Positions 1 through 64,000 of a DNA stretch of 64,000 nt are shown here, piece by piece. The DNA is from Nitrospinota bacterium (GTDB taxonomy: Bacteria > UBA8248): positions 1 through 64,000 of the forward strand of contig JAYGFR010000031.1 in assembly GCA_046581755.1 (NCBI GenBank), in the 5' to 3' direction. The notes below the pieces were generated by a model. The model had not been told where the DNA came from, did not search any database, and worked only from the letters and a program-made list of their open reading frames with translations. Both the position numbers and the translations under genes were made by a program. Within the stretch, counting starts at the first letter, position 1. Each line of letters starts with the position of its first letter.

Positions 1-176
1 AGGCCGCACAGTTCATTGGGCTACCGGCCTCCTGCACCCGATACAAAAGAACCATGGCCTCCGGGCTTCGCTCCGCTTCGCCCGTCGTCCATGGTTCCAA
101 GGCTCTCATAGGAAATGGTACAACTATCGGGGGCAGGTTAAGAGGCTGCATAGCTACCAGGGGCCGCCCTTCAATT

Positions 177-347
177 TCAACACAGAACGGGACATCCCCC
201 TTTTGATACCGCGCTAATATTTCTTGTCGTCGCGAAATAAACCTCTCCAGTTTTCTCGCAAATACCTTCCAATTCGACCATCTCCTCGACAGGAGGTGGC
301 TGTTGGCTATGGGAGAGCAATAAGCAAACGTTAATTTTGTTTTCCAT
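177..347 (-). CDS. Small 56-aa hypothetical ORF or gene remnant in an AT-richer patch
   Basis: Hand translation MENKINVCLLLSHSQQ...KGGCPVLC*. AGGAG lies about 12 nt upstream. Below the ORF-track size; no family recognised. Confidence 0.3.
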   Translation of the reverse strand: MENKINVCLLLSHSQQPPPVEEMVELEGICEKTGEVYFATTRNISAVSKGGCPVLC

Positions 348-421
348 GTTTGATCCGTCTCCTGTGCCTTAATTTTGCTTTAATACATGAAAATTATTCT
401 CACCCCGCTCTGTGCCCCCCC

Positions 422-1534
422 CTAATCCCCACCAGCCACCGGTGCGTATCTCCGGCAGGCCTCCTCGTCCCACTCGATCCCGATACCGGGTTTGTCGGTG
501 AGGAGGAGGCGGCCGTCCTCGAGGGGCATGGGCTCCTTGAGGATGGGCTCCCACCAGGGCATGTGCTCGCACCAGATCGAATGCGGCGCGGCGCTCATGA
601 GGTGGGCCGAGACCTCGTGGAAAAGGTGGGGGGTGATGGGCACCCCGAATTCCTTGGCGATGGCGGCGGCCTTCAGCCAGCCGGTGATTCCCGAGCAGCG
701 CTGGAGGTCGGCCATGAGGACATCGGCCGCGCCCACGACGAGGAGATGGTGCATCCCCCTAGAATTCCAGTTCGTCTCGCCCTGGCAGATGGGGGTATCC
801 GTATCGGCCGCGACATCGGCGCAGCCGCGCATGTCTTCGTGATCGACGGGCTCCTCGATCCATTCGAGATCGAACGCCGAGAGCTCCCGGCAGGCAGCCT
901 TGGCCTCCTCTACGCTCCAGCCCTGGTTAGCGTCCACCATGAGGGTGGCGTCCGGCCCTATCACCCCGCGCACGGCGGCGGTGCGCGCAATATCGTCGCC
1001 CAGCGAGGGCAGTCCGACCCGGAGTTTCATCCCGGCGTGGCCACGCCCGATAAACGATTCGGCCTCGGTTTTCAGCTCCTCCTCGCTCGCGTTGATCCAT
1101 AGGCCCTCGCTCGCGTAGCAGGGAATCTCCCTGCGATCCCCCCCGAGGAGCTTCCAGAGCGGAGCGCCCGCGGCACGGGCCTTGATGTCCCAGCAGGCGG
1201 TATCGAGTGCGGCGATGGCCATGGCGCTGATGCCGTCCCGGCCGACGAAGCTGGCGGCCTGGCGCATGGCAGCCCAGTTTTCCTCCGTGTCCGCCGCGTC
1301 TTTGTTGATGAGCACCCCGAACAGGTCGCGCACCATCGCCATCAACGCGCGGCAGCGCTCGGCCCCGAAAGCGGCGCACCAGCCGATGCCGCTCAAACCT
1401 TCCCTGGTTCTAAGCGTGATGGCGCAGGTGTCCACGGCCGGAATCCGGAAGGTTGAGACCGCGGCCGGCCAGGGCAGCGGCACCCGGACGTGGGAGACGG
1501 CGATGGTCTGAATCGTGAGCTTGGCGTCCGCCAT
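422..1534 (-). CDS. Mandelate racemase/muconate lactonizing enzyme family (enolase superfamily)
   Basis: Motifs ALDTACWDIKA, MVDANQ, WIEEP, GE and PH. GGAGA RBS. Confidence 0.9.
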   Translation of the reverse strand: MADAKLTIQTIAVSHVRVPLPWPAAVSTFRIPAVDTCAITLRTREGLSGIGWCAAFGAERCRALMAMVRDLFGVLINKDAADTEENWAAMRQAASFVGRDGISAMAIAALDTACWDIKARAAGAPLWKLLGGDRREIPCYASEGLWINASEEELKTEAESFIGRGHAGMKLRVGLPSLGDDIARTAAVRGVIGPDATLMVDANQGWSVEEAKAACRELSAFDLEWIEEPVDHEDMRGCADVAADTDTPICQGETNWNSRGMHHLLVVGAADVLMADLQRCSGITGWLKAAAIAKEFGVPITPHLFHEVSAHLMSAAPHSIWCEHMPWWEPILKEPMPLEDGRLLLTDKPGIGIEWDEEACRRYAPVAGGD

Positions 1535-1686
1535 GGGTAATCTCTCCGGATAAAGGATGAGGGCCGGATAAGAGGATGAGGGCCCGGATGGGGCGATGGA
1601 TGCAAAGGAAGGTTACAGCGGTGGCGGGCAAAAGGCTATAATTCCGCCAAAGTCCGCCGCCGGTCCAAAACGAGGAAACGCCAGGG

Positions 1687-2505
1687 ATGCCCGAAATCCG
1701 ACTCCAGAAGATTCTCGCCCAGGCCGGGTTGGCCTCGCGCCGGGAGGCTGAGCGCCTCATCCTCGCAGGCCGGGTGTCGGTGAACGGGAAGGTGGTCCGG
1801 GAGCTGGGGACCAAGGCCGATCCGGCCCGGGATGCGATCAAGTTCGGGGGCAAGCTCATCGCCCGCCGCGAGGCGCCCATCTATCTGGCCATGAACAAGC
1901 CGAAAAACGTCCTCACCACCATGCGCGATGAGGAGGGCAAGAATCGGCCCACGGTGGCCGCCCTCCTTCCGCCCAGGGGGCGCCGCGTCTTTCCGGTCGG
2001 GCGGCTGGATTTCGACGCCGAGGGGCTCCTTCTCCTCACGAACGACGGCGATCTCGCCCACCGCCTGACCCATCCGCGCTATGAGATTCCGCGCGTCTAC
2101 GAGGTGAAGATAAAGGGCAGACCGAGTGAGCGGGCGCTGCGCCGGCTCGAGCACATGGCCGGGGGAAAGGAGGGCGCTCCCCCCGAGGCCCGGCGCGTGC
2201 GGCTCATGGGCCGGAAGGCCGAGCGCAACACCTGGGTACAGATCGAGCTTCGCGAGGGAAAACACCACCAGATCAAGAACATGTGCGAGGCCGCGGGGCA
2301 TCAGGTGCTCAAGCTCTTGCGGCGATCCTTCGCCGGCATTTCCACGCGCGGCATCCCGAGGCCGGGCCTCCGCCCGCTCACCGAGGAGGAAATCACCCGC
2401 CTCCGCCTGGCGACGAACCTACTCGAGGCCCCGCCCAAAAAGCGAAAGACCCCAAAGCACAAAACCCCTCCGCGAAAGCGCCGGGTGCGCCGGCCGGGAA
2501 AATGA
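1687..2505 (+). CDS. rluB: rRNA pseudouridine synthase, RluB/RsuA family
   Basis: S4 domain RLQKILAQAG..SRREAE, then NKP, catalytic GRLD and EGKHHQIK. Confidence 0.88.
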   Translation: MPEIRLQKILAQAGLASRREAERLILAGRVSVNGKVVRELGTKADPARDAIKFGGKLIARREAPIYLAMNKPKNVLTTMRDEEGKNRPTVAALLPPRGRRVFPVGRLDFDAEGLLLLTNDGDLAHRLTHPRYEIPRVYEVKIKGRPSERALRRLEHMAGGKEGAPPEARRVRLMGRKAERNTWVQIELREGKHHQIKNMCEAAGHQVLKLLRRSFAGISTRGIPRPGLRPLTEEEITRLRLATNLLEAPPKKRKTPKHKTPPRKRRVRRPGK

Positions 2506-3464
2506 TCCGCCACCGGCTTTGGACCCTGGCGCTCGCCGCCCTGTTGGCGGCGCCGGCAAGCGCTCCGGCCGCGCCTGGAAACAAACCGCGTTTCCAGGTA
2601 AACGGCACGGCGGTCATCCTCCACAAGAACCGCGCCCGGGCCATGGACCGGGCCGTTGACGCAGGCCTCCGGAGGGCCGTCTACCAAGCCCTGCTCCAGT
2701 CCTTGGGCGAGGCCTCGATGATTCAGTTCCGGGGGCGCATCGAGGGGGCCCTCCTCAAGGAGGCCCGCCAATATGTGCAAAGCTATCGTGTGCTCGGCTA
2801 CGAGCTGGCCACCGGCTCCCGGACGGTCAAGGTCAAGCTCGAGGTGGTGGTCGATCTCTCGGCGGTGGACGAGGCGGTTCGTGCGCTCCAGCTGGCCAAG
2901 GTGGAAAAAGGAGAAGCCCGGCTCCTCTTCCTGATCGAGGAGCAGATCATTCGCTCCGGATTGGGGGGCCGGAAAACCACCACCCGCCTAGGACCGGACA
3001 AAATCGGCACCGCCGAGCGACGGATGATGTACGCCTTTGCCCGAATAGGCTACACACCCGTGAACCCCCGGGGCCAGCGCGAGCCCGCCCGGCCCGGCCA
3101 GATTCACGCCGCCATCAGCGGCGACGTGGACGCGGCGCAGGCGCTGGGCAGCCTCTACGGCTGTCCGTTCGTCATCACCGCCATGGCCACCGTCGAGCGC
3201 GAGCGCGGAGGGGCGGTGGTCAGCCTGGCCAGCGCCCGCGTGATCCGCACCGAGGACGGCGCGGTGATCGCCATCCGCTCGCGGCAGGTCCGCTACCGGC
3301 GCGCACGGGGGAGGCGCGGCTACAGGAACGCCCTAGCCTCGGCCAGCAGCCGTCTGGCGCGTTCGCTGATCCCGGAGATCCGGCGGGTGTTTCCCCCTCC
3401 GCCGCGCCCGGCGAGCCGGGGAAGCCGGCGCCGCCGCAGGAGAGCCCCCCGGAGGAGACAATGA
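2502..3464 (+). CDS. Secreted hypothetical protein (FlgT-N-like N-terminal domain possible)
   Basis: ATG at 2502 overlaps the rluB stop (ATGA). Signal peptide MIRHRLWTLALAALLAAPASA. Confidence 0.65.
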   Translation: MIRHRLWTLALAALLAAPASAPAAPGNKPRFQVNGTAVILHKNRARAMDRAVDAGLRRAVYQALLQSLGEASMIQFRGRIEGALLKEARQYVQSYRVLGYELATGSRTVKVKLEVVVDLSAVDEAVRALQLAKVEKGEARLLFLIEEQIIRSGLGGRKTTTRLGPDKIGTAERRMMYAFARIGYTPVNPRGQREPARPGQIHAAISGDVDAAQALGSLYGCPFVITAMATVERERGGAVVSLASARVIRTEDGAVIAIRSRQVRYRRARGRRGYRNALASASSRLARSLIPEIRRVFPPPPRPASRGSRRRRRRAPRRRQ

Positions 3465-3530
3465 GGGAGGCTGTGATATGATCTTGGGCGCGGTTAAAAT
3501 TTTCTTTTTTGCGCGGAGATTCCAGTATCG

Positions 3531-4139
3531 ATGAACGGGGACATAACGAGGGGCCTCACCCTCGCCAACAAGATCACCGTCGCCCGTCTGTTGCTCGTTC
3601 CGGTGTTCGCAATCTGCCTCGTCTACCGGCGGCCCGGCCTGGCCCTGGCCCTGTTTTTCGTGGCCGGCCTGGCGGACGCCCTCGATGGGTATCTTGCCCG
3701 AACCCGCCATGAGGGCACCGTGCTCGGGGCGATGCTGGACCCGATGGCGGACAAGCTTCTGATGTTTTCCGCCTATGTGATCATGGGAATGAACGGGCTC
3801 ATCCCCTCCTGGCTTTCGATTGTGGTCATCAGCCGGGACATTCTCATCAGTCTGGGCTACCTGTCGCTCTATATCGCCGTGGGCTTTATCACGCCCGCGC
3901 CGACCTACCTGGGCAAGATTACGACAGTGGCCCAGGTGACCGCGATGGTCTGCGCCCTGATCGCATGGACGATGGGCACAAGCGACACGCGGGTGCTACT
4001 CCTGGCCTACATCCCGGCGGGGGCGCTGACCGCTCTGTCGGGGTTTCATTATTCCTTCTTCGTAGCCGGGAGAATGCTCTCCCAGCGCGATGCCGGCCGG
4101 CAGACAAAAGAAAATCACTCGCCGGCGGTTCGGGGATGA
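3531..4139 (+). CDS. CDP-alcohol phosphatidyltransferase (PgsA-like)
   Basis: Motif DALDGYLAR...GAMLDPMADK; N-terminal ANKITVAR. Confidence 0.9.
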   Translation: MNGDITRGLTLANKITVARLLLVPVFAICLVYRRPGLALALFFVAGLADALDGYLARTRHEGTVLGAMLDPMADKLLMFSAYVIMGMNGLIPSWLSIVVISRDILISLGYLSLYIAVGFITPAPTYLGKITTVAQVTAMVCALIAWTMGTSDTRVLLLAYIPAGALTALSGFHYSFFVAGRMLSQRDAGRQTKENHSPAVRG

Positions 4140-4143
4140 ATAA

Positions 4144-5223
4144 ATGACCGGATCCGGAACGAACGGCCCGGAGTCGCAACACCTCTTCACCTGGAAGCGG
4201 ATCTGGCTGATCCTCATCCTGATCGCGACCATCTGGATCGTTATCAGCGCCCGGGCGGCCCTTTTCCCCATCGTCACCGCCTTCGTCCTCGCCTATCTGC
4301 TGAATCCGATCGTCGAGAGCATGGAAGTAAAGAAAATTCCCCGGACGGCGGCCATCCTGATCCTCCTGCTCGCCCTGGGGGTTTTTCTTCTCCTCCTCTG
4401 GGTGAGCATCACCCCCCTCGTCACAGAGCAGGCCCTCGCCTTCTCCCGGCGCCTGCCCGCCTACCTCCGCGTCGTGGAGGGATGGCTCGAGGCCGCCCTC
4501 ATCCAGCTCCAGGTGGCGCGGCCCGAGGAGGCCAAAAAGTTTTTGTCCGAAAACCTGGCGGCGCTGGGCCAGCTTCCCCTCGATGCCCTGCGCACGGGAG
4601 GCAGCTTCCTTCTCCGGACCACCAAGGGCCTCTTGTCGCTGATCATCGGCGTCGCCTTCCTGGCCCTGATTCCCATTCTCACTTTTTACATCCTTCGCGA
4701 TTTCGGCCAGTTCGGGGATGCCTTCTACAACTACATCCCCCCCCGCTACCGCGGGGAGGTCCGCCGGCGCCTCAACCGGCTCAACGAAATGCTGGGCTCG
4801 TTCATCCGGGGCCAGCTCATCGTGGGGATCACGCTGTCGATCCTCTACACGCTGGGATTTTTCCTCGCGGACGTTCCCTTCTGGCTGATCCTCGGCATCC
4901 TGACCGGGATGTCCAGCATGTTCCCCTACGTCGAGTGGATCGCCGGGCTGCCGATCTCGCTCATCTTCACTACCATCCAGCATCAAGACTGGACGCACCC
5001 GCTGGCGGTTCTCCTCGTATTCGGGATCATTTCCCCGATGGCGGGAATGTTCCTCGTCCCCCGCGTCATCGGCGGCCGGGTGGGGCTTCATCCGGTGGTG
5101 GTCATCTCGGCCATACTGATGGGGGGAGAACTCATGGGCTTCGTGGGGATTCTCCTGGCGGTGCCCTTCGCCGCGGCCATCAAGGTGGGCATCGAATTCG
5201 TCCACGACCAATACATCGGTTGA
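4144..5223 (+). CDS. AI-2E (PerM) family transporter
   Basis: Multi-TM protein with AYLLNP, FIRGQL, GLHP and GFVGILLAVP motifs. Confidence 0.9.
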   Translation: MTGSGTNGPESQHLFTWKRIWLILILIATIWIVISARAALFPIVTAFVLAYLLNPIVESMEVKKIPRTAAILILLLALGVFLLLLWVSITPLVTEQALAFSRRLPAYLRVVEGWLEAALIQLQVARPEEAKKFLSENLAALGQLPLDALRTGGSFLLRTTKGLLSLIIGVAFLALIPILTFYILRDFGQFGDAFYNYIPPRYRGEVRRRLNRLNEMLGSFIRGQLIVGITLSILYTLGFFLADVPFWLILGILTGMSSMFPYVEWIAGLPISLIFTTIQHQDWTHPLAVLLVFGIISPMAGMFLVPRVIGGRVGLHPVVVISAILMGGELMGFVGILLAVPFAAAIKVGIEFVHDQYIG

Positions 5224-5277
5224 ACCCCCGGAATTCCTTTTTCGTCGTGCCTCTAAATATACTTTTGAGAGGAAGAA

Positions 5278-5991
5278 ATGCCCGTTTCGAATGTGAAAGC
5301 GCTGACATTCGACGTATTTGGAACGGTGCTGGACTTCAGGTCCAGTATCATCCGCCACGGAGAGGAACTGGGCCGGCGGAAAGGACTTGCCGTGGATTGG
5401 GCGGCATTTGCCGACGAATGGTACGGGGGGTACCGGCCTGCGATGAACCGCATCAACAGCGGTGAAGACGAATGGGCCAACGTCGGGGCAATCTACCGGA
5501 GACGCCTGGAAGAACTAACCGAAAAGTTCGGGCTTGACAGCCTCACCGGCGAGGAAAAAACCCGGTTCAATCAATCGTGGATCCGGTTGGATCCGTGGCC
5601 TGACAGTGTTTCGGGTCTAACGCGACTGAAAAAGAAATTCATCATCTCGGCCCTGTCCAACGGCGACTTCGGGATGTTGACCGAAATGGGGAAATTCGCC
5701 GGCCTGCCCTGGGATTGCATTCTCTCATCCGAATTTTTCCGCCGTTATAAACCTGCCCCGGAGGTATACACCAGCGCCATCGAGCTGCTGGGATTGAAAC
5801 CCGGTGAGGTCATGATGGTGGCTTCCCACAATTACGATCTCAGGGCCGCGCGCGCGTTGGGAATGAAAACGGGGTTTTTTGCACGCCCCACTCAATACGG
5901 CCCCGATCAGGCAGAGGACTTGGAAGCCGAGGAAGACTGGGACATCATCGCGGCCGGCCTGGAGGATTTGGCTCAAAAGATGGGAACATAA
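5278..5991 (+). CDS. Haloacid dehalogenase type II
   Basis: FDVFGTVLD, LSNG, YKPAPEVY and ASHNYDL motifs. Confidence 0.9.
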   Translation: MPVSNVKALTFDVFGTVLDFRSSIIRHGEELGRRKGLAVDWAAFADEWYGGYRPAMNRINSGEDEWANVGAIYRRRLEELTEKFGLDSLTGEEKTRFNQSWIRLDPWPDSVSGLTRLKKKFIISALSNGDFGMLTEMGKFAGLPWDCILSSEFFRRYKPAPEVYTSAIELLGLKPGEVMMVASHNYDLRAARALGMKTGFFARPTQYGPDQAEDLEAEEDWDIIAAGLEDLAQKMGT

Positions 5992-6001
5992 GCCCTTCTT
6001 C

Positions 6002-6526
6002 TCACCCCGGCACCTCGATTTCGCGGTCGGCGGCGCGGGCCATGAGGAAAATGAGGTCCGACAGGCGGTTCACGAATATGAGCAAATCCGGGTTGCCGGT
6101 GAATCCCTCCTCCTGAAGGCGGACGCACCAGCGCTCGCCCCGGCGGAGGATCGTGGTGGCGAGGTCCAGCGCCGCGCCCGGCCCCGACTCCCCCGAAATC
6201 ACCCAATCGGTTATCTGGATGACTTTCTCGTAGCGGGCGATCTGCCCCTCGGCCCACCCGGCGTGCCCGGGCCCCACGCGCTCCTTGAGGCGCGCCGCTT
6301 TTCCGCGCCGGGTCGCCAGCTCGCTCGAAACCAGGTAAAGGTCTTTTTGGATTTTGAGAATTTCGGGCTTCATCCAGTCCGGCGCGAGCGCCCGCGCCAG
6401 CCCGAGCGCCGCCTTGGCCTCATCGAACGCGCCCAGCGCCTCGACCCGGTCCGAGCTCTTCGACGCCCGGTCTCCGAACCAGAGATCCGTATCCCCGTCG
6501 TCGCCGCGCTTCGTCGTGATGGACAT
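6002..6526 (-). CDS. ATP:cob(I)alamin adenosyltransferase, PduO type
   Basis: TKRGDDGDT, RRGER and NRLSDLIF motifs. Confidence 0.88.
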   Translation of the reverse strand: MSITTKRGDDGDTDLWFGDRASKSSDRVEALGAFDEAKAALGLARALAPDWMKPEILKIQKDLYLVSSELATRRGKAARLKERVGPGHAGWAEGQIARYEKVIQITDWVISGESGPGAALDLATTILRRGERWCVRLQEEGFTGNPDLLIFVNRLSDLIFLMARAADREIEVPG

Positions 6527-6542
6527 GGGCTGATCCTCCGCC

Positions 6543-7604
6543 CTAGAGCCGCTTGATGATGTCGTTCGCCGCCTGGCGCGTGGTGGCGTCGCCGCCTAGA
6601 TCGCCGGTGCGCCGCCCGCCAGCCAGATGCTCGCACACGGCCGTATCCACCCGCTTGGCCGCCCGCCCCTCGCCCAGATACTCGAGCATCATGGAGACGG
6701 CGAAAATCGTCGCGACCGGGTTGGCGATCCCTTTTCCCATGATGTCCGGGGCGGAGCCGTGGACGGGCTCGAAAAAGCCGGGATACCCGGCGTCCCCGGT
6801 GTTAGCACTCGGCGCGATGCCGAGGCCGCCGACGATGCCCGCGCCCAGGTCGGTCAGGATGTCGGCGAACAGGTTACTCGCCACCACGACGTCAAAAATC
6901 TCGGGCCGCCGGACAAATTCGAGCGCGGCGGCATCGACGAGAAATTTTCCGGTCCCGATCTTCTTGTAGCGCGGCCGGGCCGCGATCTCATCGAATACCT
7001 CATCCCACAAAACGAGGGTGTAGCCCTGGGCGTTCGATTTGGTGATGTTGGTGACGTGCTTTTTCTTGCGCCCCAGGGCCGCCTCGAACGCCGCCGTGAT
7101 GATCCGCTCGCAGCCCATGCGGGTGAAGATCACGTTCTGGATCGCCACCTCGGCGGGAAAGCCCTGGTAGTGCCGCCCCCCGGCAGGGCTGTACTCGCCC
7201 TCGGTGTTTTCCCGGAAACAGAGCATATCGATATCGCCGGGCCCGTATCCTTTGAGGGGGGATTCGAGTCCTTCAAGTAAAATGATCGGGCGCAGGTTGA
7301 TATAGAGATCGAACGCCCGGCGGATGGGGAGAAGGAGCTGCTGAAGGGTGATGTGGTCGGGGATGTCCGGACGCCCGACCGCACCGAGCAGGATGGTGTC
7401 GGCCTCGGCGAGTTTGTCGAGAAAGTTTTCGGGCGCCATGCGGCCCGTCTTGTGGTAGTAGTCGCTTCCCCAGGGATAGCGGGTGAAGTCGAACCGAAGG
7501 CCCCGCTGCCGCTTGGCGAGCGCCTTCAGCACCCGGACGCCTTCGTTGACCACTTCGGTGCCGATGCCGTCCCCGGGAAGGAGGGCGATTTTGTGACTGG
7601 CCAT
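6543..7604 (-). CDS. Tartrate/isopropylmalate dehydrogenase family
   Basis: GDGIGTEV, RENTEGEY, TKSN, NLFADILTD and EPVHGSAPDI motifs. Confidence 0.9.
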   Translation of the reverse strand: MASHKIALLPGDGIGTEVVNEGVRVLKALAKRQRGLRFDFTRYPWGSDYYHKTGRMAPENFLDKLAEADTILLGAVGRPDIPDHITLQQLLLPIRRAFDLYINLRPIILLEGLESPLKGYGPGDIDMLCFRENTEGEYSPAGGRHYQGFPAEVAIQNVIFTRMGCERIITAAFEAALGRKKKHVTNITKSNAQGYTLVLWDEVFDEIAARPRYKKIGTGKFLVDAAALEFVRRPEIFDVVVASNLFADILTDLGAGIVGGLGIAPSANTGDAGYPGFFEPVHGSAPDIMGKGIANPVATIFAVSMMLEYLGEGRAAKRVDTAVCEHLAGGRRTGDLGGDATTRQAANDIIKRL

Positions 7605-7659
7605 GGATTTCCTCGCTCGTAGGGCATCCGGGGCGGCCCCGGATGCGGAATAAAACCGG

Positions 7660-9243
7660 CTAAAGCCCCAGGTTGATCAGATACTCCACCGGGGCGTATT
7701 CGTCCGTCATGACAAGTCCATAGGCGCGCTTGGGCGGCGGCGGCACGCGCGCTTGGGCGGCGAATCGAAGGGCGGGGTCCGACTCCAGCCGCGCGAGAAA
7801 CTTCCGGCGGTGGGCGGGGTCGCGGTCGCGGAACGCGAGCAGGAGAACGTTCTGCGCATAGGCGGGCAGGTTCGGATCCGTGCTGAACACCCAGACATCG
7901 GGAAACACCGCCGCCATCGTCCGGTAGACCGAAGTGTACAGCACCCCCCCCGGGCCCGTGCGCTTGGAGATGAGGTTGAGCAGCATCGCTCCGCCCGGGG
8001 CGAGCCGGGCCCGCGCCTCCTCGAAAAATTCGCGCGTCACCAGATGGGAGGGGATGTTCCGCAGGCCCCGGTAGGCGTCGCCGACGATGAAATCCCACTT
8101 GCCCTTCGCGCTCCGGAGGGTGCGCCGGCCGTCTCCGGTGACGGTTTTGATCTTGGGATAGCGCCCGAGGCGGAAAAACTTCCGCCCGGCGGCCACGACG
8201 TCCGAATCCAGTTCGGCGACAACAATCTCGGCCCCGGGCAGCATCAGATGAAGCACCTTGGGCATCGTGAAAGCGCCGCCGCCGATGAAAAACATCCGCC
8301 GAATACGGGGGACCGCCGCCGGGCCCAGGGCGAGAAACTTGGTGTACTCGAAAAAGGTGGACCGGTCGTCGCCGATCACCATGGCCCCCTCGGGCTGGTA
8401 GTCCAGGTAGAGCTGGCGGACGCGCTTGCCCTCCCGGTCTCCTTCGATCACCCGGAGGGTGTGGTACATATTCTCCTTGAAAAAAATTGTTTCCTTTGTC
8501 GGGCCGGGGGGGCGGGGTGTCCACGCCGCGCCGGCGAGGAGGCAAACGCCGGTAAAGATCAGAACCCTCCGCACGCTTCGGGAGCCCGCATCTTTCAATC
8601 CCGACAGCTTTCCCGAAACCAGGTAGAGCCCGCCGACGGCGGAGGCGGCCAGGGCAATCGCCGTAGCCAAAAAGATGGCGTTCAGCCCGAAGGCGGGTAT
8701 CAGAACATATCCGGTGATGAAGGTGCCGAAGATGCTTCCGGCGGTGGACCAGGTGAACAGGTTTCCGGTCACCCGGCCCAGCGTCGCGTCCCCCCGCGAT
8801 GAAAGTTTCACGGCGTAGGGGGTGAGCGCGGCGAGGACGCACGCGGGCGCGGCGAAAAGCAACAGGCCGCCGAATATGGGGCCCGATCGGATGCTCAAGC
8901 CTTTTTCGAGCGTGGGCAGAAACGCCGCCCGGAGAACGGGGACCAGCGCCACCAGCCCGGCGCCCGCGACCATGATCAGAAAAAACCGGTGCGCGCTCGG
9001 GTCGCGGTCGGCCATCCGGCCGCCGATGGCGTATCCCACCGACAGGGCAGCGAGGATGATCCCGATCATGCTTGTCCAGGTGTAGAGGGTGTTCCCGAAA
9101 TGGGGGGCGAGCACGCGCCCGGCCGCAATTTCAATCACCAGGATCGACCCGCCCGACAGGAACACCGAAAAATAAAGATACCATCCCGAGAGCGCCCCTC
9201 TTCCATCTCCCGGCGCCGCGCCGGATGCTGCGGTTTTTGCCAT
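7660..9243 (-). CDS. Fused membrane domain/spermidine synthase-like SAM-binding protein
   Basis: Real start is probably ATG 9243 (GGGAG RBS). N-terminal TMs (EIAAGRVLAPHFG); C-terminal IGGGAF, ELD, GDGR and DAY. Confidence 0.85.
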   Translation of the reverse strand: MAKTAASGAAPGDGRGALSGWYLYFSVFLSGGSILVIEIAAGRVLAPHFGNTLYTWTSMIGIILAALSVGYAIGGRMADRDPSAHRFFLIMVAGAGLVALVPVLRAAFLPTLEKGLSIRSGPIFGGLLLFAAPACVLAALTPYAVKLSSRGDATLGRVTGNLFTWSTAGSIFGTFITGYVLIPAFGLNAIFLATAIALAASAVGGLYLVSGKLSGLKDAGSRSVRRVLIFTGVCLLAGAAWTPRPPGPTKETIFFKENMYHTLRVIEGDREGKRVRQLYLDYQPEGAMVIGDDRSTFFEYTKFLALGPAAVPRIRRMFFIGGGAFTMPKVLHLMLPGAEIVVAELDSDVVAAGRKFFRLGRYPKIKTVTGDGRRTLRSAKGKWDFIVGDAYRGLRNIPSHLVTREFFEEARARLAPGGAMLLNLISKRTGPGGVLYTSVYRTMAAVFPDVWVFSTDPNLPAYAQNVLLLAFRDRDPAHRRKFLARLESDPALRFAAQARVPPPPKRAYGLVMTDEYAPVEYLINLGL

Positions 9244-9387
9244 TTCTCCCTCAATTGACGGTGTTGAGCGTCCGCACTTTATGGTAGCGCGCGCGGGCAG
9301 GCAACCGGGAGCGCGCCTCCCTGGATTTTTCGGGTTCAATGCCGCATAAATACACTGCACCCGAAAAACCCTGCAAGGGAGTGTCCC

Positions 9388-10083
9388 GTGTCGCCCGTGA
9401 AAGACAAAATCTATCCCGGCTCGGCCGCCGCCGTCGCCGGAATCCCCGACGGGGCGACGATCCTCCTCGGCGGATTCGGCGGGGTGGGGGTTCCCGAAAA
9501 CCTCCTCGCCGCGATGGCGGACCATCCCGCCCGGGAGCTGACCATCGTCAGCAACCACGCCGGTTTCGGGGAGCGCGGCCTGGCCGTCCTCTTCCGGCAG
9601 AGGAAGGTGCGCAAGCTGATCTGCACCTACGCCTTCCACCCGACCGCCTTCGTCTTCCGCGAAATATACATGGCCGGGGAGATCGAACTGGAGCAAATAC
9701 CCCAGGGAACGATGGCCGAGCGAATCCGGGCGGCGGGGGCGGGCATTCCGGCCTTCTACACCCCCACCGGAGCGGGGACCCAGGCGGCCGAGGGAAAAGA
9801 GACCCGCCTCTTCGGCGGACGCGAGGCCATCCTCGAGCTCGCCCTCCCCGGCGATGTCGCCATCGTCAAGGCCCGCCGGGCGGACCGGATGGGCAACCTC
9901 ACCTACCGGGGAACGGCGGCCAACTTCAACCCGGTCATGGCGGCGGCGGCGCGCCTCACCCTCGTCGAGACCGAAATCATTGTGGAGCCGGGCGAAATCG
10001 CACCCGAGAACGTCCACACCCCGAGCGTCTACGTCGATAGAGTCGTCCTGGGAGAAGACCTTGAACTCCGATCCGAAGCTTGA
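9388..10083 (+). CDS. 3-oxoacid CoA-transferase subunit A
   Basis: GGFGGVGVP, PQGTMAERIRAAGAGIPAFYTPTG and NFNPVMA motifs. Confidence 0.92.
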   Translation: MSPVKDKIYPGSAAAVAGIPDGATILLGGFGGVGVPENLLAAMADHPARELTIVSNHAGFGERGLAVLFRQRKVRKLICTYAFHPTAFVFREIYMAGEIELEQIPQGTMAERIRAAGAGIPAFYTPTGAGTQAAEGKETRLFGGREAILELALPGDVAIVKARRADRMGNLTYRGTAANFNPVMAAAARLTLVETEIIVEPGEIAPENVHTPSVYVDRVVLGEDLELRSEA

Positions 10084-10756
10084 GGCCGCCGCCCTGCGGC
10101 CGGGCGATATTGCGCGCCGCGTGGCCCGGGAGGTTCCCGGCGGGACGGTGGTGAACCTGGGGATCGGCATCCCGACACAGGTGGCCAATTATGTCGAGAC
10201 CGGGCGCGGGGTTATGTTCATGGCCGAAAACGGCATCCTGGGCATCGGCCCGAGGCCCGCCCCCGGCAAGGAGGATCGGGACCTTATCAACGCCTCGCGC
10301 GAGCCCGTCACCGCGATTCCGGGCGCCTCGTTTTTCGGGCACGCCGATTCGTTCGCGATGATCCGGGGGGGACACGTGGACATCGCTGTCCTCGGCGCGC
10401 TCCAGGTGTCCGCCCGGGGAGACCTGGCGAACTGGACCGTGCCCGGCGCCGGAAAAGGCGGCATCGGCGGGGCAATGGACCTCGCCACCGGTGCCGGGGA
10501 GGTCTTCGCCATCATGACCCACCTCATGAAGGACGGGGGCCTCAAGCTGCTCGACGAATGCACCTATCCGCTCACGGCGGCCGGGGTCGTGACCAAACTT
10601 TTCACCGACATCGCCTTCATCGAGTTCACCGGAGATGCCCCCCTTCTCCGGGAGGTGGCGGCGGGACTCGATGCCGAAGACATCCAGCGCGTAAGCGGGC
10701 CCCGGCTCCGGGTGGCCGATACGCTTGGAACCCTCGAGCGGGAACCGGAGGCATGA
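10061..10756 (+). CDS. 3-oxoacid CoA-transferase subunit B
   Basis: VNLGIGIPT, catalytic Glu in AENG, GGAMDL. Start taken at TTG 10061 after GGAG. Confidence 0.9.
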   Translation: MNSDPKLEAAALRPGDIARRVAREVPGGTVVNLGIGIPTQVANYVETGRGVMFMAENGILGIGPRPAPGKEDRDLINASREPVTAIPGASFFGHADSFAMIRGGHVDIAVLGALQVSARGDLANWTVPGAGKGGIGGAMDLATGAGEVFAIMTHLMKDGGLKLLDECTYPLTAAGVVTKLFTDIAFIEFTGDAPLLREVAAGLDAEDIQRVSGPRLRVADTLGTLEREPEA

Positions 10757-11994
10757 TCCGCGCGGGAGCGGGGATTTCGGGCGCGCGCGGATCGCGCGAG
10801 GCCGCCGAGGGGGCCGTCGGCGATGCGATGGATATGGCTGGAATCGGCCGGGCGGACCTTGTTTTTCTTTTTGTGACCTCTGAGCACCTGGAGGATTGGC
10901 CCCGGATCGCCCGCGCCGCCCGTGAGCGTTCCGGCGGGGCGCGGGTGGTCGGCTGCACGGGTTACGGGGTCCTGACTGCGGAGGCCGAGATCGAAGGCGA
11001 GACCGGGGCCGCCGCGCTGGCCATCGGCGGGGAAGGCTTTGCCGCCGCGCCGTTTCTCGCCGGGGGGCTGGGCCGCGATCCGCTCGAATGCGGAAGAGAA
11101 GCCGGCCGCCAGGCCCGCGAGGGGCTGGGCGCGGCGTTTCGAGGAGAAGGGCCGCCGGCCGCCGTCATTCTTCCGGATTCCTACAACCTCCGCGCCGGGG
11201 AGCTTTTCAGGGGCCTCCACGAGGAGCTGGGCGAGGATGCCATCATCGTGGGCGGAGGCGCCGCGGAGAACGGCCGGCTCGGGCGAACGTTTCAGTTTCT
11301 GGACGAGGAGATGAAAACCGACGCCGTGGCCGGAGCGGTTTTTCCCTGGAGCCCCACCCGCTTCATCGGCATCACCCAGGCCTACCAGCCCGATGGGGAG
11401 CCCATGGCGGTGACCCGCGCCGAGGAGAACATCATCTTCGAGATCTCGGGCCGGCCCGCCTACGAGGTATTCGCCGAGGCGGCGGGCGAGGCGTTGATGC
11501 AAAACCCACGCACCGCCGCGGTCCATGTGTTCGTCGGCCTGCCCGGAGACCCGGACTCGGTCGTGCTGGATCACGGAAACTATATCGTGCGCCCGGTCGT
11601 CGGGCTCGATCCCGGAAAAGGGCTCATTGCCCTGCCCGAGAAAATCTCCGTCGGCCAAGCGATCACCTTCACGCGCCGCGACGGCCCCAGGGCCCGCGCC
11701 GACCTCGAAACCATGCTCTCGAAGGCCAAGGAGCGGTTCGCTACGGAGAATCTAGCCGACGCAGCCGATTTCGCCCTCTACTTCAACTGCTCCGGGCGGG
11801 GCGCCTCGCTCTACGGAGAGAGCGGCGTGGACTCCGCGGCCATCCGCCGGGAAGCGCCCGGCCTTCCGGTGGCGGGATTTTTCACCGGCTCGGAGATCGC
11901 GCCCATCGGCACGGAAGATCATTTGCATCAGTTTTCGGGTGTATTGATGATACTGGGTGGAGACCATCCGCCCATGTCCCAGGAGGATATATGA
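10753..11994 (+). CDS. FIST N/C-domain sensory protein
   Basis: VVGCTG, GGGA, FNCSGRG and GFFTGSEI motifs. ATG 10753 overlaps the upstream stop. Confidence 0.85.
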   Translation: MIRAGAGISGARGSREAAEGAVGDAMDMAGIGRADLVFLFVTSEHLEDWPRIARAARERSGGARVVGCTGYGVLTAEAEIEGETGAAALAIGGEGFAAAPFLAGGLGRDPLECGREAGRQAREGLGAAFRGEGPPAAVILPDSYNLRAGELFRGLHEELGEDAIIVGGGAAENGRLGRTFQFLDEEMKTDAVAGAVFPWSPTRFIGITQAYQPDGEPMAVTRAEENIIFEISGRPAYEVFAEAAGEALMQNPRTAAVHVFVGLPGDPDSVVLDHGNYIVRPVVGLDPGKGLIALPEKISVGQAITFTRRDGPRARADLETMLSKAKERFATENLADAADFALYFNCSGRGASLYGESGVDSAAIRREAPGLPVAGFFTGSEIAPIGTEDHLHQFSGVLMILGGDHPPMSQEDI

Positions 11995-12419
11995 ACTACA
12001 GCATCGGAAACATTTTCGTCACGACGGTTCACGTTATCAGCGCCATTCTCGCCGTGGGCGGGGTGGCATTTTTCCGGTTTGTCGCGCTTCCCTACGCCGA
12101 AGGTCTTCCCGATGAGGAGCGGCAGCGCTGCATGCAGGCCCTTCGAGCGAAATTCGTTCCCTTTCTGCACGGCTCGTTTCTCATGCTCTTCCTCACCGGA
12201 ATTCACCACATCACCCGGCTCATCCGCTCGGGAATGACCATTCCGGGAATCCTCGTTCTCAAGATCGCTCTAGCCCTGATCATTATTTTTATCGGCGTCG
12301 CCCTCACCTGGCGGACGGGCTTCGAGGGCATGAAGGCGAACCGGAAGACCTATCTGACGATCAACCTCGCACTCGCCGTGATCGTCGTCTTCCTGGGAAT
12401 CTGGGTGACGCACGGGTAG
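11991..12419 (+). CDS. Small 4-TM membrane protein (CopD-like)
   Basis: AGGAGG RBS, ATG 11991, HVISAILAVGG and four hydrophobic segments. Confidence 0.65.
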   Translation: MNYSIGNIFVTTVHVISAILAVGGVAFFRFVALPYAEGLPDEERQRCMQALRAKFVPFLHGSFLMLFLTGIHHITRLIRSGMTIPGILVLKIALALIIIFIGVALTWRTGFEGMKANRKTYLTINLALAVIVVFLGIWVTHG

Positions 12420-12575
12420 GCGGCCGCGCTCCGATGTCTCTCGGGGAGATGTCTCTCGGAGAGAGGATGCGGTTCCGGACGAGGGAGACGCTCCCAGCCC
12501 CTTCGGCGGGGCTGGTATTTCTCCAGAAAGGCAATCAGGTTCTTCCGCTGCCCGCCCAGTGCGGCGGAACCGGAA

Positions 12576-13229
12576 TCAGCGGACCCGGTTCTCCGGCCCG
12601 CGGCCCCGGAAGAGGTCGATAAACGCCGCCGCCGCCGCCCGGTCGAATTCGGCCAGGGTGAGGCGCTTCGTCCAGGCGGTCAGGACTATCGATTTCCCGA
12701 TTCCGGCCATCGGCGTGGCGACGACCCCGGACCAAGGCCCCGAATAGAGCGCGATCCAGGAGCGCAAGGCCTCCATCGCTCCATCTCCGGGTTTATCGTA
12801 GTAGATGACGATGTTGCCGTGCTCGATCGCGTGCACCAGCTTCTCGGGGCGCTGGCGCGAGGTGTAGAAACCCGGTCTCGTCCCGACAGAATCATGCGGC
12901 CCGGAGGTGGGATAGATGCTGGGGTAGCTGGCGTATCGGCCCGCCCGAAGGTGGCCGCCGCCCCGGGTGGGGATGGTTTTTATCCGCGACTGAATCGATT
13001 TGCCCACCGCCGCCGATTTCAAAAAAGCCCGCTCTTCTCCCCCTGAATTCAACCAATAATACGCGCCGCCGGCCACGGCCAAAACAACCGCCGCCAGGGC
13101 GATGAGATTTCCTGTTCCACCCTTTTTGTTATCCTGTTCCTTGCGGGATTTCTTTCCCTTTTGTTTCGGCTTTGATTTGGACTTGGGCACGCTGTCGCTC
13201 CCGGCGTTTCGATTTGAAGATCGCGGCAA
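12576..13229 (-). CDS. DUF3105-domain protein
   Basis: PTSGPH, LVHAIEHGNIVIYY and LTAW motifs, with a single N-terminal TM. Start uncertain. Confidence 0.8.
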   Translation of the reverse strand: MPRSSNRNAGSDSVPKSKSKPKQKGKKSRKEQDNKKGGTGNLIALAAVVLAVAGGAYYWLNSGGEERAFLKSAAVGKSIQSRIKTIPTRGGGHLRAGRYASYPSIYPTSGPHDSVGTRPGFYTSRQRPEKLVHAIEHGNIVIYYDKPGDGAMEALRSWIALYSGPWSGVVATPMAGIGKSIVLTAWTKRLTLAEFDRAAAAAFIDLFRGRGPENRVR

Positions 13230-13301
13230 TGAAAACAGATCTGATTCGTCCAGCGGATATACACGAGCGCCCCCTCCGGCGCCAAGCCGGTGGAGTGAAC
13301 C

Positions 13302-14561
13302 CTATCCGCTTCCGACCGATCGGCCTCCTTGAGAGGGGCCGACCCCCAGCTTTTTCAGGCCATCCTCAAGGGCGTCCAGCGCCCGGTCGATCTGCCCTTC
13401 GGTGTGGGTAGCCATGAGGGTCGCCCGCAGGCGGCTCGTCCCCTCGGGGACCGTGGGCGGCCGGATGGCCAGCATCAAAAACCCGGCCGTGAGCATGTGG
13501 TCGGCCAGGGCGAGGGCACTCCTCGCGTCGCCGACGACGATCGGAAAAATCGGCACTTCCGCCCCACTGACGAGAGCAGGCATCTCGAAGCCGATTCGCT
13601 CCAGGCCGGCGCGGAATCTCCGGCAAAGGGCGGCCAGGCATTTCCGCCGCTTTTCCCCCTCTTCACCCGAGGCCAGTTCGAGGGCGGCGCCGGCGGAGAC
13701 CACCAAGGCGGGCGGAAGGGCCGTGGAGTAGATGAACGATCTGGCGTGGTTCACCAGATAATTTATTACATCGGTGTCCGAGCAGGCGAAGGCGCCGTAG
13801 GAAGCCAGGGATTTCCCGAGCGTCCCCATGGAGACGCCGACGCGATCCTGGACACCGAAATGCGCCGCCGCGCCCCTGCCCGAGGGCCCCAGTATGCCGG
13901 TTGCATGGGCCTCGTCCACGAGGAGGAGCGCATCGTGCCGATCTGCAAGGGAGGCCATTTCGTCCAGCGGAGCCAGATCGCCATCCATGCTGAATACGCC
14001 ATCCACCGCGATGAGCCGCTGGCGGGCGCCCCTGGCGCGCCGGAGCCCATCCTCGAGCGCGTTCAAATCACCGTGGGCAAAGACGTACACCTTGGCCCGG
14101 CTCAGGCGGCAGCCGTCCACGATGCTGGCATGGTTGAGGGCGTCGCTGAATACGGCGTCCCCCTCCCCGGCCAGGGAGGAGATGAGGCCCGTGTTCGCCA
14201 GAAACCCGGAACCGAAAAGAATCGAGGCGTCTTTTTTCTTGAAGCGGGCAAGCGCCTTGGAGAGTTTTTCGTGAGGCTCCATGTAGCCCGAAATCAGAGG
14301 GCTCGCGCCGGCGCCGGAGCCCCACCGGTGCGCGGCCTCTGCCGCGCAGGCGGCCACCAGGGGATGATCGGCCAGGCCCAGGTAGTTGTTCCCGGCGAGA
14401 TGGACGGCCTCGAATCCCTCGACCCGGACAACAGGGGCCTGCACCCCGGAGATCACCCGGAGCCTGCGGCGCAGACTCCGGCTGGAAAGGGAGCGCAAAT
14501 CGGCCCGAATCGAATCGCGCCAACTCGAAGCCGCTGTCTGGATTGAGTCGCTCTCGGCCAT
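13302..14561 (-). CDS. bioF: 8-amino-7-oxononanoate synthase
   Basis: NNYLGL, SDALNHASIVDG, DGVFSMDGD, DEAHA, TLGK and IRPPTVP motifs. Confidence 0.92.
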   Translation of the reverse strand: MAESDSIQTAASSWRDSIRADLRSLSSRSLRRRLRVISGVQAPVVRVEGFEAVHLAGNNYLGLADHPLVAACAAEAAHRWGSGAGASPLISGYMEPHEKLSKALARFKKKDASILFGSGFLANTGLISSLAGEGDAVFSDALNHASIVDGCRLSRAKVYVFAHGDLNALEDGLRRARGARQRLIAVDGVFSMDGDLAPLDEMASLADRHDALLLVDEAHATGILGPSGRGAAAHFGVQDRVGVSMGTLGKSLASYGAFACSDTDVINYLVNHARSFIYSTALPPALVVSAGAALELASGEEGEKRRKCLAALCRRFRAGLERIGFEMPALVSGAEVPIFPIVVGDARSALALADHMLTAGFLMLAIRPPTVPEGTSRLRATLMATHTEGQIDRALDALEDGLKKLGVGPSQGGRSVGSG

Positions 14562-15048
14562 GTCCCGATTTTAGGGATTGGCGGCCCCGGTGAAAAGGGC
14601 CGGGTCAAACAGACGGAGTTTCGGCCTCAGCGGGACCGGGGGGGGGAGGTTCCGCTTCGTTTCTTGCCTGGATTCACGCTCTTTTTCTCTTTTTTTGTCT
14701 TTTTCCGTAAAAAGGACGCATCCATTTCGTGCGCGGGAGCGGTTTTTTACGCTTAATAGAGCCGTCAGTATCATTTTCCACCCCCTCCATGTTGTGGGCA
14801 TTGCCGCTCATTGGGCTGCTTTGGTGCCGCATCGCCCTGATTTCATTATGTCTCCTTGCCGCTGCGGGAGAGGGGTCTCCCGTTACCCGGAAGATATGAC
14901 CCATCTCCTATTTACTTGCCCGGGAATGAAAAAAGTGGCATTTTGATGTGGTTTTTTGCCGGATTTTCTTCAAACCGGAATCTGGCGGGAATTTGAGATA
15001 CCATGAAAGCGGGACCAGAGCTTTTCCACGCCCGCACTGAGGGCATGG

Positions 15049-15423
15049 ATGTTCGACTGGCTTTGGGTGGCAATCGGCGGCGCGGCGGGAAGCGTCCTGC
15101 GCTACGGTACGACCATCGCGGTCCAGCGGTGGACCCAGAGCTCTTGGCCCTGGGCTACGTTTGCGGTCAATATCCTGGGCTCGTTCCTCATCGGCTGGCT
15201 CGCCTATATGGTGGTTGGCCGGGGGGCGATATCCGTCCAGACGCGGCTGATCGTCATGGTCGGACTTCTGGGCGGGTTCACGACCTTCTCCACCTTCAGT
15301 CTCGATACCCTACGCCTCATCCAGGAAGGGGGGTGGAGGGCGGCGGCGGCCAATGCCGTCCTCTCGGTGGCGGGAGGACTCATCGCCGCCTGGGCCGGCT
15401 TTAATATCGCATCGTCTCTCTGA
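15049..15423 (+). CDS. crcB: Fluoride channel CrcB/FluC
   Basis: GGAAGSVLRY, VNILGSF and GGFTTFSTF motifs. Confidence 0.95.
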   Translation: MFDWLWVAIGGAAGSVLRYGTTIAVQRWTQSSWPWATFAVNILGSFLIGWLAYMVVGRGAISVQTRLIVMVGLLGGFTTFSTFSLDTLRLIQEGGWRAAAANAVLSVAGGLIAAWAGFNIASSL

Positions 15424-15453
15424 GGGCCCCGCCGGTCAGTCCGCCTTCCCTCT

Positions 15454-16303
15454 TCATGCGGCCGCGGCGCCTCCCGCGACGATGAGAACCATCCCCCCGG
15501 CAGCGGCCAATCCGATCCGCTCGCCCAGAATCAGCCAGAGAAAAAAGGCCGAGAGAAACGGCGCAAAGTAGGCCATCGCCCCGAGGAGAGCCACCTCCCC
15601 GGCCGAGACCGCGCGCTCCCAGGCGAGAATCGCCGCCCCGATCGTGACCGCGCCGAGATAGAGAATCGCCCCCCACGCGGCGGGCGGCGGATCGGGCCAC
15701 CCCGCCGCGAACAGCCAGAGCCCCGAAAGAAAAACGCTCCCTACCGAGGCGGTGAGCAGAAACGCCCGGCCCCCGCCCCATTTTCTGAGCAAAACCGTAT
15801 AGCTCGACCAGGCCACCGCGCTCCCCAGCGCGAGGGCGTAGCCCAGAATATGGCCCTCCTCGAAAGCCGCCCTCTGCCCTCCGGCAACCAGGGCCGCCCC
15901 CGCCGCCCCGAGCAGCGCGCCGGCCGCGATCCGCGGGCGGAAGGGCTCTCGAAGAACAATCCAGGCCAGGAGAACGACCAGAAGCGGCCACAGGTAATTG
16001 ATCAGCGTCGCCTCGACGATGGGAGCGCGGCGAATCGCCTCGAAATAAAACGCGCGAAAGAAGAACAGGCCCCACAGGCCGAGGAGCCGGCCCCGCCAGC
16101 GCTCGCGTGCATCCCGGGGCTCAAACGCGGGGGGGCAGCCCGAACAGGCGGGGAAGGATGCCGAAGGTGAGCGCCGCCGCCGCAAACCCGCCTCCCAGCA
16201 CCCAGGGCGGATGCGTCTCTCGAAGGGCCGTTCCCGCCGCTGCCGCCAGCGTCCCCCAGCAGAATATGGCGAACAGCCCCCACCCCAACGATTTCATGTT
16301 CAT
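15454..16303 (-). pseudogene. DMT/EamA transporter, frameshifted at a C7 run (16129-16135)
   Basis: N-part MNMKSLGWGLFAIFCWG... and C-part ...EATLINYLWP...AYFAP are in different frames. Removing one C joins them as LPPAFEPR. Confidence 0.8.
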
Positions 16304-16419
16304 GGAATTTTCCACGTGCTTTGAGATACGGTCTCGGCTGCCTATAATCGCGCCATCGAATTCCAAGCGCCCCGACGCATTTCACCGGGCGGGCTGTCCC
16401 GCCCGCAAAGGAGACCCGC

Positions 16420-16692
16420 ATGAACGATCAAACCGACTTCCGGAAATTCTACCGCGACGCCCACGCCACCGCGCTTCTGACCGACCGCGAGAAAAAACTC
16501 ATCGGCATCGCGGTCGCCATCGTCCGAAACTGCCAACCCTGAGTGGACCACCGCCTGGCGGCCGCCGGGAAAGCCGATATCCCAGAAGAGGTGCTGGACG
16601 CCACGTTCGATCTCACCACCGCGGTGATGGCCGGAATCGGACAGAGCATGAACCGGCGCTACAAGGATTCCCTGAAACCGAAAGAGGGGTAG
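16420..16692 (+). CDS. AhpD/carboxymuconolactone-decarboxylase-like selenoprotein (C38-x-x-U41), 90 aa
   Basis: AAGGAG RBS, then ATG 16420. LTDREKKLIGIAVAIVRNCQP-TGA(16540)-VDHRLAAAGKADIPEE... continues to TAG 16692. Hairpin follows the TGA. Confidence 0.85.
16554..16569 (+). promoter_or_regulatory. Candidate SECIS hairpin (AhpD-like gene)
   Basis: CCTGGC-GGCC-GCCGGG; the loop starts at +18 after the TGA. Confidence 0.65.
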
Positions 16693-16705
16693 CGGGCGGG
16701 GAGGG

Positions 16706-17374
16706 CTAGCGGACCTCGGCGCGGAGAACGTAGACATGGCGGGCGAGGGATTCCACTAGGCGGGAGGGATCGAAATCCCGGGGAGTGGTGATCTGGACCC
16801 GTACCCGCATCGGGCCGCCTTCGGGATCTTTTTTCACGTCCATCTCCCGGATATCGCAGCGCTCCTTGGAAAGAATGTCCTCGAGCTCCTGGAACATCTC
16901 TTCCTCCTCCCCGCCGTTTGCCACAATTTCCAGAAGCTTGAAGCGGCGCCGCCCGGAAATTCGACGGCCGACTTTTTTGAGCAGGCCCAGCGAAACCAGC
17001 ATGATCACCACCACCGACACAGCCTCGACGTGGAGGCCCACTCCCACGGCCAGGCCGATCCCCGCCGTGGTCCAAATGCTCGCCGCCGTGGTCAGCCCCC
17101 GCACCGAAGCGCCCATCCGGAGGATGGCGCCCGCCCCCAAAAAACCGATGCCGCTGACGACCTGGGCCGCGATGCGGCCGGGGTCGTTCGTGGGACTCCC
17201 CTCGGCCACGCGCATGGAGACTTCCATGAGCAGGGCGGAGCCGAGGCAGAGGATGATATGGGTGCGAAGACCGGCGGGCTGATTGTTGCGCTCGCGCTCC
17301 AGCCCGATGAGGCCGCCGAGGAAGGCGGCCTCGATCATGCGGAAAATGAATCCGATTTGGTCGGGGAGGATCAA
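16706..17374 (-). CDS. MgtC/SapB family protein
   Basis: GLIGLERE...PAGLRTH and RIAAQVVSGIGFLGAG...GLTTAASIW motifs. Confidence 0.92.
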   Translation of the reverse strand: MILPDQIGFIFRMIEAAFLGGLIGLERERNNQPAGLRTHIILCLGSALLMEVSMRVAEGSPTNDPGRIAAQVVSGIGFLGAGAILRMGASVRGLTTAASIWTTAGIGLAVGVGLHVEAVSVVVIMLVSLGLLKKVGRRISGRRRFKLLEIVANGGEEEEMFQELEDILSKERCDIREMDVKKDPEGGPMRVRVQITTPRDFDPSRLVESLARHVYVLRAEVR

Positions 17375-17375
17375 C

Positions 17376-18002
17376 CTATTTTTTCCCGTGTGGGTTCGGG
17401 CGCGCTTTGCGCCGGGAAATTTCTTTTTTGATTTCCGCCTTGGATTTTCCGTTCACCGGGATGCCGAACACCTCGCCCACCTTGGTCTGCTTGTCGAGCA
17501 GGCGCATAAACGCGAGATCCTCGATCTCGGCGAGCACCATCTCGCAGGTGCTGAATATGGTGCACCCCTCGACGAGATGGCCGCCGAAGCAGGTCGCCTC
17601 GGGTCGGCCCATCGAAATCGTGACGTGGGCATGAAGATAGGGCTTGCCGTCCTCGGTCTGGGTGATGTTGCCGCTCATCTGAAGAAGCTCGAGCGGGCCC
17701 TCGATGGGAGTGAAGATGCGGCAGTCGTTGTTGATGGGCCAGGGGTTGGGAAACTGCCATACGTTGCGAAGCGTCGCCCTCCGAAGGCTCGCCGCCACGC
17801 TGAGGATCACGCCCGCCTTCACCCCCCGCTCCGCGCAAATTTTCAGGGTCGTGCCGTACAAATCGTCGCCCGGGGCCATCCGGATCGTCAGCACGCGCCC
17901 GAGGCGCGCCTCCGCCACATCGTAACGGGGCGTGCGCTTCTTCCAGTCGGTTTCGTCGAAAATCACCTCTTGTGCTTGAGCGAATTTTTTTGTCGCCATC
18001 AA
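17376..18002 (-). CDS. PPC/DUF296 domain protein
   Basis: LELLQMSGN, HAHVTIS and FGGHL motifs. Confidence 0.85.
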   Translation of the reverse strand: MMATKKFAQAQEVIFDETDWKKRTPRYDVAEARLGRVLTIRMAPGDDLYGTTLKICAERGVKAGVILSVAASLRRATLRNVWQFPNPWPINNDCRIFTPIEGPLELLQMSGNITQTEDGKPYLHAHVTISMGRPEATCFGGHLVEGCTIFSTCEMVLAEIEDLAFMRLLDKQTKVGEVFGIPVNGKSKAEIKKEISRRKARPNPHGKK

Positions 18003-18168
18003 CCGTTCCTCTCCTCAAATTGATTCGCATCCCGCGGGATGGAAATTGCGATCGCCTCAAACCGTCCAGCCATTCGTGTGTCCGTTTATTCTAGCCCCCC
18101 GGATTCTAATCCCAAGCCCGGGGGAATGAAAACCAAGGGCCGCCATCCCGCAGTCCCCATCGAGGAAC

Positions 18169-19485
18169 CTAATCCCCTCGGTCGAAGCGGACGATCCCGC
18201 CCGAAACCGTCGTCCGGACAATCGCCCCGGGACGGAAAATATCGGCGAGCGCCACCTCCGCGGCGCCGGGCGGGGGCGCGATGACGGCGAAATCCGCCAC
18301 CCCGCCGGAGGTCAGCCGGCCCACCCCCTCGTCCGTGAACCCCAGGGCCCCGGCGCCGTTCACCGTGCAGATTTCCAGGAGCGCATCCGCCGTCAGGCCC
18401 GGGTCCGCCTCCCAGAGCGCCGCCGCCTCATCGAGCAACGAGAGCGAAGGGCTGCTCGCCCGGCTGTCCGTTCCGAGGCAGAGCCGGAGACCGGCACGCC
18501 GCATCCCGGCGGCATCGGCGAAAGGATGCCCGAAATAGGCGGTCGACCGGGGACACAGGCAAACCACCGCCCCGGCGCGCGTGAGAAGCTCCCAATCCTC
18601 CTCGTCCGTCTGGTTGCAGTGGACCGCCAGATCGATGTCCTCCAGGACCCCCGCATCGGCCAGGTAGCGCACGGGCGAGCAGCCCGGCGGATCGAAGCCG
18701 TTGACCGCGCTCTCCAACGCTTTGTGCATTTCGGCGAACGCGCCGCCACCGTCCTTGAGGAACCGCACCTCTTCGGGGCTTTCGGCCAGATGGGTGGCCG
18801 AGGGCCAGGTCCGACCGCGCGCCTCCTCGAGCGCCAAGCGGTAGAGCGGAATCGATGTCGTGTAGGGCGCATGGGGACTGACCCCATCCCTGAGAAATTC
18901 CGCCCCGCCACCGGTCTCGCCACCAGTCTCGAACACCCCATCCGCGGAGGGAAGCCTTTGGCGGACAATCGAATCCGCCTCGGCAGGGGCCAGCCCCAGC
19001 ACCTCGCTGAACACCACCCCGCGCATCTCCATGAACGATAGGATCACCCGGCTGTGGCCCGAGGCCGAAATATCTCCCACACAGGTGACGCCCGAGCCAA
19101 ACGATGCGATCGCGCCGAGCCGGGAGGAGGAGAGAAAAAGAGGGGGCGGCCAGCCGCGCGTCTCGCGGACCAGGGCCACGATCCACTCGGCCATCGGCGC
19201 GCGCGTGGCCTCGAATCCGCTCAGCTCGAGGTGGGTGTGGGCGTTCACGAGACCTGGGACGAGAACCGCCCTTCCGAAATTCCGCTCGGGAACCAGCGGC
19301 CCCTTGGGGCGGACCTCCGCCTCCGGGCCCACCGCTTCGATGCGGCCGCCCCGGGTGAGGACCGCTCCGCCGCGAATGGGCGGGCTCCCGGCCGGGCACA
19401 CGAGATCGGCCCGCCAGAGGTTTTGTCTTCGAGAGGGGGTCTGCTCCGCGCGGTTTCCGTTTTCCGGGCCGCTAGCTGAGCTCAT
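18169..19485 (-). CDS. Amidohydrolase, probable aminodeoxyfutalosine deaminase
   Basis: PGLVNAHTHLELS, SPHAPY, HLAES, VHC and LGTDS motifs. Lies downstream of mqnC. Confidence 0.78.
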   Translation of the reverse strand: MSSASGPENGNRAEQTPSRRQNLWRADLVCPAGSPPIRGGAVLTRGGRIEAVGPEAEVRPKGPLVPERNFGRAVLVPGLVNAHTHLELSGFEATRAPMAEWIVALVRETRGWPPPLFLSSSRLGAIASFGSGVTCVGDISASGHSRVILSFMEMRGVVFSEVLGLAPAEADSIVRQRLPSADGVFETGGETGGGAEFLRDGVSPHAPYTTSIPLYRLALEEARGRTWPSATHLAESPEEVRFLKDGGGAFAEMHKALESAVNGFDPPGCSPVRYLADAGVLEDIDLAVHCNQTDEEDWELLTRAGAVVCLCPRSTAYFGHPFADAAGMRRAGLRLCLGTDSRASSPSLSLLDEAAALWEADPGLTADALLEICTVNGAGALGFTDEGVGRLTSGGVADFAVIAPPPGAAEVALADIFRPGAIVRTTVSGGIVRFDRGD

Positions 19486-19717
19486 GATATTTGCGCGGCC
19501 TCAGGAAACCCGTGCCCGGACCCTTCCCGAACCGGTAGGCCGCGCGCCGGAGACTGGCCAGGTCATGTTCCCAGCGCCAATCGTTGACCTGGAGCCTTGT
19601 TCTCAGGCGGCCCGACTCCCACGCACACATGGCGGCGTAGGCGATCACGAGAGCAACGCCCCAACCGGGGAGGATCAATAAGAGGATTAAACCGAGAACG
19701 ACGGACAAGGAAGCCAT
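19472..19717 (-). CDS. Small hypothetical membrane protein
   Basis: Tightly packed between mqnC and the deaminase, with a hydrophobic N-terminus. Confidence 0.45.
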   Translation of the reverse strand: MASLSVVLGLILLLILPGWGVALVIAYAAMCAWESGRLRTRLQVNDWRWEHDLASLRRAAYRFGKGPGTGFLRPRKYHELS

Positions 19718-19719
19718 GA

Positions 19720-20799
19720 TCAGATCAACTCATAGAAAAAATTTCGCCGCCGGAGGGTGAAGCCCGCGGCCCCGGCCATGCGGTGAAGATCGGCTTCGTT
19801 CAGGCAATGGACCGTACCCGCCGAGCTTACCACGTTCTCCTCCAACATGGTCGAGCCCATGTCGTTCGCCCCGAAGCGCAGCGAAAGCTCGCCCACCTTC
19901 ATCCCCTGGGTCACCCAGGAGGATTGGATGTTCTCGAAGTTGTCCAGGTAGAGGCGGCTGATGGCCAGGGTGCGCAGATACTCGCTGCTGCCCACCGTCT
20001 GCGCCTTGAGCGCCGCCGATCCGTCGTTCTGGAACGTCCAGCAGATAAACGCCGTGAACCCGCCGGTCTCGTCCTGGAGCTCCCGGAGGCGGTCCAGGTG
20101 TTCGATCCGCTCGGCGGGGGTTTCGACGTGGCCGAACATCATCGTCGCCGACGAGCGAAGGCCCAGCCGGTGCGCCTGGCGCATTACGTCGAGCCAGCCA
20201 TCCGAATCCACCTTGAGGCGCGCGATTTGGCGCCGGACCCGGTCCACCAGAATCTCGCCGCCCCCGCCCGGTATCGAATCGAGGCCCGCCTCCCGGAGGC
20301 GGACGATCACCCGCTCGTAGGGAATGTCCTCGAGCTTGGAGATATGGTGAATCTCGGGCGGGCTCAGCGCGTGGAGATGGAGATCCGGATACTCCATCTT
20401 CAGCCAGCGGAACAGATCTTCGTACCATTCGATCCGAAGGTCCGGGTGATGCCCTCCCTGGAGGAGGATCTGCTTCCCGCCAGCGGCATAGAGCTCGTCC
20501 AGCTTTTGGCGAATCTCCTCCTTGGTGCGGATGTAGGCCTCGGGGTGATCCCCGGGCGGGCGGTAGAAGGCGCAGAAGGTGCAATAGACATCGCAGACAT
20601 TCGTGTAGTTAATGTTGCGGTCGATGCAGTAGGTGGCAAAACCTTCGGGGTGCTTTCGGGCGCGGACCTCATCCGCCGCCGCGCCCAGGGCGGGCAGATC
20701 GTCTCCCTCGAGCAGGGCCAGGCCCTCCTCCATCGAGAGCCGCTCGCCCCCGGCTGCTTTTTCCAGCGCCTCGTAAAACGCCGATGTCGCCGTCGTCAT
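19720..20799 (-). CDS. mqnC: Cyclic dehypoxanthine futalosine synthase (radical SAM)
   Basis: DRNINYTNVCDVYCTFCAF, LQGGHHP, PGGGGEIL, QSSWVTQG and EENVVSSAG motifs. Start ATG 20799 after GAGG. Confidence 0.92.
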   Translation of the reverse strand: MTTATSAFYEALEKAAGGERLSMEEGLALLEGDDLPALGAAADEVRARKHPEGFATYCIDRNINYTNVCDVYCTFCAFYRPPGDHPEAYIRTKEEIRQKLDELYAAGGKQILLQGGHHPDLRIEWYEDLFRWLKMEYPDLHLHALSPPEIHHISKLEDIPYERVIVRLREAGLDSIPGGGGEILVDRVRRQIARLKVDSDGWLDVMRQAHRLGLRSSATMMFGHVETPAERIEHLDRLRELQDETGGFTAFICWTFQNDGSAALKAQTVGSSEYLRTLAISRLYLDNFENIQSSWVTQGMKVGELSLRFGANDMGSTMLEENVVSSAGTVHCLNEADLHRMAGAAGFTLRRRNFFYELI

Positions 20800-20894
20800 G
20801 ATTTCCTCGGATCCGGTCGCCCGGGGTGATATGGAGCGGGGAGTATACGGGGGTTTCCCCATCCGGGCGAGGGTGGGCATCCTCCCGCCAATTG

Positions 20895-20925
20895 TTGACA
20901 AGTCCAGATATTGGGACTATATAAT
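20895..20925 (+). promoter_or_regulatory. Sigma70-like promoter with a dyad in the spacer
   Basis: TTGACA at 20895 and TATATAAT at 20918-20925. Spacer dyad AGTCC-N8-GGACT. Confidence 0.55.
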
Positions 20926-21242
20926 CTTAATATAAAAGCGCTACCCCCAGCCGGGGTCACCCGGCCCCTCCTCGAATCGGACCATCTGGTACACGCGCCG
21001 GTGCCCCTACACCGCCCTGCCCCGGCGGGAAATTCATTCATCCCATCTCCCCCGCCGGGGTGTTGCCCGCCGGGGTCTTGGAAAAGCATCCTCCATTCTT
21101 CTTCCCCTTGGCCATTTATTTCCATACCCGCACTCAAGCTCCCACCACCACACTCCCCTTGCACCACTCCTCCCAGCCACCACACCTCCCCGAACGCACC
21201 GTCCCGCAGCCGGCAGGTTCAAATTTCCCGGTTTTCGCCCCC

Positions 21243-21286
21243 TTGACGCACATAAAAATTATATATATATTGTATATACTTTTTAT
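21243..21286 (+). promoter_or_regulatory. mazEF promoter with palindromic operator
   Basis: TTGACG-N17-TATATT. 14-bp inverted repeat (13/14 match) at 21252-21265 and 21273-21286. Confidence 0.75.
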
Positions 21287-21288
21287 TT

Positions 21289-21546
21289 ATGGGGATACTT
21301 GCCGTGGCCACCCAGATTGGAAAGTGGGGAAACAGCTTGGCCGTCAGGATTCCATCCGCCCTGGCGGAGCAATTCGGCTTGAAGGAAGGCTCTCCGGTGG
21401 AGATCATTACCGACGACCGGGGGCTCCTGGTCCGGAAGCCCGGCTACCGGCTGGAGGATCTCCTCGCGGGCATCACCCCCGAAAACCTGCCCCAAGAGCC
21501 TTCTCCCGGCCCGGCCGTGGGAGGTACGGACGGGGGAGGCGGATGA
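21289..21546 (+). CDS. mazE: AbrB/MazE antitoxin
   Basis: KWGNSLAVRIP and YRLEDLLAGITPENL motifs. Confidence 0.9.
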   Translation: MGILAVATQIGKWGNSLAVRIPSALAEQFGLKEGSPVEIITDDRGLLVRKPGYRLEDLLAGITPENLPQEPSPGPAVGGTDGGGG

Positions 21547-21869
21547 GATCCGGTCTCGTCCCGGATCGCGGCGACATCCTCTTCCTGGATGGGGGCGCCG
21601 GACAGCGCGGCCGGGCCCCGGCTCTCATCGTCTCGCCCCGGGCCTACAACCGCGCCACCGGCCTTGCGCTCGCCTGTCCCATTATTCAAACCCCCGGGGG
21701 CTATCCGTTCGAGGTGCTCCTCCCCGGCAACCTGGGCATCGCCGGAGCGGTCCTCGCCGACCGGCCCCAAAGCCTCGACTGGCGCTCCCGCCGCCCCGAA
21801 TTCGCCGCCCACGCCCCCAAGGCCGTCCTCGAGGAAATCGCCGCGAAGATAGCCATCTTGCTTGAGTGA
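21543..21869 (+). CDS. mazF: PemK/MazF family toxin (divergent active site)
   Basis: ATG 21543 overlaps the mazE stop. VPDRGDI, PALIVSPRAYN, GYPFEV and SLDWRSR motifs. Confidence 0.88.
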   Translation: MRSGLVPDRGDILFLDGGAGQRGRAPALIVSPRAYNRATGLALACPIIQTPGGYPFEVLLPGNLGIAGAVLADRPQSLDWRSRRPEFAAHAPKAVLEEIAAKIAILLE

Positions 21870-21979
21870 GGGGGGGGGGATACCCATCAGATTTCATCAA
21901 TATGATCACACACGGATATCCATTGCACCCGGATGGCGGGACGCCGGGGGTCGTGCGGAAGTATCGGGCCGGGCCGGCG

Positions 21980-22522
21980 CTAGATACTAATCACCTTCCC
22001 GTTGAGCTTGATCTCGCTTTTGAGCGGGACGGCGGCCTGGACCATGGCTTCGGCGAAACACCCCTGCTTGGCGTTTTTGATGAGGGCGAGGACGCGCTCC
22101 TCGGGGGCGTCGGATTCGACGGTGAAGTACGTCCGGGTTTCGAGGCATTCGGCTTTCACGGTGCCCCTCAGGACGGAGCCGGAGAGAAGGTAGTCCATCT
22201 CGACGCGGACCTTGCTGCTCTTGTATTCGATTTTCATCATGCTCGCGTACCGCGAGAGTTGGGTGAGCAGTCAGAAGCCGACTCCCATGCAGATGTAGGT
22301 GAGGGGCTGGGGGTGCTCGTCCTTTCCGCCCAGATCGGCGGGCTCGTCGCACATGACCTCGAAGTGGCGGTGTCGGCCGACCTTGAGCTGGGAGCCCGGG
22401 GGCGCCTCGGTGTCGGCGAACTGCTTGACCAGAAGGCCCTGCCGGGGGAGCTCGGGTTTGTCGATCACCCGCTCGCCGGGGGCGGTGCTCATGTCGCGGT
22501 GGAGGAGGGGCTTATCGTTCAT
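21980..22522 (-). CDS. OsmC-like selenoprotein, paralog 1 (Sec84), 180 aa
   Basis: CDEP..GG.D..PQPLTYICMGVGF-TGA(22271-22273)-LLTQLSRYA continues in frame into track ORF 21980..22240, which carries a second Cys in NAKQGCF. Confidence 0.87.
22242..22256 (-). promoter_or_regulatory. Candidate SECIS hairpin (OsmC-like 1)
   Basis: CTCGCG-GTA-CGCGAG at +15 to +29 after the TGA. Confidence 0.7.
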
Positions 22523-22559
22523 GGGACGCCTCTTCAAGAAAAAGGAATTGGAGCTGGGC

Positions 22560-23981
22560 TCATCCGACCGGCGGCCGAAGCGCCCGGATTTCCGGGGTCG
22601 CACTCTCGTAGGCATGGGCGCACCGGAGCGCGGCGGCCTCGCGCCAGGGGGCGGTGACGATGTCGAGCGAAAGGGGCAGGCCGATTTTGTTCAGCCCCAT
22701 GGGCACGACCAGCGAGGGGCAGCCGGTCATGTTGTGGCAGGAGAGAAACGGGCGGTGGAGGTAGCTGAAGGGAAGGTCTCGCCCGTTCATCTCGGCCATC
22801 AGGGTTTCGATGGGCGGGGCGGCGCAGGGGACCGAGGGCATGATCATGGCGTCGGCATCTTTTAAAAACGCGGCCGCCTCGCGCCGGAGCAGGACCCGCT
22901 CTCGCATGGCGTGGACATAATCGTCCAGCGGAATCTGGGCCGACCACTCGTAGCGCTCGCGCACGTCGTCTCCATAGCCATCGGGGTTTTCCTCGTAATA
23001 CGGCCGGTGAAACGCGGCGAACTCGGGCCCGGCGATCTTGGGAAACAGCTCCCCGAAGCGGCCGGCGTTCGGGAAGGAGACCTCCTCGATATTCGCGCCC
23101 AGATCCCGGAACACAATCGCCGCACGGGCGAAGGCCTCTAAAATCTCGGAGTCCACCTCGGAGTTAGAGTAAAAATCAGGACAAATAAAAATCCGGCTGC
23201 CCGCGACGCCCTTGTCGATCCCCTCGGTGTAATCGGGCACGGAAACGTCCCGCGTTTTCGAATCCAGCGGATCGAAACCGGCCATGACGTTCAGGAACAT
23301 CGCCGCGTCTTTTGCGCTGCGCGTCATCGGGCCGCAATGGTCCAGGCTCAGGACGTTCGGGCAGATCCCCCGGATGCTCACCCGCCCGTGGGTGGGCTTG
23401 AGGCCGACGATGCCGCAAAAGGCCGCCGGGGTGCGCACCGATCCGCCCGTGTCGGTGCCCAGCGCGGCGGGGATCATGCCCGCCGAGACCGCCGCCGCCG
23501 AGCCGCCGCTCGAGCCGCCGACGATACGATCCGGGTTCCAGGGATTGTGCGAGGTGCCCCAGTGGGGGTTGATGGTGGTCGATGCGGCGGCGAACTCGTG
23601 GGTATGGGTCTTCCCGATCAGGATGGCCCCGGCCCGCTTGAGGCGGGCGATGACTTCGGCGTCCTCTGCGGGCACGTTGTCCCGGTGGAACGATGATCCG
23701 TTCGTGGTGCGGATTCCGGCGGTGTCGATGATGTCCTTCGCACCGTAGGGGATGCCGTGCAGGGGGCCCCGATAGCGGCCCGCGGCGATTTCGTCTCCGG
23801 CCCGCCGGGCCTCCTCCATCGCCAGCTCGCCCGTGACGGTCAAAAAGCCCAGGTACTCTTCGTTCAGCGCCTCGATGCGCCCCAGGAGGGCCTCGACGAT
23901 TTCGGCCGGGGAGAGAGAGCGGTTTTTAATTTTCCCGGAGAGCTCGAATACGCTCAAATCGCAAAGGGCATCATCCACCAC
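22560..23981 (-). CDS. Amidase signature family protein
   Basis: GPLHGIPYGAKD, GGSSGGS and GTDTGGSVR motifs. Start GTG about 23981 after GGAGGA. Confidence 0.9.
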   Translation of the reverse strand: MVDDALCDLSVFELSGKIKNRSLSPAEIVEALLGRIEALNEEYLGFLTVTGELAMEEARRAGDEIAAGRYRGPLHGIPYGAKDIIDTAGIRTTNGSSFHRDNVPAEDAEVIARLKRAGAILIGKTHTHEFAAASTTINPHWGTSHNPWNPDRIVGGSSGGSAAAVSAGMIPAALGTDTGGSVRTPAAFCGIVGLKPTHGRVSIRGICPNVLSLDHCGPMTRSAKDAAMFLNVMAGFDPLDSKTRDVSVPDYTEGIDKGVAGSRIFICPDFYSNSEVDSEILEAFARAAIVFRDLGANIEEVSFPNAGRFGELFPKIAGPEFAAFHRPYYEENPDGYGDDVRERYEWSAQIPLDDYVHAMRERVLLRREAAAFLKDADAMIMPSVPCAAPPIETLMAEMNGRDLPFSYLHRPFLSCHNMTGCPSLVVPMGLNKIGLPLSLDIVTAPWREAAALRCAHAYESATPEIRALRPPVG

Positions 23982-24010
23982 GGCAGCCACTCCTCCCAGA
24001 TTTTGGCTGG

Positions 24011-24778
24011 CTATCTTCCCGGCGCATGAAGAATGCGCGTTTTTTTCTTCAGCGTCCTGAGCATCAGGTAGACGATCAGGCTGAGGGAGAAAATAACAGC
24101 CCAGCCCGTATCGATAACGAATTCTTTTTTCACGGTCCAATCGCCGATGGCCTGGAACAGGGTCATCACCGCGATCACGCAGAAAAACCCCGAATACTCT
24201 CTCCGCAGGACCGTCCTCGCCGAGAAAGGAAACGAGGGTTTCTCCCAGTTCGAAAATCTGGGGAAAATAACCGGTGTCCGCTCCGTCCAGCGGAGATATT
24301 CATCCCCGAATTTTTCGCGCAAAAACTCTTCCTCCCGCAAGATGATCCGCTCGTAGTAAATCCAGAAAAACATCGCGAGCAACACCAACGTGAGGGGCGA
24401 TTGCAAGAAGAGAAGCAGGCCCGAGACCATAACGAAGTTTCCCAGATAAAGCGGGTTCCGGCAGAGGGAGTACATGCCGGTGGTGTTGAGCTGGCTGGCC
24501 TTTTGATTTTTCGTGATTCGGCCCGAGGTTCCGGCCGGGGCGTGTCCGACGCTGAGCGCCCGGATGGCCAGGCCGGACAGGGAAACCGCCAGGCAGACGA
24601 TTTCGAGAACGCCGGCCCAGAACTCCGAGTTCATCGGAAAGCGGTAATGGCGGAACTCGTAGAGGACCACCGGAACGATCGCCAGGGGGAGGTAGCCCCT
24701 CCAGCGGAAAAGCCAGTCGCCTTGTCTGACCATATCCTCTTTCAGCATGGCACCACGGCTTTCGAGTTCAAGAGACAT
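24011..24778 (-). CDS. Membrane methyltransferase, ICMT-like/lipid A phosphate methyltransferase (LmtA) family
   Basis: QGDWLFRWRGYLP, GTSGR, YSLCRNPLYLGN, YYERI and RREY. Start at 24778 or 24748. Confidence 0.75.
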   Translation of the reverse strand: MSLELESRGAMLKEDMVRQGDWLFRWRGYLPLAIVPVVLYEFRHYRFPMNSEFWAGVLEIVCLAVSLSGLAIRALSVGHAPAGTSGRITKNQKASQLNTTGMYSLCRNPLYLGNFVMVSGLLLFLQSPLTLVLLAMFFWIYYERIILREEEFLREKFGDEYLRWTERTPVIFPRFSNWEKPSFPFSARTVLRREYSGFFCVIAVMTLFQAIGDWTVKKEFVIDTGWAVIFSLSLIVYLMLRTLKKKTRILHAPGR

Positions 24779-24827
24779 TCGGCGTCCAACGAAAAATTTC
24801 CATAACCCGCGCGGCCCGGCGCGCCGC

Positions 24828-25634
24828 CTACTCTTCCATTCTGGCCCGGTCCGCCTCCCACCCCCCGGGGGCGAGGCCGTCCTCGGCGAGATATGCGTAG
24901 TAGCGCCGGAGGCCCTCTTCCTCATCCGCCCCCACATCGTAGCGGATACAGTTCGTCAGGTAATCCCTCGCCGTGGCCTCGTCGATATAGGGCAGCTCCC
25001 GGGCGGCCCGGGCGATGATCTCATCCAGGCGGCGGACGCCCTCTTCCTTCGCCTCCCGGAGCAGGCGGCAGGCCCCGGCGTCTCCGGCCCTCGGCCGGAA
25101 CAACCAGACCGCATAGAGAAACGGCAGGCCGGTGAACTCCGTCCACACCCCGCCCAGGTCGATGAGGTCGAGGCCGCCCGCCTCCTCGCGCAGGGCGTTG
25201 TCGCCGATGAGGAGGAAGGCATCGAGAGATTTGTCTTCGCGCGGCGGGCGCCGGGGATCGATGGACACGAATTCGGGCGCGGCGCCCCATTTCCGGGAGA
25301 TGATGACACGCGCCATGTTGGCGGCCGAAAGGGACCAGGCGTCCAGGCCGACGCGCCGGAGCTCCCCGGGCGGCTTCCGGCAGAACAGGCGGATGCTCTT
25401 CACCCGCCCCCGGCTGGCAATCCCCACGCCGGGCACATAGCGGGCCCCGGGCAGATGAAACATCGCGAAGGAGGAAACCAGCGCGGCATCCACCCCGCCC
25501 TCCTCGAGCAGGGGCAACAGCCGCGCGGGGGGCTCGGCGCGGAGTTCCACCTCCGCCCGGTTTTCGAGGGCGAGAGTGAGAGGAACCGCGTTGAGGAAGG
25601 GAACCGTACCGAGCTTCAGGCCTTGACCGCCCAT
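24828..25634 (-). CDS. mqnA: Chorismate dehydratase
   Basis: VPFLNAVPL, LIGDNAL and DLGGVWTEFTGLPFLYAVW motifs. Directly follows mqnE. Confidence 0.9.
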   Translation of the reverse strand: MGGQGLKLGTVPFLNAVPLTLALENRAEVELRAEPPARLLPLLEEGGVDAALVSSFAMFHLPGARYVPGVGIASRGRVKSIRLFCRKPPGELRRVGLDAWSLSAANMARVIISRKWGAAPEFVSIDPRRPPREDKSLDAFLLIGDNALREEAGGLDLIDLGGVWTEFTGLPFLYAVWLFRPRAGDAGACRLLREAKEEGVRRLDEIIARAARELPYIDEATARDYLTNCIRYDVGADEEEGLRRYYAYLAEDGLAPGGWEADRARMEE

Positions 25635-26755
25635 GTATCTCCCAGGCGCTTCACCTCGCGGTAGAGCGTGTCGCGCTCGACGGGCCTGCGGCCCACCTCT
25701 TCGATGATGCGGCGAATCTCGTCCACGCCGATTTCCTGCGGCGTCTGGGCGCCGGCCATGTGATAGATCTTCTCCTGGACGACGGTTCCGTCGATATCGT
25801 CCACCCCGAAGCGCTGGCTGATCTGCGCGATGGGCACACCGACCATGATCCAGTAGGCCTTGATGTGATCGATGTTGTCGAGAAGGAGCCGGGCGGCGGC
25901 GTAGTTGCGGATATCGAGCAGCCCGCCCGGGCCGGGCACGTCCGCCATTTGCGAATTATCCGGGTGAAAGGCGAGCGGGATGAACGTCGTGAAGCCGCCC
26001 GTCTCGTCCTGAAGCTCGCGGAGCCGCAGCATGTGGTCCACCCGGTCCTCGTCGGTTTCGACGTGGCCGTAGAGCATGGTGCAGGAGCTCCGGAGGCCCA
26101 TGCCGTGGGCGATGCGGTGGACATCGAGCCAATCCTCGGCGGATTGTTTTCCCTTGCAGATGACAGAGCGCGTGGGCTCGGCGAAAATCTCCGCCCCACC
26201 ACCCGTGAGCGAGCCCAGCCCCGCCCGCACCAGCGCCCCCAGCGTCTCCTCGACGCTCATCTTCGCGACATGGTCCGCCAGCCAGCGGATCTCGGTGGAG
26301 GTGAAGATTTTGAGGTGGAGATGGGGGTGAATCTCCTTGATGCCGTGGATCATCTCCAGGTAGTAATCGAAGGGAAGGTCCGGGTGCAACCCGCCCACCA
26401 TGTGAAACTCGGTGCGCCCCTTGCCGAGGCCCTCGGCCATCTTGAATATTTCTTCGAGCGAGTAGGCGTAGGCGCCCTCCTGGCCCTCTTTTCTGGCGAA
26501 CGCGCAGAACTTGCACGCCTTCCAGAGAACGCAGACGTTCGAGTAATTGATGTGGCTGTTGACGTTGTAGTAGGTGGCGTCCCCGTGCATGCGCTCTCGC
26601 ACGAGGTTCGCCATGTGGCCGAGGCCGGCGATGTCATCCGTCCGGTAGAGGCGCACCCCCTCCTCGAACGAGAGCCGCTCGCCCGCCTCCACCTTCTCGA
26701 AAATATCCGCCAACGGCCCGCGCCGGAGCCGCCGGGCCATGAATGTTTCAGTCAT
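25616..26755 (-). CDS. mqnE: Aminofutalosine synthase (radical SAM)
   Basis: VGGLHPD, GGGAEIF, TMLYGHVE, IPLAFHPDN, HIKAYW and EKIYHMAGA motifs. Confidence 0.92.
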   Translation of the reverse strand: MTETFMARRLRRGPLADIFEKVEAGERLSFEEGVRLYRTDDIAGLGHMANLVRERMHGDATYYNVNSHINYSNVCVLWKACKFCAFARKEGQEGAYAYSLEEIFKMAEGLGKGRTEFHMVGGLHPDLPFDYYLEMIHGIKEIHPHLHLKIFTSTEIRWLADHVAKMSVEETLGALVRAGLGSLTGGGAEIFAEPTRSVICKGKQSAEDWLDVHRIAHGMGLRSSCTMLYGHVETDEDRVDHMLRLRELQDETGGFTTFIPLAFHPDNSQMADVPGPGGLLDIRNYAAARLLLDNIDHIKAYWIMVGVPIAQISQRFGVDDIDGTVVQEKIYHMAGAQTPQEIGVDEIRRIIEEVGRRPVERDTLYREVKRLGDTWAVKA

Positions 26756-26916
26756 CGAACCCACTCAGCCAAAGCCCCCGAAACCCCCAAGAGGCGGGTT
26801 TTTGAACCTACCGGACAACCCGGCAAGTGTCGTATCTAGAAAGGGGGGGTGTCAATGCAGGCCCGGCCTTGCAGGCATCCCTTGCTCCCCCGGCCCGACA
26901 GGGAGCCCGGTGCCCC

Positions 26917-27123
26917 CTACCCCCCGAAAATATCGCGCGGGTGTTTTTCGCTCAGCATCGCCTCGTTGATCATCCAGTTCTCCCGGGGCACGTCCTCGAA
27001 CATCACCCAGACGGCCTCGGGGGGCGCGGCGGTGTTGTGCATGATGACTTCGTGGATCTCGCTGGCGATTTGTTTTTTCGTCTCCGGCGAAAGGCCGAAG
27101 GCAGATACGCGGACCAGGGGCAT
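26917..27123 (-). CDS. 4-oxalocrotonate tautomerase family
   Basis: N-terminal Pro after Met, 68 aa, VWVMFEDVPRENW, AGGAG RBS. Confidence 0.85.
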   Translation of the reverse strand: MPLVRVSAFGLSPETKKQIASEIHEVIMHNTAAPPEAVWVMFEDVPRENWMINEAMLSEKHPRDIFGG

Positions 27124-27171
27124 AGGAGAATCTCCTTTCAGGAATGGGAGAGCGTTTCCGGCGGGCGGCCT

Positions 27172-27975
27172 CTAGGCCGCGCCTTCGTTCTCCCTCAAAA
27201 ACGCGTCCACGGCGGCATTCCAGCCCTCGGGGTTTCGCCGGTAGGAGTTGTGCCCGCCGGTTTCGAGGAGATGGAGGCTGGAGCCCTCGATCATGGCGCT
27301 CAAGTCTTCGGCGAAATAGGGCGGGGTGAGCGGATCGTCCTTGGCGGCGACGATGAGCGCCTTGTGGGCGATATTGGGGATTTCGTCCAGGCGGTCGTGC
27401 GCCAGGGTCATGTCGATCCGGGCGGTGAGGATATCGGGATCGGCGATGGTTTCTTTCTGGCGCTTTTCGAGGTCGAGCAGGATTTCGAGATCGTTGCGGA
27501 ACATGGCGGGCCCGCCCGTCCAGATGGAGCTGGCCTCGATATAGGCCTCTTGGCCGTAGGCATGGAGGATTCGCCGCCGGGCGATCTGGAGGCGGGTCAT
27601 ATACTCGTCCGCGCGGGTCCAGGTATTGGTGAAAACGGCCAGCCCGACGCGATCGGGATGGTCGAGGCAAAGATTCTGGAGAATGCAGCCGCCGGTCGAG
27701 GCCCCCGCGATGTGCGCCCGCTCGATTCCCAGATGGTCGAGCAGGGCGGCCGCGTCTTCGGTGATCTGTGCGGTGGTGTATCCCTCCTTGGGCTTATCGC
27801 TCTCGCCCGAGCCGCGGTGATCGAACGAGATGCACCGGTAGCGCCCGGAGAAATAGGGGAACTGGAACTCCCACATTTTCGAGAGCCCGATGAGGCCCGG
27901 AATGAAAAGAAGGGCCTCGCCCTCGCCTTCTTCGATATAGTGAATTTGAACGTCTTTCGCCTGGAATCGAGGCAT
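27172..27975 (-). CDS. Alpha/beta hydrolase (RutD-like)
   Basis: DHRGSGES, nucleophile GASTGG, DD and GGH motifs. Confidence 0.85.
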   Translation of the reverse strand: MPRFQAKDVQIHYIEEGEGEALLFIPGLIGLSKMWEFQFPYFSGRYRCISFDHRGSGESDKPKEGYTTAQITEDAAALLDHLGIERAHIAGASTGGCILQNLCLDHPDRVGLAVFTNTWTRADEYMTRLQIARRRILHAYGQEAYIEASSIWTGGPAMFRNDLEILLDLEKRQKETIADPDILTARIDMTLAHDRLDEIPNIAHKALIVAAKDDPLTPPYFAEDLSAMIEGSSLHLLETGGHNSYRRNPEGWNAAVDAFLRENEGAA

Positions 27976-28148
27976 CGTCTCTCCTCAAAAAATGCGTCAC
28001 TAAAAAAATGCGTAACTCCCCTCCGGCGCGTCCCGGGCGAAGCGGCGTCTCCGGGGGATCAACCTGCCCTGATTGGCGAATGGTTCGGAAAAGCGGCGGG
28101 GCCGCCGGGGATGGACAAGCCGCCCGCACAGGGGCATCCGCTACGGGG

Positions 28149-28334
28149 CTATCTCTCGTCCCTGTCCATTTCTTTGACGAGCAGATTTTTGTCCTTCTTG
28201 TCGCCCGGATAGGCCGGGGATCGTTCGTGCCCCATCCGGCCGAAGGCCCGGCCCAAAATGCGGTGGGCCGCGCTCTCCTCGCTGTGCTTGGGCAGAGGAG
28301 GCTGCGCTTTTTTCTTCCCGGGTTTTTCGGACAT
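28149..28334 (-). CDS. Small basic hypothetical protein
   Basis: GAGG upstream of ATG 28334. Co-directional with neighbours; no motif recognised. Confidence 0.4.
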   Translation of the reverse strand: MSEKPGKKKAQPPLPKHSEESAAHRILGRAFGRMGHERSPAYPGDKKDKNLLVKEMDRDER

Positions 28335-28388
28335 CTCAACAGACCTCAAATGATCGATTGCCTTCCGGCTGCCCGCCGGGCTCAAGCG

Positions 28389-29831
28389 CTACGAATCCAT
28401 CTTATCGGAGGTTCTTCTTCCCTTACTGACTCTCCGCTCTTCTTCGATCGTTCTCCGCTCATTTCCGTACCTGCGCCAAGCCCTTCGCCGGTCAATTTTG
28501 AAGGAGGATCGCATCAGCCAGCCCCGGACGCGCGATCGGAGGCCGGAGACGGCGAATTCTTTCGTCATGTAGTCGGTCGCCCCCGCCGCGAAGCACTCCA
28601 GGACATCGTTCTGCTCAAACCGCTTTCCGGTGACAACGATGATGGCCACGTCGTTTAGGTCGGGATTCTCATTCCCCCGGATGGCCCGGCAGACGTCGAG
28701 TCCGTGCATTCCGGGAAGCTCCAAGTCCAGGAGGATCAGGTCCGGCAGCTCATCGCATGCGACCTTCACCGCCTCCTTCCCATCGTAGGCATGGAGAAAC
28801 CTGATTCCTTCTTCTTCCTGAAGGGTGGCTTCCAGGAGCCGGTTCATTTGGCGATCGTCGTCCACGATGAGAACTTTCTTTTCCCGCTCCGGCGACGATC
28901 CCGCGAGCAGGGCGGAATCTTTTTTTGAAACGACCGGAATCTTGGCCTTGGGATCCTCGGCCAGTTCGATGACCAGATTGTCCTCCGCCGCGAACACCTC
29001 GGGAACGAATTCGGCCCCGTTCGCCCTTTGCCGGGCCTTTTCGACCAACTCGTCCATCTCCTCGTCGTTTCGAAGCGGGTCGTGGTGGAAAAGCGCCAGC
29101 CGCTTGGCGCGGGCGGCAATGGCATAGTCCACCACTTTTTCATAGGGCGAGTGGCCCCAGCCCACCTTGGAGGAATATTCCTCGAGGGTGTATTGCGCAT
29201 CGTGGATGATCAGATCGGCACCTTCCATGAATTTAACGTGGTCCTGGTCTTCATGATGAATGGGAAATACGCCGATCTCGGAGCCCATCGAATGAAGCGA
29301 GTGGGGTTCATGGTCCGGAATGTAGACGATTTTCACCCCTCCGGTTTCGAGGGCATAACACAAAGTGAGAGAGGGATGATTTGTGTAGCATGCGGAAACA
29401 TGCACGCCATCGACATCGAAAACCCCCTCGCCCAGGTCCATGAACTTCACCGTCGCGCCGAGCGAATCGAGATTGACGGGAAAATAGCTGTAGATCATCT
29501 GTCCCGAGAGGGTATTGCTCAACTCTTGGCCCATTCTCCTGGGCCCGTATATGTTCACCTCGTTTCCGGGAACGAAAAGAGGGGCGAAAAACGGGAAACC
29601 CTGGATGTGATCCCAATGGGTATGGGTGATCAGGAGGTTGGCTTTTATCGGATTCTCGCCCGATCTCATCATCTCCTGACCCAGGTCGTGAATTCCCGTC
29701 CCGCAGTCGAAAATGATGCGCCTTCCATCATCCATCAGGACCTGCACGCAGGACGTATTTCCGCCATACCGAAGCGTGCTCAGACCCGGTTTCGCCAATG
29801 AACCGCGAACCCCCCAAAAACGAACTTGCAC
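28389..29831 (-). CDS. MBL-fold hydrolase fused to a C-terminal receiver domain
   Basis: FWGVRGS, YGGNTSC, THTHWDHIQG, HDAQY, GWGHS and FHHDP. REC domain IVDDD...LLDLELP. Confidence 0.88.
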   Translation of the reverse strand: MQVRFWGVRGSLAKPGLSTLRYGGNTSCVQVLMDDGRRIIFDCGTGIHDLGQEMMRSGENPIKANLLITHTHWDHIQGFPFFAPLFVPGNEVNIYGPRRMGQELSNTLSGQMIYSYFPVNLDSLGATVKFMDLGEGVFDVDGVHVSACYTNHPSLTLCYALETGGVKIVYIPDHEPHSLHSMGSEIGVFPIHHEDQDHVKFMEGADLIIHDAQYTLEEYSSKVGWGHSPYEKVVDYAIAARAKRLALFHHDPLRNDEEMDELVEKARQRANGAEFVPEVFAAEDNLVIELAEDPKAKIPVVSKKDSALLAGSSPEREKKVLIVDDDRQMNRLLEATLQEEEGIRFLHAYDGKEAVKVACDELPDLILLDLELPGMHGLDVCRAIRGNENPDLNDVAIIVVTGKRFEQNDVLECFAAGATDYMTKEFAVSGLRSRVRGWLMRSSFKIDRRRAWRRYGNERRTIEEERRVSKGRRTSDKMDS

Positions 29832-30062
29832 GTTTCCTCCCTTCCCCCCGCCCCGCGCGAGGAGAGGTGCATGGAAATCCGGCAGGAGGCGGAGAGCCCA
29901 TCACAACCCGAGGGACCGGATATCGGATTTTTCGAACCGGAACCCGCGAACATTAAAAAATTCAAAGGCTACCGGACAAAACCCATATATTGGATAAGCT
30001 TACCGATTCCTTGTCCCGAATTGCAATGGCGAATCGGCAAACCTGGCATAGGTTAATATGCC

Positions 30063-31196
30063 CTATAATCTTAATTTCAATTGCTCCCCGATGGCCATGA
30101 GACGGATTTTATCCATACCTCCACCCGATTCCGATATGACGCGCCTGAGCACGGCCGGGGCCGCGTCCACGGGTTCGTCCGTCAGATCGAATGTCCCCCA
30201 ATGCATCGGCACCATCCACCTAGCGCGAAGCTCCTTGAACGCCCGGTAGGCCTCGGATGGATTCATATGGGCGTATCGCATGAACCAGCGGGGCTCATAG
30301 GCGCCGATGGGCAGCATGGCCACGTCGATGGGGCCGAATTTTTTTCCGAACTCGGCAAACCCGTGAAAATAACCCGAATCACCGCCGAAAAAGTATTTTC
30401 GCCTGTCCGACTCGATGAGCCAGGCGCACCAAAGAGATCCATTCCGGGGCATCCAAAAACGGTTGGACCAGTGTTGGACGGGCAGGCAGGTGATTTTCCA
30501 TTTTCCCCGCCGCGCGCTTTGCCACCAGTCCATCTCCTTGACCCGGCGGCCGCGCTCGCGGAACCATTTTCCCAGTCCCCGGGGAACATACCACTGGACG
30601 CTTTCAGGAAGCGTCTTCACCGTCCACTCGTCCATATGGTCGTAGTGGTTGTGAGAGAGGACGCAAAACGCGTCCCCTGGAATACGCTCCACCGGAAGCC
30701 CGGGCGGATGAACACGGTCGTACAACAGCGCGCGTTCGCCGAAATGGGGGTCCGTCACGAAGGTATCGGCCCCCTCCTTTACGACGAATGTACAGTGGCC
30801 CACCCAGGCAATCGACGCCGATGGCTCGGGCTTCGAAAGATAGGCCCCATCGTTTTCCGTCCGGGCAACGCGGGGAGACCGGGATTTTTCCGCCAGGTAG
30901 GGATTCCGGTAGTAAAACTTCCACTTCAAAAAAGCCCCGAACCGGTTGGGGCTCGGCCACCAGGGATTGAACCAGGCCCCTTCTTTTTCGTGGGGCCAAT
31001 AAAGCGATTCCGCCGAGCGCGATACGAGCCCCTGGGCCTCGGGCCGGGGGAGTTCCGTGGGGGAAGGCGGCTCAAACCCGATGCGCCCGCAACCGGTCAA
31101 GACGCCAGCCGCCGCCAGGGACCAAGAGCCCGCCGTTTTGAAAAAAACCCGCCTGCCCATTTTCTTTTCCATCCCGAAACCGCGCCTCCGGCTCAT
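30063..31196 (-). CDS. MBL-fold hydrolase, NAPE-PLD/RomA type, with Tat lipoprotein signal
   Basis: RRVFFK...LTGC signal; SHNHYDH, QHWS, GDSGY, PIGAYEPR and HWGTF motifs. Confidence 0.88.
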   Translation of the reverse strand: MSRRRGFGMEKKMGRRVFFKTAGSWSLAAAGVLTGCGRIGFEPPSPTELPRPEAQGLVSRSAESLYWPHEKEGAWFNPWWPSPNRFGAFLKWKFYYRNPYLAEKSRSPRVARTENDGAYLSKPEPSASIAWVGHCTFVVKEGADTFVTDPHFGERALLYDRVHPPGLPVERIPGDAFCVLSHNHYDHMDEWTVKTLPESVQWYVPRGLGKWFRERGRRVKEMDWWQSARRGKWKITCLPVQHWSNRFWMPRNGSLWCAWLIESDRRKYFFGGDSGYFHGFAEFGKKFGPIDVAMLPIGAYEPRWFMRYAHMNPSEAYRAFKELRARWMVPMHWGTFDLTDEPVDAAPAVLRRVISESGGGMDKIRLMAIGEQLKLRL

Positions 31197-31348
31197 GATA
31201 ATTTGTCCGGCGCCCAGGCCACATACATATGATAGAATTCATCTTATATCTTTTCGAAATAGAAAACGGAAAAATTTTCCGCACGAACCGATGGCTCCCG
31301 GCCCGAAAATATTCGCTCCCGGCCGCGCCGGGAAAGTAGGGGAGAGGA

Positions 31349-32857
31349 ATGAGAGAACCACCCGAAAAATGGGGCCGGGCCTTCATCCTGACGGCGGCTG
31401 TCCTCTTCCTGGGATGGAGCGGACTGGCGCCGGCAATGGGCGCGGCCTCCCCGTCCACCCAAATGGTGAACATCGAGACCGCCCGGCCCGCCGATGCCTA
31501 TATCGCCGGATACGCCATGGCCATCATCTTGCGCGAATTCAACCTTAAGGGCGTCACCCTCACCGTCGAGGGCGGAAACGTCATCCTCATCACGGGGAGA
31601 CACCGGGGGGATGCGATTCGCCGGGTGGCGGCTGCCGTATTCAAACTGCCCTCGGTCAGGAGCGTCAGCATCCGCGAACGCCTGGCGCTCGGCCCAAAGC
31701 CCAAGGGCCGCCCGGAACCGGACCGCATCTCCTGGTCTCGTCCCATCAAAAGAGGAAAATTCACCATCCACCTCCGGGAAGATGTCTCCGGGGCGGCGGC
31801 TCTTGCGCTAAAAATTCTCTCCTCTCCCGGAGCGGACTCCCGGGACAGAATCTACCGAATGGCCAAGAAAAAGCTTTCGGGGATCGATGGCCTCACGCTC
31901 GTTGCGGTGGAGGAGAGTATATTCACGCGGGACTCCGGGACCGCCTCCGCTCCCCCCGAAGAGGAGCCGAAAAAAGTGGTCCGGGTGAAATCTCCGGATA
32001 CGGGTTCACGATTTTTCCCGAAAGGAGACCTGTTCAAGCCCCTGATCGCCGATCCGCGCTGGCCCCATTTTTCCGTCGTCTATCAGAGCTATATCGACGA
32101 TCCGGTCCGCTCGGTCGAAAACAAATTCGTCAGCACAGCGATTGCGGTGAGTTTCGGGGAAACCCTGCCCATCTACCGGCAGCAGCTCTCTCCCGACTTC
32201 GCGTGGGAAATTGGCTTTCACGCCGCCGTGTTCGGGCTCTTCGACCTGGAGGGAGAGTCCTTCGATCTCATCAACACGGATTTCTGGGTGGCCCCGATAG
32301 CGATCGGGATCCGTCTCGGAAACATCACAAGCCTGTTTCGCTTCTACCATCAATCCTCCCACTTGGGAGACGAATTTATCCTCCGCGACCCCAACATCAG
32401 CGAATTCGCGCTCCGGGATCCGGCCAAGGATCGCGTCAACCTAAGCTACTGGGCGTTCAACCTGCTCCTGTCCTATGACATCGACGAGAACTTCCGCGTC
32501 TATGTGGGCGGAGAGCATATGATCGACAAAGGCGGGTTCTTTTTCGAAAAAGACCCATCCGATTTGGAAGAGGTCTCGGTTCAATACGGCATCGAATACC
32601 GCGGGCTGCCGCTTTCCATCCTGAAATGGGACAAACTCGAGGGAAGGATCATCACCGGTATGGACATCAAGAACCAGGAAGAATCCGACTGGGAGGCCAA
32701 CCTCTCCATCCGGGGGGGGGTCCAGTTCGAGGATCCGAACTTTCCCCACTCCCAGTACCAGATCATCCTCGAATACTTTACCGGGCGATCTCCGAATGGG
32801 CAGTTCTACAAACGGAACATCGAGTATTTCGGCTTCGGCGTTCAGGGGTTCTTTTAA
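31349..32857 (+). CDS. DUF1207-like secreted/outer-membrane protein
   Basis: Signal peptide; FKPLIADPRWPHFS, FYHQSSHLGDEF and GRSPNGQFY; C-terminal Phe. Confidence 0.75.
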   Translation: MREPPEKWGRAFILTAAVLFLGWSGLAPAMGAASPSTQMVNIETARPADAYIAGYAMAIILREFNLKGVTLTVEGGNVILITGRHRGDAIRRVAAAVFKLPSVRSVSIRERLALGPKPKGRPEPDRISWSRPIKRGKFTIHLREDVSGAAALALKILSSPGADSRDRIYRMAKKKLSGIDGLTLVAVEESIFTRDSGTASAPPEEEPKKVVRVKSPDTGSRFFPKGDLFKPLIADPRWPHFSVVYQSYIDDPVRSVENKFVSTAIAVSFGETLPIYRQQLSPDFAWEIGFHAAVFGLFDLEGESFDLINTDFWVAPIAIGIRLGNITSLFRFYHQSSHLGDEFILRDPNISEFALRDPAKDRVNLSYWAFNLLLSYDIDENFRVYVGGEHMIDKGGFFFEKDPSDLEEVSVQYGIEYRGLPLSILKWDKLEGRIITGMDIKNQEESDWEANLSIRGGVQFEDPNFPHSQYQIILEYFTGRSPNGQFYKRNIEYFGFGVQGFF

Positions 32858-32899
32858 AGCCGGGCCGCCTCCGTGCCCACCCCCCCGCCGCCCGGCCCG

Positions 32900-33763
32900 C
32901 TATTTCGCCGCGGCCCTGGCTTCTTCCTCTTCCTTCATCCGTTTCAGGAACACGGGCGCGGGAGTGTCCGGGCGCCACTTGGTCTGATCCGGAGGCTCGG
33001 GCCACTCATAGGGAAGATGGACATACGTATTCGGCCCCTTCGCCGATTCGAGCAAATCGGCCATGCCGCCGCAGATTCTCCGCTGCCCCTCGCGGTCGCC
33101 CACATCTCCAATCTGGCGGCCGAAGGGATACTGGATAAACGCGGCGCGCGGGACGGCGACCTTCTCCGTCATCCCGGGCACGTTGCTGAGAGAAACCGTG
33201 GCGATTCCCGCCCTTTCGATTTCGCGCTGAAGCAGTCCGCCGGACCGGATGCAAAGCGGTCAGACGGGAATGAGAAAAACCGCATCCACCTTCTCGGACT
33301 TCATTTTTTCGACCATCAGCGGCGCCGTGCGCTTGATCAGCGGGTTGAAGTTGGGGATGTAGCCCATGATGGAATAGAGCGTATCGGCGAGGCTCCCGAT
33401 TTTTCCCTCGCTCTCGTAGTCGTTGAAAATGTCCACCGGCCAGGCCACGTTCCGGTCCTTGGCCATAAAGCTCGTGTCGATGTGCAGATGGCTGTACTCC
33501 ACATCGTCCTGGCCCGCCGTTCGCGGAATCTCTCGGTGGCTGGGGTCGCCCCAGGTCGGCTCGGCCCGCTCACGATCATAGTCGAACGACACATCCCCTT
33601 TCGCAAAGATTCCGGCCGTGGAAACCAGCGTCACGCGGCATTCCGAAAGCGGCTTGGAGAGCGGCGTCCAGGGCGTTTCCGCCGGGTCGTTGGCCCGCAT
33701 TTGCTCGATACGATCCTTTTGCCCGGGGTGAAAAAACAAACTGTCGACTTTCGTGATCGCCAT
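32900..33763 (-). CDS. PrdB/GrdB-like reductase selenoprotein (U168-x-x-C), 287 aa
   Basis: AAGGAG RBS, then ATG 33763. KPLSECRVTLVSTAG, GDPSHREIP and VDAVFLIPV-TGA(33260-33262)-PLCIRSGGLLQREIERAGIATV...VPRA...PFG, ending at TAG 32900. Confidence 0.9.
33233..33247 (-). promoter_or_regulatory. Candidate SECIS hairpin (PrdB-like)
   Basis: CGGTCC-GGC-GGACTG at +13 to +27 after the TGA. Confidence 0.65.
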
Positions 33764-33868
33764 GGAAATCTCCTTGAATGAGTCCGGATTCCGGCGGAGC
33801 CGAGCGATGGACGCTTCGAGCCTCTGCGAGACGCATATATTATTCACACTATCACCAACCGGGCATCT

Positions 33869-34912
33869 TCACCCCACCGTGAGGACCAGCTTCCCCTGGG
33901 TGTGGCCCCCTTCGAGCATGGCGTGGGCGCGGGCGATGGACTCAGCCGTCATGGGGCCCAACTCCGCAACCATCGGCGGGGCGATGGCGCCCGCTTCCAG
34001 CCAGCCGCGGAGGGTATCGAGCGCATCCCGGTAGGCGCTCCAATAGGGCCGCCCGCCGCCGCGCACCGGGGCTCTGAGAAACACGCTATGGAACGAGGCG
34101 GATTTCGGGAACAGGGGGCCCTTCTGGGAGTGGAAAAATTCATCGATCGGCGCGCCCGGCTCGGGGGCACAGGAAACCACGTGGCCGAAATAGTCCACTG
34201 CACGCATGCAGAGCTTTTTCATATCCTTGCCCACCAAATCGAACGTCAGCCGGGGGAGCCTTCCCCCGTTCGCTTCAACGATTCGGCTTTCGAGCGCATC
34301 CAGAGAGAGCCCCGCGTAGCGGATGATGTTTTCATCCGGAACCCCGAGGCGCTCATGGATATAGGCAGCGCTTTGATCGCTCCCCGCCGTCGTAACGATG
34401 GGGTCGGCCCCCAGGTGGCGGAGTATCTGGATCGCCATCGTCCCGACCCCGCCGGAACCGCCCGCCACGAAGGCCGAATCCCCCGCCCCCGCGCGGGCCT
34501 TCATGACAACGCACTCATAGGCCGTCAGCGAAACCAGCGGCACCGCCGCCGCCTCGGCGAAGGAGAGCCCGGCGGGCTTTCGGGAGACGAATTCGGCGGG
34601 AACGGAGACGAACTCGGCATATCCCTCCCCGCCGCTCTCCCCGAACCGGGGGAGGTAGGACATCACCTCATCGCCGAGGGCGAAATTTTCGACGCCGCTC
34701 CCGGCGGCCTCGACCACCCCCGCAACGTCCCGCCCCAGGAGCATGGGCAGCGCCCCCCCGCTCGCCCCCGAGCGGGCCTTGTAGTCTGTCGGGTTCACTG
34801 AGATCGCCCGGACCCGGATCTTCACCTCCCCTTCCCCGGCTTCGGGCTCGGGCCACTCCGCGTCCTCGAGGTTTTCGGTCCCACCGAAGGCTTTGAAGAT
34901 TACCGCTTTCAT
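33869..34912 (-). CDS. NADPH:quinone oxidoreductase-like MDR family
   Basis: SVNPTD, GRDVAGVV, GGSGGVG and GHTQGKLV motifs. Start ATG 34912. Confidence 0.88.
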   Translation of the reverse strand: MKAVIFKAFGGTENLEDAEWPEPEAGEGEVKIRVRAISVNPTDYKARSGASGGALPMLLGRDVAGVVEAAGSGVENFALGDEVMSYLPRFGESGGEGYAEFVSVPAEFVSRKPAGLSFAEAAAVPLVSLTAYECVVMKARAGAGDSAFVAGGSGGVGTMAIQILRHLGADPIVTTAGSDQSAAYIHERLGVPDENIIRYAGLSLDALESRIVEANGGRLPRLTFDLVGKDMKKLCMRAVDYFGHVVSCAPEPGAPIDEFFHSQKGPLFPKSASFHSVFLRAPVRGGGRPYWSAYRDALDTLRGWLEAGAIAPPMVAELGPMTAESIARAHAMLEGGHTQGKLVLTVG

Positions 34913-34943
34913 ATCGAACTGTCCTTTCGGTTTAAAATCCGCC

Positions 34944-35735
34944 TCACACCATCCAGGCGCCGCCGGCAACCATCATGCCCTGGCCCGTGACGTTCCGGCT
35001 CTCGTCGCTGGCCAGGTAGACGGCCAGGCTCCCCACGTCATCGGGCGTCTGCTCCCGTCCCATGGGCACCGCGCCCTGAACAAACGCGTCGAACACATCG
35101 CGGGGCGCGCGCCCGGTGTCCTCGCCAATGACCACGCCGTGGCCCTTTTCCCACAAGTCCGTCCAGAGCATCCCGGGGTTGATCGCGTTCACGTTTACGC
35201 TGTAGGGCGCGAACTCCTTGGCGAGGCTCATGGTAAAGCTCATCGCCGCAGCCTTCGAGGCGCAGTAATGTGGCACGTTCTCGTTCGCCCGCCGGGCCGC
35301 CAGCGAGGCGATGTTGATAATTTTCCCGTACCGGCGCTCCCTCATATGCGCGGCGAGGGCCCGGCACATGAGAAAAACGGCGGTCGTATTCACCGCGAAC
35401 ACCGCGTTCCATTCCTCCAGCGAAAGCCGGTCGATGGGGTTTCCGAGCTGGCTGGAGGGCCGCCCGTGGCTGTTCACGAGAATATCGACGCTGCCCATTC
35501 GCTCGATGGCCGTCCGGGCCACGCGTTCCACGTCCCCCTCTTTCGTTAGGTCGGCGCCGAGCGCGAAATGGTCTCCCCCGCCCGCATCGTCGGCCCCCTT
35601 CCGGGCGATTTCTTCGGTGAGATCGACCGCGCAAACCCGCGCGCCCTCGCGCGCGAATGCCCGGATGATTCCCCGGCCGATACCCCCTCCGCCTCCCGTG
35701 ACGATTGCCGTCTTGCCTTCTAATCGCATTTCCAC
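34944..35735 (-). CDS. SDR family oxidoreductase
   Basis: TGGGGGIG, YCASK and NAINPG motifs. Confidence 0.92.
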   Translation of the reverse strand: MEMRLEGKTAIVTGGGGGIGRGIIRAFAREGARVCAVDLTEEIARKGADDAGGGDHFALGADLTKEGDVERVARTAIERMGSVDILVNSHGRPSSQLGNPIDRLSLEEWNAVFAVNTTAVFLMCRALAAHMRERRYGKIINIASLAARRANENVPHYCASKAAAMSFTMSLAKEFAPYSVNVNAINPGMLWTDLWEKGHGVVIGEDTGRAPRDVFDAFVQGAVPMGREQTPDDVGSLAVYLASDESRNVTGQGMMVAGGAWMV

Positions 35736-35950
35736 CTCCCGTGCGGCGATGGCATTCGCCGCGCACCTGCCGCCTGAATAGATAACAGATGGGATCGACG
35801 GTACAGGAACGCGGCGGGGCGGGCCAGCATCCCCGCCGGATCCCGTTGGCCGCTGCCGGAGGGGGATGATATCCTCGGCCTATCGATAACCGAGCCCGGC
35901 CTCGCGGCAACCCGGAGCCGGTTCTTATTTTCGCATTCAGGGGACCCATC

Positions 35951-36385
35951 ATGCCCCTTTTAAAAACGACCAAGGATTCCATCGATATCGGCATCGTCGT
36001 GAAAGATCTTTCGGTGGCGGAAAAATTTTATGGAGATGTCCTCGGCTTTCCGGTCGTCCGGGAGGTGGATATCAGCGCCGATGTGGCGCGCCAGGCCGGT
36101 TGCGCCTCGGGCCCCTTCCGGTTCAAGGCGTTCCAGGCCGGGGAGGTCCAGCTCAAAATCATCCAGGCCGAGTCCGACCCGCCCGCCGGAACGGGCAAGG
36201 TGGATGCGGCGACCGGGGTGCGCTACCTCACTTTTTCGGTCGAAAGCGTGGAAGAAGCCTACGACGCGGTGAAGGCGGCGGGCGCGGCGATGCAGGGCGA
36301 AATTTCGGAAGTCGTTCCGGGCCGGTTCATTTTTTTCTTCTCCGATCCCGACGGGAACCTGCTCGAATGCGTCGGGCCCAAATAA
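35951..36385 (+). CDS. VOC/glyoxalase family protein
   Basis: FYGDVLGF and FFSDPDGNLLE motifs. Confidence 0.88.
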   Translation: MPLLKTTKDSIDIGIVVKDLSVAEKFYGDVLGFPVVREVDISADVARQAGCASGPFRFKAFQAGEVQLKIIQAESDPPAGTGKVDAATGVRYLTFSVESVEEAYDAVKAAGAAMQGEISEVVPGRFIFFFSDPDGNLLECVGPK

Positions 36386-36449
36386 TCCCCGGCCCGGCGC
36401 GGCCTCCCGGCAAGCCGCCGAGCCCTCGCCTCCAGGAAAAGAAAATCTG

Positions 36450-37067
36450 ATGTTCGAAATCGTCCACGCCTACCTCGCCGAGTTCACATATGCGGGCATT
36501 TTTTTGGCCCTGTTGCTCTGCGGGCTCGGCCTTCCGCTTCCCGAGGACGTTCCGATCCTCATTTCGGGCTATCTTTCCTACCTGGGAACCATTCACTTCG
36601 GGTATGCCCTGGCCGTCACCATGGCCGGCGTCCTGATCGGGGATATGATTATCTTCAGCTTGGGCTATTGGTGGGGGCCGCGCGCCACCCAGCACCGCCT
36701 TGTGCGATCCATCCTCACCCCGAAACGAATGGAAAAAGTCGAGGTGTTTTTCGGCAAGCACGGAAGAAAGGCGGTGTTTTTTGGCCGGTTTCTCGCGGGG
36801 CTCCGGGCGCCGCTGTTTCTCACGGCGGGGATAATGCGCATGCCGGCCTGGAGGTTTTTCTGCATGGACGGCCTGGCCGTCCTCCTGAGTGTGCCGGCCC
36901 TGTTGATTTTGGCCTACTCCTTCGGGGAGCAACTGGACTCCTTGCGGCGGATGCTGGGAACCACCAAGACAATCGTGGTTCTCATTCTGGGAGCGGGAAT
37001 CGCCTTATATGCGGTTCGCTTTTTCGTTCGCCGCTGGAAGGGCGGCCCCTTCGCCGCGGCCGACTAG
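36450..37067 (+). CDS. DedA family membrane protein
   Basis: GLPLPED, GD..IF..G and FGRFLAGLR motifs. Confidence 0.9.
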   Translation: MFEIVHAYLAEFTYAGIFLALLLCGLGLPLPEDVPILISGYLSYLGTIHFGYALAVTMAGVLIGDMIIFSLGYWWGPRATQHRLVRSILTPKRMEKVEVFFGKHGRKAVFFGRFLAGLRAPLFLTAGIMRMPAWRFFCMDGLAVLLSVPALLILAYSFGEQLDSLRRMLGTTKTIVVLILGAGIALYAVRFFVRRWKGGPFAAAD

Positions 37068-37269
37068 GCGCCCCGCCGCCTGGAATTGATCCCCACTTTC
37101 TTCATTTTAATGCCCCGGGTTCCCGGATCGGGACCACATAAAATTATTGGACGCGATAACCCGCCGGGAATAGAGCGGAAGCGACCGGGCGCTTGAAAAT
37201 GATCTGAACCTGCCGAACCATGCCGGCGCAAACGACATCACCGAAACAATCCTGAACGGGCGGGCAGAA

Positions 37270-37675
37270 CGAAAATTCGCGGCCCTTGGCGCATCTGCCC
37301 GAAAATTCTCCCGGACGGGACGGAAACGATGGAGGGCGAATCTGCGCACGCCCCTCACCCAACCCTCTCCCGGCGGATGGGAGGTGGAGTCCACCTCCAC
37401 CCGCCGAACATGGTTCGAGCGGGGCAAGGGAGAGGGCGTTGCTCAATGATCCTCCCCGCAATTACCTGAAAATTCGGACAGGAGGGCTCGAAAAGAGAGT
37501 GTGCAAAATTGTGCGCACCTCGGCGCATTTGCCCGAAAATCCTGGAAGACCATTGAAAATGGGGGAGCGCGAAATTGCGCGCGCCTTGGCGCATCTGCCC
37601 GAAAATTATCCCGGAACACCCCGAAAAGAGGACTGGCGAATCTGTGTGCGCCTTGGCGCATTTGCCCGAATCTCC
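37270..37675. repeat. Degenerate 66-67 bp periodic direct repeats
   Basis: Core CCTYGGCGCATYTGCCCGAAAAT at 37284, 37518, 37584 and 37651. A degenerate copy lies at 37451, with its left flank at 37337-37350. Confidence 0.85.
37351..37450. repeat. 100-bp REP/MITE-like hairpin element inserted in a repeat unit
   Basis: CCCTCACCCAACCCTCTCCC...GGGAGAGGG enclosing the stem CGGCGG..GGAGGTGG/CCACCTCC..CCGCCG. Confidence 0.6.
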
Positions 37676-37761
37676 CGGCGGATTGCGCTGGAGCGTTTCG
37701 AAATATTCGCCCGAGGGGGGGGATCCGCCGGAATCCGGACGCGCCAGAGGAGACAGCGATA

Positions 37762-38703
37762 TCAGGATGCGGCGGCGGCGAAGATATCCTGGCCCGAGGT
37801 GTCCACGGCGTGGGCCCCATGCGCGGCGATTCGGAGGACGTGCATCTGGGTGCCGATGCCGTGGGAGCGGTAGACATCGCGCATGGCGAGCCCCACCTTC
37901 CCGGCGCTCGGATCGCATAAGGCCAGGACACAGGGCCCGGCGCCGCTGATGCAGACCCCCAGCGCGCCCGCCTCGTATGCGGCGGCAAATATCTCATCAA
38001 GGGGGCCCATCAACTCCTTGCGGTAAGGCTGGTGCAGTTTGTCATCCATGGCTTCGCGGAACAGTTCGTTCTGCCCATAAGCGAACGCGGCCATGAGCAT
38101 CCCGACCCGCTGCACGTTGAAAGTTGCGTCCGAAAGGGAAATCTCGCCGGGAAGCCGGAGCCGCGCCTCCTTGGTGCTGACCTCGAAGGAGGGAACGACG
38201 ATTACCCACCGGTAGCGGTCCACGACTGGAGCGCGGGTGTAGAGCGTCCGGCCGTCTTCTCCGATGGCCGAGATGCAAAACCCGCCCACGAGAGCGGGAA
38301 CGACATTATCGGGATGCCCTTCCATTTCCACGGCCAGCTGTACGAGATCGTCCATCGATAGCGGGCTGCCCAGCATGAGATTCCCCCCCACCAGCCCCCC
38401 GACCAGGGCTGCGGAGCTGCTGCCCAATCCTCTGGCAAGAGGAATGTGGTTGCGCTGCTTCATCCAAAGTCCGGGGAGGGTCCGCCCCGCCTTTTGATAT
38501 ACGCGCTTGACCGCCTCGACGGATATATTGGTCTCATCGCGCGGGATGACGTCCATCCCTTCGCCTTCGACGTGAACCGAGAGGCCCCAGGGAAGCTCGT
38601 CGAGTTCGACCCGGTTATAGAGGTTGAGAGCCACGCCCAGCGCATCGAAGCCCGGACCGAGATTGGTGGTGCTTGAGGGAACTTGAACGCGAACCAAGGG
38701 CAA
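37762..38703 (-). CDS. thrB: Homoserine kinase
   Basis: NLGPGFD, PLARGLGSS, EGHPDN, DKLHQPYR and ISGAGP motifs. Confidence 0.95.
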   Translation of the reverse strand: MPLVRVQVPSSTTNLGPGFDALGVALNLYNRVELDELPWGLSVHVEGEGMDVIPRDETNISVEAVKRVYQKAGRTLPGLWMKQRNHIPLARGLGSSSAALVGGLVGGNLMLGSPLSMDDLVQLAVEMEGHPDNVVPALVGGFCISAIGEDGRTLYTRAPVVDRYRWVIVVPSFEVSTKEARLRLPGEISLSDATFNVQRVGMLMAAFAYGQNELFREAMDDKLHQPYRKELMGPLDEIFAAAYEAGALGVCISGAGPCVLALCDPSAGKVGLAMRDVYRSHGIGTQMHVLRIAAHGAHAVDTSGQDIFAAAAS

Positions 38704-38715
38704 ACCGGCACTCCT

Positions 38716-39308
38716 TTATTCCGGTACATCCACCGACATTGCGAACGCGCATCCGGCGTCCCGCATTTCCCGAGTCGCCCGGTCTCCGTCGCCGGGCCGG
38801 ACATCTACCGCGCGGATGGCGTCCTTGAGAACCACTACTTCGAGCCCCTCCCGGCGGCCGTCCAGCGCCGTGGCGCGCACACAATAATCCGTCGCCAGCC
38901 CGCAGACAAATATCCGCCGGATCTTCTTGGATTTCAGCTCGGCGGCCAGCGGGGTTCCGTCGAATCCCGAATAGGCCTCGACATCCTCCCGGGTGCCTTT
39001 CGATATGAGGAGATCGGCCCGGTCGGAATGCATTTGGGGGTGAAATTGGGCGCCCGCCGTATCCGCCACGCAATGGGGAGGCCAGATTCCGCCCTGGGCC
39101 TCAAAGGACATATGGCCGAGGGGATGCCAGTCGCGAGTCGCCACCTTGAACAAGCGGGGATGGGCCAAAGGGTATTGACATGAGGAACGATCAGATCCCC
39201 TTCGGGGACAGCCAGCGCCCCGCCGGGGCAAAAATCGTTCTGCAGATCCACCACCACCAGCGCGTCTCCGGGTCCGGCGGAAATCTCGCTCATCTCCAGG
39301 CCCTCCAT
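38716..39308 (-). pseudogene. pncA: Nicotinamidase, frameshifted near 39167-39169
   Basis: VDLQNDFCPGGALAV is in one frame; TRDWHP..H..WPPHCV..KG..YSGF..GLATDYCV is in another. Adding one T restores NTLLAHPR. Confidence 0.85.
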
Positions 39309-39314
39309 GCAGGA

Positions 39315-39779
39315 TCAGGTACGACCCCCAACAAGTTGCGCATAATACCTCTGAAGAGCTTCCATGAGATTGCTGAAATACTGGCGGTAATAGAATAAGC
39401 TCATTCCGTAGGGGTCTTTAATCGTGTCCCCCGGCTTCCCGCCCAGACGGAACCGCGCCAATTCGACCACTTTTTCGCGTGCAATCGGAAAGTTCATCTC
39501 AATAAATTCTTCATGCTCTGGAGACATCACGACGATTTCGTCGGCCCAGGTCACAAGCTCTTGCGAAAGCGGCTGGGCCACATGAGACATCAGGTCCAGG
39601 CCGGCCGTATCCGCCACCTGCTGCGCCTCGACGGGGGATTTGTTCCCGGCGAAAGCGTGGGTCCCCGCCGACCGGGCGTTTAGGTCGCTCCTTCCCGCGC
39701 GAGAGGAAAAATTTTTCAGCAAGGCTTCGGCCATCGGCGATCGGCACAAATTTCCCGTGCACACAAAAAGAATGTTCAT
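39315..39779 (-). CDS. Low-molecular-weight protein tyrosine/arginine phosphatase
   Basis: CTGNLCRS P-loop and IKDPYG. Confidence 0.92.
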   Translation of the reverse strand: MNILFVCTGNLCRSPMAEALLKNFSSRAGRSDLNARSAGTHAFAGNKSPVEAQQVADTAGLDLMSHVAQPLSQELVTWADEIVVMSPEHEEFIEMNFPIAREKVVELARFRLGGKPGDTIKDPYGMSLFYYRQYFSNLMEALQRYYAQLVGGRT

Positions 39780-40618
39780 TGCCCCGCCCCGGCACTTTCC
39801 ACACCGGCCAACCCGATCCGCAGCCGGATATTTTCTCCCCTCGGGCCCCTTCTCACCGAAATATTCATTTCCCGGCCCCGGTTGAGAAATTCCTTCTCGA
39901 ACGATTCCACCGTAGATACTTTCCGGCCCTCCACCTGAATAATCACGTCTCCGCGCCGAAGCCCAGACCTTTCGGCGGGTTTTCCGGCGAAAACCTGGGA
40001 AACGAGCAACCCGGCCGCGTCCCCGCCGCCGAAATAGCGAGAGAGCGAGGGAGTCAACGACTGAAGAACAACTCCCATGCGTTTGCGGTGGGTCAGACTT
40101 GAACCGGAGCGGCGAAGTTCCCCATCGCGCAGAACCTGGGCTTTGGCAAATATGGGGGCCTTGACCCGCAAGGCCAGTGCGATTGCATCCGAAGGACGGC
40201 TGTCGATAAAAAAACTGCGGTCTGGGGACTTCATCTCGATATGGGCATAAAACATCCCGCCCTTAAGCTCGGTAATGACAACGCGAACCACCTTTGCTTT
40301 TAGGCCACCGATAATATTTCGAAGCAAATCATGGGTCATTGGCCTTTTGGGCGTAACTCCTCGAAGTTGCATCATAATGGCACGGGCCTCTGCCATGCCG
40401 ATCCATATTGGAATCATCCGGCCTTGAATTTTATCCTCAAGGACAACGACGGGCTGCTTGTTTCGCGAATCGAGAACGACCGTCTTCACATGGACTCGCC
40501 GCATCCCACTGGCAGCCGGAAACTCAGCCGCCGGTGCCTGCGCCAGGAATGGAAGCACAAGAATCCCGACCACGGCCGAGATCAGGCCCATCCCATTTTT
40601 TGACGGTCTGCAACTCAC
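39776..40618 (-). CDS. Bifunctional nuclease (DUF151) domain plus PDZ domain, with signal-like N-terminus
   Basis: IPIWIG..EA, RPMTHDLL and DSRPSDAIALA. PDZ part GLLVSQV..PAERSGLRRGDVI. Start uncertain. Confidence 0.85.
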   Translation of the reverse strand: MSCRPSKNGMGLISAVVGILVLPFLAQAPAAEFPAASGMRRVHVKTVVLDSRNKQPVVVLEDKIQGRMIPIWIGMAEARAIMMQLRGVTPKRPMTHDLLRNIIGGLKAKVVRVVITELKGGMFYAHIEMKSPDRSFFIDSRPSDAIALALRVKAPIFAKAQVLRDGELRRSGSSLTHRKRMGVVLQSLTPSLSRYFGGGDAAGLLVSQVFAGKPAERSGLRRGDVIIQVEGRKVSTVESFEKEFLNRGREMNISVRRGPRGENIRLRIGLAGVESAGAGQ

Positions 40619-41086
40619 TCGAGTATCCTCGATAAAAAAAAACTCATATTTCTAGCAAAATGGTGCAAAATTTATTGAGGGAATTTAACTCCTCTTTAAA
40701 TTCGCTCCCGGGCAAGCCACCGGAGGATGGTCAAACGCGCCGCCGGTGAGACGAAGGCTCACTGTCTTCATCACCGGATCCCACTTGGCGATTTCAGCCC
40801 TCCAATATCAGCACCGACATACTCAGCCTATCACCTAGAAAATAGCCCGATCAAGAAATATAACAAAATGAAACTTTCTCTCGTAAATAACGCCGCCGAT
40901 AGGATAAATCGTGCCGATCAAAGCATCCCCTAATCTCTACCAGGGTCTTGACACCTGCGCCAACTCTGATCCAACCTTAACCTGTTGCGAAATTTCAAGC
41001 CACTGATTCTATTTTTATGGCATCCATTAGGCCGATTTGTTTTTTCAGCGAAGACCGCAAAAACCCGAAATGGGTGAGGTTTTCAG

Positions 41087-41467
41087 ATGCAGCGCATTAA
41101 AGTCGAACAAGCCGCGACGGACATGGTCATCGCCCAGCCCGTCGAAACCTCGACGGGGCAGGTTCTTTGCTCCAAAGAGACGGTTCTGACCCAAACCTTG
41201 ATCGACCGGCTGGAAAAAATCGACATCACCCACATTACGGTGGAAGGGCATCCCGTGGACGACGGGAAACCCGTCAAGACGTTTGAAGAGGAGATGGCCG
41301 AGATCGATATTCGGTTCCGCTCCGTCTTGGACAACAAACTCATGGCCGCGCTGAAAGTGGTCGTTCAAAAACACATACAAAAGAAGTACAAGATGCTCTC
41401 CGAAGAAATCGCAGCCAGCGAAAAGCGGAATCAAGAAGCCGAGGAGTCCGAAACGGCTAAAAAGTAG
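41087..41467 (+). CDS. Hypothetical protein preceding the HDOD gene
   Basis: GAGGT RBS, 126-aa ORF with typical codon usage, co-directional with the HDOD gene. Confidence 0.7.
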   Translation: MQRIKVEQAATDMVIAQPVETSTGQVLCSKETVLTQTLIDRLEKIDITHITVEGHPVDDGKPVKTFEEEMAEIDIRFRSVLDNKLMAALKVVVQKHIQKKYKMLSEEIAASEKRNQEAEESETAKK

Positions 41468-41503
41468 AGTCTCCCGTTAAACCACGAAACGCGAGGACCG
41501 CCC

Positions 41504-42343
41504 GTGGCGATTGATTCTTCTCTTTTCAAACATAAAGTCCAAGCCCTCGAAAATCTGCCGACTCTTCCGGGCGTCGTGGCAAAGCTATCCACCATGGTGG
41601 AAAGTCCCACGATCAGCACCGCCCAGGTCGGTGAAATGATTCAGGCCGATCAGGTCCTCTCGGCCAAGGTGCTCAGGCTGATCAATTCAGCATTTTTTGG
41701 ATTTCCCGGGAAAATCTCGACCGTCACGCATGCCCTCGTCCTCCTTGGGTTCAATGCGGTAAAAGGGCTGGTCTTGACGGCCTCGGCGTTCGATATCATG
41801 GCCACTGAGATGATGAATCTGTGGAAACATTCCCTTGGTGTTTCCCTGGCCGCCGGAATTATCTCCAGAAGGCTCAACCTCAAGGACACAGAAGAAGTCA
41901 TCGTCGCCGGCCTTTTACACGACATCGGCAAGGTGGCGCTCAAGGTGGAAGGTCCCGAGCAATTCGATGCCGTGATGGAAAACGTCCACCAAACCAAAGG
42001 CCTATTTATCGAATCCGAAAATGAAGTTCTCGGATTCAACCACACCAGGGTCGGGGAATGGCTCAGCGAAAAATGGAACCTTCCGCCGAATCTGCGGGAC
42101 CCAATCACATTGCACCACCGCCCCCAAAGCGCCAAAAACGCTCCCGAGGCCACCGCCGTGGTTCACATGGCGGATATCCTTGTGCGATCAATTGGATATG
42201 GAAACGGCGGCGACATGGGAATCCCGGTTCTCGACCGGGAAACCGTCAAATCGCTGAATCTCTCCCTTGCCGATATTGGAGAGATCCTTGATGAGATGGA
42301 GGGCGAATTCTTCAAGAGCGAAGATCTGATCCCATCGGAATGA
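41504..42343 (+). CDS. HDOD domain protein
   Basis: LPTLP, DQVLSAKVLRLINSAFFG, GLLHDIGK and WNLP motifs. Confidence 0.92.
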   Translation: MAIDSSLFKHKVQALENLPTLPGVVAKLSTMVESPTISTAQVGEMIQADQVLSAKVLRLINSAFFGFPGKISTVTHALVLLGFNAVKGLVLTASAFDIMATEMMNLWKHSLGVSLAAGIISRRLNLKDTEEVIVAGLLHDIGKVALKVEGPEQFDAVMENVHQTKGLFIESENEVLGFNHTRVGEWLSEKWNLPPNLRDPITLHHRPQSAKNAPEATAVVHMADILVRSIGYGNGGDMGIPVLDRETVKSLNLSLADIGEILDEMEGEFFKSEDLIPSE

Positions 42344-42436
42344 CTCCGGCCCATCGAAACGATTCCGGCCGCGTCCCCCCCGCAGGAACGCTTATTCTTC
42401 CCGCACATTTCCATTTAATGCCCCGGAGCCGCCCCC

Positions 42437-43216
42437 ATGACCGACGCTCCCGCCTTGGCGCTGACCGTCCTTGGCACCGGTGATGCCTTTGCCTCCGGCG
42501 GCCATCCCCATAGCTGCTACCTGGCCGAGCCGCTCAGGCGCGAAGAGGGCGAAGCCCGGGCCTTGCTGATCGATTGCGGCCCCACCGCAGTTCCGACACT
42601 CCAGGGAATGAACTTCGACCTGGGCAAAATCGACCTTGTACTCCTGACCCACCATCATGGCGACCATATCGCGGGGATCGCCTTCCTCTACCTGAATTAC
42701 CAGTTCATGGTCCGCCGGGAGACCTCCCTCACCGTCGCGGGTCCGCCCGGCACAGAGGAAAAATGCGAGGAAATCTTTCGAGCGAACTACGGAGAAACCG
42801 CCGATCTCATGAAGCGCCGCTTCGAACTGAACTACATCGAACTTGTCGAAGACCGAGAGCAGGAGATTTGCGGCCTCAATGTGCTTCCGAAGCGGGTCAC
42901 GCACATGCGAAAAGGAATCCCCTACGGATATCGGATTCGCTGGAAGGGACGCTCGTTCGGCCTGAGCGGCGATACCGAATGGGACGAAAATCTGATTGAT
43001 CTTGCCGAGGGAACAGACCTGTTTCTGGCGGAATGTTTCTCCGCCGGGGAAAAAATTCCGTTTCACACCTCGCTAAAAGACCTCGAACGGGAATCGGACC
43101 GCCTCCGCACGCGGCGGCTTCTTCTGACGCATATGGGCGAAGATGTTCGTCGCCTGACCGCCGCAGGCAAATCCCTCTTCGAAGCCGCCCGCGACGGCCA
43201 GCGGATCGAATTCTAG
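42437..43216 (+). CDS. MBL-fold hydrolase (RNase Z/BN-like)
   Basis: LGTGDAF, THHHGDH, SGDT and LTHM motifs. Confidence 0.85.
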   Translation: MTDAPALALTVLGTGDAFASGGHPHSCYLAEPLRREEGEARALLIDCGPTAVPTLQGMNFDLGKIDLVLLTHHHGDHIAGIAFLYLNYQFMVRRETSLTVAGPPGTEEKCEEIFRANYGETADLMKRRFELNYIELVEDREQEICGLNVLPKRVTHMRKGIPYGYRIRWKGRSFGLSGDTEWDENLIDLAEGTDLFLAECFSAGEKIPFHTSLKDLERESDRLRTRRLLLTHMGEDVRRLTAAGKSLFEAARDGQRIEF

Positions 43217-43228
43217 CCTCGAGACCCG

Positions 43229-43534
43229 TTACTTCGTCTGAGTCAATAAAACGTCGTACATGCTGACCTTAGCCGGTCCGGTGAATAAATCGGGAGGCGT
43301 ATCTGATGATCGGGCGTGCGCTTTGTGAAACGATTCGCTCCCGACCCAGCTATCAAACGCCGATTTGTCTTCCCAAGTGGTATGGCTGATAAAATCGCCG
43401 CCATCGCCGCGCAGAAGGTGAAACTCCTGGAAGCCTTCAACTTCGTGGAGATACGAATCCCGAGTCCGCCAAATTTCCTCGAACTCCTCTTCTCGGCCCT
43501 CGGCCACTTGAAAGCGGTTCATTACGATGTACAT
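43229..43534 (-). CDS. Antibiotic biosynthesis monooxygenase family (IsdG/HmoA-like)
   Basis: MNRF..G.EEEFE..W..R and W..SESFHKAH motifs. Confidence 0.85.
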   Translation of the reverse strand: MYIVMNRFQVAEGREEEFEEIWRTRDSYLHEVEGFQEFHLLRGDGGDFISHTTWEDKSAFDSWVGSESFHKAHARSSDTPPDLFTGPAKVSMYDVLLTQTK

Positions 43535-43779
43535 ATAAAACTCCTCAACCTCACTGAGTAAATTCCCGTACCGGGATCATGGCTGGCCACTCCATTTGAG
43601 ACGCGGCAAACGCCGCTTTCTCCATCTTATTTTCAACGGCAGGGGGTATGAAAATCAAGGGACCGGAGAGAAATTCTTTCTTCCTTTTGACATCTGTTTC
43701 TCTTCTGATTCATGCTGGAAATACACGTACCAGATACTCCTCCCAAAACGAAAATTTTCAACATACATGGAGGCTTACT

Positions 43780-44136
43780 ATGAGCAACGCGGCAAAGAGA
43801 AAAGCTTGCCTCATTCGGCCCTCGGAGGTCCCAGACGATGAAATCGACGGCGGAGCCACCCATAAAACCATCATCACCCGGGGGGCAAACGAAACCGACA
43901 TTACCGTCTACCGCTCACAAATAACCCCGGGCAAATCCCACGACTGGCATCATCACGAGGTGGACGAGGTGATTTTCTGCGTCGCCGGAGAGGGGCGCTA
44001 CGAGCTCGAAGACAGCGAGATTTGCTTCAAGGCCGGTGATTTTATCTTCATGCCCAAAGGCACCGAGCACCGCAGCTCGTCTACGACCGATGGCCCCGTC
44101 GAACTCGTCGCCATCTTTCAGCCCGGCCTCGAATAA
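43780..44136 (+). CDS. Cupin domain protein
   Basis: GGAGG RBS, then ATG 43780. WHHHEVDE...G.G and GD...PKGTEH motifs. Confidence 0.85.
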   Translation: MSNAAKRKACLIRPSEVPDDEIDGGATHKTIITRGANETDITVYRSQITPGKSHDWHHHEVDEVIFCVAGEGRYELEDSEICFKAGDFIFMPKGTEHRSSSTTDGPVELVAIFQPGLE

Positions 44137-44190
44137 TGCGTGGACGATCATCGCTCCGAAGTCCAAGATTGCCCGGCTGGGTGCCACCCC

Positions 44191-45074
44191 CTATTTCTTC
44201 GGCGGAATGTGGCGCACCTTCCGCTCTTTCTTGATGGGCTTGAAGGAGCGAAGATAAGCCACGATAGCGTCCAGATCCTCCGCGTGGATGTTCTGGTAGA
44301 AATGATAGGGCATCGGCGGGAACATTTTGCTCCCGTCGGCGCGATATCCGGTGAAGATGGCTGATTTGACCTGCCACTCCGACCATTTGCCTATTCCGGT
44401 TTCCGGGTCGGGAGTGATGTTGGCCGAAACAGTCTGCCCCCACGGGCCGCGAACGACAAAACCACCCGCCCCGAGCTGGTTCTTAAAGTCGCGTCGCCCC
44501 TTCACCATCGGCGTGTGGCACTCGATACAGTGGCCGAGCGGCCCGGCGAGATAGGCGCCATATTTCAGTTTGTCCTTGCGCGAAACCTCGGGCCGGCTTC
44601 TCTTCTGACCCCATGCGGGCGGTAGCGGAATCCGGTACACCCCTCTAGGCACCTTGTTCTTTACCGGCTTCACCTGCCGAAGATAGGCGATGAACGCCCA
44701 CACGTCCCGGTCGGAAATCATGGAATAGAGACCGCCGGGCATCGGGGGGCCGATGAGAGAGCCATCTGGGCGCTTCCCCGTACGAATGGCTGCAAAAATC
44801 TGATCGTCCGTCCAGTTTCCAATTCCGGTCTCTTTGTCGGGGGTGATGTTTGAGGCATAGGTGGTGAACGGAGGCTCAACCCACTTATGCCCCCCGGCAA
44901 ACTCCCTGCTGGAATCGGGTTTTCCCATGAGACTGCCCGGCGTGTGGCAATTTCCGCAGGCGACAACCCCGTTCATGAGGTATTTTCCGCGCTCCAGCAG
45001 CGTCTCGGCGGATACCGCGCCGCCAAAAACCAAGGCCACCAAAATATCAGATAAACCCAAATTTTCCCCATCAC
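44191..45074 (-). CDS. Diheme cytochrome c; probable frameshift in the signal peptide
   Basis: CGNCH and CIECH heme motifs, with repeated NITPD.ETGIG.W. One extra T at 45041-45044 would give the signal MGKIWVYLIFLVALVFGGAVSA. Confidence 0.85.
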
Positions 45075-45392
45075 GGAATTCCTCTTGGATTCAGGCCCCA
45101 GCGCCCGAATCTGGCGGATGGGCACGATTCCTAGCCAATCAATCGCTAGGTAGAATTAACCATTGGGTACGAGCAAGTCATATAAAAGAAAGTCCATGCT
45201 ACTTCCTGGAAGTTTCATTTTGCAAGATGGCTGCTGGCAAGATGGCGGCCCTCTCTAAATCCACCGGGAAGAAGAATTCCGCACAAATAACCATTTGATA
45301 TCTATACCGTTACATGCACTTGACAACTATGTTCGATATTTGTTTGTATTCTAAATGTATTTCTTTCGACACCAGATTTCGGTGGAGGTGCT

Positions 45393-46766
45393 ATGAGCAG
45401 CACTGCCACCCGGGGTGATCTCACCGGGACAATCCACACGGCCGAGGTCGAGACCATCGCCGCAGGCGGGGCCGGCGTCGCCCGCCTCGACGGGCGCGCG
45501 GTTTTCATTCCGCGCACCGTTCCCGGCGACAGGGTCAGCTTCCGCATATTAGCCGACAAGGGAAGATTCCTCCGGGGCGAATTCGAGGAGATCGCCCGCG
45601 CGGGAGCCGACCGGCGCGATCCCCCCTGCCCAGACTGGGCCGAATGCGGCGGCTGCCCTCTTCAGCAAATGACGCCCGGCGGACAGACCGAGGCGAAGAG
45701 TCGTATATTTCTGGATGCGCTTTCGCGGATCGGCAAGATCGAAACCTTAGTCCAGCCCCAACTCCTCAAGGACACCGCCCCCGAGTTCGCCTACCGGATT
45801 CGTGCGCGGTTTCAGATCAAAGGAGATGCCATCGGTTTCTTTGCCCCGGGAACGCGAGACCTGATTCCGGTCAATTCCTGCCTCCTGACCGAGGAGCCGG
45901 TTTCGGCGGCCTTCGACGATATTAGGCAGCTTCTCCAAGAAGAGCCCGCCGCGCGCGGAATCGAATCGGTCGAGATCACTTCGCTGGACGAAGATCCGGA
46001 TATGGGCGCTGGCCTTCTTATCTACCCTATCGGAACCCGGGACCGGGGAAAAGGAACCCTTTCGGGCAAGACCCGCCAGGCCTGGAGGTCTTTCAGCCGC
46101 TCCAGCGGCCGGCCCCTCGCGGTCGCCGGAGAGCGGACGCCGGAGGAGGCTCCCCGGTGGACGGCGCGGTATGAGTTGGACGCACCGGCGGGCAGGCCGC
46201 TTTCGCTGCGGGTCTCTCCCGAATCTTTTTTGCAGGCCAACCGCTCGGTCAACCGGCTGCTCGTTCAGGCCGTAACTACGGGGGCGGCGCTTCCCAGGGA
46301 TGGACGCGCGGTGGACCTGTACTGCGGGGCGGGCAATTTTTCGATCCCGTTGGCCATGATCGCCGGGCGCGTGGTGGGCGTCGAATCCAGCCCCTTCGCC
46401 ATCCGGGACGCCGAGGCGAACGCCCGCGAGGCCGGCCTGGATAACCTGCGCTTTATCCAGGGCGAATCCGGGCGGATCGAAGCGGACGAAATCCTGGATG
46501 CGCTGGGCGACGGCACGCCCGATCTGTTGCTCCTCGATCCGCCCCGGCGCGGGGCGCTCGAGACAGTCCCGCTCATACTGAGGTTGATGCCCGGGCAAAT
46601 CATCTACGTCTCGTGCAATCCCGCCACGTTTGCCCGCGACGCACGGGATCTCACCGAAGGAGGCTACCGCATGGAGACGGCGCTGATCGCCCCCATGTTT
46701 CCCAATACCGCCCACGTCGAGTCCGTCACCTGGTGGAAGCGCGAGAACGCTCCCGCCCCTGGTTAA
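45393..46766 (+). CDS. rlmD: TRAM-domain RNA (uracil-5-)-methyltransferase, RlmD/TrmA family
   Basis: C..CGGC cluster, SFLQAN, DLYCGAG, LDPPRRG, YVSCNPAT and MFPNTAHVE motifs. Confidence 0.85.
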   Translation: MSSTATRGDLTGTIHTAEVETIAAGGAGVARLDGRAVFIPRTVPGDRVSFRILADKGRFLRGEFEEIARAGADRRDPPCPDWAECGGCPLQQMTPGGQTEAKSRIFLDALSRIGKIETLVQPQLLKDTAPEFAYRIRARFQIKGDAIGFFAPGTRDLIPVNSCLLTEEPVSAAFDDIRQLLQEEPAARGIESVEITSLDEDPDMGAGLLIYPIGTRDRGKGTLSGKTRQAWRSFSRSSGRPLAVAGERTPEEAPRWTARYELDAPAGRPLSLRVSPESFLQANRSVNRLLVQAVTTGAALPRDGRAVDLYCGAGNFSIPLAMIAGRVVGVESSPFAIRDAEANAREAGLDNLRFIQGESGRIEADEILDALGDGTPDLLLLDPPRRGALETVPLILRLMPGQIIYVSCNPATFARDARDLTEGGYRMETALIAPMFPNTAHVESVTWWKRENAPAPG

Positions 46767-46790
46767 GGATCGTCCCAAGGAGAGAAGGCC

Positions 46791-47404
46791 ATGTTTTTGA
46801 CCCGCAGGCAACGCGAAATCTTTGAATTCATCCAGGAGTTCATCCGGGAAAAGGATACGCTCCAAGCATCGCGGAGATCGGAGCCCACTTCAAACTCTCC
46901 TCCCCGGCCACCGTGCACAAGCATCTTCAAAACCTCTCGCAAAAAGGCCTCATCAAGCGCAGCTGGAACCGATCCCGCGCGATCGAACTCATACCCGGCG
47001 CGGACACGGTGGGCAAAGAGGCCGGCGCCCCTGTCGAGCTTCCCCTGCGCGGGATAATCGCCGCGGGCGTTCCGCTCGAGGCCGTCCAGGACAACGAAAC
47101 CATCCCCCTTCCCTGGTCCTCGAGCGACAACAACCTCTATGTCCTCAAGGTCAAGGGCAACTCCATGGTTGAGGATCATATTCAGGACGGCGATTACGTC
47201 ATCGTCGAGCAGCGCGAAACCGCCCAAAATGGCGAGACCGTCGTCGCCCTGCTGGAGGGTGAAAACGCCACCCTGAAACGGTACTACCGGGAGGGGGACC
47301 GGGTCCGCCTCCAGCCGGCAAACGCATCGATGAACCCGATCCTGGTGAACGAGGGCGACCTCCGCATCCAGGGCGTGGTCGTGGGCGTTCTCAGAAAGTA
47401 CTAA
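46791..47404 (+). pseudogene. lexA: SOS repressor LexA, frameshifted at about 46849-46854
   Basis: MFLTRRQREIFEFI...EK in frame 0; GYAPSIAEIG...ATVHKHL, IAAGVP, GNSM and TLKR in the -1 frame. Confidence 0.9.
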
Positions 47405-47446
47405 GCGACTGCTCCCGCTCCTCCGAAAGCCGCCCGGGAGCCCAGA

Positions 47447-48700
47447 GTGAACCTCGAACGCCATCCACCCCCCGTGGGGCCCGCTTCGCGCGTCATCGCC
47501 CATGTGGACATGGACGCCTTTTTCGTCGCGGTCGAACGGCGGGACAACCCCGCCTTGGCGGGAAAACCCGTCATCGTCGGCGGCAGTGTGGGAAACCGCG
47601 GCGTGGTGTCGGCAGCCTCCTACGAAGCCCGGCGGTTCGGTGTCCATTCGGCCATGCCGATGATCCAGGCGCGCCGGCTGTGTCCCGGCGCTGTTTACAT
47701 TCCCGCCAGCCATTCGAAATACGCCGCCGCCTCCAGGCAGGTGATGGGCCTTCTGCGGACCTTCTCTCCCGCGCTCCAAGTCATGTCGGTCGATGAGGCC
47801 TATCTCGACCTCACCGGAACCGAACGCCTCCACGGCCTGGCCTTTGCCGCCGCGGTGCAAATCCGGGCCGCGATCATGGACGAACTCGAATTTTCGGCCT
47901 CGGTGGGCATCGCATCGAACCGACTCATGGCCAAGGTCGCCTCGGAGCTGTCCAAACCCGCCGGAATTCTTCACATCTATCCGGGCCAGGAGGCGGCAAT
48001 CCTCGCCCCGCTTTCGCCCGGCGCCCTCCCCGGCGTGGGGATGGTCACCGCTGCCCGCCTGCGCGGGATGGGAATCCGGACGATCGGCGACATCGCACGG
48101 CTACCGCTATCGGTGCTGGAGGCGAACTTCAAAAGCTGGGGCACCGAACTCTACCGCAAGGCGCGGGGGGAGTACGGCTCCGACCTTGTGCTGGACAGCG
48201 CGCCCAAGAGCGTCGGAAAAGAAACCACCTTCGGCGAGGACGAAGGCGACCCGAACCGCCTCGAAGCCGTCCTCTCCCGCCTGGCCGGGGAGGCTGCTTC
48301 GCGCCTGCGGCGGAAAAAATTGGAAGCCAGGAGCATCACCCTCAAGATTCGCTTCGAGGATTTTGCAACGAACACCCTGGCCGCCCCGCTAAACCCGGCC
48401 ACGGCAATCGCCCGCCCCATATTCGAGGCGGCGCGGGGGCTCCTCCGGCGGGCGCTCGATGAAAAATCCGGAGGCCGCAAGATCCGCCTCGTCGGAGTGT
48501 ATCTCGGGGGGCTGGAGTCCCCCGGCATTCAGCCCCGCCTGATAGACGAAGAATCCCGCCGGCGGGAAGTGCGGCTGACCGAAACTGTAGACTCTCTGCG
48601 CGAGCGTTTCGGAGAAGACGCACTCGTCTCGGGAACCTCGCTGGAGCATATGAAGCGGCCCGAGACCGGCGGAGGCCAGACGGAAGAAATCCCCTTCTGA
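47447..48700 (+). CDS. dinB: DNA polymerase IV
   Basis: HVDMDAFF, AASYEAR, SVDEAYLD and AKVAS...KP motifs. Confidence 0.93.
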   Translation: MNLERHPPPVGPASRVIAHVDMDAFFVAVERRDNPALAGKPVIVGGSVGNRGVVSAASYEARRFGVHSAMPMIQARRLCPGAVYIPASHSKYAAASRQVMGLLRTFSPALQVMSVDEAYLDLTGTERLHGLAFAAAVQIRAAIMDELEFSASVGIASNRLMAKVASELSKPAGILHIYPGQEAAILAPLSPGALPGVGMVTAARLRGMGIRTIGDIARLPLSVLEANFKSWGTELYRKARGEYGSDLVLDSAPKSVGKETTFGEDEGDPNRLEAVLSRLAGEAASRLRRKKLEARSITLKIRFEDFATNTLAAPLNPATAIARPIFEAARGLLRRALDEKSGGRKIRLVGVYLGGLESPGIQPRLIDEESRRREVRLTETVDSLRERFGEDALVSGTSLEHMKRPETGGGQTEEIPF

Positions 48701-48960
48701 CGAAAACCGGCCAGGCGCGGAATACGGGCACGCCAACCGGGCCAAGGGCCGGAGCCGGTCGCCACCTGAAACAAGGTGAAACCAATCCCCCGCAAATTCC
48801 CTCAAACCCCGGAAAATATTCCCCGCCGGACGCAATCCTCCTGTCCGCCGGCGTTCCTCCCGCCAACGCGTTAAACATACATCCATTCGACGAATGGCCT
48901 GCTACAGGAAATTCGCGGAAATGCGGGGTTCCGGTTCGTATGCCGCCCCAACCTTTCGGC

Positions 48961-49869
48961 TCAAACAGACAAAATTACCACCATCGTTCCGGCCACCGTC
49001 ATGCCCGCGCCCCCAACCAGGCGCCAGGTGATATTTTCGGCCTCGCGCACAAATATATGGGCCACGATGAGGGCAAGAAGCGGCTGAAGGGCGGTAATCG
49101 AAGATGCGTTCACCGCATATGTATAGTGGACGGCGCTGAAAAAAGAGGGCACCGCCACCGTCTGGCAGCAGGCGGCCGCGCCGATCCACGGCCAACTGGC
49201 CCTTGGCACCCATCTTCCGGCCTCGGCTTTCGAGCCCGCCAGGGCGATCAACCAGGTGAACGGCACCCCGGCCCAGATGACCATGGCCGCCGCCGCGAGC
49301 GGAGGCACATCCGAGGCCACTACCTTCATGGTTACGCCGGATATGCTCCATATAAAGACAGTGACTCCGGCCGCGGCCCACCCGAGCAAACGGGCGGTCG
49401 GGGCGGACGGAAGGTTGGCGTCCTGGGAGGGCTCAGCCCTGACGGCGGCGGTCAAACCGCCGGCGAGAAGGACCAAGCCGAACAACATTTGCTGGGTAAC
49501 CGGCTCGTTCACCCAGGCCGATGCGATAAAGGCGGTGATGATCGGGGTGCTCGTCGCGACCGGAAGGGCACGGCTGGGCCCGATCCGGCGGATGGCGAAA
49601 TAATAGGTGAGCCTCCCTGCGCCCACCATGAACAGCCCAAGCGCCGCCATGAAATAAATCGTCTCGCTCCGCGAGGGCTGAAAAGCCGAAAGCGGCATAA
49701 TGGAAAAGGCCACCGGGATCATCAACAACCCGTTGACTGACGATATCGTCGCCGTGGTCCGGAGAAGGGGAGCGTCCCGCAACGCCATGCGGATCGAAAA
49801 TGACAGCGCGGTCCATGCGAATAACGCCACCCCCGCAAAAATCATTCCCAGAGTGTGTGTGGTTTCCAT
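48961..49869 (-). CDS. DMT/EamA transporter
   Basis: About 10 hydrophobic segments in two repeats (AIRRIGPSRA..., EP/EN.T). Confidence 0.82.
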   Translation of the reverse strand: METTHTLGMIFAGVALFAWTALSFSIRMALRDAPLLRTTATISSVNGLLMIPVAFSIMPLSAFQPSRSETIYFMAALGLFMVGAGRLTYYFAIRRIGPSRALPVATSTPIITAFIASAWVNEPVTQQMLFGLVLLAGGLTAAVRAEPSQDANLPSAPTARLLGWAAAGVTVFIWSISGVTMKVVASDVPPLAAAAMVIWAGVPFTWLIALAGSKAEAGRWVPRASWPWIGAAACCQTVAVPSFFSAVHYTYAVNASSITALQPLLALIVAHIFVREAENITWRLVGGAGMTVAGTMVVILSV

Positions 49870-49981
49870 TTAGACGATATCGGCCTTTCGGTGGAGCGGA
49901 ATAAAGCTGGGGGAGTTACAGGTGGCGTGCTGGAGCCAGCCATTCACATCGGGCGTGGGGGGGGCGCCGACCTTCGTCATC

Positions 49982-51163
49982 TCAGCCGCCCTCCATAGCG
50001 GTCAGTACTCTCGATACAAAGCCCAGCAGGCGAATGCCCTCTAAATAACGGCCCCATCTGGTCCCCCCACCGGGGTCCACATGGCTCATGCTTTCAGCCA
50101 CCATCAGATGGACGCCACCGGCTCCCGGACCTCTCCGCCGGGCCTCGGCCGCCAGGCGAACGCTCTCCGATGGCGGCACAAAGGGATCCGAACGGCCATG
50201 AAGCAAAAACATCGACATCCGGGTCTTCGGAAGCGCCGCGCGAAGCGACCACTCTTCGAGCATCGCCCGCATCGGACCGGATTGAGCGCCGAAAAGTGCC
50301 TCGAAACGGCGCGGATCGCGATTTTCGATCAGCGCGAGCAGCCGTCTAAACCTCTCGGGCAAGCGGCCTACGGAAGTCGATACATCGGCGCTTTCGTCGG
50401 CGATCTTCGCCCGGACAATCCGTTCCAATTCGATTCGGTAGGCTCCAATTCCGAGTATCCCCATGTTGTACCGGAGAAACAGCCATTTTCCCACCCGGAC
50501 AGGGGGGCCGCCCGGAAACGCGGGCTCTGCATCCCGCCCCCCGGTCGTCAGATGGCGAAGCACCGCCTTCAGGTCATAGTACGCGCCCAGGCCGATGAAA
50601 TATCCGGTCCGCCCTTTTAGTCTTGATCGAGAGGCGGCCATCATCGCGGGCCCGGCGGCGAACGAGAAGGCGAACAACCCGCAGGCGGTTCCGGGCCGGG
50701 AGAATTTTTGGTCCATCCATAAAAAACTTTTCGAGATTCGCCCGGCATCTTCCCGGTCCGCGCGAAATTGGCGCATTCCCGGAAGCTCGGGCACACCAAC
50801 CGCGAAGCCCAGGCGGGCCAGGTTCCGGGCGAACGCTGCCAGCCGGGGATCCCGCCTTCCCAGGTCGGTCATCCCGTGGGCGAGCAGGATGCATCCCCGG
50901 ACGGCTCCGGGGGGTTCCGGCCCTCCGCCCGGGAGGTAGAGATCGACCCTGAGGCCTTCAAAATCAGCCGGTAGGCGGCGAGGCGGGGATGTCCACCTCT
51001 TGAGCCAGGCGACATCCTCCCCGGCGAATAGCGCCTGCAAGAGAAAGGCCGCGTCCACCGGATGGCGGGCGGGCGGATAATACCGGGGGACAATGAGGAG
51101 AAGAGCGAGCGCAACCAGGCCCAGGCACAGGCGGCGCGGCCATCTCGGGGTGCTCTGGGGCAT
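49982..51163 (-). CDS. Alpha/beta hydrolase-fold hypothetical protein
   Basis: LAHG, AFSFAAG, LHGRSDPFVP and SH motifs, with an N-terminal TM. Confidence 0.7.
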   Translation of the reverse strand: MPQSTPRWPRRLCLGLVALALLLIVPRYYPPARHPVDAAFLLQALFAGEDVAWLKRWTSPPRRLPADFEGLRVDLYLPGGGPEPPGAVRGCILLAHGMTDLGRRDPRLAAFARNLARLGFAVGVPELPGMRQFRADREDAGRISKSFLWMDQKFSRPGTACGLFAFSFAAGPAMMAASRSRLKGRTGYFIGLGAYYDLKAVLRHLTTGGRDAEPAFPGGPPVRVGKWLFLRYNMGILGIGAYRIELERIVRAKIADESADVSTSVGRLPERFRRLLALIENRDPRRFEALFGAQSGPMRAMLEEWSLRAALPKTRMSMFLLHGRSDPFVPPSESVRLAAEARRRGPGAGGVHLMVAESMSHVDPGGGTRWGRYLEGIRLLGFVSRVLTAMEGG

Positions 51164-54049
51164 CTACACGGCCTGTTGCTGTTCCAGATAGGCTTTGAGG
51201 TAGGCCCCCGTGTGGGATTTTTTCGATTTCGCCACCTCCTCGGGCGTTCCCTCAGCCACGATGCGGCCTCCTCCTTCGCCGCCCTCGGGACCCAGATCGA
51301 TAATCCAGTCCGCCGCGCGGATGACATCGAGGTGATGCTCTATCACCAACACCGTATTCCCCAGCGCAACGAGGCGGAAAAGAACCTCCAGGAGACGCTC
51401 GACATCCTGAAAATGCAAACCCGTGGTCGGCTCGTCCATGATGTAAAGGACGTTTCGCGGCGGCTTGGTGATCAGCTGGCCCGCGATTTTGAGGCGTTGG
51501 GCCTCGCCGCCCGACAGGGTGTTGACCGGCTGCCCGATCCGCAAATAGGCCAGGCCCACCTCGCGCAGGACGAAAAGCTTGTTCACGATCGAGGGAACAT
51601 GATCGAAGAAGAGGATTCCCTCGTCCACGGTCAGGTTGAGGACTTCGTGAATGTTCAAACCTTTGAAGCGAACCTCCAGCGTCTGGGTCTTGAAGCGCTT
51701 CCCCTCGCACTCGGGGCAACGGACGAAGATGTCCGCCATGAAATGCATCTCAATCTTCTGGTGTCCGCTTCCGCTGCAGGCCTCGCACCGCCCGCCGGTC
51801 GAGTTGAAGGAAAAATGACCGGGGCCGAAACCGAAGCTCCGTGCCCTCTGCGTATCGGCGAATTGGCGGCGAATTGGATCGTAGGCTTTGATATAGGTGA
51901 CGGGGTTGCTCCGGGGACTCTTCCCAATGGGGCTCTGGTCGAGAAGGACGGTGGAGGTGATATTTTCGAAGCCATGAATCTGCTTGAAGCGTCCGATGGG
52001 GGTTTTTGAATCGTGGAGGATGCGCGCTAGCACCGGATACAAGGTGTCGTGGATCAGGGTGCTCTTCCCCGAGCCCGACACGCCCGTAATGGCGACGAAT
52101 TTTCCCAAGGGTATATGGAGGTCCACGTTTTTCAGGTTGTTTTCGCTGGCCCCGATGAGAGAGAGGCGCTGGCCGTCCCCGCCCGCCTGCTCGCGGGGCC
52201 GCCGGGGCTTGATTTGGCGGGTGTTTGCCATGAATTTCGCAGTCAAGGAATCCTCGCTGGCGGCGAGGTTTTCGAGCGAGCCGGAGTACACCACCTCTCC
52301 GCCGCGTTCGCCCGCTCCGGGCCCGAGATCCACCACATAATCCGCCTCCGAAATAATGTCCCGGTCATGCTCGACTAGGAGGAGCGTATTTCCGCGCTCG
52401 ACGAGACCTTTGAGAATTTCGATGAGCCTGCTGTTGTCCCGCGGATGGAGCCCGATGGTCGGCTCATCCAGGATATACAGCGTTCCCGTCAGGTGGGCGC
52501 CTAGCTGTTTGGCCAGGCTGATCCGCTGGTGCTCGCCCCCGCTGAGGGTGCGCGTCTCGCGGTCGAGGGTGAGGTAGTCCAGCCCGACGTGGTGGAGAAA
52601 TTCCAGTCGCTCCTCAACCTGCCTTAAAATATCGGCCGCCCGGTCCGCCTGATCCGGGGGCATTTCCGCATCGCGGAAAAACGCTCGTAGCTTCGAGACC
52701 GGCAGGGCGCAGATCTCGGCGATGTTCCGCCCCGCCAGCCGGACCCAAAGGGCCTCGGGCCGGAGGCGCGTCCCGCCGCAGACGGCGCAATTTTGGAGGC
52801 TCTGATAACGGCGGATGAACACTCGGACCCATATCTTGTATTTCTTCCGCCGGAGGCGTTCGAAAAACGGATAGATCCCAAGCAGGTGCTTCGATCCCTG
52901 GAGGACCATTTTTTTATGCTTTTTCGGCAAAACGGCCCAGGGCCGATGGATATCGAGTCCTTCCTCCTCGGCGGCCGCCTGAAGCTGTTGGCCAAAATAG
53001 CGCCGGTAGCGGGGCCGTGTCCAGGGATCGATTGCACCCTGGGCGAGCGTCCGGTCCGGCTTCGGGATGATGAGGGATTCGTCGAAATTGAGCGTGTTCC
53101 CGAACCCCCCGCACTCGACGCAAGCGCCATGCGGATTGTTGAAGCTGAAGCTCGGCGGGATGGGAGGCTCGAATATCCTTCCGCAGCACTCCAGGCGCTC
53201 GTTGAAGGAGCGCATCGGGCCATCCACCACCTGGACCACGGCGTTCCTCTCCCCCTCCCGAAAGGCGGTCTCGATCGATTCACCTAGCCGGGCGCGGGAT
53301 TTTTCCGAAAAAACCAGCCGGTCCACCACAATATAGATCGGCACCGCAATCGATCCGTTTTCCTCTGCCTTTTTCCCGGGAACGGCTTTTTTCTTTCCCC
53401 GTGTTTTTTCCTTGGGCTTGGGCGGGGGCTTTTTTTGAGACTCGGGGGCGGGGACAGCGATTTTTCTGATCCGGTCCGCGAGGCCGGGCTCCAGGTTATG
53501 GACCTCTCCCTCCACCATGGCGCGGATGAAGCCTTGGGCCGTCAGGCTGGAAAAGCGATCTTCCAGGTCGCCGAGCAAGGCCAATGGGAGCGGAAACATC
53601 ACAAATCCCCGCGAATCCGGAAAATTATCGAGTATGTGTGCCACGGTATTGTCCACCGTAGAGGGCCGGACAGGCTTTCCGCAATCGGGGCAGTGAATTT
53701 TTCCGGCCTTGGCGAACAGGAGGCGAACATAATCGTATATTTCCGAGGCTGTCCCGACGGTGGAGCGTGAATGCTTTACGGGATTGTATTGCTGGATGGC
53801 GATGGCCGGGCTGATTCCCTCGATCAAGTCTACGTCGGGCTTGTCCATCCGCTCCAAAAACTGCCGCGCGTAGGTCGAAAGGGATTCGACGTAGCGGCGG
53901 TGCCCTTCGGCATAGATGGTATCGAAGGCCAGGGAGGATTTTCCCGAACCGCTGGGACCGGTCACGACGATAAACTGCTCGCGGGGAAGACGGAGGGAGA
54001 TGTTCTTGAGGTTATGCTCCCGCGCTCCCTCGATAATGATGTCTTCCAT
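51164..54049 (-). CDS. uvrA: Excinuclease ABC subunit A
   Basis: GAREHNLK, two GxSGSGKS Walker A motifs, LSGGE twice and DEPT twice. Confidence 0.96.
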
Positions 54050-54186
54050 GCCAGATAATCCCGAATCGATCAGAGCGTTTGATGTAGGACCGCAGAGTAA
54101 CCCTACAAGTATGGTCGGGTGGGTTCTTCGGTGTCAACGGTAGGGCTATGGTATATTGAGGCGGCCATAAAGGAGGGATTCGGCGA

Positions 54187-54747
54187 ATGCAAAAGCGCAT
54201 TGCCGCGTGTTTCGGCATCCTTGCAGCAGCCGCCGCCCTGGCGGGATGCGGAACCCGCTACGAGCGCTTCATCTCATCGCGTCCCGGCGGCGGGATCGTC
54301 CGGATTATCGCCAAGCCAAGCCAGATCGTATTTCCGGCAGCGCTCCGGGTCATGCACGACACAGGGGAGGAAATCTGGGAGGCCGATTAAAAGGCCGGCC
54401 GGATCGTCTCTATCAGCGCCCTCGGCCCGCGGGCCGTTTTTTTCACCCCCCTTTCCCATGGCAGGACCCGGGTCGAAATCTCCTCCGACCTACCCAGTTC
54501 CTTCTTCAGAGGGGGTATCGTCGGGCCAGGCAATTTTTTTATTTTGCTGCGAGAACAGATCGTCGCCTAAGAGAAGAAGGCGGGATTCAGAAAATCAGAA
54601 CTCAAAAAAAGAAAAGTCGATGCCGACCTTCGAACGAAATTCAAGCAGAAAGTAACTCCCGAGGAAGAGCGCCCTCCGGCCGCGGAGCCGGCGCCCCCGC
54701 CCGCGCCGCCGGGCCGGTTTCAAAGGTTCCGGAGAAGATACAACTAG
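54187..54747 (+). pseudogene. Lipoprotein gene interrupted by two in-frame TAA codons
   Basis: AAGGAGG RBS and lipobox LAGC. The frame stays protein-like past TAA 54388-54390 and TAA 54568-54570 to TAG 54747. Confidence 0.6.
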
Positions 54748-54771
54748 CCTCCCCGCCCGGCCGGTGAAATC

Positions 54772-55560
54772 TTAAATCGCCTTCAGGCGGCCTCCGTCCA
54801 CCAAAATATACCCGCCCGTGATGTAGCTCGCCCCTGGCGAGACCAAAAAACCCACCATCGCACCGAATTCATCCGGCTCCCCAAGCCGGCCGAGCGGAAT
54901 CTGCTTGGTGGCCACGGCCAGGGATTCTTCGAGCGAGATATTTTTCTTTTTCGAGAAGGCGGCGCGGTTCTGTCTCACCCGGTCGGTCAGAACCGCACCG
55001 GGAGCCACCACATTAACCAGAATTCCATCGCCGGCCAGTTCGCGGGAGAGGAATTTCGACAGCCCCGCCACAGCGGGCCGCATCACGTTCGAAAGAGTCA
55101 AGTTCGGGATGGGCTCCCGAACCGAGCCGGAAAGATTAAAAATAATCCGGTCGTATCCGCGCCCTTTCATATGTGGCAAGACGGCATCGACAAGACGCAC
55201 CGCGCTCATGACGCTCAATTCGAACGCACGGCGCCAGTCATCGTCCGAAAAGTCATTAAACTCACCCGGCGGCGGGCCGCCCGCATTCGACACCAGAACA
55301 TCCACCCCTCCGAAATGTCCCGCCCCGCCCTCGATGAAATATTTTACGCCTTCCACCGTGCCGATACCGGCCGCACAATGCCAGGTTTCGATATCCGCCT
55401 CTTTTGAAATATCTTCCGCGGCGGCGGCGGCCTCATCGGCATTTCGTGAGAACAACCCGATCTTCGCCCCTCGGCGGGCCATCGACAGCGCCGACGCACG
55501 TCCGAGACCTTTGCTGGCCGCGGATACAAGAGCGACCTTCCCTTCCATATTTCGCATCAA
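54772..55560 (-). CDS. SDR family oxidoreductase
   Basis: SAASKGLG, NAGGPPPG and LSNVMR motifs. Confidence 0.9.
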   Translation of the reverse strand: MMRNMEGKVALVSAASKGLGRASALSMARRGAKIGLFSRNADEAAAAAEDISKEADIETWHCAAGIGTVEGVKYFIEGGAGHFGGVDVLVSNAGGPPPGEFNDFSDDDWRRAFELSVMSAVRLVDAVLPHMKGRGYDRIIFNLSGSVREPIPNLTLSNVMRPAVAGLSKFLSRELAGDGILVNVVAPGAVLTDRVRQNRAAFSKKKNISLEESLAVATKQIPLGRLGEPDEFGAMVGFLVSPGASYITGGYILVDGGRLKAI

Positions 55561-55572
55561 ATACCTCCCACG

Positions 55573-56001
55573 TTAGGAATCATTGCCTTCGGCGATCTCG
55601 ACGAAATAGCGCATCACGTCGATTTCGGTAATGATTCCAAGTAGTTCACGGTCATTGTTGACCACGGGAAGACACCCGATTCTCATCTCGAGCATGCGCT
55701 TGGCCGCGTGCACGACTGGCTCGTTCGGATCGGCCAGCTTCACATCCTTGACCATCACCTTCTCGACATCGGTAGCCTCTAGCAGCTCTTTGCGATCCTC
55801 TTTGGAGAAATTGATCCCCGAGGAAAGTTTCGCGCGGAGCAGGTCTCGTTGGGTCACCAGGCCGACGACAAAACCCCCTTTAGTCACCGGCATGTGGCGG
55901 ATATCTCCACTCGACATGATCTCATCGACGAGATCCAGTTTTTCATCGAGGCTGATGGTGACAACGCCCGTGGTCATAATTTTACTGACACGTTCATCCA
56001 A
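55573..56001 (-). CDS. CBS domain pair protein
   Basis: IRHMPV..GLVTQRD and IGCLPVV..GIITEID motifs. Confidence 0.9.
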   Translation of the reverse strand: MDERVSKIMTTGVVTISLDEKLDLVDEIMSSGDIRHMPVTKGGFVVGLVTQRDLLRAKLSSGINFSKEDRKELLEATDVEKVMVKDVKLADPNEPVVHAAKRMLEMRIGCLPVVNNDRELLGIITEIDVMRYFVEIAEGNDS

Positions 56002-56022
56002 AAATTTCCCCCCTGGCGCCGG

Positions 56023-56889
56023 TCAAGAACCGCCTCCACCTCCCCGGGGTACGGCGAGAACCAGCGCCGGCACAATTCTTCCAGCCAAGAAAGTCAAATA
56101 TCCATCTCCCTGAACCACCAACTGGGAACTCGACCCCCCATCGAGGTTCATCGCCTCAATTGCCCCCAGGCCGCCATCCGGCTCGGAGCGGACCAAAAAA
56201 TTCTGAAGTTCGCACCAGGAGATCCCGCGCCCGATTTCCTCGCTCACCATGAAAATGAGGCGCCCTTTTTCCCCGAATGCCAAGATCGTCCGCCTGTCCG
56301 CTCGGCGGTACTCGCGGTATGCGTCCAGCCCGGGGTCGGGCCGCCCCCCGCGCACGAGATAGGGGCCGGCCTGAAACGCCTCCCGAACCCCTTTCGAATC
56401 GAAATCCTCGCGGGTTGCGATACCCACCTTTCCGGAACCTTTCAAGACGTAAAAAACCGCTCCCAAGTGAAGCGCCCGCCGCCGTCCCCGGAAAAGAAGG
56501 CGGCTGTTGAAAATCGTATCGGCCGTGCGGAAGTAGCCGAGCGGCCTTCCTTTTTCGTCGAAATATCCCGCGTTCACCACAACGGCGGCCTTGGTCATCT
56601 GCGCAATTATGCGCACGGCCTCGGACCTTATATTTTTGCCCGCCTGCCACCTGAGCCGAATATCGAATTGATCCGGATCGAGCCGCGCCGCGGTCATCCT
56701 TGAGGTGGTGCCATCCTCGAAACGGATTTGAATCTTTCTGACTTCCATCCCCGGGCCAATGGTGCGCCAAGTGTTTATTCCGCCTACCAAGCGGGTCTTA
56801 CAGCCATCTTCCGAAGCATGGGCGGTGGCAACGGCGGCGATGAAAATCGCCGCCGCGAAGGACAACCCGGCATTCCGGAATTTGACCAC
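56023..56889 (-). CDS. Phosphodiester glycosidase (NAGPA) family protein
   Basis: Signal peptide; VNAGYF, QAGP, RT and AMNLDGGSS motifs. Confidence 0.85.
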   Translation of the reverse strand: MVKFRNAGLSFAAAIFIAAVATAHASEDGCKTRLVGGINTWRTIGPGMEVRKIQIRFEDGTTSRMTAARLDPDQFDIRLRWQAGKNIRSEAVRIIAQMTKAAVVVNAGYFDEKGRPLGYFRTADTIFNSRLLFRGRRRALHLGAVFYVLKGSGKVGIATREDFDSKGVREAFQAGPYLVRGGRPDPGLDAYREYRRADRRTILAFGEKGRLIFMVSEEIGRGISWCELQNFLVRSEPDGGLGAIEAMNLDGGSSSQLVVQGDGYLTFLAGRIVPALVLAVPRGGGGGS

Positions 56890-56952
56890 GGCCCCCCCCC
56901 CTTCGCTCCCTACCAGCGTATTATGAGCCTTTCCTGACGACGAAGCCCCCCG

Positions 56953-58602
56953 TCAAAATCCAACGGCGCAACCGTCCCTGCGATGGTCCGACCCGCCCAT
57001 GTAAGCGTCCCCCGGCATGCGAACAATCCCCTGCCCGCCTCCGAAGCCCTCGTAACCGCCGCTCCGAGCCACATCGTGGCCTCTTTCGCGAAGGTCTTCG
57101 AGCACATCGTCCGGAACGCCGCCCTCGATGGCGACCTCCCGGCCCTCCAGGATGCGAAACCGGGGCGCCTCGATAGCCTCCTGAATGTTCATGCCAAAAT
57201 CCACCATGTTGGACAGGACCTGGACATGGCCCTGGGGCTGCATGTCACCTCCCATGATGCCGTAGCTCATCCACGGCTCACCGTCCTTCATCACGAATCC
57301 GGGGATGATGGTATGAAACGGCCGCTTCCCGGGCGCGATGCAATTGAGATGGCCCTCCTCCAGTTCGAAGCCGAAACCTCGACTCTGGAGCATGATCCCC
57401 GTATCGCCCGCCGTGACGCCGGATCCGAAATGATGGAAAAGGCTGTTGATGAAGGAGCACATGTTTCCGTCGCGGTCTGCGGTGGTGAGATAGATCGTGT
57501 TGCTCGATCTCGGCGGGGAGCCGGAAACAGGATCGCCGGCCACGTCCGCCAGAATCAATTCGCGCCGGCTTTCGGCATACGCCTTGGACAAAAGCCCCTC
57601 CAGAGGGACTTCGGCCTGCGCCATATCGGTGATGTACTTCCCCCTGTCCGCGAAGGAGAGCTTCATCGCCTCGATGAGACGGTGGAGATGATCCGCACAG
57701 CCGTAGCTGTAATCCGACAGCGGATACCCTTCGAGAATGTTCATGCAAATGAGAGCGGCAAGCCCCTGGCCGTTCGGAGGAATCTCGCAAAGCTCATAAC
57801 CCCGGTAGTTCGTCCGGATGGGCTCGACCCAGGTGCAGCGGGTGTCCGCGAAATCCTCCATTTCGAACAGGCCGCCCAGTTCCCCCGAAGCGGCTACAAT
57901 CGCCTCGGCCACCGGCCCGTGGTAGAAGGCTTCTCTTCCGCCATCGGCCAGGAGCCGGAACGTGGCGGCCAGATTTGGATTCCGGAACACTTCACCCACC
58001 TTCGGCGCCCGCCCGCCAGGAAGATAGGTCCGCTTCGAGGCTTCGAAGGAGGAGAGTTTCTCTTCCTGCATTCGCCAGGCGTTTCCGATGATGGGCGTCA
58101 CCGGAAATCCATTTTCCGCGTAATGGATGGCCGGGGCCAGCAGATCGGTCATCGATTTTTTTCCGCTCCCGAACCGATCGAGCGCCGAGCACCAGCCGTC
58201 GAACGCGCCCGGCACGGTGACCGCAAAAATCCCCTTCTGGGGAGCGATGGTGAACCCCTCGCTCCGGTAGCGCTCCAGGGTGGCGGCGCGGGGGGAGCGG
58301 CCGCTCGCGTTCAGGCCGGCAAGTTGCTTCTGGGCGGCATCCCAATAGATCAGGAACATGTCGCCGCCGATGCCGGTGGACTGGGGCTCCACTACGTTGA
58401 GCGCGGCCGCGCCGGCGATGGCGGCGTCCATCGCGTTCCCTCCCTCCCGGAGGATCTGAAGGGCCGCAATGGCGGCGAGGGGCTGGCTGGTCGCCACCAT
58501 TCCCTCTTGCGACAGGACCGGAGAGCGGCCCGCGGGCAAGGAGGTTTTCGTTGTCGGCGGCAGCCTTTTTGTTTTCGAGTCCAAAAGCATTGTCTGGCTC
58601 AT
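56953..58602 (-). CDS. ggt: Gamma-glutamyltransferase family
   Basis: GGNAMDAAIA, GIGGD, PPNGQG, nucleophile Thr in NTIYL, RPFHTIIP and GGDMQPQG. Confidence 0.92.
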   Translation of the reverse strand: MSQTMLLDSKTKRLPPTTKTSLPAGRSPVLSQEGMVATSQPLAAIAALQILREGGNAMDAAIAGAAALNVVEPQSTGIGGDMFLIYWDAAQKQLAGLNASGRSPRAATLERYRSEGFTIAPQKGIFAVTVPGAFDGWCSALDRFGSGKKSMTDLLAPAIHYAENGFPVTPIIGNAWRMQEEKLSSFEASKRTYLPGGRAPKVGEVFRNPNLAATFRLLADGGREAFYHGPVAEAIVAASGELGGLFEMEDFADTRCTWVEPIRTNYRGYELCEIPPNGQGLAALICMNILEGYPLSDYSYGCADHLHRLIEAMKLSFADRGKYITDMAQAEVPLEGLLSKAYAESRRELILADVAGDPVSGSPPRSSNTIYLTTADRDGNMCSFINSLFHHFGSGVTAGDTGIMLQSRGFGFELEEGHLNCIAPGKRPFHTIIPGFVMKDGEPWMSYGIMGGDMQPQGHVQVLSNMVDFGMNIQEAIEAPRFRILEGREVAIEGGVPDDVLEDLRERGHDVARSGGYEGFGGGQGIVRMPGDAYMGGSDHRRDGCAVGF

Positions 58603-58622
58603 TCGAAAAATAACTCCAAGCA

Positions 58623-59687
58623 CTAAAAAGAATCGGGGGGGGGTTGTCCCTTCAGGAACACGGACTCAATACATCTTTCGCCGTCCGGCGAGACGGCGAG
58701 GGCATCCGGCCCGACGATGCACCGCTCCAAGGATACCTTCTCCCCGACCTCCGCCCCAGGAAACAACACCGAATGTACGACCGAGGCGCCCTCGCCCAGA
58801 GTAGCACCGCCTCCCAAAACCGCGAAAGGGCCGGCGGAGGCTCCCCGGCCCAGGCGCACCCCTTTTCCGATCAGAACGGGCGGATGGACCACGCCCCCGC
58901 CCCAATCCATGGAGGGCCCTTCCACCAGCACATCCCCTCCGGCGGGCCAATCCATCCCGGGGACAAACCGCCCGGCGAGCAGATCGTCTGCGGCATCCAG
59001 ATACCGTGCCGGCGTGCCAACGTCGGCCCAGTAGGAATTCGTCACCAGCGCGCCGATGAGGGCGCCCCCTTCGATCAAGGGGGGATACACCTCCTCGGAA
59101 ATCCCGCAAGGACGCCCCGGGGGGATGTGGTCGAGAAATTCTGGAGATAAAACGCTCTGCCCGGTAAACATCCCCTCGGTCAGGGCGCCGGCGGGCTGGC
59201 CGGGCGCCTCGGCCCGGAGAAACCTCCGGAGCCGCCCCGCCTTATCCACGGCCAGTAGACCGAATTTTTCCGCTTCCGGCGACGTGCGCAAAACCAGTGT
59301 CGCCAGGAATCCGCCCGCCTGATGGCGGGCCAGCGCCACCTCCAGATCGGCATTGCTTATGATATCGGCGTTTAATACGAAAAACGGCCCGCCAGTCTCC
59401 CGCAGGAAGGCTTCCGCCTGTTTAATCCCACCCGCCGTTCCCAATATCTCGGGCTCGAACGAGTAGCGGATCTCTACGCCACAGGCCGATTCCCCGAGTT
59501 CTGCCCGAATCGCCTCGGCCCGGTGATGGAGGTTCACGACGGCTTCCTTCACGCCCGCCCGGCGGAGCCTGTCCAGAGCAAACCGGATCACCGGCACGCC
59601 GCCCAGAGGCAAGAGCAGCTTGGGCACCGATTCGCCGAGCGAGCCCATCCGGACGCCGAGGCCCGCCGCTAGGACAAAAGCGCGCAT
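58623..59687 (-). CDS. NDP-sugar synthase/nucleotidyltransferase
   Basis: LAAGLGVRM..PK, LGTAGGI, NAD and WADVGTP, with C-terminal hexapeptide repeats. Confidence 0.88.
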   Translation of the reverse strand: MRAFVLAAGLGVRMGSLGESVPKLLLPLGGVPVIRFALDRLRRAGVKEAVVNLHHRAEAIRAELGESACGVEIRYSFEPEILGTAGGIKQAEAFLRETGGPFFVLNADIISNADLEVALARHQAGGFLATLVLRTSPEAEKFGLLAVDKAGRLRRFLRAEAPGQPAGALTEGMFTGQSVLSPEFLDHIPPGRPCGISEEVYPPLIEGGALIGALVTNSYWADVGTPARYLDAADDLLAGRFVPGMDWPAGGDVLVEGPSMDWGGGVVHPPVLIGKGVRLGRGASAGPFAVLGGGATLGEGASVVHSVLFPGAEVGEKVSLERCIVGPDALAVSPDGERCIESVFLKGQPPPDSF

Positions 59688-59862
59688 CGCCAGCCCAAAA
59701 TGAACCTCTCCAAATGGCGGCGAACGATTTCATGCCACAGGCACCCCGCCCGGCCGAAAGCAATGGCGCAATTTCTTTCAATCGGCATGGGTCAAAGCCG
59801 CCTGTCCGGGGGGGGCGAATGTGAAAAGATGGATTCGCACGGACGGCCGCTGGACCGGTGTC

Positions 59863-60768
59863 TTAATCGGAGGAATTCCCGTTTTTCCTGCGGCGGAAGA
59901 ACGATTGGATCTCATCCGCAAGCTCTTCGCCCGAGGGCAACTCCTCGGGTTCCGTGCCTTGGGCTTCCTCGTCTTCGTCCAGGTCCTTCTTGGCCCGGGT
60001 ATTCCACAGATCCGTCTGGGAGAGAAGGCGAGCAATTCCGGGCCGATCTTCGATGGCTTCCTTTATCTGGGAATCAAACTGATCCACCGACTTTTGCAGT
60101 TCGCTCAGGTCGAACCGAACCTCTCCAGTGGCCCCGAGACGATCCAGAAGGGCATGAGCCGCCTTTGGATTCGGCAGCGAGGAGATGTAATGCGGGATAT
60201 TGGCCCAAAGGCTCACCGCCGGAATCCGCGCATTCTGGAACTGGGTATGAATCACGCCCACGATGCCGGTCGGACCCTCGTATTTGGTTGCCGCCACCCC
60301 GGTGCGATCCGCCAGGCTGGGGTCGGTCGCCAGGCAAACCAATTCGGGCGGTTCGGTGTGGGACAGTCCTGCCAGCAAGGCACCCATGGTCACCGCCAGG
60401 CGCGATTTGCACACCTGGACAAGTTCGAGAACATCCTGGCTGAACGTCTTCCACCTGAGTTGCGGCTCCACACCGACGCACACCACCAGGTCGCGCGATA
60501 GGTCCGGATGCTTGCAATAATAAAACGCGTTCTCGGGCCAGGAGATCTTACGGTTTCCATCCCTATCGAGCCGGACGAGGGGCCGTTGGTCCGAATACTG
60601 AAAAAATTCATCCGGTCCAAACCACGCGAAGCGCTTGCCTCTGTATTGATTGATCAGGAACCGCGCGGCGATGGTCGCCGACCGGGCGGCATCGTTCCAT
60701 CCCTCAAAAGCCAGAACAAACATCGGATCGCGGAGTTCTGGAAGGATCTCGATGTGAAGATTTTTCAT
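59863..60768 (-). CDS. PAC2 (proteasome assembly chaperone-like) family protein
   Basis: AFEGWNDAA, RP, EPQLRW, YEGPTGIVG and WANIPHY...NPKAA motifs. Confidence 0.85.
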   Translation of the reverse strand: MKNLHIEILPELRDPMFVLAFEGWNDAARSATIAARFLINQYRGKRFAWFGPDEFFQYSDQRPLVRLDRDGNRKISWPENAFYYCKHPDLSRDLVVCVGVEPQLRWKTFSQDVLELVQVCKSRLAVTMGALLAGLSHTEPPELVCLATDPSLADRTGVAATKYEGPTGIVGVIHTQFQNARIPAVSLWANIPHYISSLPNPKAAHALLDRLGATGEVRFDLSELQKSVDQFDSQIKEAIEDRPGIARLLSQTDLWNTRAKKDLDEDEEAQGTEPEELPSGEELADEIQSFFRRRKNGNSSD

Positions 60769-60919
60769 TGTGGAATTCTCTCCGGATCAGGCAGCCGGCC
60801 GGTAACAGGCCCCATATCGGAATTTCATTTTACCCTCGGCTCCCGGCTCACCTCAAGGCAAGCCCGGGAAGAGGGCGGGCGAAACCCGCTATCTGACACC
60901 GGACATTCGCTTTCAGGAC

Positions 60920-61765
60920 CTATCCGGCCTGCCCCGAGGGATGCTCGCCGAGGGCGTCGTAAACGATCCCGACGCCGTTTTTCTGGAGCAAATAAGCCCT
61001 GTCGCCCAGGACGCGAGGATGCTCAAGGCCGGGTCGATCGATGTAATTCACCCGCTCCTGGACCTCCTCGCGACCGAGCCCGAGATCCTTGAGCTTCTTC
61101 ACCTCCCCAATGACGTCGAACATCCTTTGCCGCTGGCGGGGAATTTCATCTTTCCGGCAAGGGCCGCCGTGTCCCGGCACGTACCAGTCCACGTCGAGGG
61201 ATTCCAGCAAGGCGAGCGATTCGAACCACTCCCAGACCGCAGCCGAATGGAAGAAGGGATAATTGCCGGGGGTGATGTTGTCCGCCGTGAAGACAACGCG
61301 GGCCTCCACGGCGTGAACGACCGTCTGGCCCCGCGTGTGGCCGGGCGAGAATATGAGATGAAAGGTTTGGCCGCCGAGCCGAAGCGTCATCCGGCTGCGA
61401 AAAGTGATGTCCGGCCAGCGGATTTCGTACCCATCGAGGAGAGGCCCGCACTCGGGATCGTAAAACAGCATGCGCTCCTTGGCCACCTCGACGGAGGGAA
61501 GCGAGGTCAGGAAGTCGGAATAGGTCACCTCGCTCGAAATGATCGTCCCTCCCCCCAGATACCAGTTCGATGCGATGTGATCTTGATGATGTTCGGTGTT
61601 GATGTGGTAGCGGAGGGGCCCTTTCGAAGCAATGAAATCACGCCATTCGATCGCGTCGCTGGGCTTCATGGGGCCGTCGATGGCGACGACGCCCTCGGAG
61701 GTGATCACCATCCCCACTGTGGGGTAACGGTTCATGTAAAAAACCTGGTCGGTCAATGAGTCCAT
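60920..61765 (-). CDS. MBL-fold hydrolase (cyclase-like)
   Basis: NTEHHQDH, PGHT, FTAD and VPGHG motifs. Start ATG 61765 after GAGG. Confidence 0.85.
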   Translation of the reverse strand: MDSLTDQVFYMNRYPTVGMVITSEGVVAIDGPMKPSDAIEWRDFIASKGPLRYHINTEHHQDHIASNWYLGGGTIISSEVTYSDFLTSLPSVEVAKERMLFYDPECGPLLDGYEIRWPDITFRSRMTLRLGGQTFHLIFSPGHTRGQTVVHAVEARVVFTADNITPGNYPFFHSAAVWEWFESLALLESLDVDWYVPGHGGPCRKDEIPRQRQRMFDVIGEVKKLKDLGLGREEVQERVNYIDRPGLEHPRVLGDRAYLLQKNGVGIVYDALGEHPSGQAG

Positions 61766-61833
61766 CGCTGCCTCACTGGGGGGCGGGAGAGCCGGATTTA
61801 CAGGCGTGCCCATCCTCCCGTGCCGGCCCCCTG

Positions 61834-62388
61834 TTATCCTGAAATCCCTTCGAGCTCCAAGGGCTCGCCGTTCAGTTCGATTTCACTTTTGAGCGGGACG
61901 GATGACTGGATCATCCGCTCGGCGTAGCAACCCTGCTTGGCGTTCCGGATAAGCAGAGCGATCTTCTCGGGCGGGGCACCGCTTTCCACCCGGAAAATCG
62001 TTCGCGTCTCTGTGCACCCGGACTCGACCGTCCCCTTCAATACCGAACCACGCAAAAAATAGTCCATCTCCACCCGACAACTCGCCTTGGTGATCTCGAT
62101 TTTCATCATGTGCGCGTACCGCGCCAGCTGGGTGAGCAGTCAGAAACCCACCCCCATGCAGATATAGGTGAGAGGCTGGGGATAGCAATCCTGCCCCCCG
62201 ATTCGGGGCGGCTCATCGCAAAACACCTCGAACTTCTCCTTCCGCCCCACCTTGATCTGGCCGTCGCCGCTCCACTCGGTCTCCGCCCATTGGTAGGAAA
62301 CCGTCCCTTGGGGCGGAAGCTCGGGCTTGTCGATGAGCCGCTCCCCGAGAACGGCACTGAGCTCTGTCGTCACTATCGGTTTTTCCAT
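61834..62388 (-). CDS. OsmC-like selenoprotein, paralog 2 (Sec83), 184 aa
   Basis: PQPLTYICMGVGF-TGA(62140-62142)-LLTQLARYA continues in frame into track ORF 61834..62109 (NAKQGCY). Confidence 0.87.
62112..62124 (-). promoter_or_regulatory. Candidate SECIS hairpin (OsmC-like 2)
   Basis: GCGCG-GTA-CGCGC at +16 to +28 after the TGA. Confidence 0.7.
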
Positions 62389-62668
62389 AATCAGGCCCTT
62401 TTTGAGAAAACGCAGGTGCATCATCCGCTTCGGTTAAATGGGAGCCGAATGCCCTCTGACGGTCAAAATTCCGGGTACCAGCCCATATTTTCAAAAATAC
62501 CCCGTCAAAGCCAGACCCCGAACCATTATCCCGAGAATTAACGGGGCGCGGCCCGATTTACGCCCTTGAATCTGGCTCCCATTTCAGCCATTATCCGTCC
62601 TCCCCGGACCTCCGGGGAAAACGGATGCAGCCGCGCCACTAATGCCAGAACGACCCTGGAGCAAACCA

Positions 62669-64000
62669 ATGGCCTCGACCATTCGGGACGACATTCGAAA
62701 TTTCGCGATCATCGCCCATGTGGACCACGGCAAAACCACACTCGTGGATTCCATGCTCTGGCAGACCGGAATCTTCCGCGAGGGCCAGGTGGTCGCCAGC
62801 CGGGTCCTCGATTCGATGGACCTTGAGCGTGAAAAAGGCATCACCATCATGGCGAAAAATTGCGCCGTTAAATACAAGGGCATCACCCTCAACATCGTCG
62901 ATACACCCGGCCACGCGGATTTCGGCGGCGAGGTCGAGCGGGTGCTCTCTTTGGTGGACGGCGCCCTGCTCCTGGTGGACGCCTCCGAGGGGCCGCTTCC
63001 GCAGACCCGCTTCGTGGTCAGCAAGGCGCTCGAGCGCAACCTCCCCTTCGTCCTTATCATCAACAAGGTGGACCGCTCGGACGCGCGCCCCGAGGAGGTT
63101 TTGAACGAAGTGTACGACCTGTTCATCGACCTGGAAGCCACCGAGGATCAACTTGAGTTCCCCGTCCTTTACGCTATCGCCAAGGAGGGCCGCACGGGCA
63201 CATCGCCCGAAGCTCTCTCGGACAACCTCGAACCCCTGTTCGATGCCCTGTTAAAAACCATTCCCCCGCCCACATTCAATGAAGGAGAGCCACTCCAGCT
63301 TCTCGTAGCCCAGCTCGAATACGACAACTACGTCGGACGCCTCGCCATCGGCCGGGTGTGGAACGGGGAGATTCGAGCGAGGGAAAAGTGCATTCTGATC
63401 GGCGCAAAAGGCGAGAACGCCACCGCCGAGATCACCCTCCTCTACGGCTACGAAGGGCTTCTGCGGAAAGAAATTTCAAAAGCGCGGGCCGGCGATATTG
63501 TCGCCGTCGCCGGCTTCGATAAAATCGGAATCGGGGATACCATTGCCGACCCCGAAAATCCGAAACCGCTTCCGCCCATCGTCCTCGATGAGCCGACCAT
63601 CACCATGATCTTCCGGGTGAACGATTCACCCTTCGCGGGCCGGAGCGGTCGATTTCTCACCTCGCGCCAGATTCGAACCCGCCTGTTTCAGGAATCGCTC
63701 AACAACCCGGCCATCGTGGTCGAGGAAACCGACTCCTCAGACACCTTCCGCCTGTCGGGCCGGGGCTCCCTCCAGCTGGCCATTCTCATCGAACAACTCC
63801 GGCGCGATAGCTTCGAAATTATCGTCGGCCCGCCAGAGGTCATTACGCGCTCCGAAAACGGCAAAAAACTCGAACCCGTCGAGAACGTCGTCATCGATCT
63901 GCCCGAGGAATATATCGGCGCGGTCACCCAAAAGCTCGGCGAGCGCAAAGGCAAGATGACCCAGATGGTCAACCACGGAAAGGGCCGCGCCCGCCTCGAG
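62669..64000 (+). CDS. typA: Translational GTPase TypA/BipA (partial, runs off the window)
   Basis: [46 protein letters not shown] and NDSPFAG. Open to the window end. Confidence 0.95.

Follow-up and report, generated by a model that had tools for sequence, protein, structure and literature searches.

Four genes in the window, the 64,000-nt stretch of Nitrospinota DNA analysed here, each contain an in-frame UGA that is very likely (probability of roughly 0.95) read as selenocysteine (Sec) by the standard bacterial route, because each UGA occupies a redox-cysteine position and is followed by a hairpin, and because SelA, SelB, SelD and tRNA-Sec are encoded in the genome. By this route, SelD would make selenophosphate, SelA would produce Sec-tRNA, and SelB would bind the G-loop hairpin and bring Sec to the UGA, while the remaining UGAs would terminate translation. 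The genes had been described in an earlier note as dispersed; they are unlinked and do not form a functional cluster, and they may be regarded as samples of a genome-wide habit of Sec use.

Four genes with an in-frame UGA and the machinery to read it

The CMD/AhpD-like gene (16420..16692, + strand) encodes 90 aa with a C38-x-x-U41 motif (CQPU). Its UGA, the inferred Sec41 codon, lies at 16540..16542 (+) and precedes a predicted bSECIS hairpin at 16554..16569 (+) with a 6 bp stem and a GGCC loop at +18. OsmC-related gene 1 (21980..22522, - strand; 180 aa, U84-x-x-T) carries the UGA for the inferred Sec84 at 22271..22273 (-) and a predicted hairpin at 22242..22256 (-), with a 6 bp stem and a GUA loop at +21. 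The stand-alone PrdB/GrdB-like gene (32900..33763, - strand; 287 aa, U168-x-x-C171) has the UGA for the inferred Sec168 at 33260..33262 (-) and a predicted hairpin at 33233..33247 (-), with a 6 bp stem and a GGC loop at +19. In OsmC-related gene 2 (61834..62388, - strand; U-x-x-T), the UGA for the inferred Sec is at 62140..62142 (-) and the predicted hairpin, with a 5 bp stem and a GUA loop at +21, is at 62112..62124 (-). The frame of this gene is open from an ATG at 62424 (196 aa); judged against paralogs, the ATG at 62388 is the likelier start. The TGA is the sole in-frame stop in each of the four frames (90, 180, 287 and 196 aa).

The proposal that the TGAs sit at redox-Cys positions of family-like frames was borne out: the sites correspond to the CxxU of CMD/AhpD, the UxxT of OsmC_like_Se (twice) and the UxxC of PrdB-like proteins, and the read-through products match the families. 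The CMD/AhpD-like product matches PF02627 over residues 9-71, with U41 inside the domain (27.7 bits, gathering score 23). Both OsmC-related products exceed the cut-off of NF041052 OsmC_like_Se (162 and 168 bits, cut-off 95), and the PrdB/GrdB-like product matches TIGR04483 PrdB at 120 bits, under the cut-off of 300. Read with the standard code, both halves of the AhpD-like gene and the N-terminal halves of both OsmC-related genes have no match to a Pfam family. At the window TGA sites, Cys is found in an aligned OsmC paralog. The earlier suggestion that such genes are annotated as fragments is illustrated by one Sec gene, 46 of whose 47 public homologs end at 95 aa, just ahead of the UGA. All four products are predicted to be selenol oxidoreductases. 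The CMD/AhpD-type CxxU product would reduce disulfides or peroxides, the two with an OsmC/Ohr fold would be peroxidase-like enzymes, and the last would be a stand-alone PrdB-like UxxC reductase subunit.

Taken alone, the four genes are ordinary new members of families that have long been described (PMC1088965, PMC13188914). The CMD/AhpD-like product shares a CxxU inside the CMD domain with known selenoproteins (PF02627; NF041047; the AhpD domains of NF045649 and NF041537), but is a 90 aa stand-alone form that falls under every NCBIfam cut-off (best 30 bits; 21.8 bits against NF041047, the GSU3128 family, cut-off 110). The two OsmC-related products resemble the OsmC-like UxxT family (NF041052; PMC1088965) in their UxxT and in scoring over the model cut-off; compared with that family, the genes are expanded here to six, one of them frameshifted. 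The PrdB/GrdB-like product shares the UxxC, with homology over residues 31-254, with D-proline reductase PrdB (TIGR04483) and marine PrdB-like selenoproteins (PMC1088965), from which it differs by its low score and by the lack of an adjacent prdA. Neither prdA nor grdE was found beside the gene, the neighbours being a zinc dehydrogenase, an SDR and a DUF1207 gene; a grdC-grdA-grdE-grdB cluster and a grdE-grdB cluster are located separately, on other contigs of the genome.

The genome was checked for selA, selB, selC and selD as the earlier note had proposed. Matches to selA (E 2e-149), selB (375 bits) and selD (335 bits, selD carrying its own TGA) were identified, and the one TCA-anticodon tRNA that ARAGORN found has the score of a tRNA-Sec. 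A tRNA-Sec is present in 48 of 51 genomes of the class. A control within the genome compared in-frame stops with the residue in the best paralog: Cys lies opposite 16 TGA stops, and opposite 0 TAG and 0 TAA stops. Some bacteria decode UGA as Cys, and all the sites are Cys positions in homologs, so that Cys or Ser might be inserted by a UGA-reading tRNA-Cys-type system or by a mischarged tRNA-Sec, with no involvement of selenium. This reading is very improbable given that the only TCA-anticodon tRNA found scores as tRNA-Sec and that selA and selD, which have no use other than for Sec, are both present.

Conservation of the UGA and of the hairpin

The UGAs assigned to Sec are maintained in relatives. 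Firstly, the CMD/AhpD-like gene, single-copy in 42 of 51 class genomes, has the TGA inside 42/42 matches from 51 kin, and hence not independent, genomes, and at codon 41 in 25/25 loci. Secondly, matches to the OsmC-related genes occur in 47 of 50 other class genomes (1-11 per genome), and one TGA is found in 150/150 among the matches listed class-wide, again from kin genomes that are not independent. Thirdly, the PrdB/GrdB-like gene has the TGA at codon 168 in 12/12 matches, from 11 related loci in genomes that are likewise kin and not independent; the PrdB-like protein of one locus (L024) is 80% identical to that of the window.

The strict hairpin geometry claimed in the earlier note (a 5-6 bp stem and a 3-4 nt G-initiated loop starting at +18 to +21) was found at 4/4 window sites, with the loop starts given above. 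It also follows ordinary TGA (23/1585), TAG (21/1302) and TAA (14/928) stops and Cys codons (231/10390), a background of 1.5-2.2%. The claim that it is a shared minimal SECIS geometry stood for the window sites; genome-wide, it fits only 29/71 candidates, and it is the ordinary bacterial SECIS consensus (PMC13188914). Nothing in the mechanism differs from known SelB/bSECIS insertion, and within the range the window hairpins are at the short end. Under a looser test, which was calibrated on some of these candidates, 13/71 kept candidates are without a hairpin. For OsmC-related gene 1, compensatory changes are present at 3/6 pairs (21 sequences); in the stem alignment, 96.8% of cells are paired with 12 two-sided changes, a level reached by 0/500 shuffles, and some of the changes alter the encoded residue. 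The hairpin of the CMD/AhpD-like gene recurs in relatives and that of the PrdB/GrdB-like gene is found at the same position.

Conservation bears on whether the window genes are pseudogenes or assembly errors, the TGA being a real premature stop. Such events do occur in this genome: the TGA of pyrB is TGC in 4/4 other runs, five kept Sec genes are frameshifted, and nonsense changes are also seen at Arg, Trp and Gln codons. However, because the same TGA is conserved together with the hairpin, and coding potential persists downstream of it, this reading is refuted for the four window genes and is hardly credible there. A genome-wide reassignment of UGA to Trp or Gly is the least credible of all and is refuted because TGA is the commonest terminator (1647/3890 called genes, 32/71 in the window, including rluB, dinB and the HDOD gene as previously claimed): 4/32 strictly aligned in-frame TGAs do face Trp in a paralog, but TAG does so equally often (3/23), and homologs carry Cys, not the Trp that would have told against Sec, at the tested sites.

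The predicted genome-wide selenoproteome

Beyond the window, 70 Sec candidates were kept out of 100 examined in a genome scan, the dominant expanded families being AhpD, UGSC, OsmC and thioredoxin-fold proteins; 65 have intact frames (70 with the frameshifted ones), decreasing to 61 once four odd contigs are dropped, and 60 of the intact genes fall into families already catalogued. The search in relatives covered 15/71 kept genes. That the organism is rich in selenoproteins, as had been deduced from the window, thus holds with 61-70 candidate genes, even though four genes per 64 kb is just mildly more than the genome as a whole would predict (1.06 expected; Poisson p 0.023). The claim of a hidden selenoproteome of redox genes was too modest in number, and the genes also include some for products other than redox-fold enzymes.

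The size is on the same scale as that of genomes in Table 2 of BSepDB (PMC13326102), where UBA8248 MAGs with 54, 50 and 48 selenoproteins and Olavius Delta 1 with 63 are listed; the richness of UBA8248, the probable lineage of this organism, is already in print. A Methylomirabilota MAG has 63 (PMC13188914). The present 61-70 were obtained by another method and include five uncatalogued families, so the counts are not strictly comparable. A record size is only possible, since the 65 intact frames decrease to 61 without the odd contigs. No Sec formate dehydrogenase was detected, as no stop lies inside the eight PF00384 molybdopterin-oxidoreductase matches (four partial).

Several candidates were rejected. 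The pyrB TGA is absent from the relatives' sites (0/5) and is TGC in contigs of 4/4 other runs, making it a false in-frame TGA. Private stops were identified in CoxII at the CuA site (0/29 loci in relatives), in a sulfite-oxidase-like gene (kept in 0/3 relatives), in a dienelactone-hydrolase-like gene (0/5) and in a SoxY-like gene (0/2). The other 24 of 29 rejected candidates, judged without relatives, lie at a domain boundary, at a site where Arg or Trp is expected, or in no family. An AhpD gene on contig C246, lacking the hairpin and with no close ortholog in 5 genomes, was set aside, and a motif scan returned 134 more TGA contexts, none of which convinced when inspected. As the false pyrB TGA shows, a Cys-to-TGA call made in a MAG from one genome alone should be confirmed in its relatives.

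Candidate families outside the catalogue

Five families, a CoA-transferase-fold alpha subunit, DUF442, DUF427, a MetE-like enzyme and a CoA-binding protein, are missing from the 119 families of Table 1 of the 2026 catalogue (PMC13188914). A text search of the catalogue gave no match and NCBIfam 20.0 holds no (seleno)protein model for them; a literature search on CoA-transferase, DUF442, DUF427 and MetE located no report of selenoproteins, as judged by title and the opening of the abstract. They are likely selenoprotein families new to the catalogue, with Sec predicted at catalytic or metal-binding cysteines. The TGA is kept in 35/35 matches at at least 62% identity for the CoA-transferase alpha subunit, in 57/57 full-length matches for DUF442 (whose single-sequence structure model is mediocre, pLDDT 65), in 14/14 family matches spanning the site for DUF427, in 5/5 within the genus for the CoA-binding protein and in 3/4 close non-self orthologs for the MetE-like enzyme. 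The CoA-transferase UGA is unchanged in RNA-library contigs of run X15 only (run X16 being without cover), contigs that do not show transcription.

The alpha and beta genes on contig C378, which lies outside the window, match the folds of IpdAB (PDB 6CO6/6COJ) and AibAB (5MZW), which have the CoA-transferase fold and are not transferases, and U102 of the alpha subunit aligns without gaps with the IpdA Glu that is Ala in 6COJ. In contrast to the Glu of IpdA, the residue is Cys in 118/118 covering homologs and is encoded by UGA in the C378 alpha gene; the beta subunit has Val opposite AibB Cys56, and this Val is directly preceded by a Glu. We take IpdA Glu105 to be the catalytic base and AibB Cys56 to be a functional residue. 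More generally, replacement of Cys by Sec flags the catalytic residue in enzymes that lack an assigned function, which are therefore directly testable.

Combined, these results lead us to propose, tentatively and at somewhat less than even odds, that this marine lineage has the largest bacterial selenoproteome described (65+ genes), in a genome where cytochrome c oxidase subunit II genes are present and no Sec formate dehydrogenase is detectable, and that selenium has moved beyond thiol-redox folds. It would then serve at the catalytic-base position in a CoA-transferase-fold enzyme, as the P-loop nucleophile in a phosphatase-fold sulfur transferase and as a zinc ligand in a MetE-like enzyme, and would also be used in DUF427 and in a CoA-binding protein. 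The results suggest that curated selenoprotein counts for the lineage are underestimates. The organism may respire oxygen, judging solely from its cytochrome c oxidase genes and the seawater sources; if so, there would be tension with the view in a review that aerobic bacteria seldom retain selenoproteins. If the proposal is true, Sec sites beyond thiol-redox folds would show which residues do the work in several families that await characterisation.

In-frame TGA codons of the window genes

An earlier note had claimed that four dispersed redox genes of the window are read through UGA and share a hairpin geometry. All four in-frame TGAs were directly observed, each being the sole stop of its reading frame: at 16540 in the AhpD-like gene (16420..16692, + strand), and on the - strand at 22271 in OsmC gene 1 (21980..22522), at 33260 in the PrdB-like gene (32900..33763) and at 62140 in OsmC gene 2 (61834..62388). 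The proposed gene identities were borne out: read-through at 16540 gives a CMD/AhpD-like protein of 90 aa that carries CxxU, and both OsmC-related products score above the NF041052 cut-off. The PrdB-like product carries a UxxC motif like that of the PrdB subunit, yet it scores below the TIGR04483 cut-off and is not classed as PrdB; no prdA was present among the neighbouring genes examined. Hairpin loops start at +18 (16540), +21 (22271), +19 (33260) and +21 (62140). The strict geometry (5-6 bp stem, 3-4 nt G-initiated loop, +18 to +21 nt after TGA) held, as claimed, at 4/4 sites compared to 1.5-2.2% of ordinary stops or Cys codons, and it lies inside the bSECIS consensus of a 2026 review (PMC13188914).

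Homologs kept the TGA, in counts inflated by kinship among the compared sequences: 42/42 matches of the AhpD-like gene (at codon 41 in 25/25 loci checked), one TGA each in 150/150 OsmC-like sequences among the matches listed (30 further matches exist) with the same codon position in 31/31 alignments, and 12/12 matches of the PrdB-like gene in 11 loci. In 21 OsmC sequences, also related by kinship, the 6 bp stem was 96.8% paired with two-sided changes at 3/6 pairs, and its covariation score was matched by 0/500 shuffles and stood far above slid controls. Some of these two-sided changes are non-synonymous.

None of the four genes is linked to another. The AhpD-like gene lies near an EamA transporter and MgtC, OsmC gene 1 near an amidase and next to a mazEF-type toxin-antitoxin pair (21289-21869), the PrdB-like gene near dehydrogenases and DUF1207, and OsmC gene 2 near a metallo-beta-lactamase. 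The genome total would predict 1.06 such genes in 64 kb, compared to the four observed (p 0.023). At least half of the words sampled from a stretch of the window are present in each of fourteen DNA runs, of which 13 carry seawater or marine labels and one a hydrothermal vent label. In themselves the window genes represent known biology, and their lineage had previously been recorded as rich in selenoproteins; a 2005 study (PMC1088965) already lists selenoproteins of AhpD-like, CMD, OsmC-like and PrdB type.

Sec machinery and genome-wide candidates

The genome holding the window (G000; 4.22 Mb, 96.5% complete, 3% contamination) carries selA and selB on one contig, a selD that itself contains an in-frame TGA, and a single tRNA-Sec with a TCA anticodon, so that the machinery sought on the basis of the earlier note was all found; tRNA-Sec is present in 48/51 genomes of the class. 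As the earlier note had claimed, the code is not reassigned, because TGA terminates 1647/3890 called genes. Sec would be inserted at the UGAs under SelB direction, and the products would catalyse via selenol chemistry.

All 182,252 in-frame stops of the genome were scored with a dicodon model, hairpin tests and internal paralog pairs. Cys stood opposite the stop in the best paralog for 16 TGA, 0 TAG and 0 TAA. Genes with private stops were excluded ahead of the count. The pyrB TGA (L081:2104, contig C86) is TGC in contigs of 4/4 other runs and is an assembly or sample artefact mimicking a Cys/Sec pair; TGAs in CoxII, sulfite-oxidase-like, SoxY-like and dienelactone-hydrolase-like genes are missing from relatives.

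Of 100 TGA candidates examined, the 96 outside the window being also scanned against NCBIfam, 71 were kept: 18 AhpD/CMD, 8 UGSC, 7 OsmC, 5 DsbA, 4 Prx-like, 3 Grx, 3 deiodinase-like, 3 Trx/TlpA, 2 GrdB, 2 DUF3179, 11 single genes of catalogued families (PrdB-like, GrdA, SelD, SelW, MGMT, rhodanese, ArsM, CYCXC, MerT, MerP-like, MerB-like) and five of uncatalogued families. By a looser test, tuned on part of the set, 58/71 have a hairpin compared to 13-20% in controls. The longer AhpD type has TGA in 40/45 distant matches (five relatives). Removing one doubtful AhpD leaves 70, five genes frameshifted in the assembly 65, and four on short contigs below 55.2% GC, possibly mis-binned, 61. Records are given as 57 and 63 in the 2026 review (PMC13188914). 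In Table 2 of BSepDB (PMC13326102), UBA8248, the probable lineage of this genome, is represented by three MAGs having 54, 50 and 48 selenoprotein genes, and the highest count of the table is 63. The organism is thus selenoprotein-rich, as the earlier note had suggested, with 61-70 Sec candidates; a record is possible and not established, because of the doubtful, frameshifted and mis-binnable genes and because the relatives search took in 15/71 kept genes.

Contig C256 (L047:1501-6120) holds a glycine/sarcosine/betaine-reductase-type cluster (grdC, grdA-Sec, grdE-like, grdB-Sec), and C60 (L076) a second grdE/grdB pair; cytochrome c oxidase subunit II genes coexist with them in the genome. No Sec formate dehydrogenase was seen among 8 molybdopterin oxidoreductase matches (C140, C279, C397, C304, others), all without an internal stop, in contrast to the large selenoproteome. 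A mercury-type cluster on C351 (L067:1501-4983), near a MerR-like gene end, contributes three Sec genes: one is MerT-like and contains two UGAs side by side, one is a Grx, and one codes for a MerP/CopZ-like protein with UxxU. The UGA of the MerB-like gene lies apart from the conserved Q-C-G cysteine, as in 4/4 relatives. A MerB-like homolog of another genome (L264, G001 C200) has three in-frame TGAs, one at that cysteine, and is possibly a double selenoprotein or a decaying gene.

Five uncatalogued candidate families

All five families lie outside the window. In the CoA-transferase-fold alpha subunit (C378), TGA occurs in 35/35 matches of at least 62% identity and in 0 below 54%. In 20/20 loci it sits at codon 102 and the hairpin is conserved; the position is Cys in 118/118 covering homologs among 120 listed. 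Codon 102 aligns gap-free to a Glu differing between PDB 6CO6 and 6COJ, which we take to be the catalytic base of IpdA. In the databases, two entries (83-84% identity) comprise the downstream half alone. The operon (L083:1501-4362) reads alpha(Sec)-beta-alpha(Cys)-CoA-binding(Sec); beta follows the Sec alpha gene in 20/20 loci, and the second alpha gene then follows in 4 of the 20, all genus members. Of 25 loci of the CoA-binding protein, the genus members have TGA (5/5) and the remaining 20 encode Cys.

DUF442/PF04273 (H-U-x-x-x-G-R) has TGA in 57/57 full-length matches, and 46/47 public homologs stop at residue 95. In genus g8 (G023:C31, G024:C1, G032:C4, others), match coordinates place a Sec OsmC gene directly upstream of the Sec DUF442 gene. 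Tandem DUF427 has TGA in 14/14 family matches covering the site and His in 4 class-level outgroups. One DUF427 ortholog (L194, G014 C305) is broken or mis-assembled, because its sequence shifts by one base just past the UGA. The MetE-like enzyme has TGA in 3/4 close non-self orthologs and Cys in every distant one; its H-L-U aligns with H-I-C of PDB 1YPX, presumably a zinc ligand.

None of the five appears in Table 1 of PMC13188914 (119 families, whole table checked), in a term search of the deep-Sep main text (PMC12013277) or in the BSepDB main text, and none has a seleno model in NCBIfam 20.0. Literature searches on the CoA-transferase, DUF442, DUF427 and MetE-like families gave nothing relevant; some of the five may stand in recent candidate lists or BSepDB web data. 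Beyond the known window genes, the genome would add a near-record Sec count and five well-conserved candidate families to those catalogued.

Follow-up and report, generated by a model that had tools for sequence, protein, structure and literature searches.

Does the stretch at 16420–16692 hold two short reading frames separated by a stop codon, or one gene whose internal TGA is read as selenocysteine? It lies in the 64 000 nucleotides of a Nitrospinota bacterium contig that we call the window and, as the initial annotation pointed out, the ORF list under table 11 (at least 60 aa) has no such frame. We are close to certain that it is a selenoprotein gene. Its 90 codons run from ATG to TAG (16690–16692) with TGA as codon 41 (Table 1), and translation with TGA as selenocysteine (Sec) gives 90 residues with a C38-Q-P-U41 motif, which bears out the earlier reading LTDREKKLIGIAVAIVRNCQP-U-VDH. 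The AAGGAG ribosome-binding site named there is also in place. The TTGAGA-16-TATAAT promoter agrees with the consensus at 11 of 12 positions (shuffles expect 0.1), and 17 of the 25 orthologous loci have a perfect TATAAT 35–75 nt ahead of the start. Two competing frames were set aside: an overlapping plus-strand frame (16107–16709) matches no Pfam family, and we take an opposite-strand frame (16342–16737, −) to be the conserved frame's shadow.

Table 1. Position of the gene and of its sequence features in the window.
Feature	Position	Strand	Evidence
CMD/AhpD-fold selenoprotein gene, Arg-type variant, 90 codons	16420..16692	+	PF02627 score, orthologs, pN/pS, model
C38-Q-P-U41 motif; TGA 16540-16542 as putative selenocysteine codon	16531..16542	+	TGA conservation across loci
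Arg45 codon, site of AhpD His137 / RclX His	16552..16554	+	alignment to 7Y4R and 3BEY
SECIS-type hairpin: 6-bp stem, GGCC loop, 17 nt past UGA	16554..16569	+	pairing, covariation, synonymous constraint
Ribosome-binding site AAGGAG, ATG 6 nt further	16408..16413	+	sequence; purine-rich site precedes ATG in orthologs
Predicted sigma-70-type promoter TTGAGA-16 nt-TATAAT	16321..16348	+	consensus match, orthologs

The TGA is conserved. Searching 41 genomes gave 25 matches (the organism's own genome, 23 of 24 from its family and one of two from its order; 14 more distant genomes gave no match), and codon 41 is TGA in all 25. TGA also occupies the motif in 26/26 loci of a genome collection, a set that partly overlaps the 25 genomes. 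A sister clade was recovered from metagenomes; among the best 80 of its 136 confirmed loci 79 could be parsed, of which 77 have TGA and two TGC, all 78–95% identical to one query. Purifying selection acts on both sides of the TGA, with pN/pS of 0.28 for codons 2–40 and 0.26 for codons 52–82; homology is not confined to the first 40 residues and the part after the TGA is conserved. Cysteine aligns with the TGA position in distant Cys homologs, as proposed beforehand. Natural Sec/Cys allele pairs occur at ∼ 90% identity. The two TGC alleles (L090:1820 and L133:4118) retain the SECIS-type hairpin and are likely recent Sec-to-Cys changes.

A real stop, separating two coupled mini-genes or marking a pseudogene, fits poorly with these copies, since TGA is exchanged for TAA or TAG in none of 111 distinct ones. 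The window does have GTG directly after the TGA and public gene calls present the 49-aa second half as a separate protein, but the next codon is other than ATG, GTG or TTG in 28 of 109 TGA copies, which is evidence against restart. Of 150 listed homologs (173 were found), 37 end at Cxx before the UGA; this end pattern flagged 42 of the 150, five of which are full-length. Reading the codon as tryptophan would account for 10 full-length database homologs with Trp at position 41. However, of 12 W forms tested, P0009, the one for which a locus was available, is letter for letter the table 4 reading of a TGA locus, and two alleles carry TGC. TGA moreover ends more of the genome's long coding-like frames than any other stop (545 of 1358) and RF2 was found, so the code is not one in which TGA means Trp. 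We regard both a stop and tryptophan as extremely improbable. The genome encodes tRNA-Sec, SelA and SelB on one shared contig, and a SelD that itself contains TGA. It is very likely that the downstream hairpin directs selenocysteine insertion at this conserved UGA.

The hairpin is built as the initial annotation described it: CCTGGC (16554–16559), GGCC and GCCGGG (16564–16569). Bacterial SECIS rules in PMC13188914 call for a loop of 3–9 nt with G in its first two positions, a stem of 4–16 bp, a spacing of 16–37 nt and at most −7.5 kcal/mol; the 4-nt GGCC loop, 6 bp, 17 nt and −10.7 kcal/mol of our hairpin lie within these limits. Its presence alone is weak evidence, since similar hairpins follow ordinary TGA ends: a comparable hairpin at 16–19 nt follows 25 of 544 ordinary gene ends in TGA and 25 of 806 in TAA or TAG. 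A wider 16–37 nt rule was positive for 75 of 544 TGA ends and missed the hairpin itself, whose GGCC loop ends can pair. Folded alone, the hairpin is no better than shuffles (z −0.69 to 0.91 over four folds). Comparison of the loci says more. RNAalifold recovers precisely the 6-bp stem, and 138 of 138 stem cells are paired (23 distinct rows) versus 22–51% in slid controls. Compensatory changes affect two pairs (C-G to U-A and G-C to A-U), both from one AT-rich genus, and 180 of 500 shuffles equal this count of two. As the covarying pairs are so few, come from one genus and are matched by shuffles, the weight falls on the sister clade, which uses other stem letters in the same place and forms all six pairs in 77 of 79 loci (best 80 of 136). 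Synonymous divergence also drops over codons 42–51, to 0.23 versus 0.45 and 0.41 in the flanks (permutation P 0.0004, for kin that are not independent).

RNA contigs from three of four runs cross the TGA with the same letters there, and four of five contig pieces lie inside 16374–16814; since these runs were selected for containing the 16420–16692 stretch, and DNA carry-over is possible, we take them as a hint of transcription, no more. Runs with small shares were left aside.

A search with the CMD profile PF02627, suggested earlier as a check, gives 27.7 bits (cut-off 23) when U is read as C, and 20.7 bits, below the cut-off, when the stop is merely read through. This score and the alignment with Cys homologs support the initial annotation in its central point, a standalone AhpD/CMD-fold selenoprotein with Sec in place of the second Cys. 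The structure model (pLDDT 92.9) predicts an all-helical, four-helix CMD/AhpD fold with helices at residues 7–15, 22–35, 39–51 and 56–84. It superposes on Methanothermobacter O27018 (3BEY; TM 0.79, probability 1.0, E 1.1e-3) and on Pseudomonas RclX (7Y4R; TM 0.77) with an rmsd of 1.5–1.6 Å (Foldseek E 0.001–0.014), and a sequence profile search also retrieves both. These two proteins are small CMD folds, with six chains in each entry, whose CxxC aligns with the CxxU of the window protein. They differ in having Cys and a His at the +4 position, and identity is 25–28%; RclX also has the Glu, and the window gene adjoins no RclR-type regulator. Mycobacterium tuberculosis AhpD has the two-helix hairpin with a CxxC-equivalent motif (TM 0.62 to 1GU9, E 1.8), but the window protein is about half its length and has no ahpC neighbour.

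In the NCBIfam scan every model, selenoprotein models included, stayed below its cut-off. The bit scores and cut-offs are 30.1 and 380 for MduS (NF045649), 26.8 and 120 for TIGR04169, 22.4 and 510 for ArsM-AhpD (NF041537), 21.8 and 110 for the GSU3128 ‘distant AhpD homolog’ (NF041047), 16.3 and 310 for the YciW-related model, and 17.5 and 27.8 for TIGR00778. TIGR00777 gave no match, nor did NF041238 at E up to 10. Homology to GSU3128, MduS, ArsM-AhpD and TIGR04169 is weak (E 2e-7 to 1.5e-4) and spans the helical hairpin with the CxxU/CxxC. The GSU3128 model, with 84 positions, comes close in length; unlike MduS and ArsM-AhpD, the window protein has no fused methyltransferase domain. CMD-domain CxxU selenoproteins are not new as such. 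They were reported in 2005 as ‘CMD domain-containing protein’ (PMC1088965), counted as ‘AhpD-like 2’ in the GOS data (PMC2398784), and listed as CMD-like in PMC13188914, with a tabulation in a 2026 review. Members of this CMD-like/AhpD-like 2 family share the PF02627 domain, CxxU and a SECIS hairpin directly after the UGA; our comparison with the published ones covers their descriptions, and depending on their +4 residue (Arg or His) the Arg-type clade may or may not be among them. The window protein belongs to this CMD-like selenoprotein kind, lacks the AhpD relay (see below) and lies outside all named NCBIfam subfamilies.

AhpD catalysis depends on Glu118, Cys130, His132, Cys133 and His137, according to PMC3141380. 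Glu118, His132 and His137 correspond to Lys26, Pro40 and Arg45 in the window protein, and the RclX alignment likewise places Lys26 at the Glu and Arg45 at the His. Here the initial annotation went astray. It had assumed a CxxC..H motif, but the His of its VDH is His44, one residue off the catalytic site and unconserved (His in 12 of 25 orthologs, Arg in 13); the residue four past the second Cys is Arg45, which is invariant in 25 of 25 orthologs and in 79 of 79 sister-clade loci (best 80 of 136). Nor does the ExELI-type helix that it invoked hold up: position 26, twelve residues before the first Cys, is never Glu (0/25; sister clade 0/79, again from the best 80 of 136). Of the five residues behind AhpD peroxidase chemistry, two or three are absent, so the substrate may differ. 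Arg in place of the catalytic His likely means a different route of activation.

The arginine is no Sec-specific adaptation, as it also occurs in Cys-type relatives. Sorting of 89 CxxC/W domains (from 150 listed of 173 homologs) gave 39 with Arg and no Glu, 32 with His and Glu, five with His and no Glu, 13 others and none with both Arg and Glu; a longer paralog on contig C225 of the window's genome has both. Most Arg-type rows are Cys proteins, and the Atlas clusters nearest one such row are mostly from Planctomycetota and Campylobacterota (few records). In a tree of 78 columns, with rows picked by similarity to the query, a 94/83 branch (not starred) separates all 41 Arg-type rows, together with one Trp row, from the rest, and forced monophyly is not rejected (P 0.143). 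One database protein, P0041, has an Arg-type CxxC CMD domain after a prepilin-type N-terminal motif, and may be a chimeric gene call.

How might such a protein work? Sec has a low pKa, the two cysteines of AhpD have separate roles, and peroxiredoxins offer an analogy for Arg45 in their active-site Arg. We think it probable, though well short of assured, that this gene, which stands alone behind a predicted promoter and has its UGA recoded, encodes a selenol/thiol oxidoreductase of predicted four-helix CMD/AhpD fold that does without a Glu-His relay. The SelB–tRNA-Sec complex would bind the hairpin and so insert Sec41, which as a selenolate would be the nucleophile where helix 3 begins. By helix periodicity Arg45 would lie one turn along and could stabilize the anion; we propose that, with Arg45 holding the selenolate, a Glu-His relay is unnecessary. 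Sec41 would then attack an oxidant or an oxidized thiol (peroxide, hypohalous acid or a disulfide), Cys38 would resolve it through a selenenyl-sulfide, and a cellular reductant would recycle the enzyme in trans. From the solved relatives we would expect the chain to form a ring oligomer. RclX protects against HOCl and HOSCN (PMC7950407) and PA0269 reduces H2O2 weakly (PMC3141380); by analogy, these two point to oxidant scavenging.

The surroundings of the gene bear on two other functions. In the window it is flanked by a divergent EamA transporter gene on one side and by convergent MgtC and PCC-domain genes on the other, and its relatives adjoin SDR, CrcB, PCC, dehydrogenase or antiporter genes. 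No peroxiredoxin was found among the neighbours scanned in the window, the relatives and the sister clade, and comparison of gene context revealed no shared operon. Since the gene has a conserved promoter to itself and no neighbouring peroxiredoxin, the ‘peroxidase-partner reductase’ of the initial annotation is unsupported. An AhpD-type adaptor that returns a peroxiredoxin (AhpC) to its reduced state, with a lipoamide system as electron source, could still act in trans: the AhpD fold and the CxxU are there, the genome has 19 AhpC-TSA matches as possible partners, and PMC2398784 reports one Prx-like/AhpD-like 2 neighbour pair in GOS reads. Yet the relay Glu and His are missing, the TIGR00778 and TIGR00777 results speak against it as the scanned neighbours do, and 12 other TGA-bearing CMD paralogs in the genome, nine with the Glu, are better candidates. 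We consider such an adaptor improbable.

Handling of metals or metalloids is suggested by the top NCBIfam matches, namely the AhpD domain of MduS, the arsenosugar-associated TIGR04169 and ArsM-AhpD. The protein might, for example, reduce or donate a ligand to a SAM-dependent methyltransferase, in the manner of the AhpD domains fused to MduS and to arsenite methyltransferase. The scores given above are far under the cut-offs. Of the 79 sister-clade loci (best 80 of 136), 66 have a His-rich SAM methyltransferase gene upstream in the same orientation, 51 of them within 330 nt, but these loci are close kin, 78–95% identical to one query, so the synteny may reflect descent. The window's lineage has unrelated neighbours, and its genome holds no close match to the methyltransferase (best 25–34% identity). 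A role of this sort is, in our view, unlikely, though not far-fetched. The oxidoreductase without a Glu-His relay is the reading that we prefer.

A wider proposal would make the protein a member of an uncatalogued Arg-type CMD/AhpD branch that lacks the Glu-His relay and whose nucleophile is activated electrostatically by the +4 Arg. Its Sec clade would be near-universal in one selenoprotein-rich family, spreading to other lineages, and would make up a selenoenzyme family of its own, differing from AhpD in chemistry or substrate. We advance this tentatively, as something short of probable. Literature searches, outside which most subscription papers lie, returned no paper on an Arg-type AhpD. 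The Arg-type variant may be new; the CMD/AhpD CxxU selenoprotein kind is already known (PMC1088965). The importance is modest. AhpD-like/CMD-like selenoproteins have been predicted since 2005. The analysis recovers in one piece a gene that public gene calling splits in two or misreads with tryptophan, and defines a subfamily outside every NCBIfam model. A 90-residue form that lacks the Glu-His relay and has natural Sec and Cys alleles also provides a compact system for asking whether selenium or arginine can replace the relay.

The selenoproteome of this genome is large, consistent with BSepDB, which (PMC13326102) places three UBA8248 genomes among its ten richest. TGA stands at the CxxU position in 13 of the 26 CMD matches, and 10 of the 19 AhpC-TSA (PF00578) matches have one in-frame TGA. 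Twelve further CMD/AhpD-like genes (about 166–352 codons; contigs C246, C66, C88, C213, C247, C284, C231, C225, C42, C75, C215 and C369) have TGA at CxxU and a downstream hairpin; the relay Glu is found in nine, and the +4 residue is Asn in six, His in four, Arg in one and Leu in one. Several TGA-bearing CMD paralogs lie upstream of a second, Cys-free CMD gene. A CMD match on contig C30 (4055–4294, +) has an internal TAA and is likely a pseudogene or an assembly error. Within the window, two listed ORFs joined by one TGA (21980–22615, −) make up an OsmC-related selenoprotein (NF041052, 161.6 bits; cut-off 95).

Related genome records are labelled mostly Nitrospinota, Nitrospinaceae, Tectomicrobia or ‘bacterium’, with one each from Desulfobacteraceae, Deltaproteobacteria and Pseudomonadales; the Pseudomonadales-labelled locus shares the gene order of the window's family, so that its label is doubtful. 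Among 41 genomes around G041, two have a close ortholog and seven only weak CMD matches. Some neighbouring genes deserve brief mention. Amidohydrolase and MqnC/CofH radical SAM genes (18169–20901, −) lie upstream of the PCC and MgtC genes in the window, and the order amidohydrolase–MqnC–PCC recurs in L043. The sister methyltransferase (L117:2454–3548, +, and 65 other loci, from the best 80 of 136) has a long His-rich N-terminus and often an EVE-domain gene upstream. The EamA gene (15454–16300, −) is split over two frames near 16120–16185 by a frameshift or assembly error, and is a single frame in L003, L005 and L006.

Follow-up and report, generated by a model that had tools for sequence, protein, structure and literature searches.

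Two genes in the window, by which we mean the whole 64,000-nt stretch of DNA analysed here, encode OsmC-like proteins that are interrupted at the same place by an in-frame TGA. They raise the question of whether this codon is read as selenocysteine (Sec), whether the hairpin behind it is maintained as an RNA structure, and what such a protein might do. The features concerned, all on the minus strand, are as follows.

61834..62388 (-): paralog 2, OsmC-related selenoprotein gene, 184 aa with TGA taken as Sec; U83, second conserved cysteine C154
62140..62142 (-): putative Sec codon of paralog 2, in-frame TGA at codon 83, the first (peroxidatic-type) Cys position, UxxT motif
62112..62124 (-): SECIS-like hairpin of paralog 2, GCGCG-GUA-CGCGC, +16 to +28 after TGA, 5 bp, loop G at +21
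61927..61929 (-): Cys154 codon of paralog 2, putative resolving Cys, Cys in 118 of the 118 TGA homologs covering the site
21980..22522 (-): paralog 1, OsmC-related selenoprotein gene, 180 aa (U84)
22271..22273 (-): putative Sec codon of paralog 1, in-frame TGA at codon 84
22242..22256 (-): SECIS-like hairpin of paralog 1, CUCGCG-GUA-CGCGAG, +15 to +29, 6 bp

The reading frame of paralog 2 runs from 62388 to 61834 on the minus strand over 184 codons, with the TGA at codon 83 as its sole interruption. A sequence-only reading of this DNA had claimed that a diverged paralog with the same TGA context lies 40 kb away, and we found this to be correct: the two TGAs are 39,869 nt apart, the proteins share 61% identity, and PQPLTYICMGVGF-TGA-LLTQL does not differ between them. 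The codons 3' of the TGA are CTG CTC ACC CAA CTC TCG CGG TAC GCG AGC in paralog 1 and CTG CTC ACC CAG CTG GCG CGG TAC GCG CAC in paralog 2. That reading had also argued against a nonsense mutation or a sequencing error, which our data support. The contigs of DNA runs X3 and X7 (from two different studies) that span the paralog 2 TGA contain no other letter there, and therefore the codon is not an assembly or sequencing error; it is also unchanged in run X19. Near-identical DNA is present in marine, vent and seep metagenomes, at least 18 runs holding at least half the words. The RNA runs X19 and X20 yielded short contigs of the gene, including one of 180 nt that spans the TGA and the hairpin. 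These contigs, at shares of 0.20 and 0.16, do not demonstrate transcription and were set aside as evidence for it.

Both proteins belong to a known family. With U read as C, the NCBIfam model NF041052, 'OsmC-related (seleno)protein' (OsmC_like_Se; curated cut-off 95 bits), scored paralog 2 at 168.3 bits and paralog 1 at 162.2 bits, the matches covering model positions 13/14-144; at the family level, nothing sets the two paralogs apart from that family. This model also accepts Cys forms, as all six full-length Cys-form proteins tested passed. The Pfam OsmC domain (PF02566) likewise matched both paralogs (47.2 bits for paralog 2; cut-off 27.5). The TGA column corresponds to the Cys of a GFCLLTQ motif in 16 full-length database homologs and aligns to a Cys in PDB 3cje, which would place Sec of the window proteins in U-L-L-T, a UxxT motif; close homologs carry the NCBI name 'Nitrospinaceae bacterium'. 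The AlphaFold2 model has the OsmC fold (pLDDT 92.1), and its best Foldseek matches are all OsmC/Ohr-fold chains, with 2onf and 1vla at the top. An 'OsmC-like protein' selenoprotein family with UxxT (COG1765/PF02566) was described from the Sargasso Sea by Zhang, Fomenko and Gladyshev in 2005 (PMC1088965) and, judging from the available text, appears again in reviews of 2022 and 2026 (PMC9312934, PMC13188914). By description, that family resembles the window paralogs in its OsmC domain, its Sec in UxxT and its marine source, and the window gene has the defining combination of an OsmC domain and a UxxT Sec aligned to Cys in homologs. The Figure 3 legend of the 2005 paper gives a predicted SECIS element for one OsmC-like member; as far as the available text of that paper goes, the element was predicted for a single sequence, without a covariation test. 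The literature searched, which lay mostly outside subscription journals, yielded no covariation test of an OsmC-like SECIS, no mention of paralog expansion, no paper naming NF041052 and, among the titles listed, none on bacterial SECIS covariation. Thus the family is an NCBI-curated one that has been in selenoprotein catalogues since 2005 and not a new kind of system, and the window gene is a new member of it, one of six copies in this genome.

The genome contains what defines a bacterial selenoprotein host: selA and selB (contig C136), a tRNA-Sec(UCA) (C264) and selD (C268), which has an in-frame TGA of its own; the profile matches of selA, selB and selD are over the cut-off. That the TGA is instead a true stop, in a pseudogene, a split gene or an assembly error, or is reassigned genome-wide is almost inconceivable: although public gene calls cut such genes at the TGA (P0006, P0020, P0023) and the copy on contig C381 has a one-base frameshift, the same codon recurs across 120 distinct genes, most of which stay open downstream of it for another 96-113 codons, independent runs agree on it, a stop would by the structural model cut the catalytic helix, codon state follows selA in five tested genomes of another phylum, and TGA is a normal stop elsewhere in this genome, in fact the commonest ordinary one (296 of 746 long codon-biased ORFs), which excludes genome-wide reassignment.

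We then asked what directs this decoding. The hairpin CGCG-GTA-CGCG that had been reported in both copies is indeed present, as CGCGGTACGCG, at 62123-62113 and 22254-22244. The sequence-only reading had rested its case for covariation on the +16/+28 pair, where paralog 1 has T-A and paralog 2 has G-C, with the amino acid altered on both sides (TCG>GCG, S>A; AGC>CAC, S>H). The codon changes are real, but this swap is weak evidence of covariation, as it amounts to one event, is non-synonymous on both sides and is accompanied by loss of the neighbouring pair in paralog 2. This neighbour, +15/+29, is a C-G pair in paralog 1 and an unpaired G.A in paralog 2; the loss, and four further TGA copies in the genome, had been omitted from that reading.

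The geometry of the hairpin agrees at every point with a published bacterial SECIS model, as given in the available text of PMC13188914: a loop of 3 nt (model, 3-9), a stem of 5-6 bp (4-16), a G at the first loop place (model, in the first two), 20 nt from UGA to loop (16-37) and a minimum free energy of -7.8 to -9.2 kcal/mol (at most -7.5). It differs from that model in lacking a conserved stable lower stem. In the whole 64,000-nt window, no Rfam family reached its gathering score. Single-sequence folding performed no better than chance against 200 dinucleotide shuffles (z = 0.24 and -0.77) and was discarded as evidence, and in a 60-nt folding window the lowest-energy fold of paralog 2 breaks the hairpin. 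The case for the hairpin is therefore one of conservation.

To this end, we aligned 120 distinct TGA genes, drawn from the window and 172 loci (30 from a family search of the phylum, 60 regions picked for diversity from its listed rows, 31 metagenome loci, the own-genome copies and three genes from another phylum), a set that is weighted to one family. Pairing is near universal at +16/+28 (115/120; GC 100, AT 7, TA 5, GT 3), +17/+27 (118/120; CG 97, GC 12, AT 8, TG 1), +18/+26 and +19/+25 (119/120 each) and +20/+24 (120/120), and the loop starts with G-T in 119 of the 120. Support from +15/+29 is weak: it pairs in 93/120, but +15 changes 27 times on the tree. A conserved lower stem was rejected, with +13/+31 pairing in 4/120 and +14/+30 in 11/120, and the apparent pairing of +12/+32 in 120/120 was not counted, +32 being the invariant T of a Met, Ile or Leu codon. 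When the stems were reduced to 53 distinct sequences, 92.5% of cells paired and each of the six pairs showed at least one double change, although the three inner pairs showed just one or two each. None of 500 shuffles reached any of five measures, in a control that ignores relatedness. The covariation score, 0.383 in register, did not exceed 0.121 when the partners were slid by 1-3 columns, and RNAalifold returned the same helix unprompted.

One possible explanation for these patterns is that Sec is real, whereas the covariation of the stem is a by-product of protein constraint, acting on residues i and i+4 of one helix, together with shared ancestry. The outer pair invites such a view. +16 and +28 are the first bases in the codons for residues 89 and 93, which lie four apart on the predicted helix H72-94, and the T-A state is a single clade of five rows and hence one event, with A-T forming a second double change in a separate clade of seven. 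Because both of its sides are non-synonymous and lie on one helix, this pair does not tell RNA pairing apart from a fit between side chains. Sources other than structure can, moreover, produce covariation in coding alignments (PMC11234323, which in its available text treats covariation within codons). By contrast, +17/+27 can separate the two, because +27 is the wobble position of an Ala codon, present in 117/120. This is the decisive pair, and it is the same in both window paralogs. The codons that contain +17 and +27 occur as GCG..GCG (88), GGG..GCC (11), AAG/GAG..GCT (8) and AGG..GCC (1). On trees built with the stem codons masked (119 of the 120 TGA rows, without one row that was too short; by a quick method and by FastTree, with many forks left unresolved), +17 and +27 change six and seven times and their joint state eight times, so that about five changes coincide, and the Ala wobble follows +17 in several separate clades.

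A constraint on the protein could not freeze synonymous sites in this way. The wobble sites of the stem change two, one and seven times on the tree versus 19-43 times at 17 flanking wobbles; the Arg codon in the stem is CGG in 117 of 117 CGN codons, and codon +6 has a wobble G in 109/111. Five Watson-Crick pairs with a GT loop occur in 109/120 genes, compared with 1.7% after synonymous recoding with the genes' own codon usage. In AT-rich loci (35-42% GC), 13 of 14 keep GCG CGG TAC, and CGG accounts for just 3 of the 67 Arg codons elsewhere in them. The sole AT-rich exception, L172 (G044:C15), has an alternative, register-shifted stem of 7 bp with the loop G one base nearer the TGA. Protein constraint as the source of the covariation is thus largely refuted, and we regard it as very improbable. 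The compensatory changes in the hairpin are real, and the earlier proposal of selection on RNA structure is supported by the five core pairs, conserved in 115-120 of the 120 homologs and covarying, and by the tracking of the wobble.

Loss of the stem in Cys-codon homologs had been proposed as the complementary check, and the two close Cys-codon genes with DNA, L075/L076 (G051) and L078 (G082), both on long branches of the tree, do not form it. The search for Cys-codon DNA returned one locus among 20 pattern matches in genome contigs; among 401 genomes of that genome's class four were over the cut-off, and among 401 of its phylum eight. A plasmid search gave distant matches only (six records, ~30% identity), and the other 32 non-TGA rows are distant OsmC proteins, which were left out as controls. 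Neither G051 nor G082, both draft genomes, had a selA match or a selB over the cut-off, and the three TGA-bearing genomes of that other phylum (G700, G729, G539) have selA over the cut-off. L076 nests among the TGA genes on a long branch of unsure placement, which would be consistent with replacement of Sec by Cys and later loss of the stem through decay. At the protein level, where codons are not seen, 11 of 16 Cys-form homologs cannot encode a 5-bp GU-loop hairpin under any codon choice, versus 5 of the 120 TGA genes. Covariation among UGA homologs is therefore joined by loss among Cys homologs, the Cys side comprising two genes and 16 proteins. A distant Cys-codon OsmC paralog, L011 (G000:C167), has GAG CGG TGC GCC at the stem position, by chance or as a decayed element. 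Together with the open frame, the family membership and the Sec machinery of the genome, these alignments make it very probable that the in-frame UGA is decoded as Sec under the direction of the conserved in-ORF hairpin, a likely bacterial SECIS. By the established SelB mechanism, SelB-GTP with Sec-tRNA would bind the G-first loop 20 nt downstream and insert Sec at UGA83.

The six genome copies with the TGA at the same place are the two window paralogs plus single copies on contigs C202, C226, C358 and C381. The last of these (L010, G000:C381) has its frameshift about six codons before the TGA and is a pseudogene or an assembly error. The family is over the cut-off in 48 of 51 genomes of the phylum and is expanded there, with 2-17 matches per genome at E<=0.001, weaker OsmC relatives counted in. 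Each of the 150 matches listed, of 343 in the family search of the phylum genomes, contains exactly one TGA. The pattern G-F-TGA-x-x-T-Q gave 155 matches in 43 of the 51 genomes, and its G-F-TGC/TGT/TGG-x-x-T-Q version had no match in the 51. selA is present in 49/51; the two genomes without a match have completeness values of 67% and 79%. According to the available text of the BSepDB paper (PMC13326102), the ten genomes with the most selenoprotein genes include three of UBA8248 (GTDB), each with 48-54 of them; 'OsmC' is absent from the main text and one supplement. The window genome probably belongs to the same lineage.

Scanning the genome for a TGA followed by such a hairpin, as a positive control, gave 14 matches: four OsmC-like copies and ten others. 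Of nine of the ten that were examined, seven are similar to families in which Sec forms occur, and the other two appear to be chance matches. The seven are two UGSC proteins (one over the cut-off), three Uxx-star glutaredoxins and two AhpD-like proteins, mostly below the cut-off.

L173, L175, L177, L178, L179, L180 and L181, on G000 contigs C20, C75, C89, C163, C337, C351 and C369: seven other likely selenoprotein genes

In these seven, the stem ends in a triloop, GUA or GUU, that lies 17-23 nt downstream of the TGA. The shared triloop stem suggests one lineage-wide SECIS shape.

The surroundings of the two paralogs differ, and the following genes lie next to them.

62669-64000 (+): typA/bipA, divergent from paralog 2, running off the window end
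61813-60920 (-): metallo-beta-lactamase-fold hydrolase, downstream of paralog 2; no resistance family over the cut-off
60768-59863 (-): PAC2-family gene, downstream of paralog 2
21060-21869 (+): ORF whose C-terminal 100 residues contain a MazF/PemK-type toxin domain, convergent with paralog 1; true start probably later

Paralog 1 follows an amidase, and the other copies adjoin unrelated enzymes and transporters, mostly catabolic. No common neighbour or partner emerged from the 79 of 94 candidate neighbour ORFs scanned, in a set whose ORF picking was often in the wrong frame, including that of the largest cluster. The varied neighbourhoods give no substrate or partner. Some relatives are arranged in tandem. 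L160 (G048:C46), from the same genus as the window genome, has a 377-codon frame with two whole tandem OsmC-like domains; its TGAs, at locus positions 3420 and 2847 on the minus strand, are 573 nt apart with a hairpin behind each, and it is likely to be a two-Sec single-chain form. The public protein P0006 (eight cluster members) is the stretch between these TGAs. This fusion was seen in one of 42 family genomes. In L014 (G011:C177) and L016 (G010:C69), two in-frame tandem copies are split by a hairpin-less TGA stop and a short linker; these are probably two genes, and possibly a step towards or away from fusion.

To place the protein functionally, we compared it with Ohr/OsmC peroxidases. These are dimers with the first redox residue on a central helix and a resolving Cys (available text of PMC5962072 and PMC5384416), and in Xylella Ohr the catalytic residues are Cys61, Cys125, Arg19 and Glu51 (PMC5962072). 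The window family has the same fold, a first redox residue that likewise lies on the central helix and an invariant second Cys; U83 and C154 are 71 residues apart, compared with 64 in Xylella Ohr and a range of ~60-70 that marks such enzymes. It differs in having Sec in place of the peroxidatic Cys and an N-terminal extension of ~35 residues. The site of the catalytic Glu (position 73, 10 before the first Cys, as set by offset from XfOhr rather than by structural superposition) holds Leu in 88 and Met in 31 of 119, and no Arg is conserved at 39-43, the Ohr site. D58, E59, K46 and R90 are conserved and R62 partly so; judged from sequence, Arg62, in loop 3, the Arg loop of OsmC, is present in 87/119 and Lys46 in 101/119. 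Because the catalytic Glu is absent and the Ohr site lacks a conserved Arg, the protein falls by its residues in the 'Ohr-like' group, and not in Ohr or OsmC proper.

On the basis of the fold, the protein may act as a homodimeric selenol/thiol oxidoreductase. Sec83 would attack the oxidant, and Cys154 would resolve the product by forming a Se-S bond, to be re-reduced by a dithiol donor. In the absence of the Ohr Glu, Sec's own reactivity, or the conserved D58/E59/K46/R90, would replace the triad; we propose that the selenolate itself makes the triad less necessary. An organic hydroperoxide would be the most likely substrate and the enzyme a Sec/Cys hydroperoxide reductase, an assignment to which we give roughly an even chance. 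A strong competitor, which we rate a little below even, is that the protein has Sec but is no peroxidase, acting instead as a thiol/selenol-disulfide or sulfur-transfer catalyst for varied metabolic enzymes. This would explain the many paralogs, six copies here and up to 11 matches of the G-F-TGA-x-x-T-Q pattern in a relative, and would be consistent with neighbours that are mostly catabolic enzymes and transporters, with the Ohr/OsmC Glu and Arg not being found, and with the nearest structures, 3cje, 2onf and 1vla, being uncharacterised 'Ohr-like' proteins. Against this, Ohr/OsmC peroxidases have a matching pair of redox residues at a similar spacing, and no partner is conserved in the neighbourhoods. 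Among 'Ohr-like' proteins, the available text of Meireles 2017 (PMC5384416) reports no peroxidase activity for one, in which another study saw some, and the literature searched, part of it as partial text, included no biochemical study of the OsmC-like selenoprotein family.

A broader, tentative proposal, which we consider possible though doubtful, is that in this lineage a triad-less OsmC selenoenzyme has diversified into some six paralogs with specialised roles, including a single chain with two Sec domains, in which Sec would replace the Arg-Glu activation of Ohr and support chemistry other than plain peroxide removal. In the same proposal, the 5-bp GUA-loop SECIS, covarying at synonymous sites and even steering amino-acid choice, would be a natural allelic series for a minimal SelB-binding element. 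For annotation, standard gene callers cut these genes at the UGA, leaving fragments without names, which hides a redox family with many copies in a marine lineage. The hairpin also offers a clean example, checked against phylogeny, of an in-ORF bacterial SECIS that covaries and in which a synonymous wobble follows its partner base, and its natural variants could serve to determine what SelB recognises.
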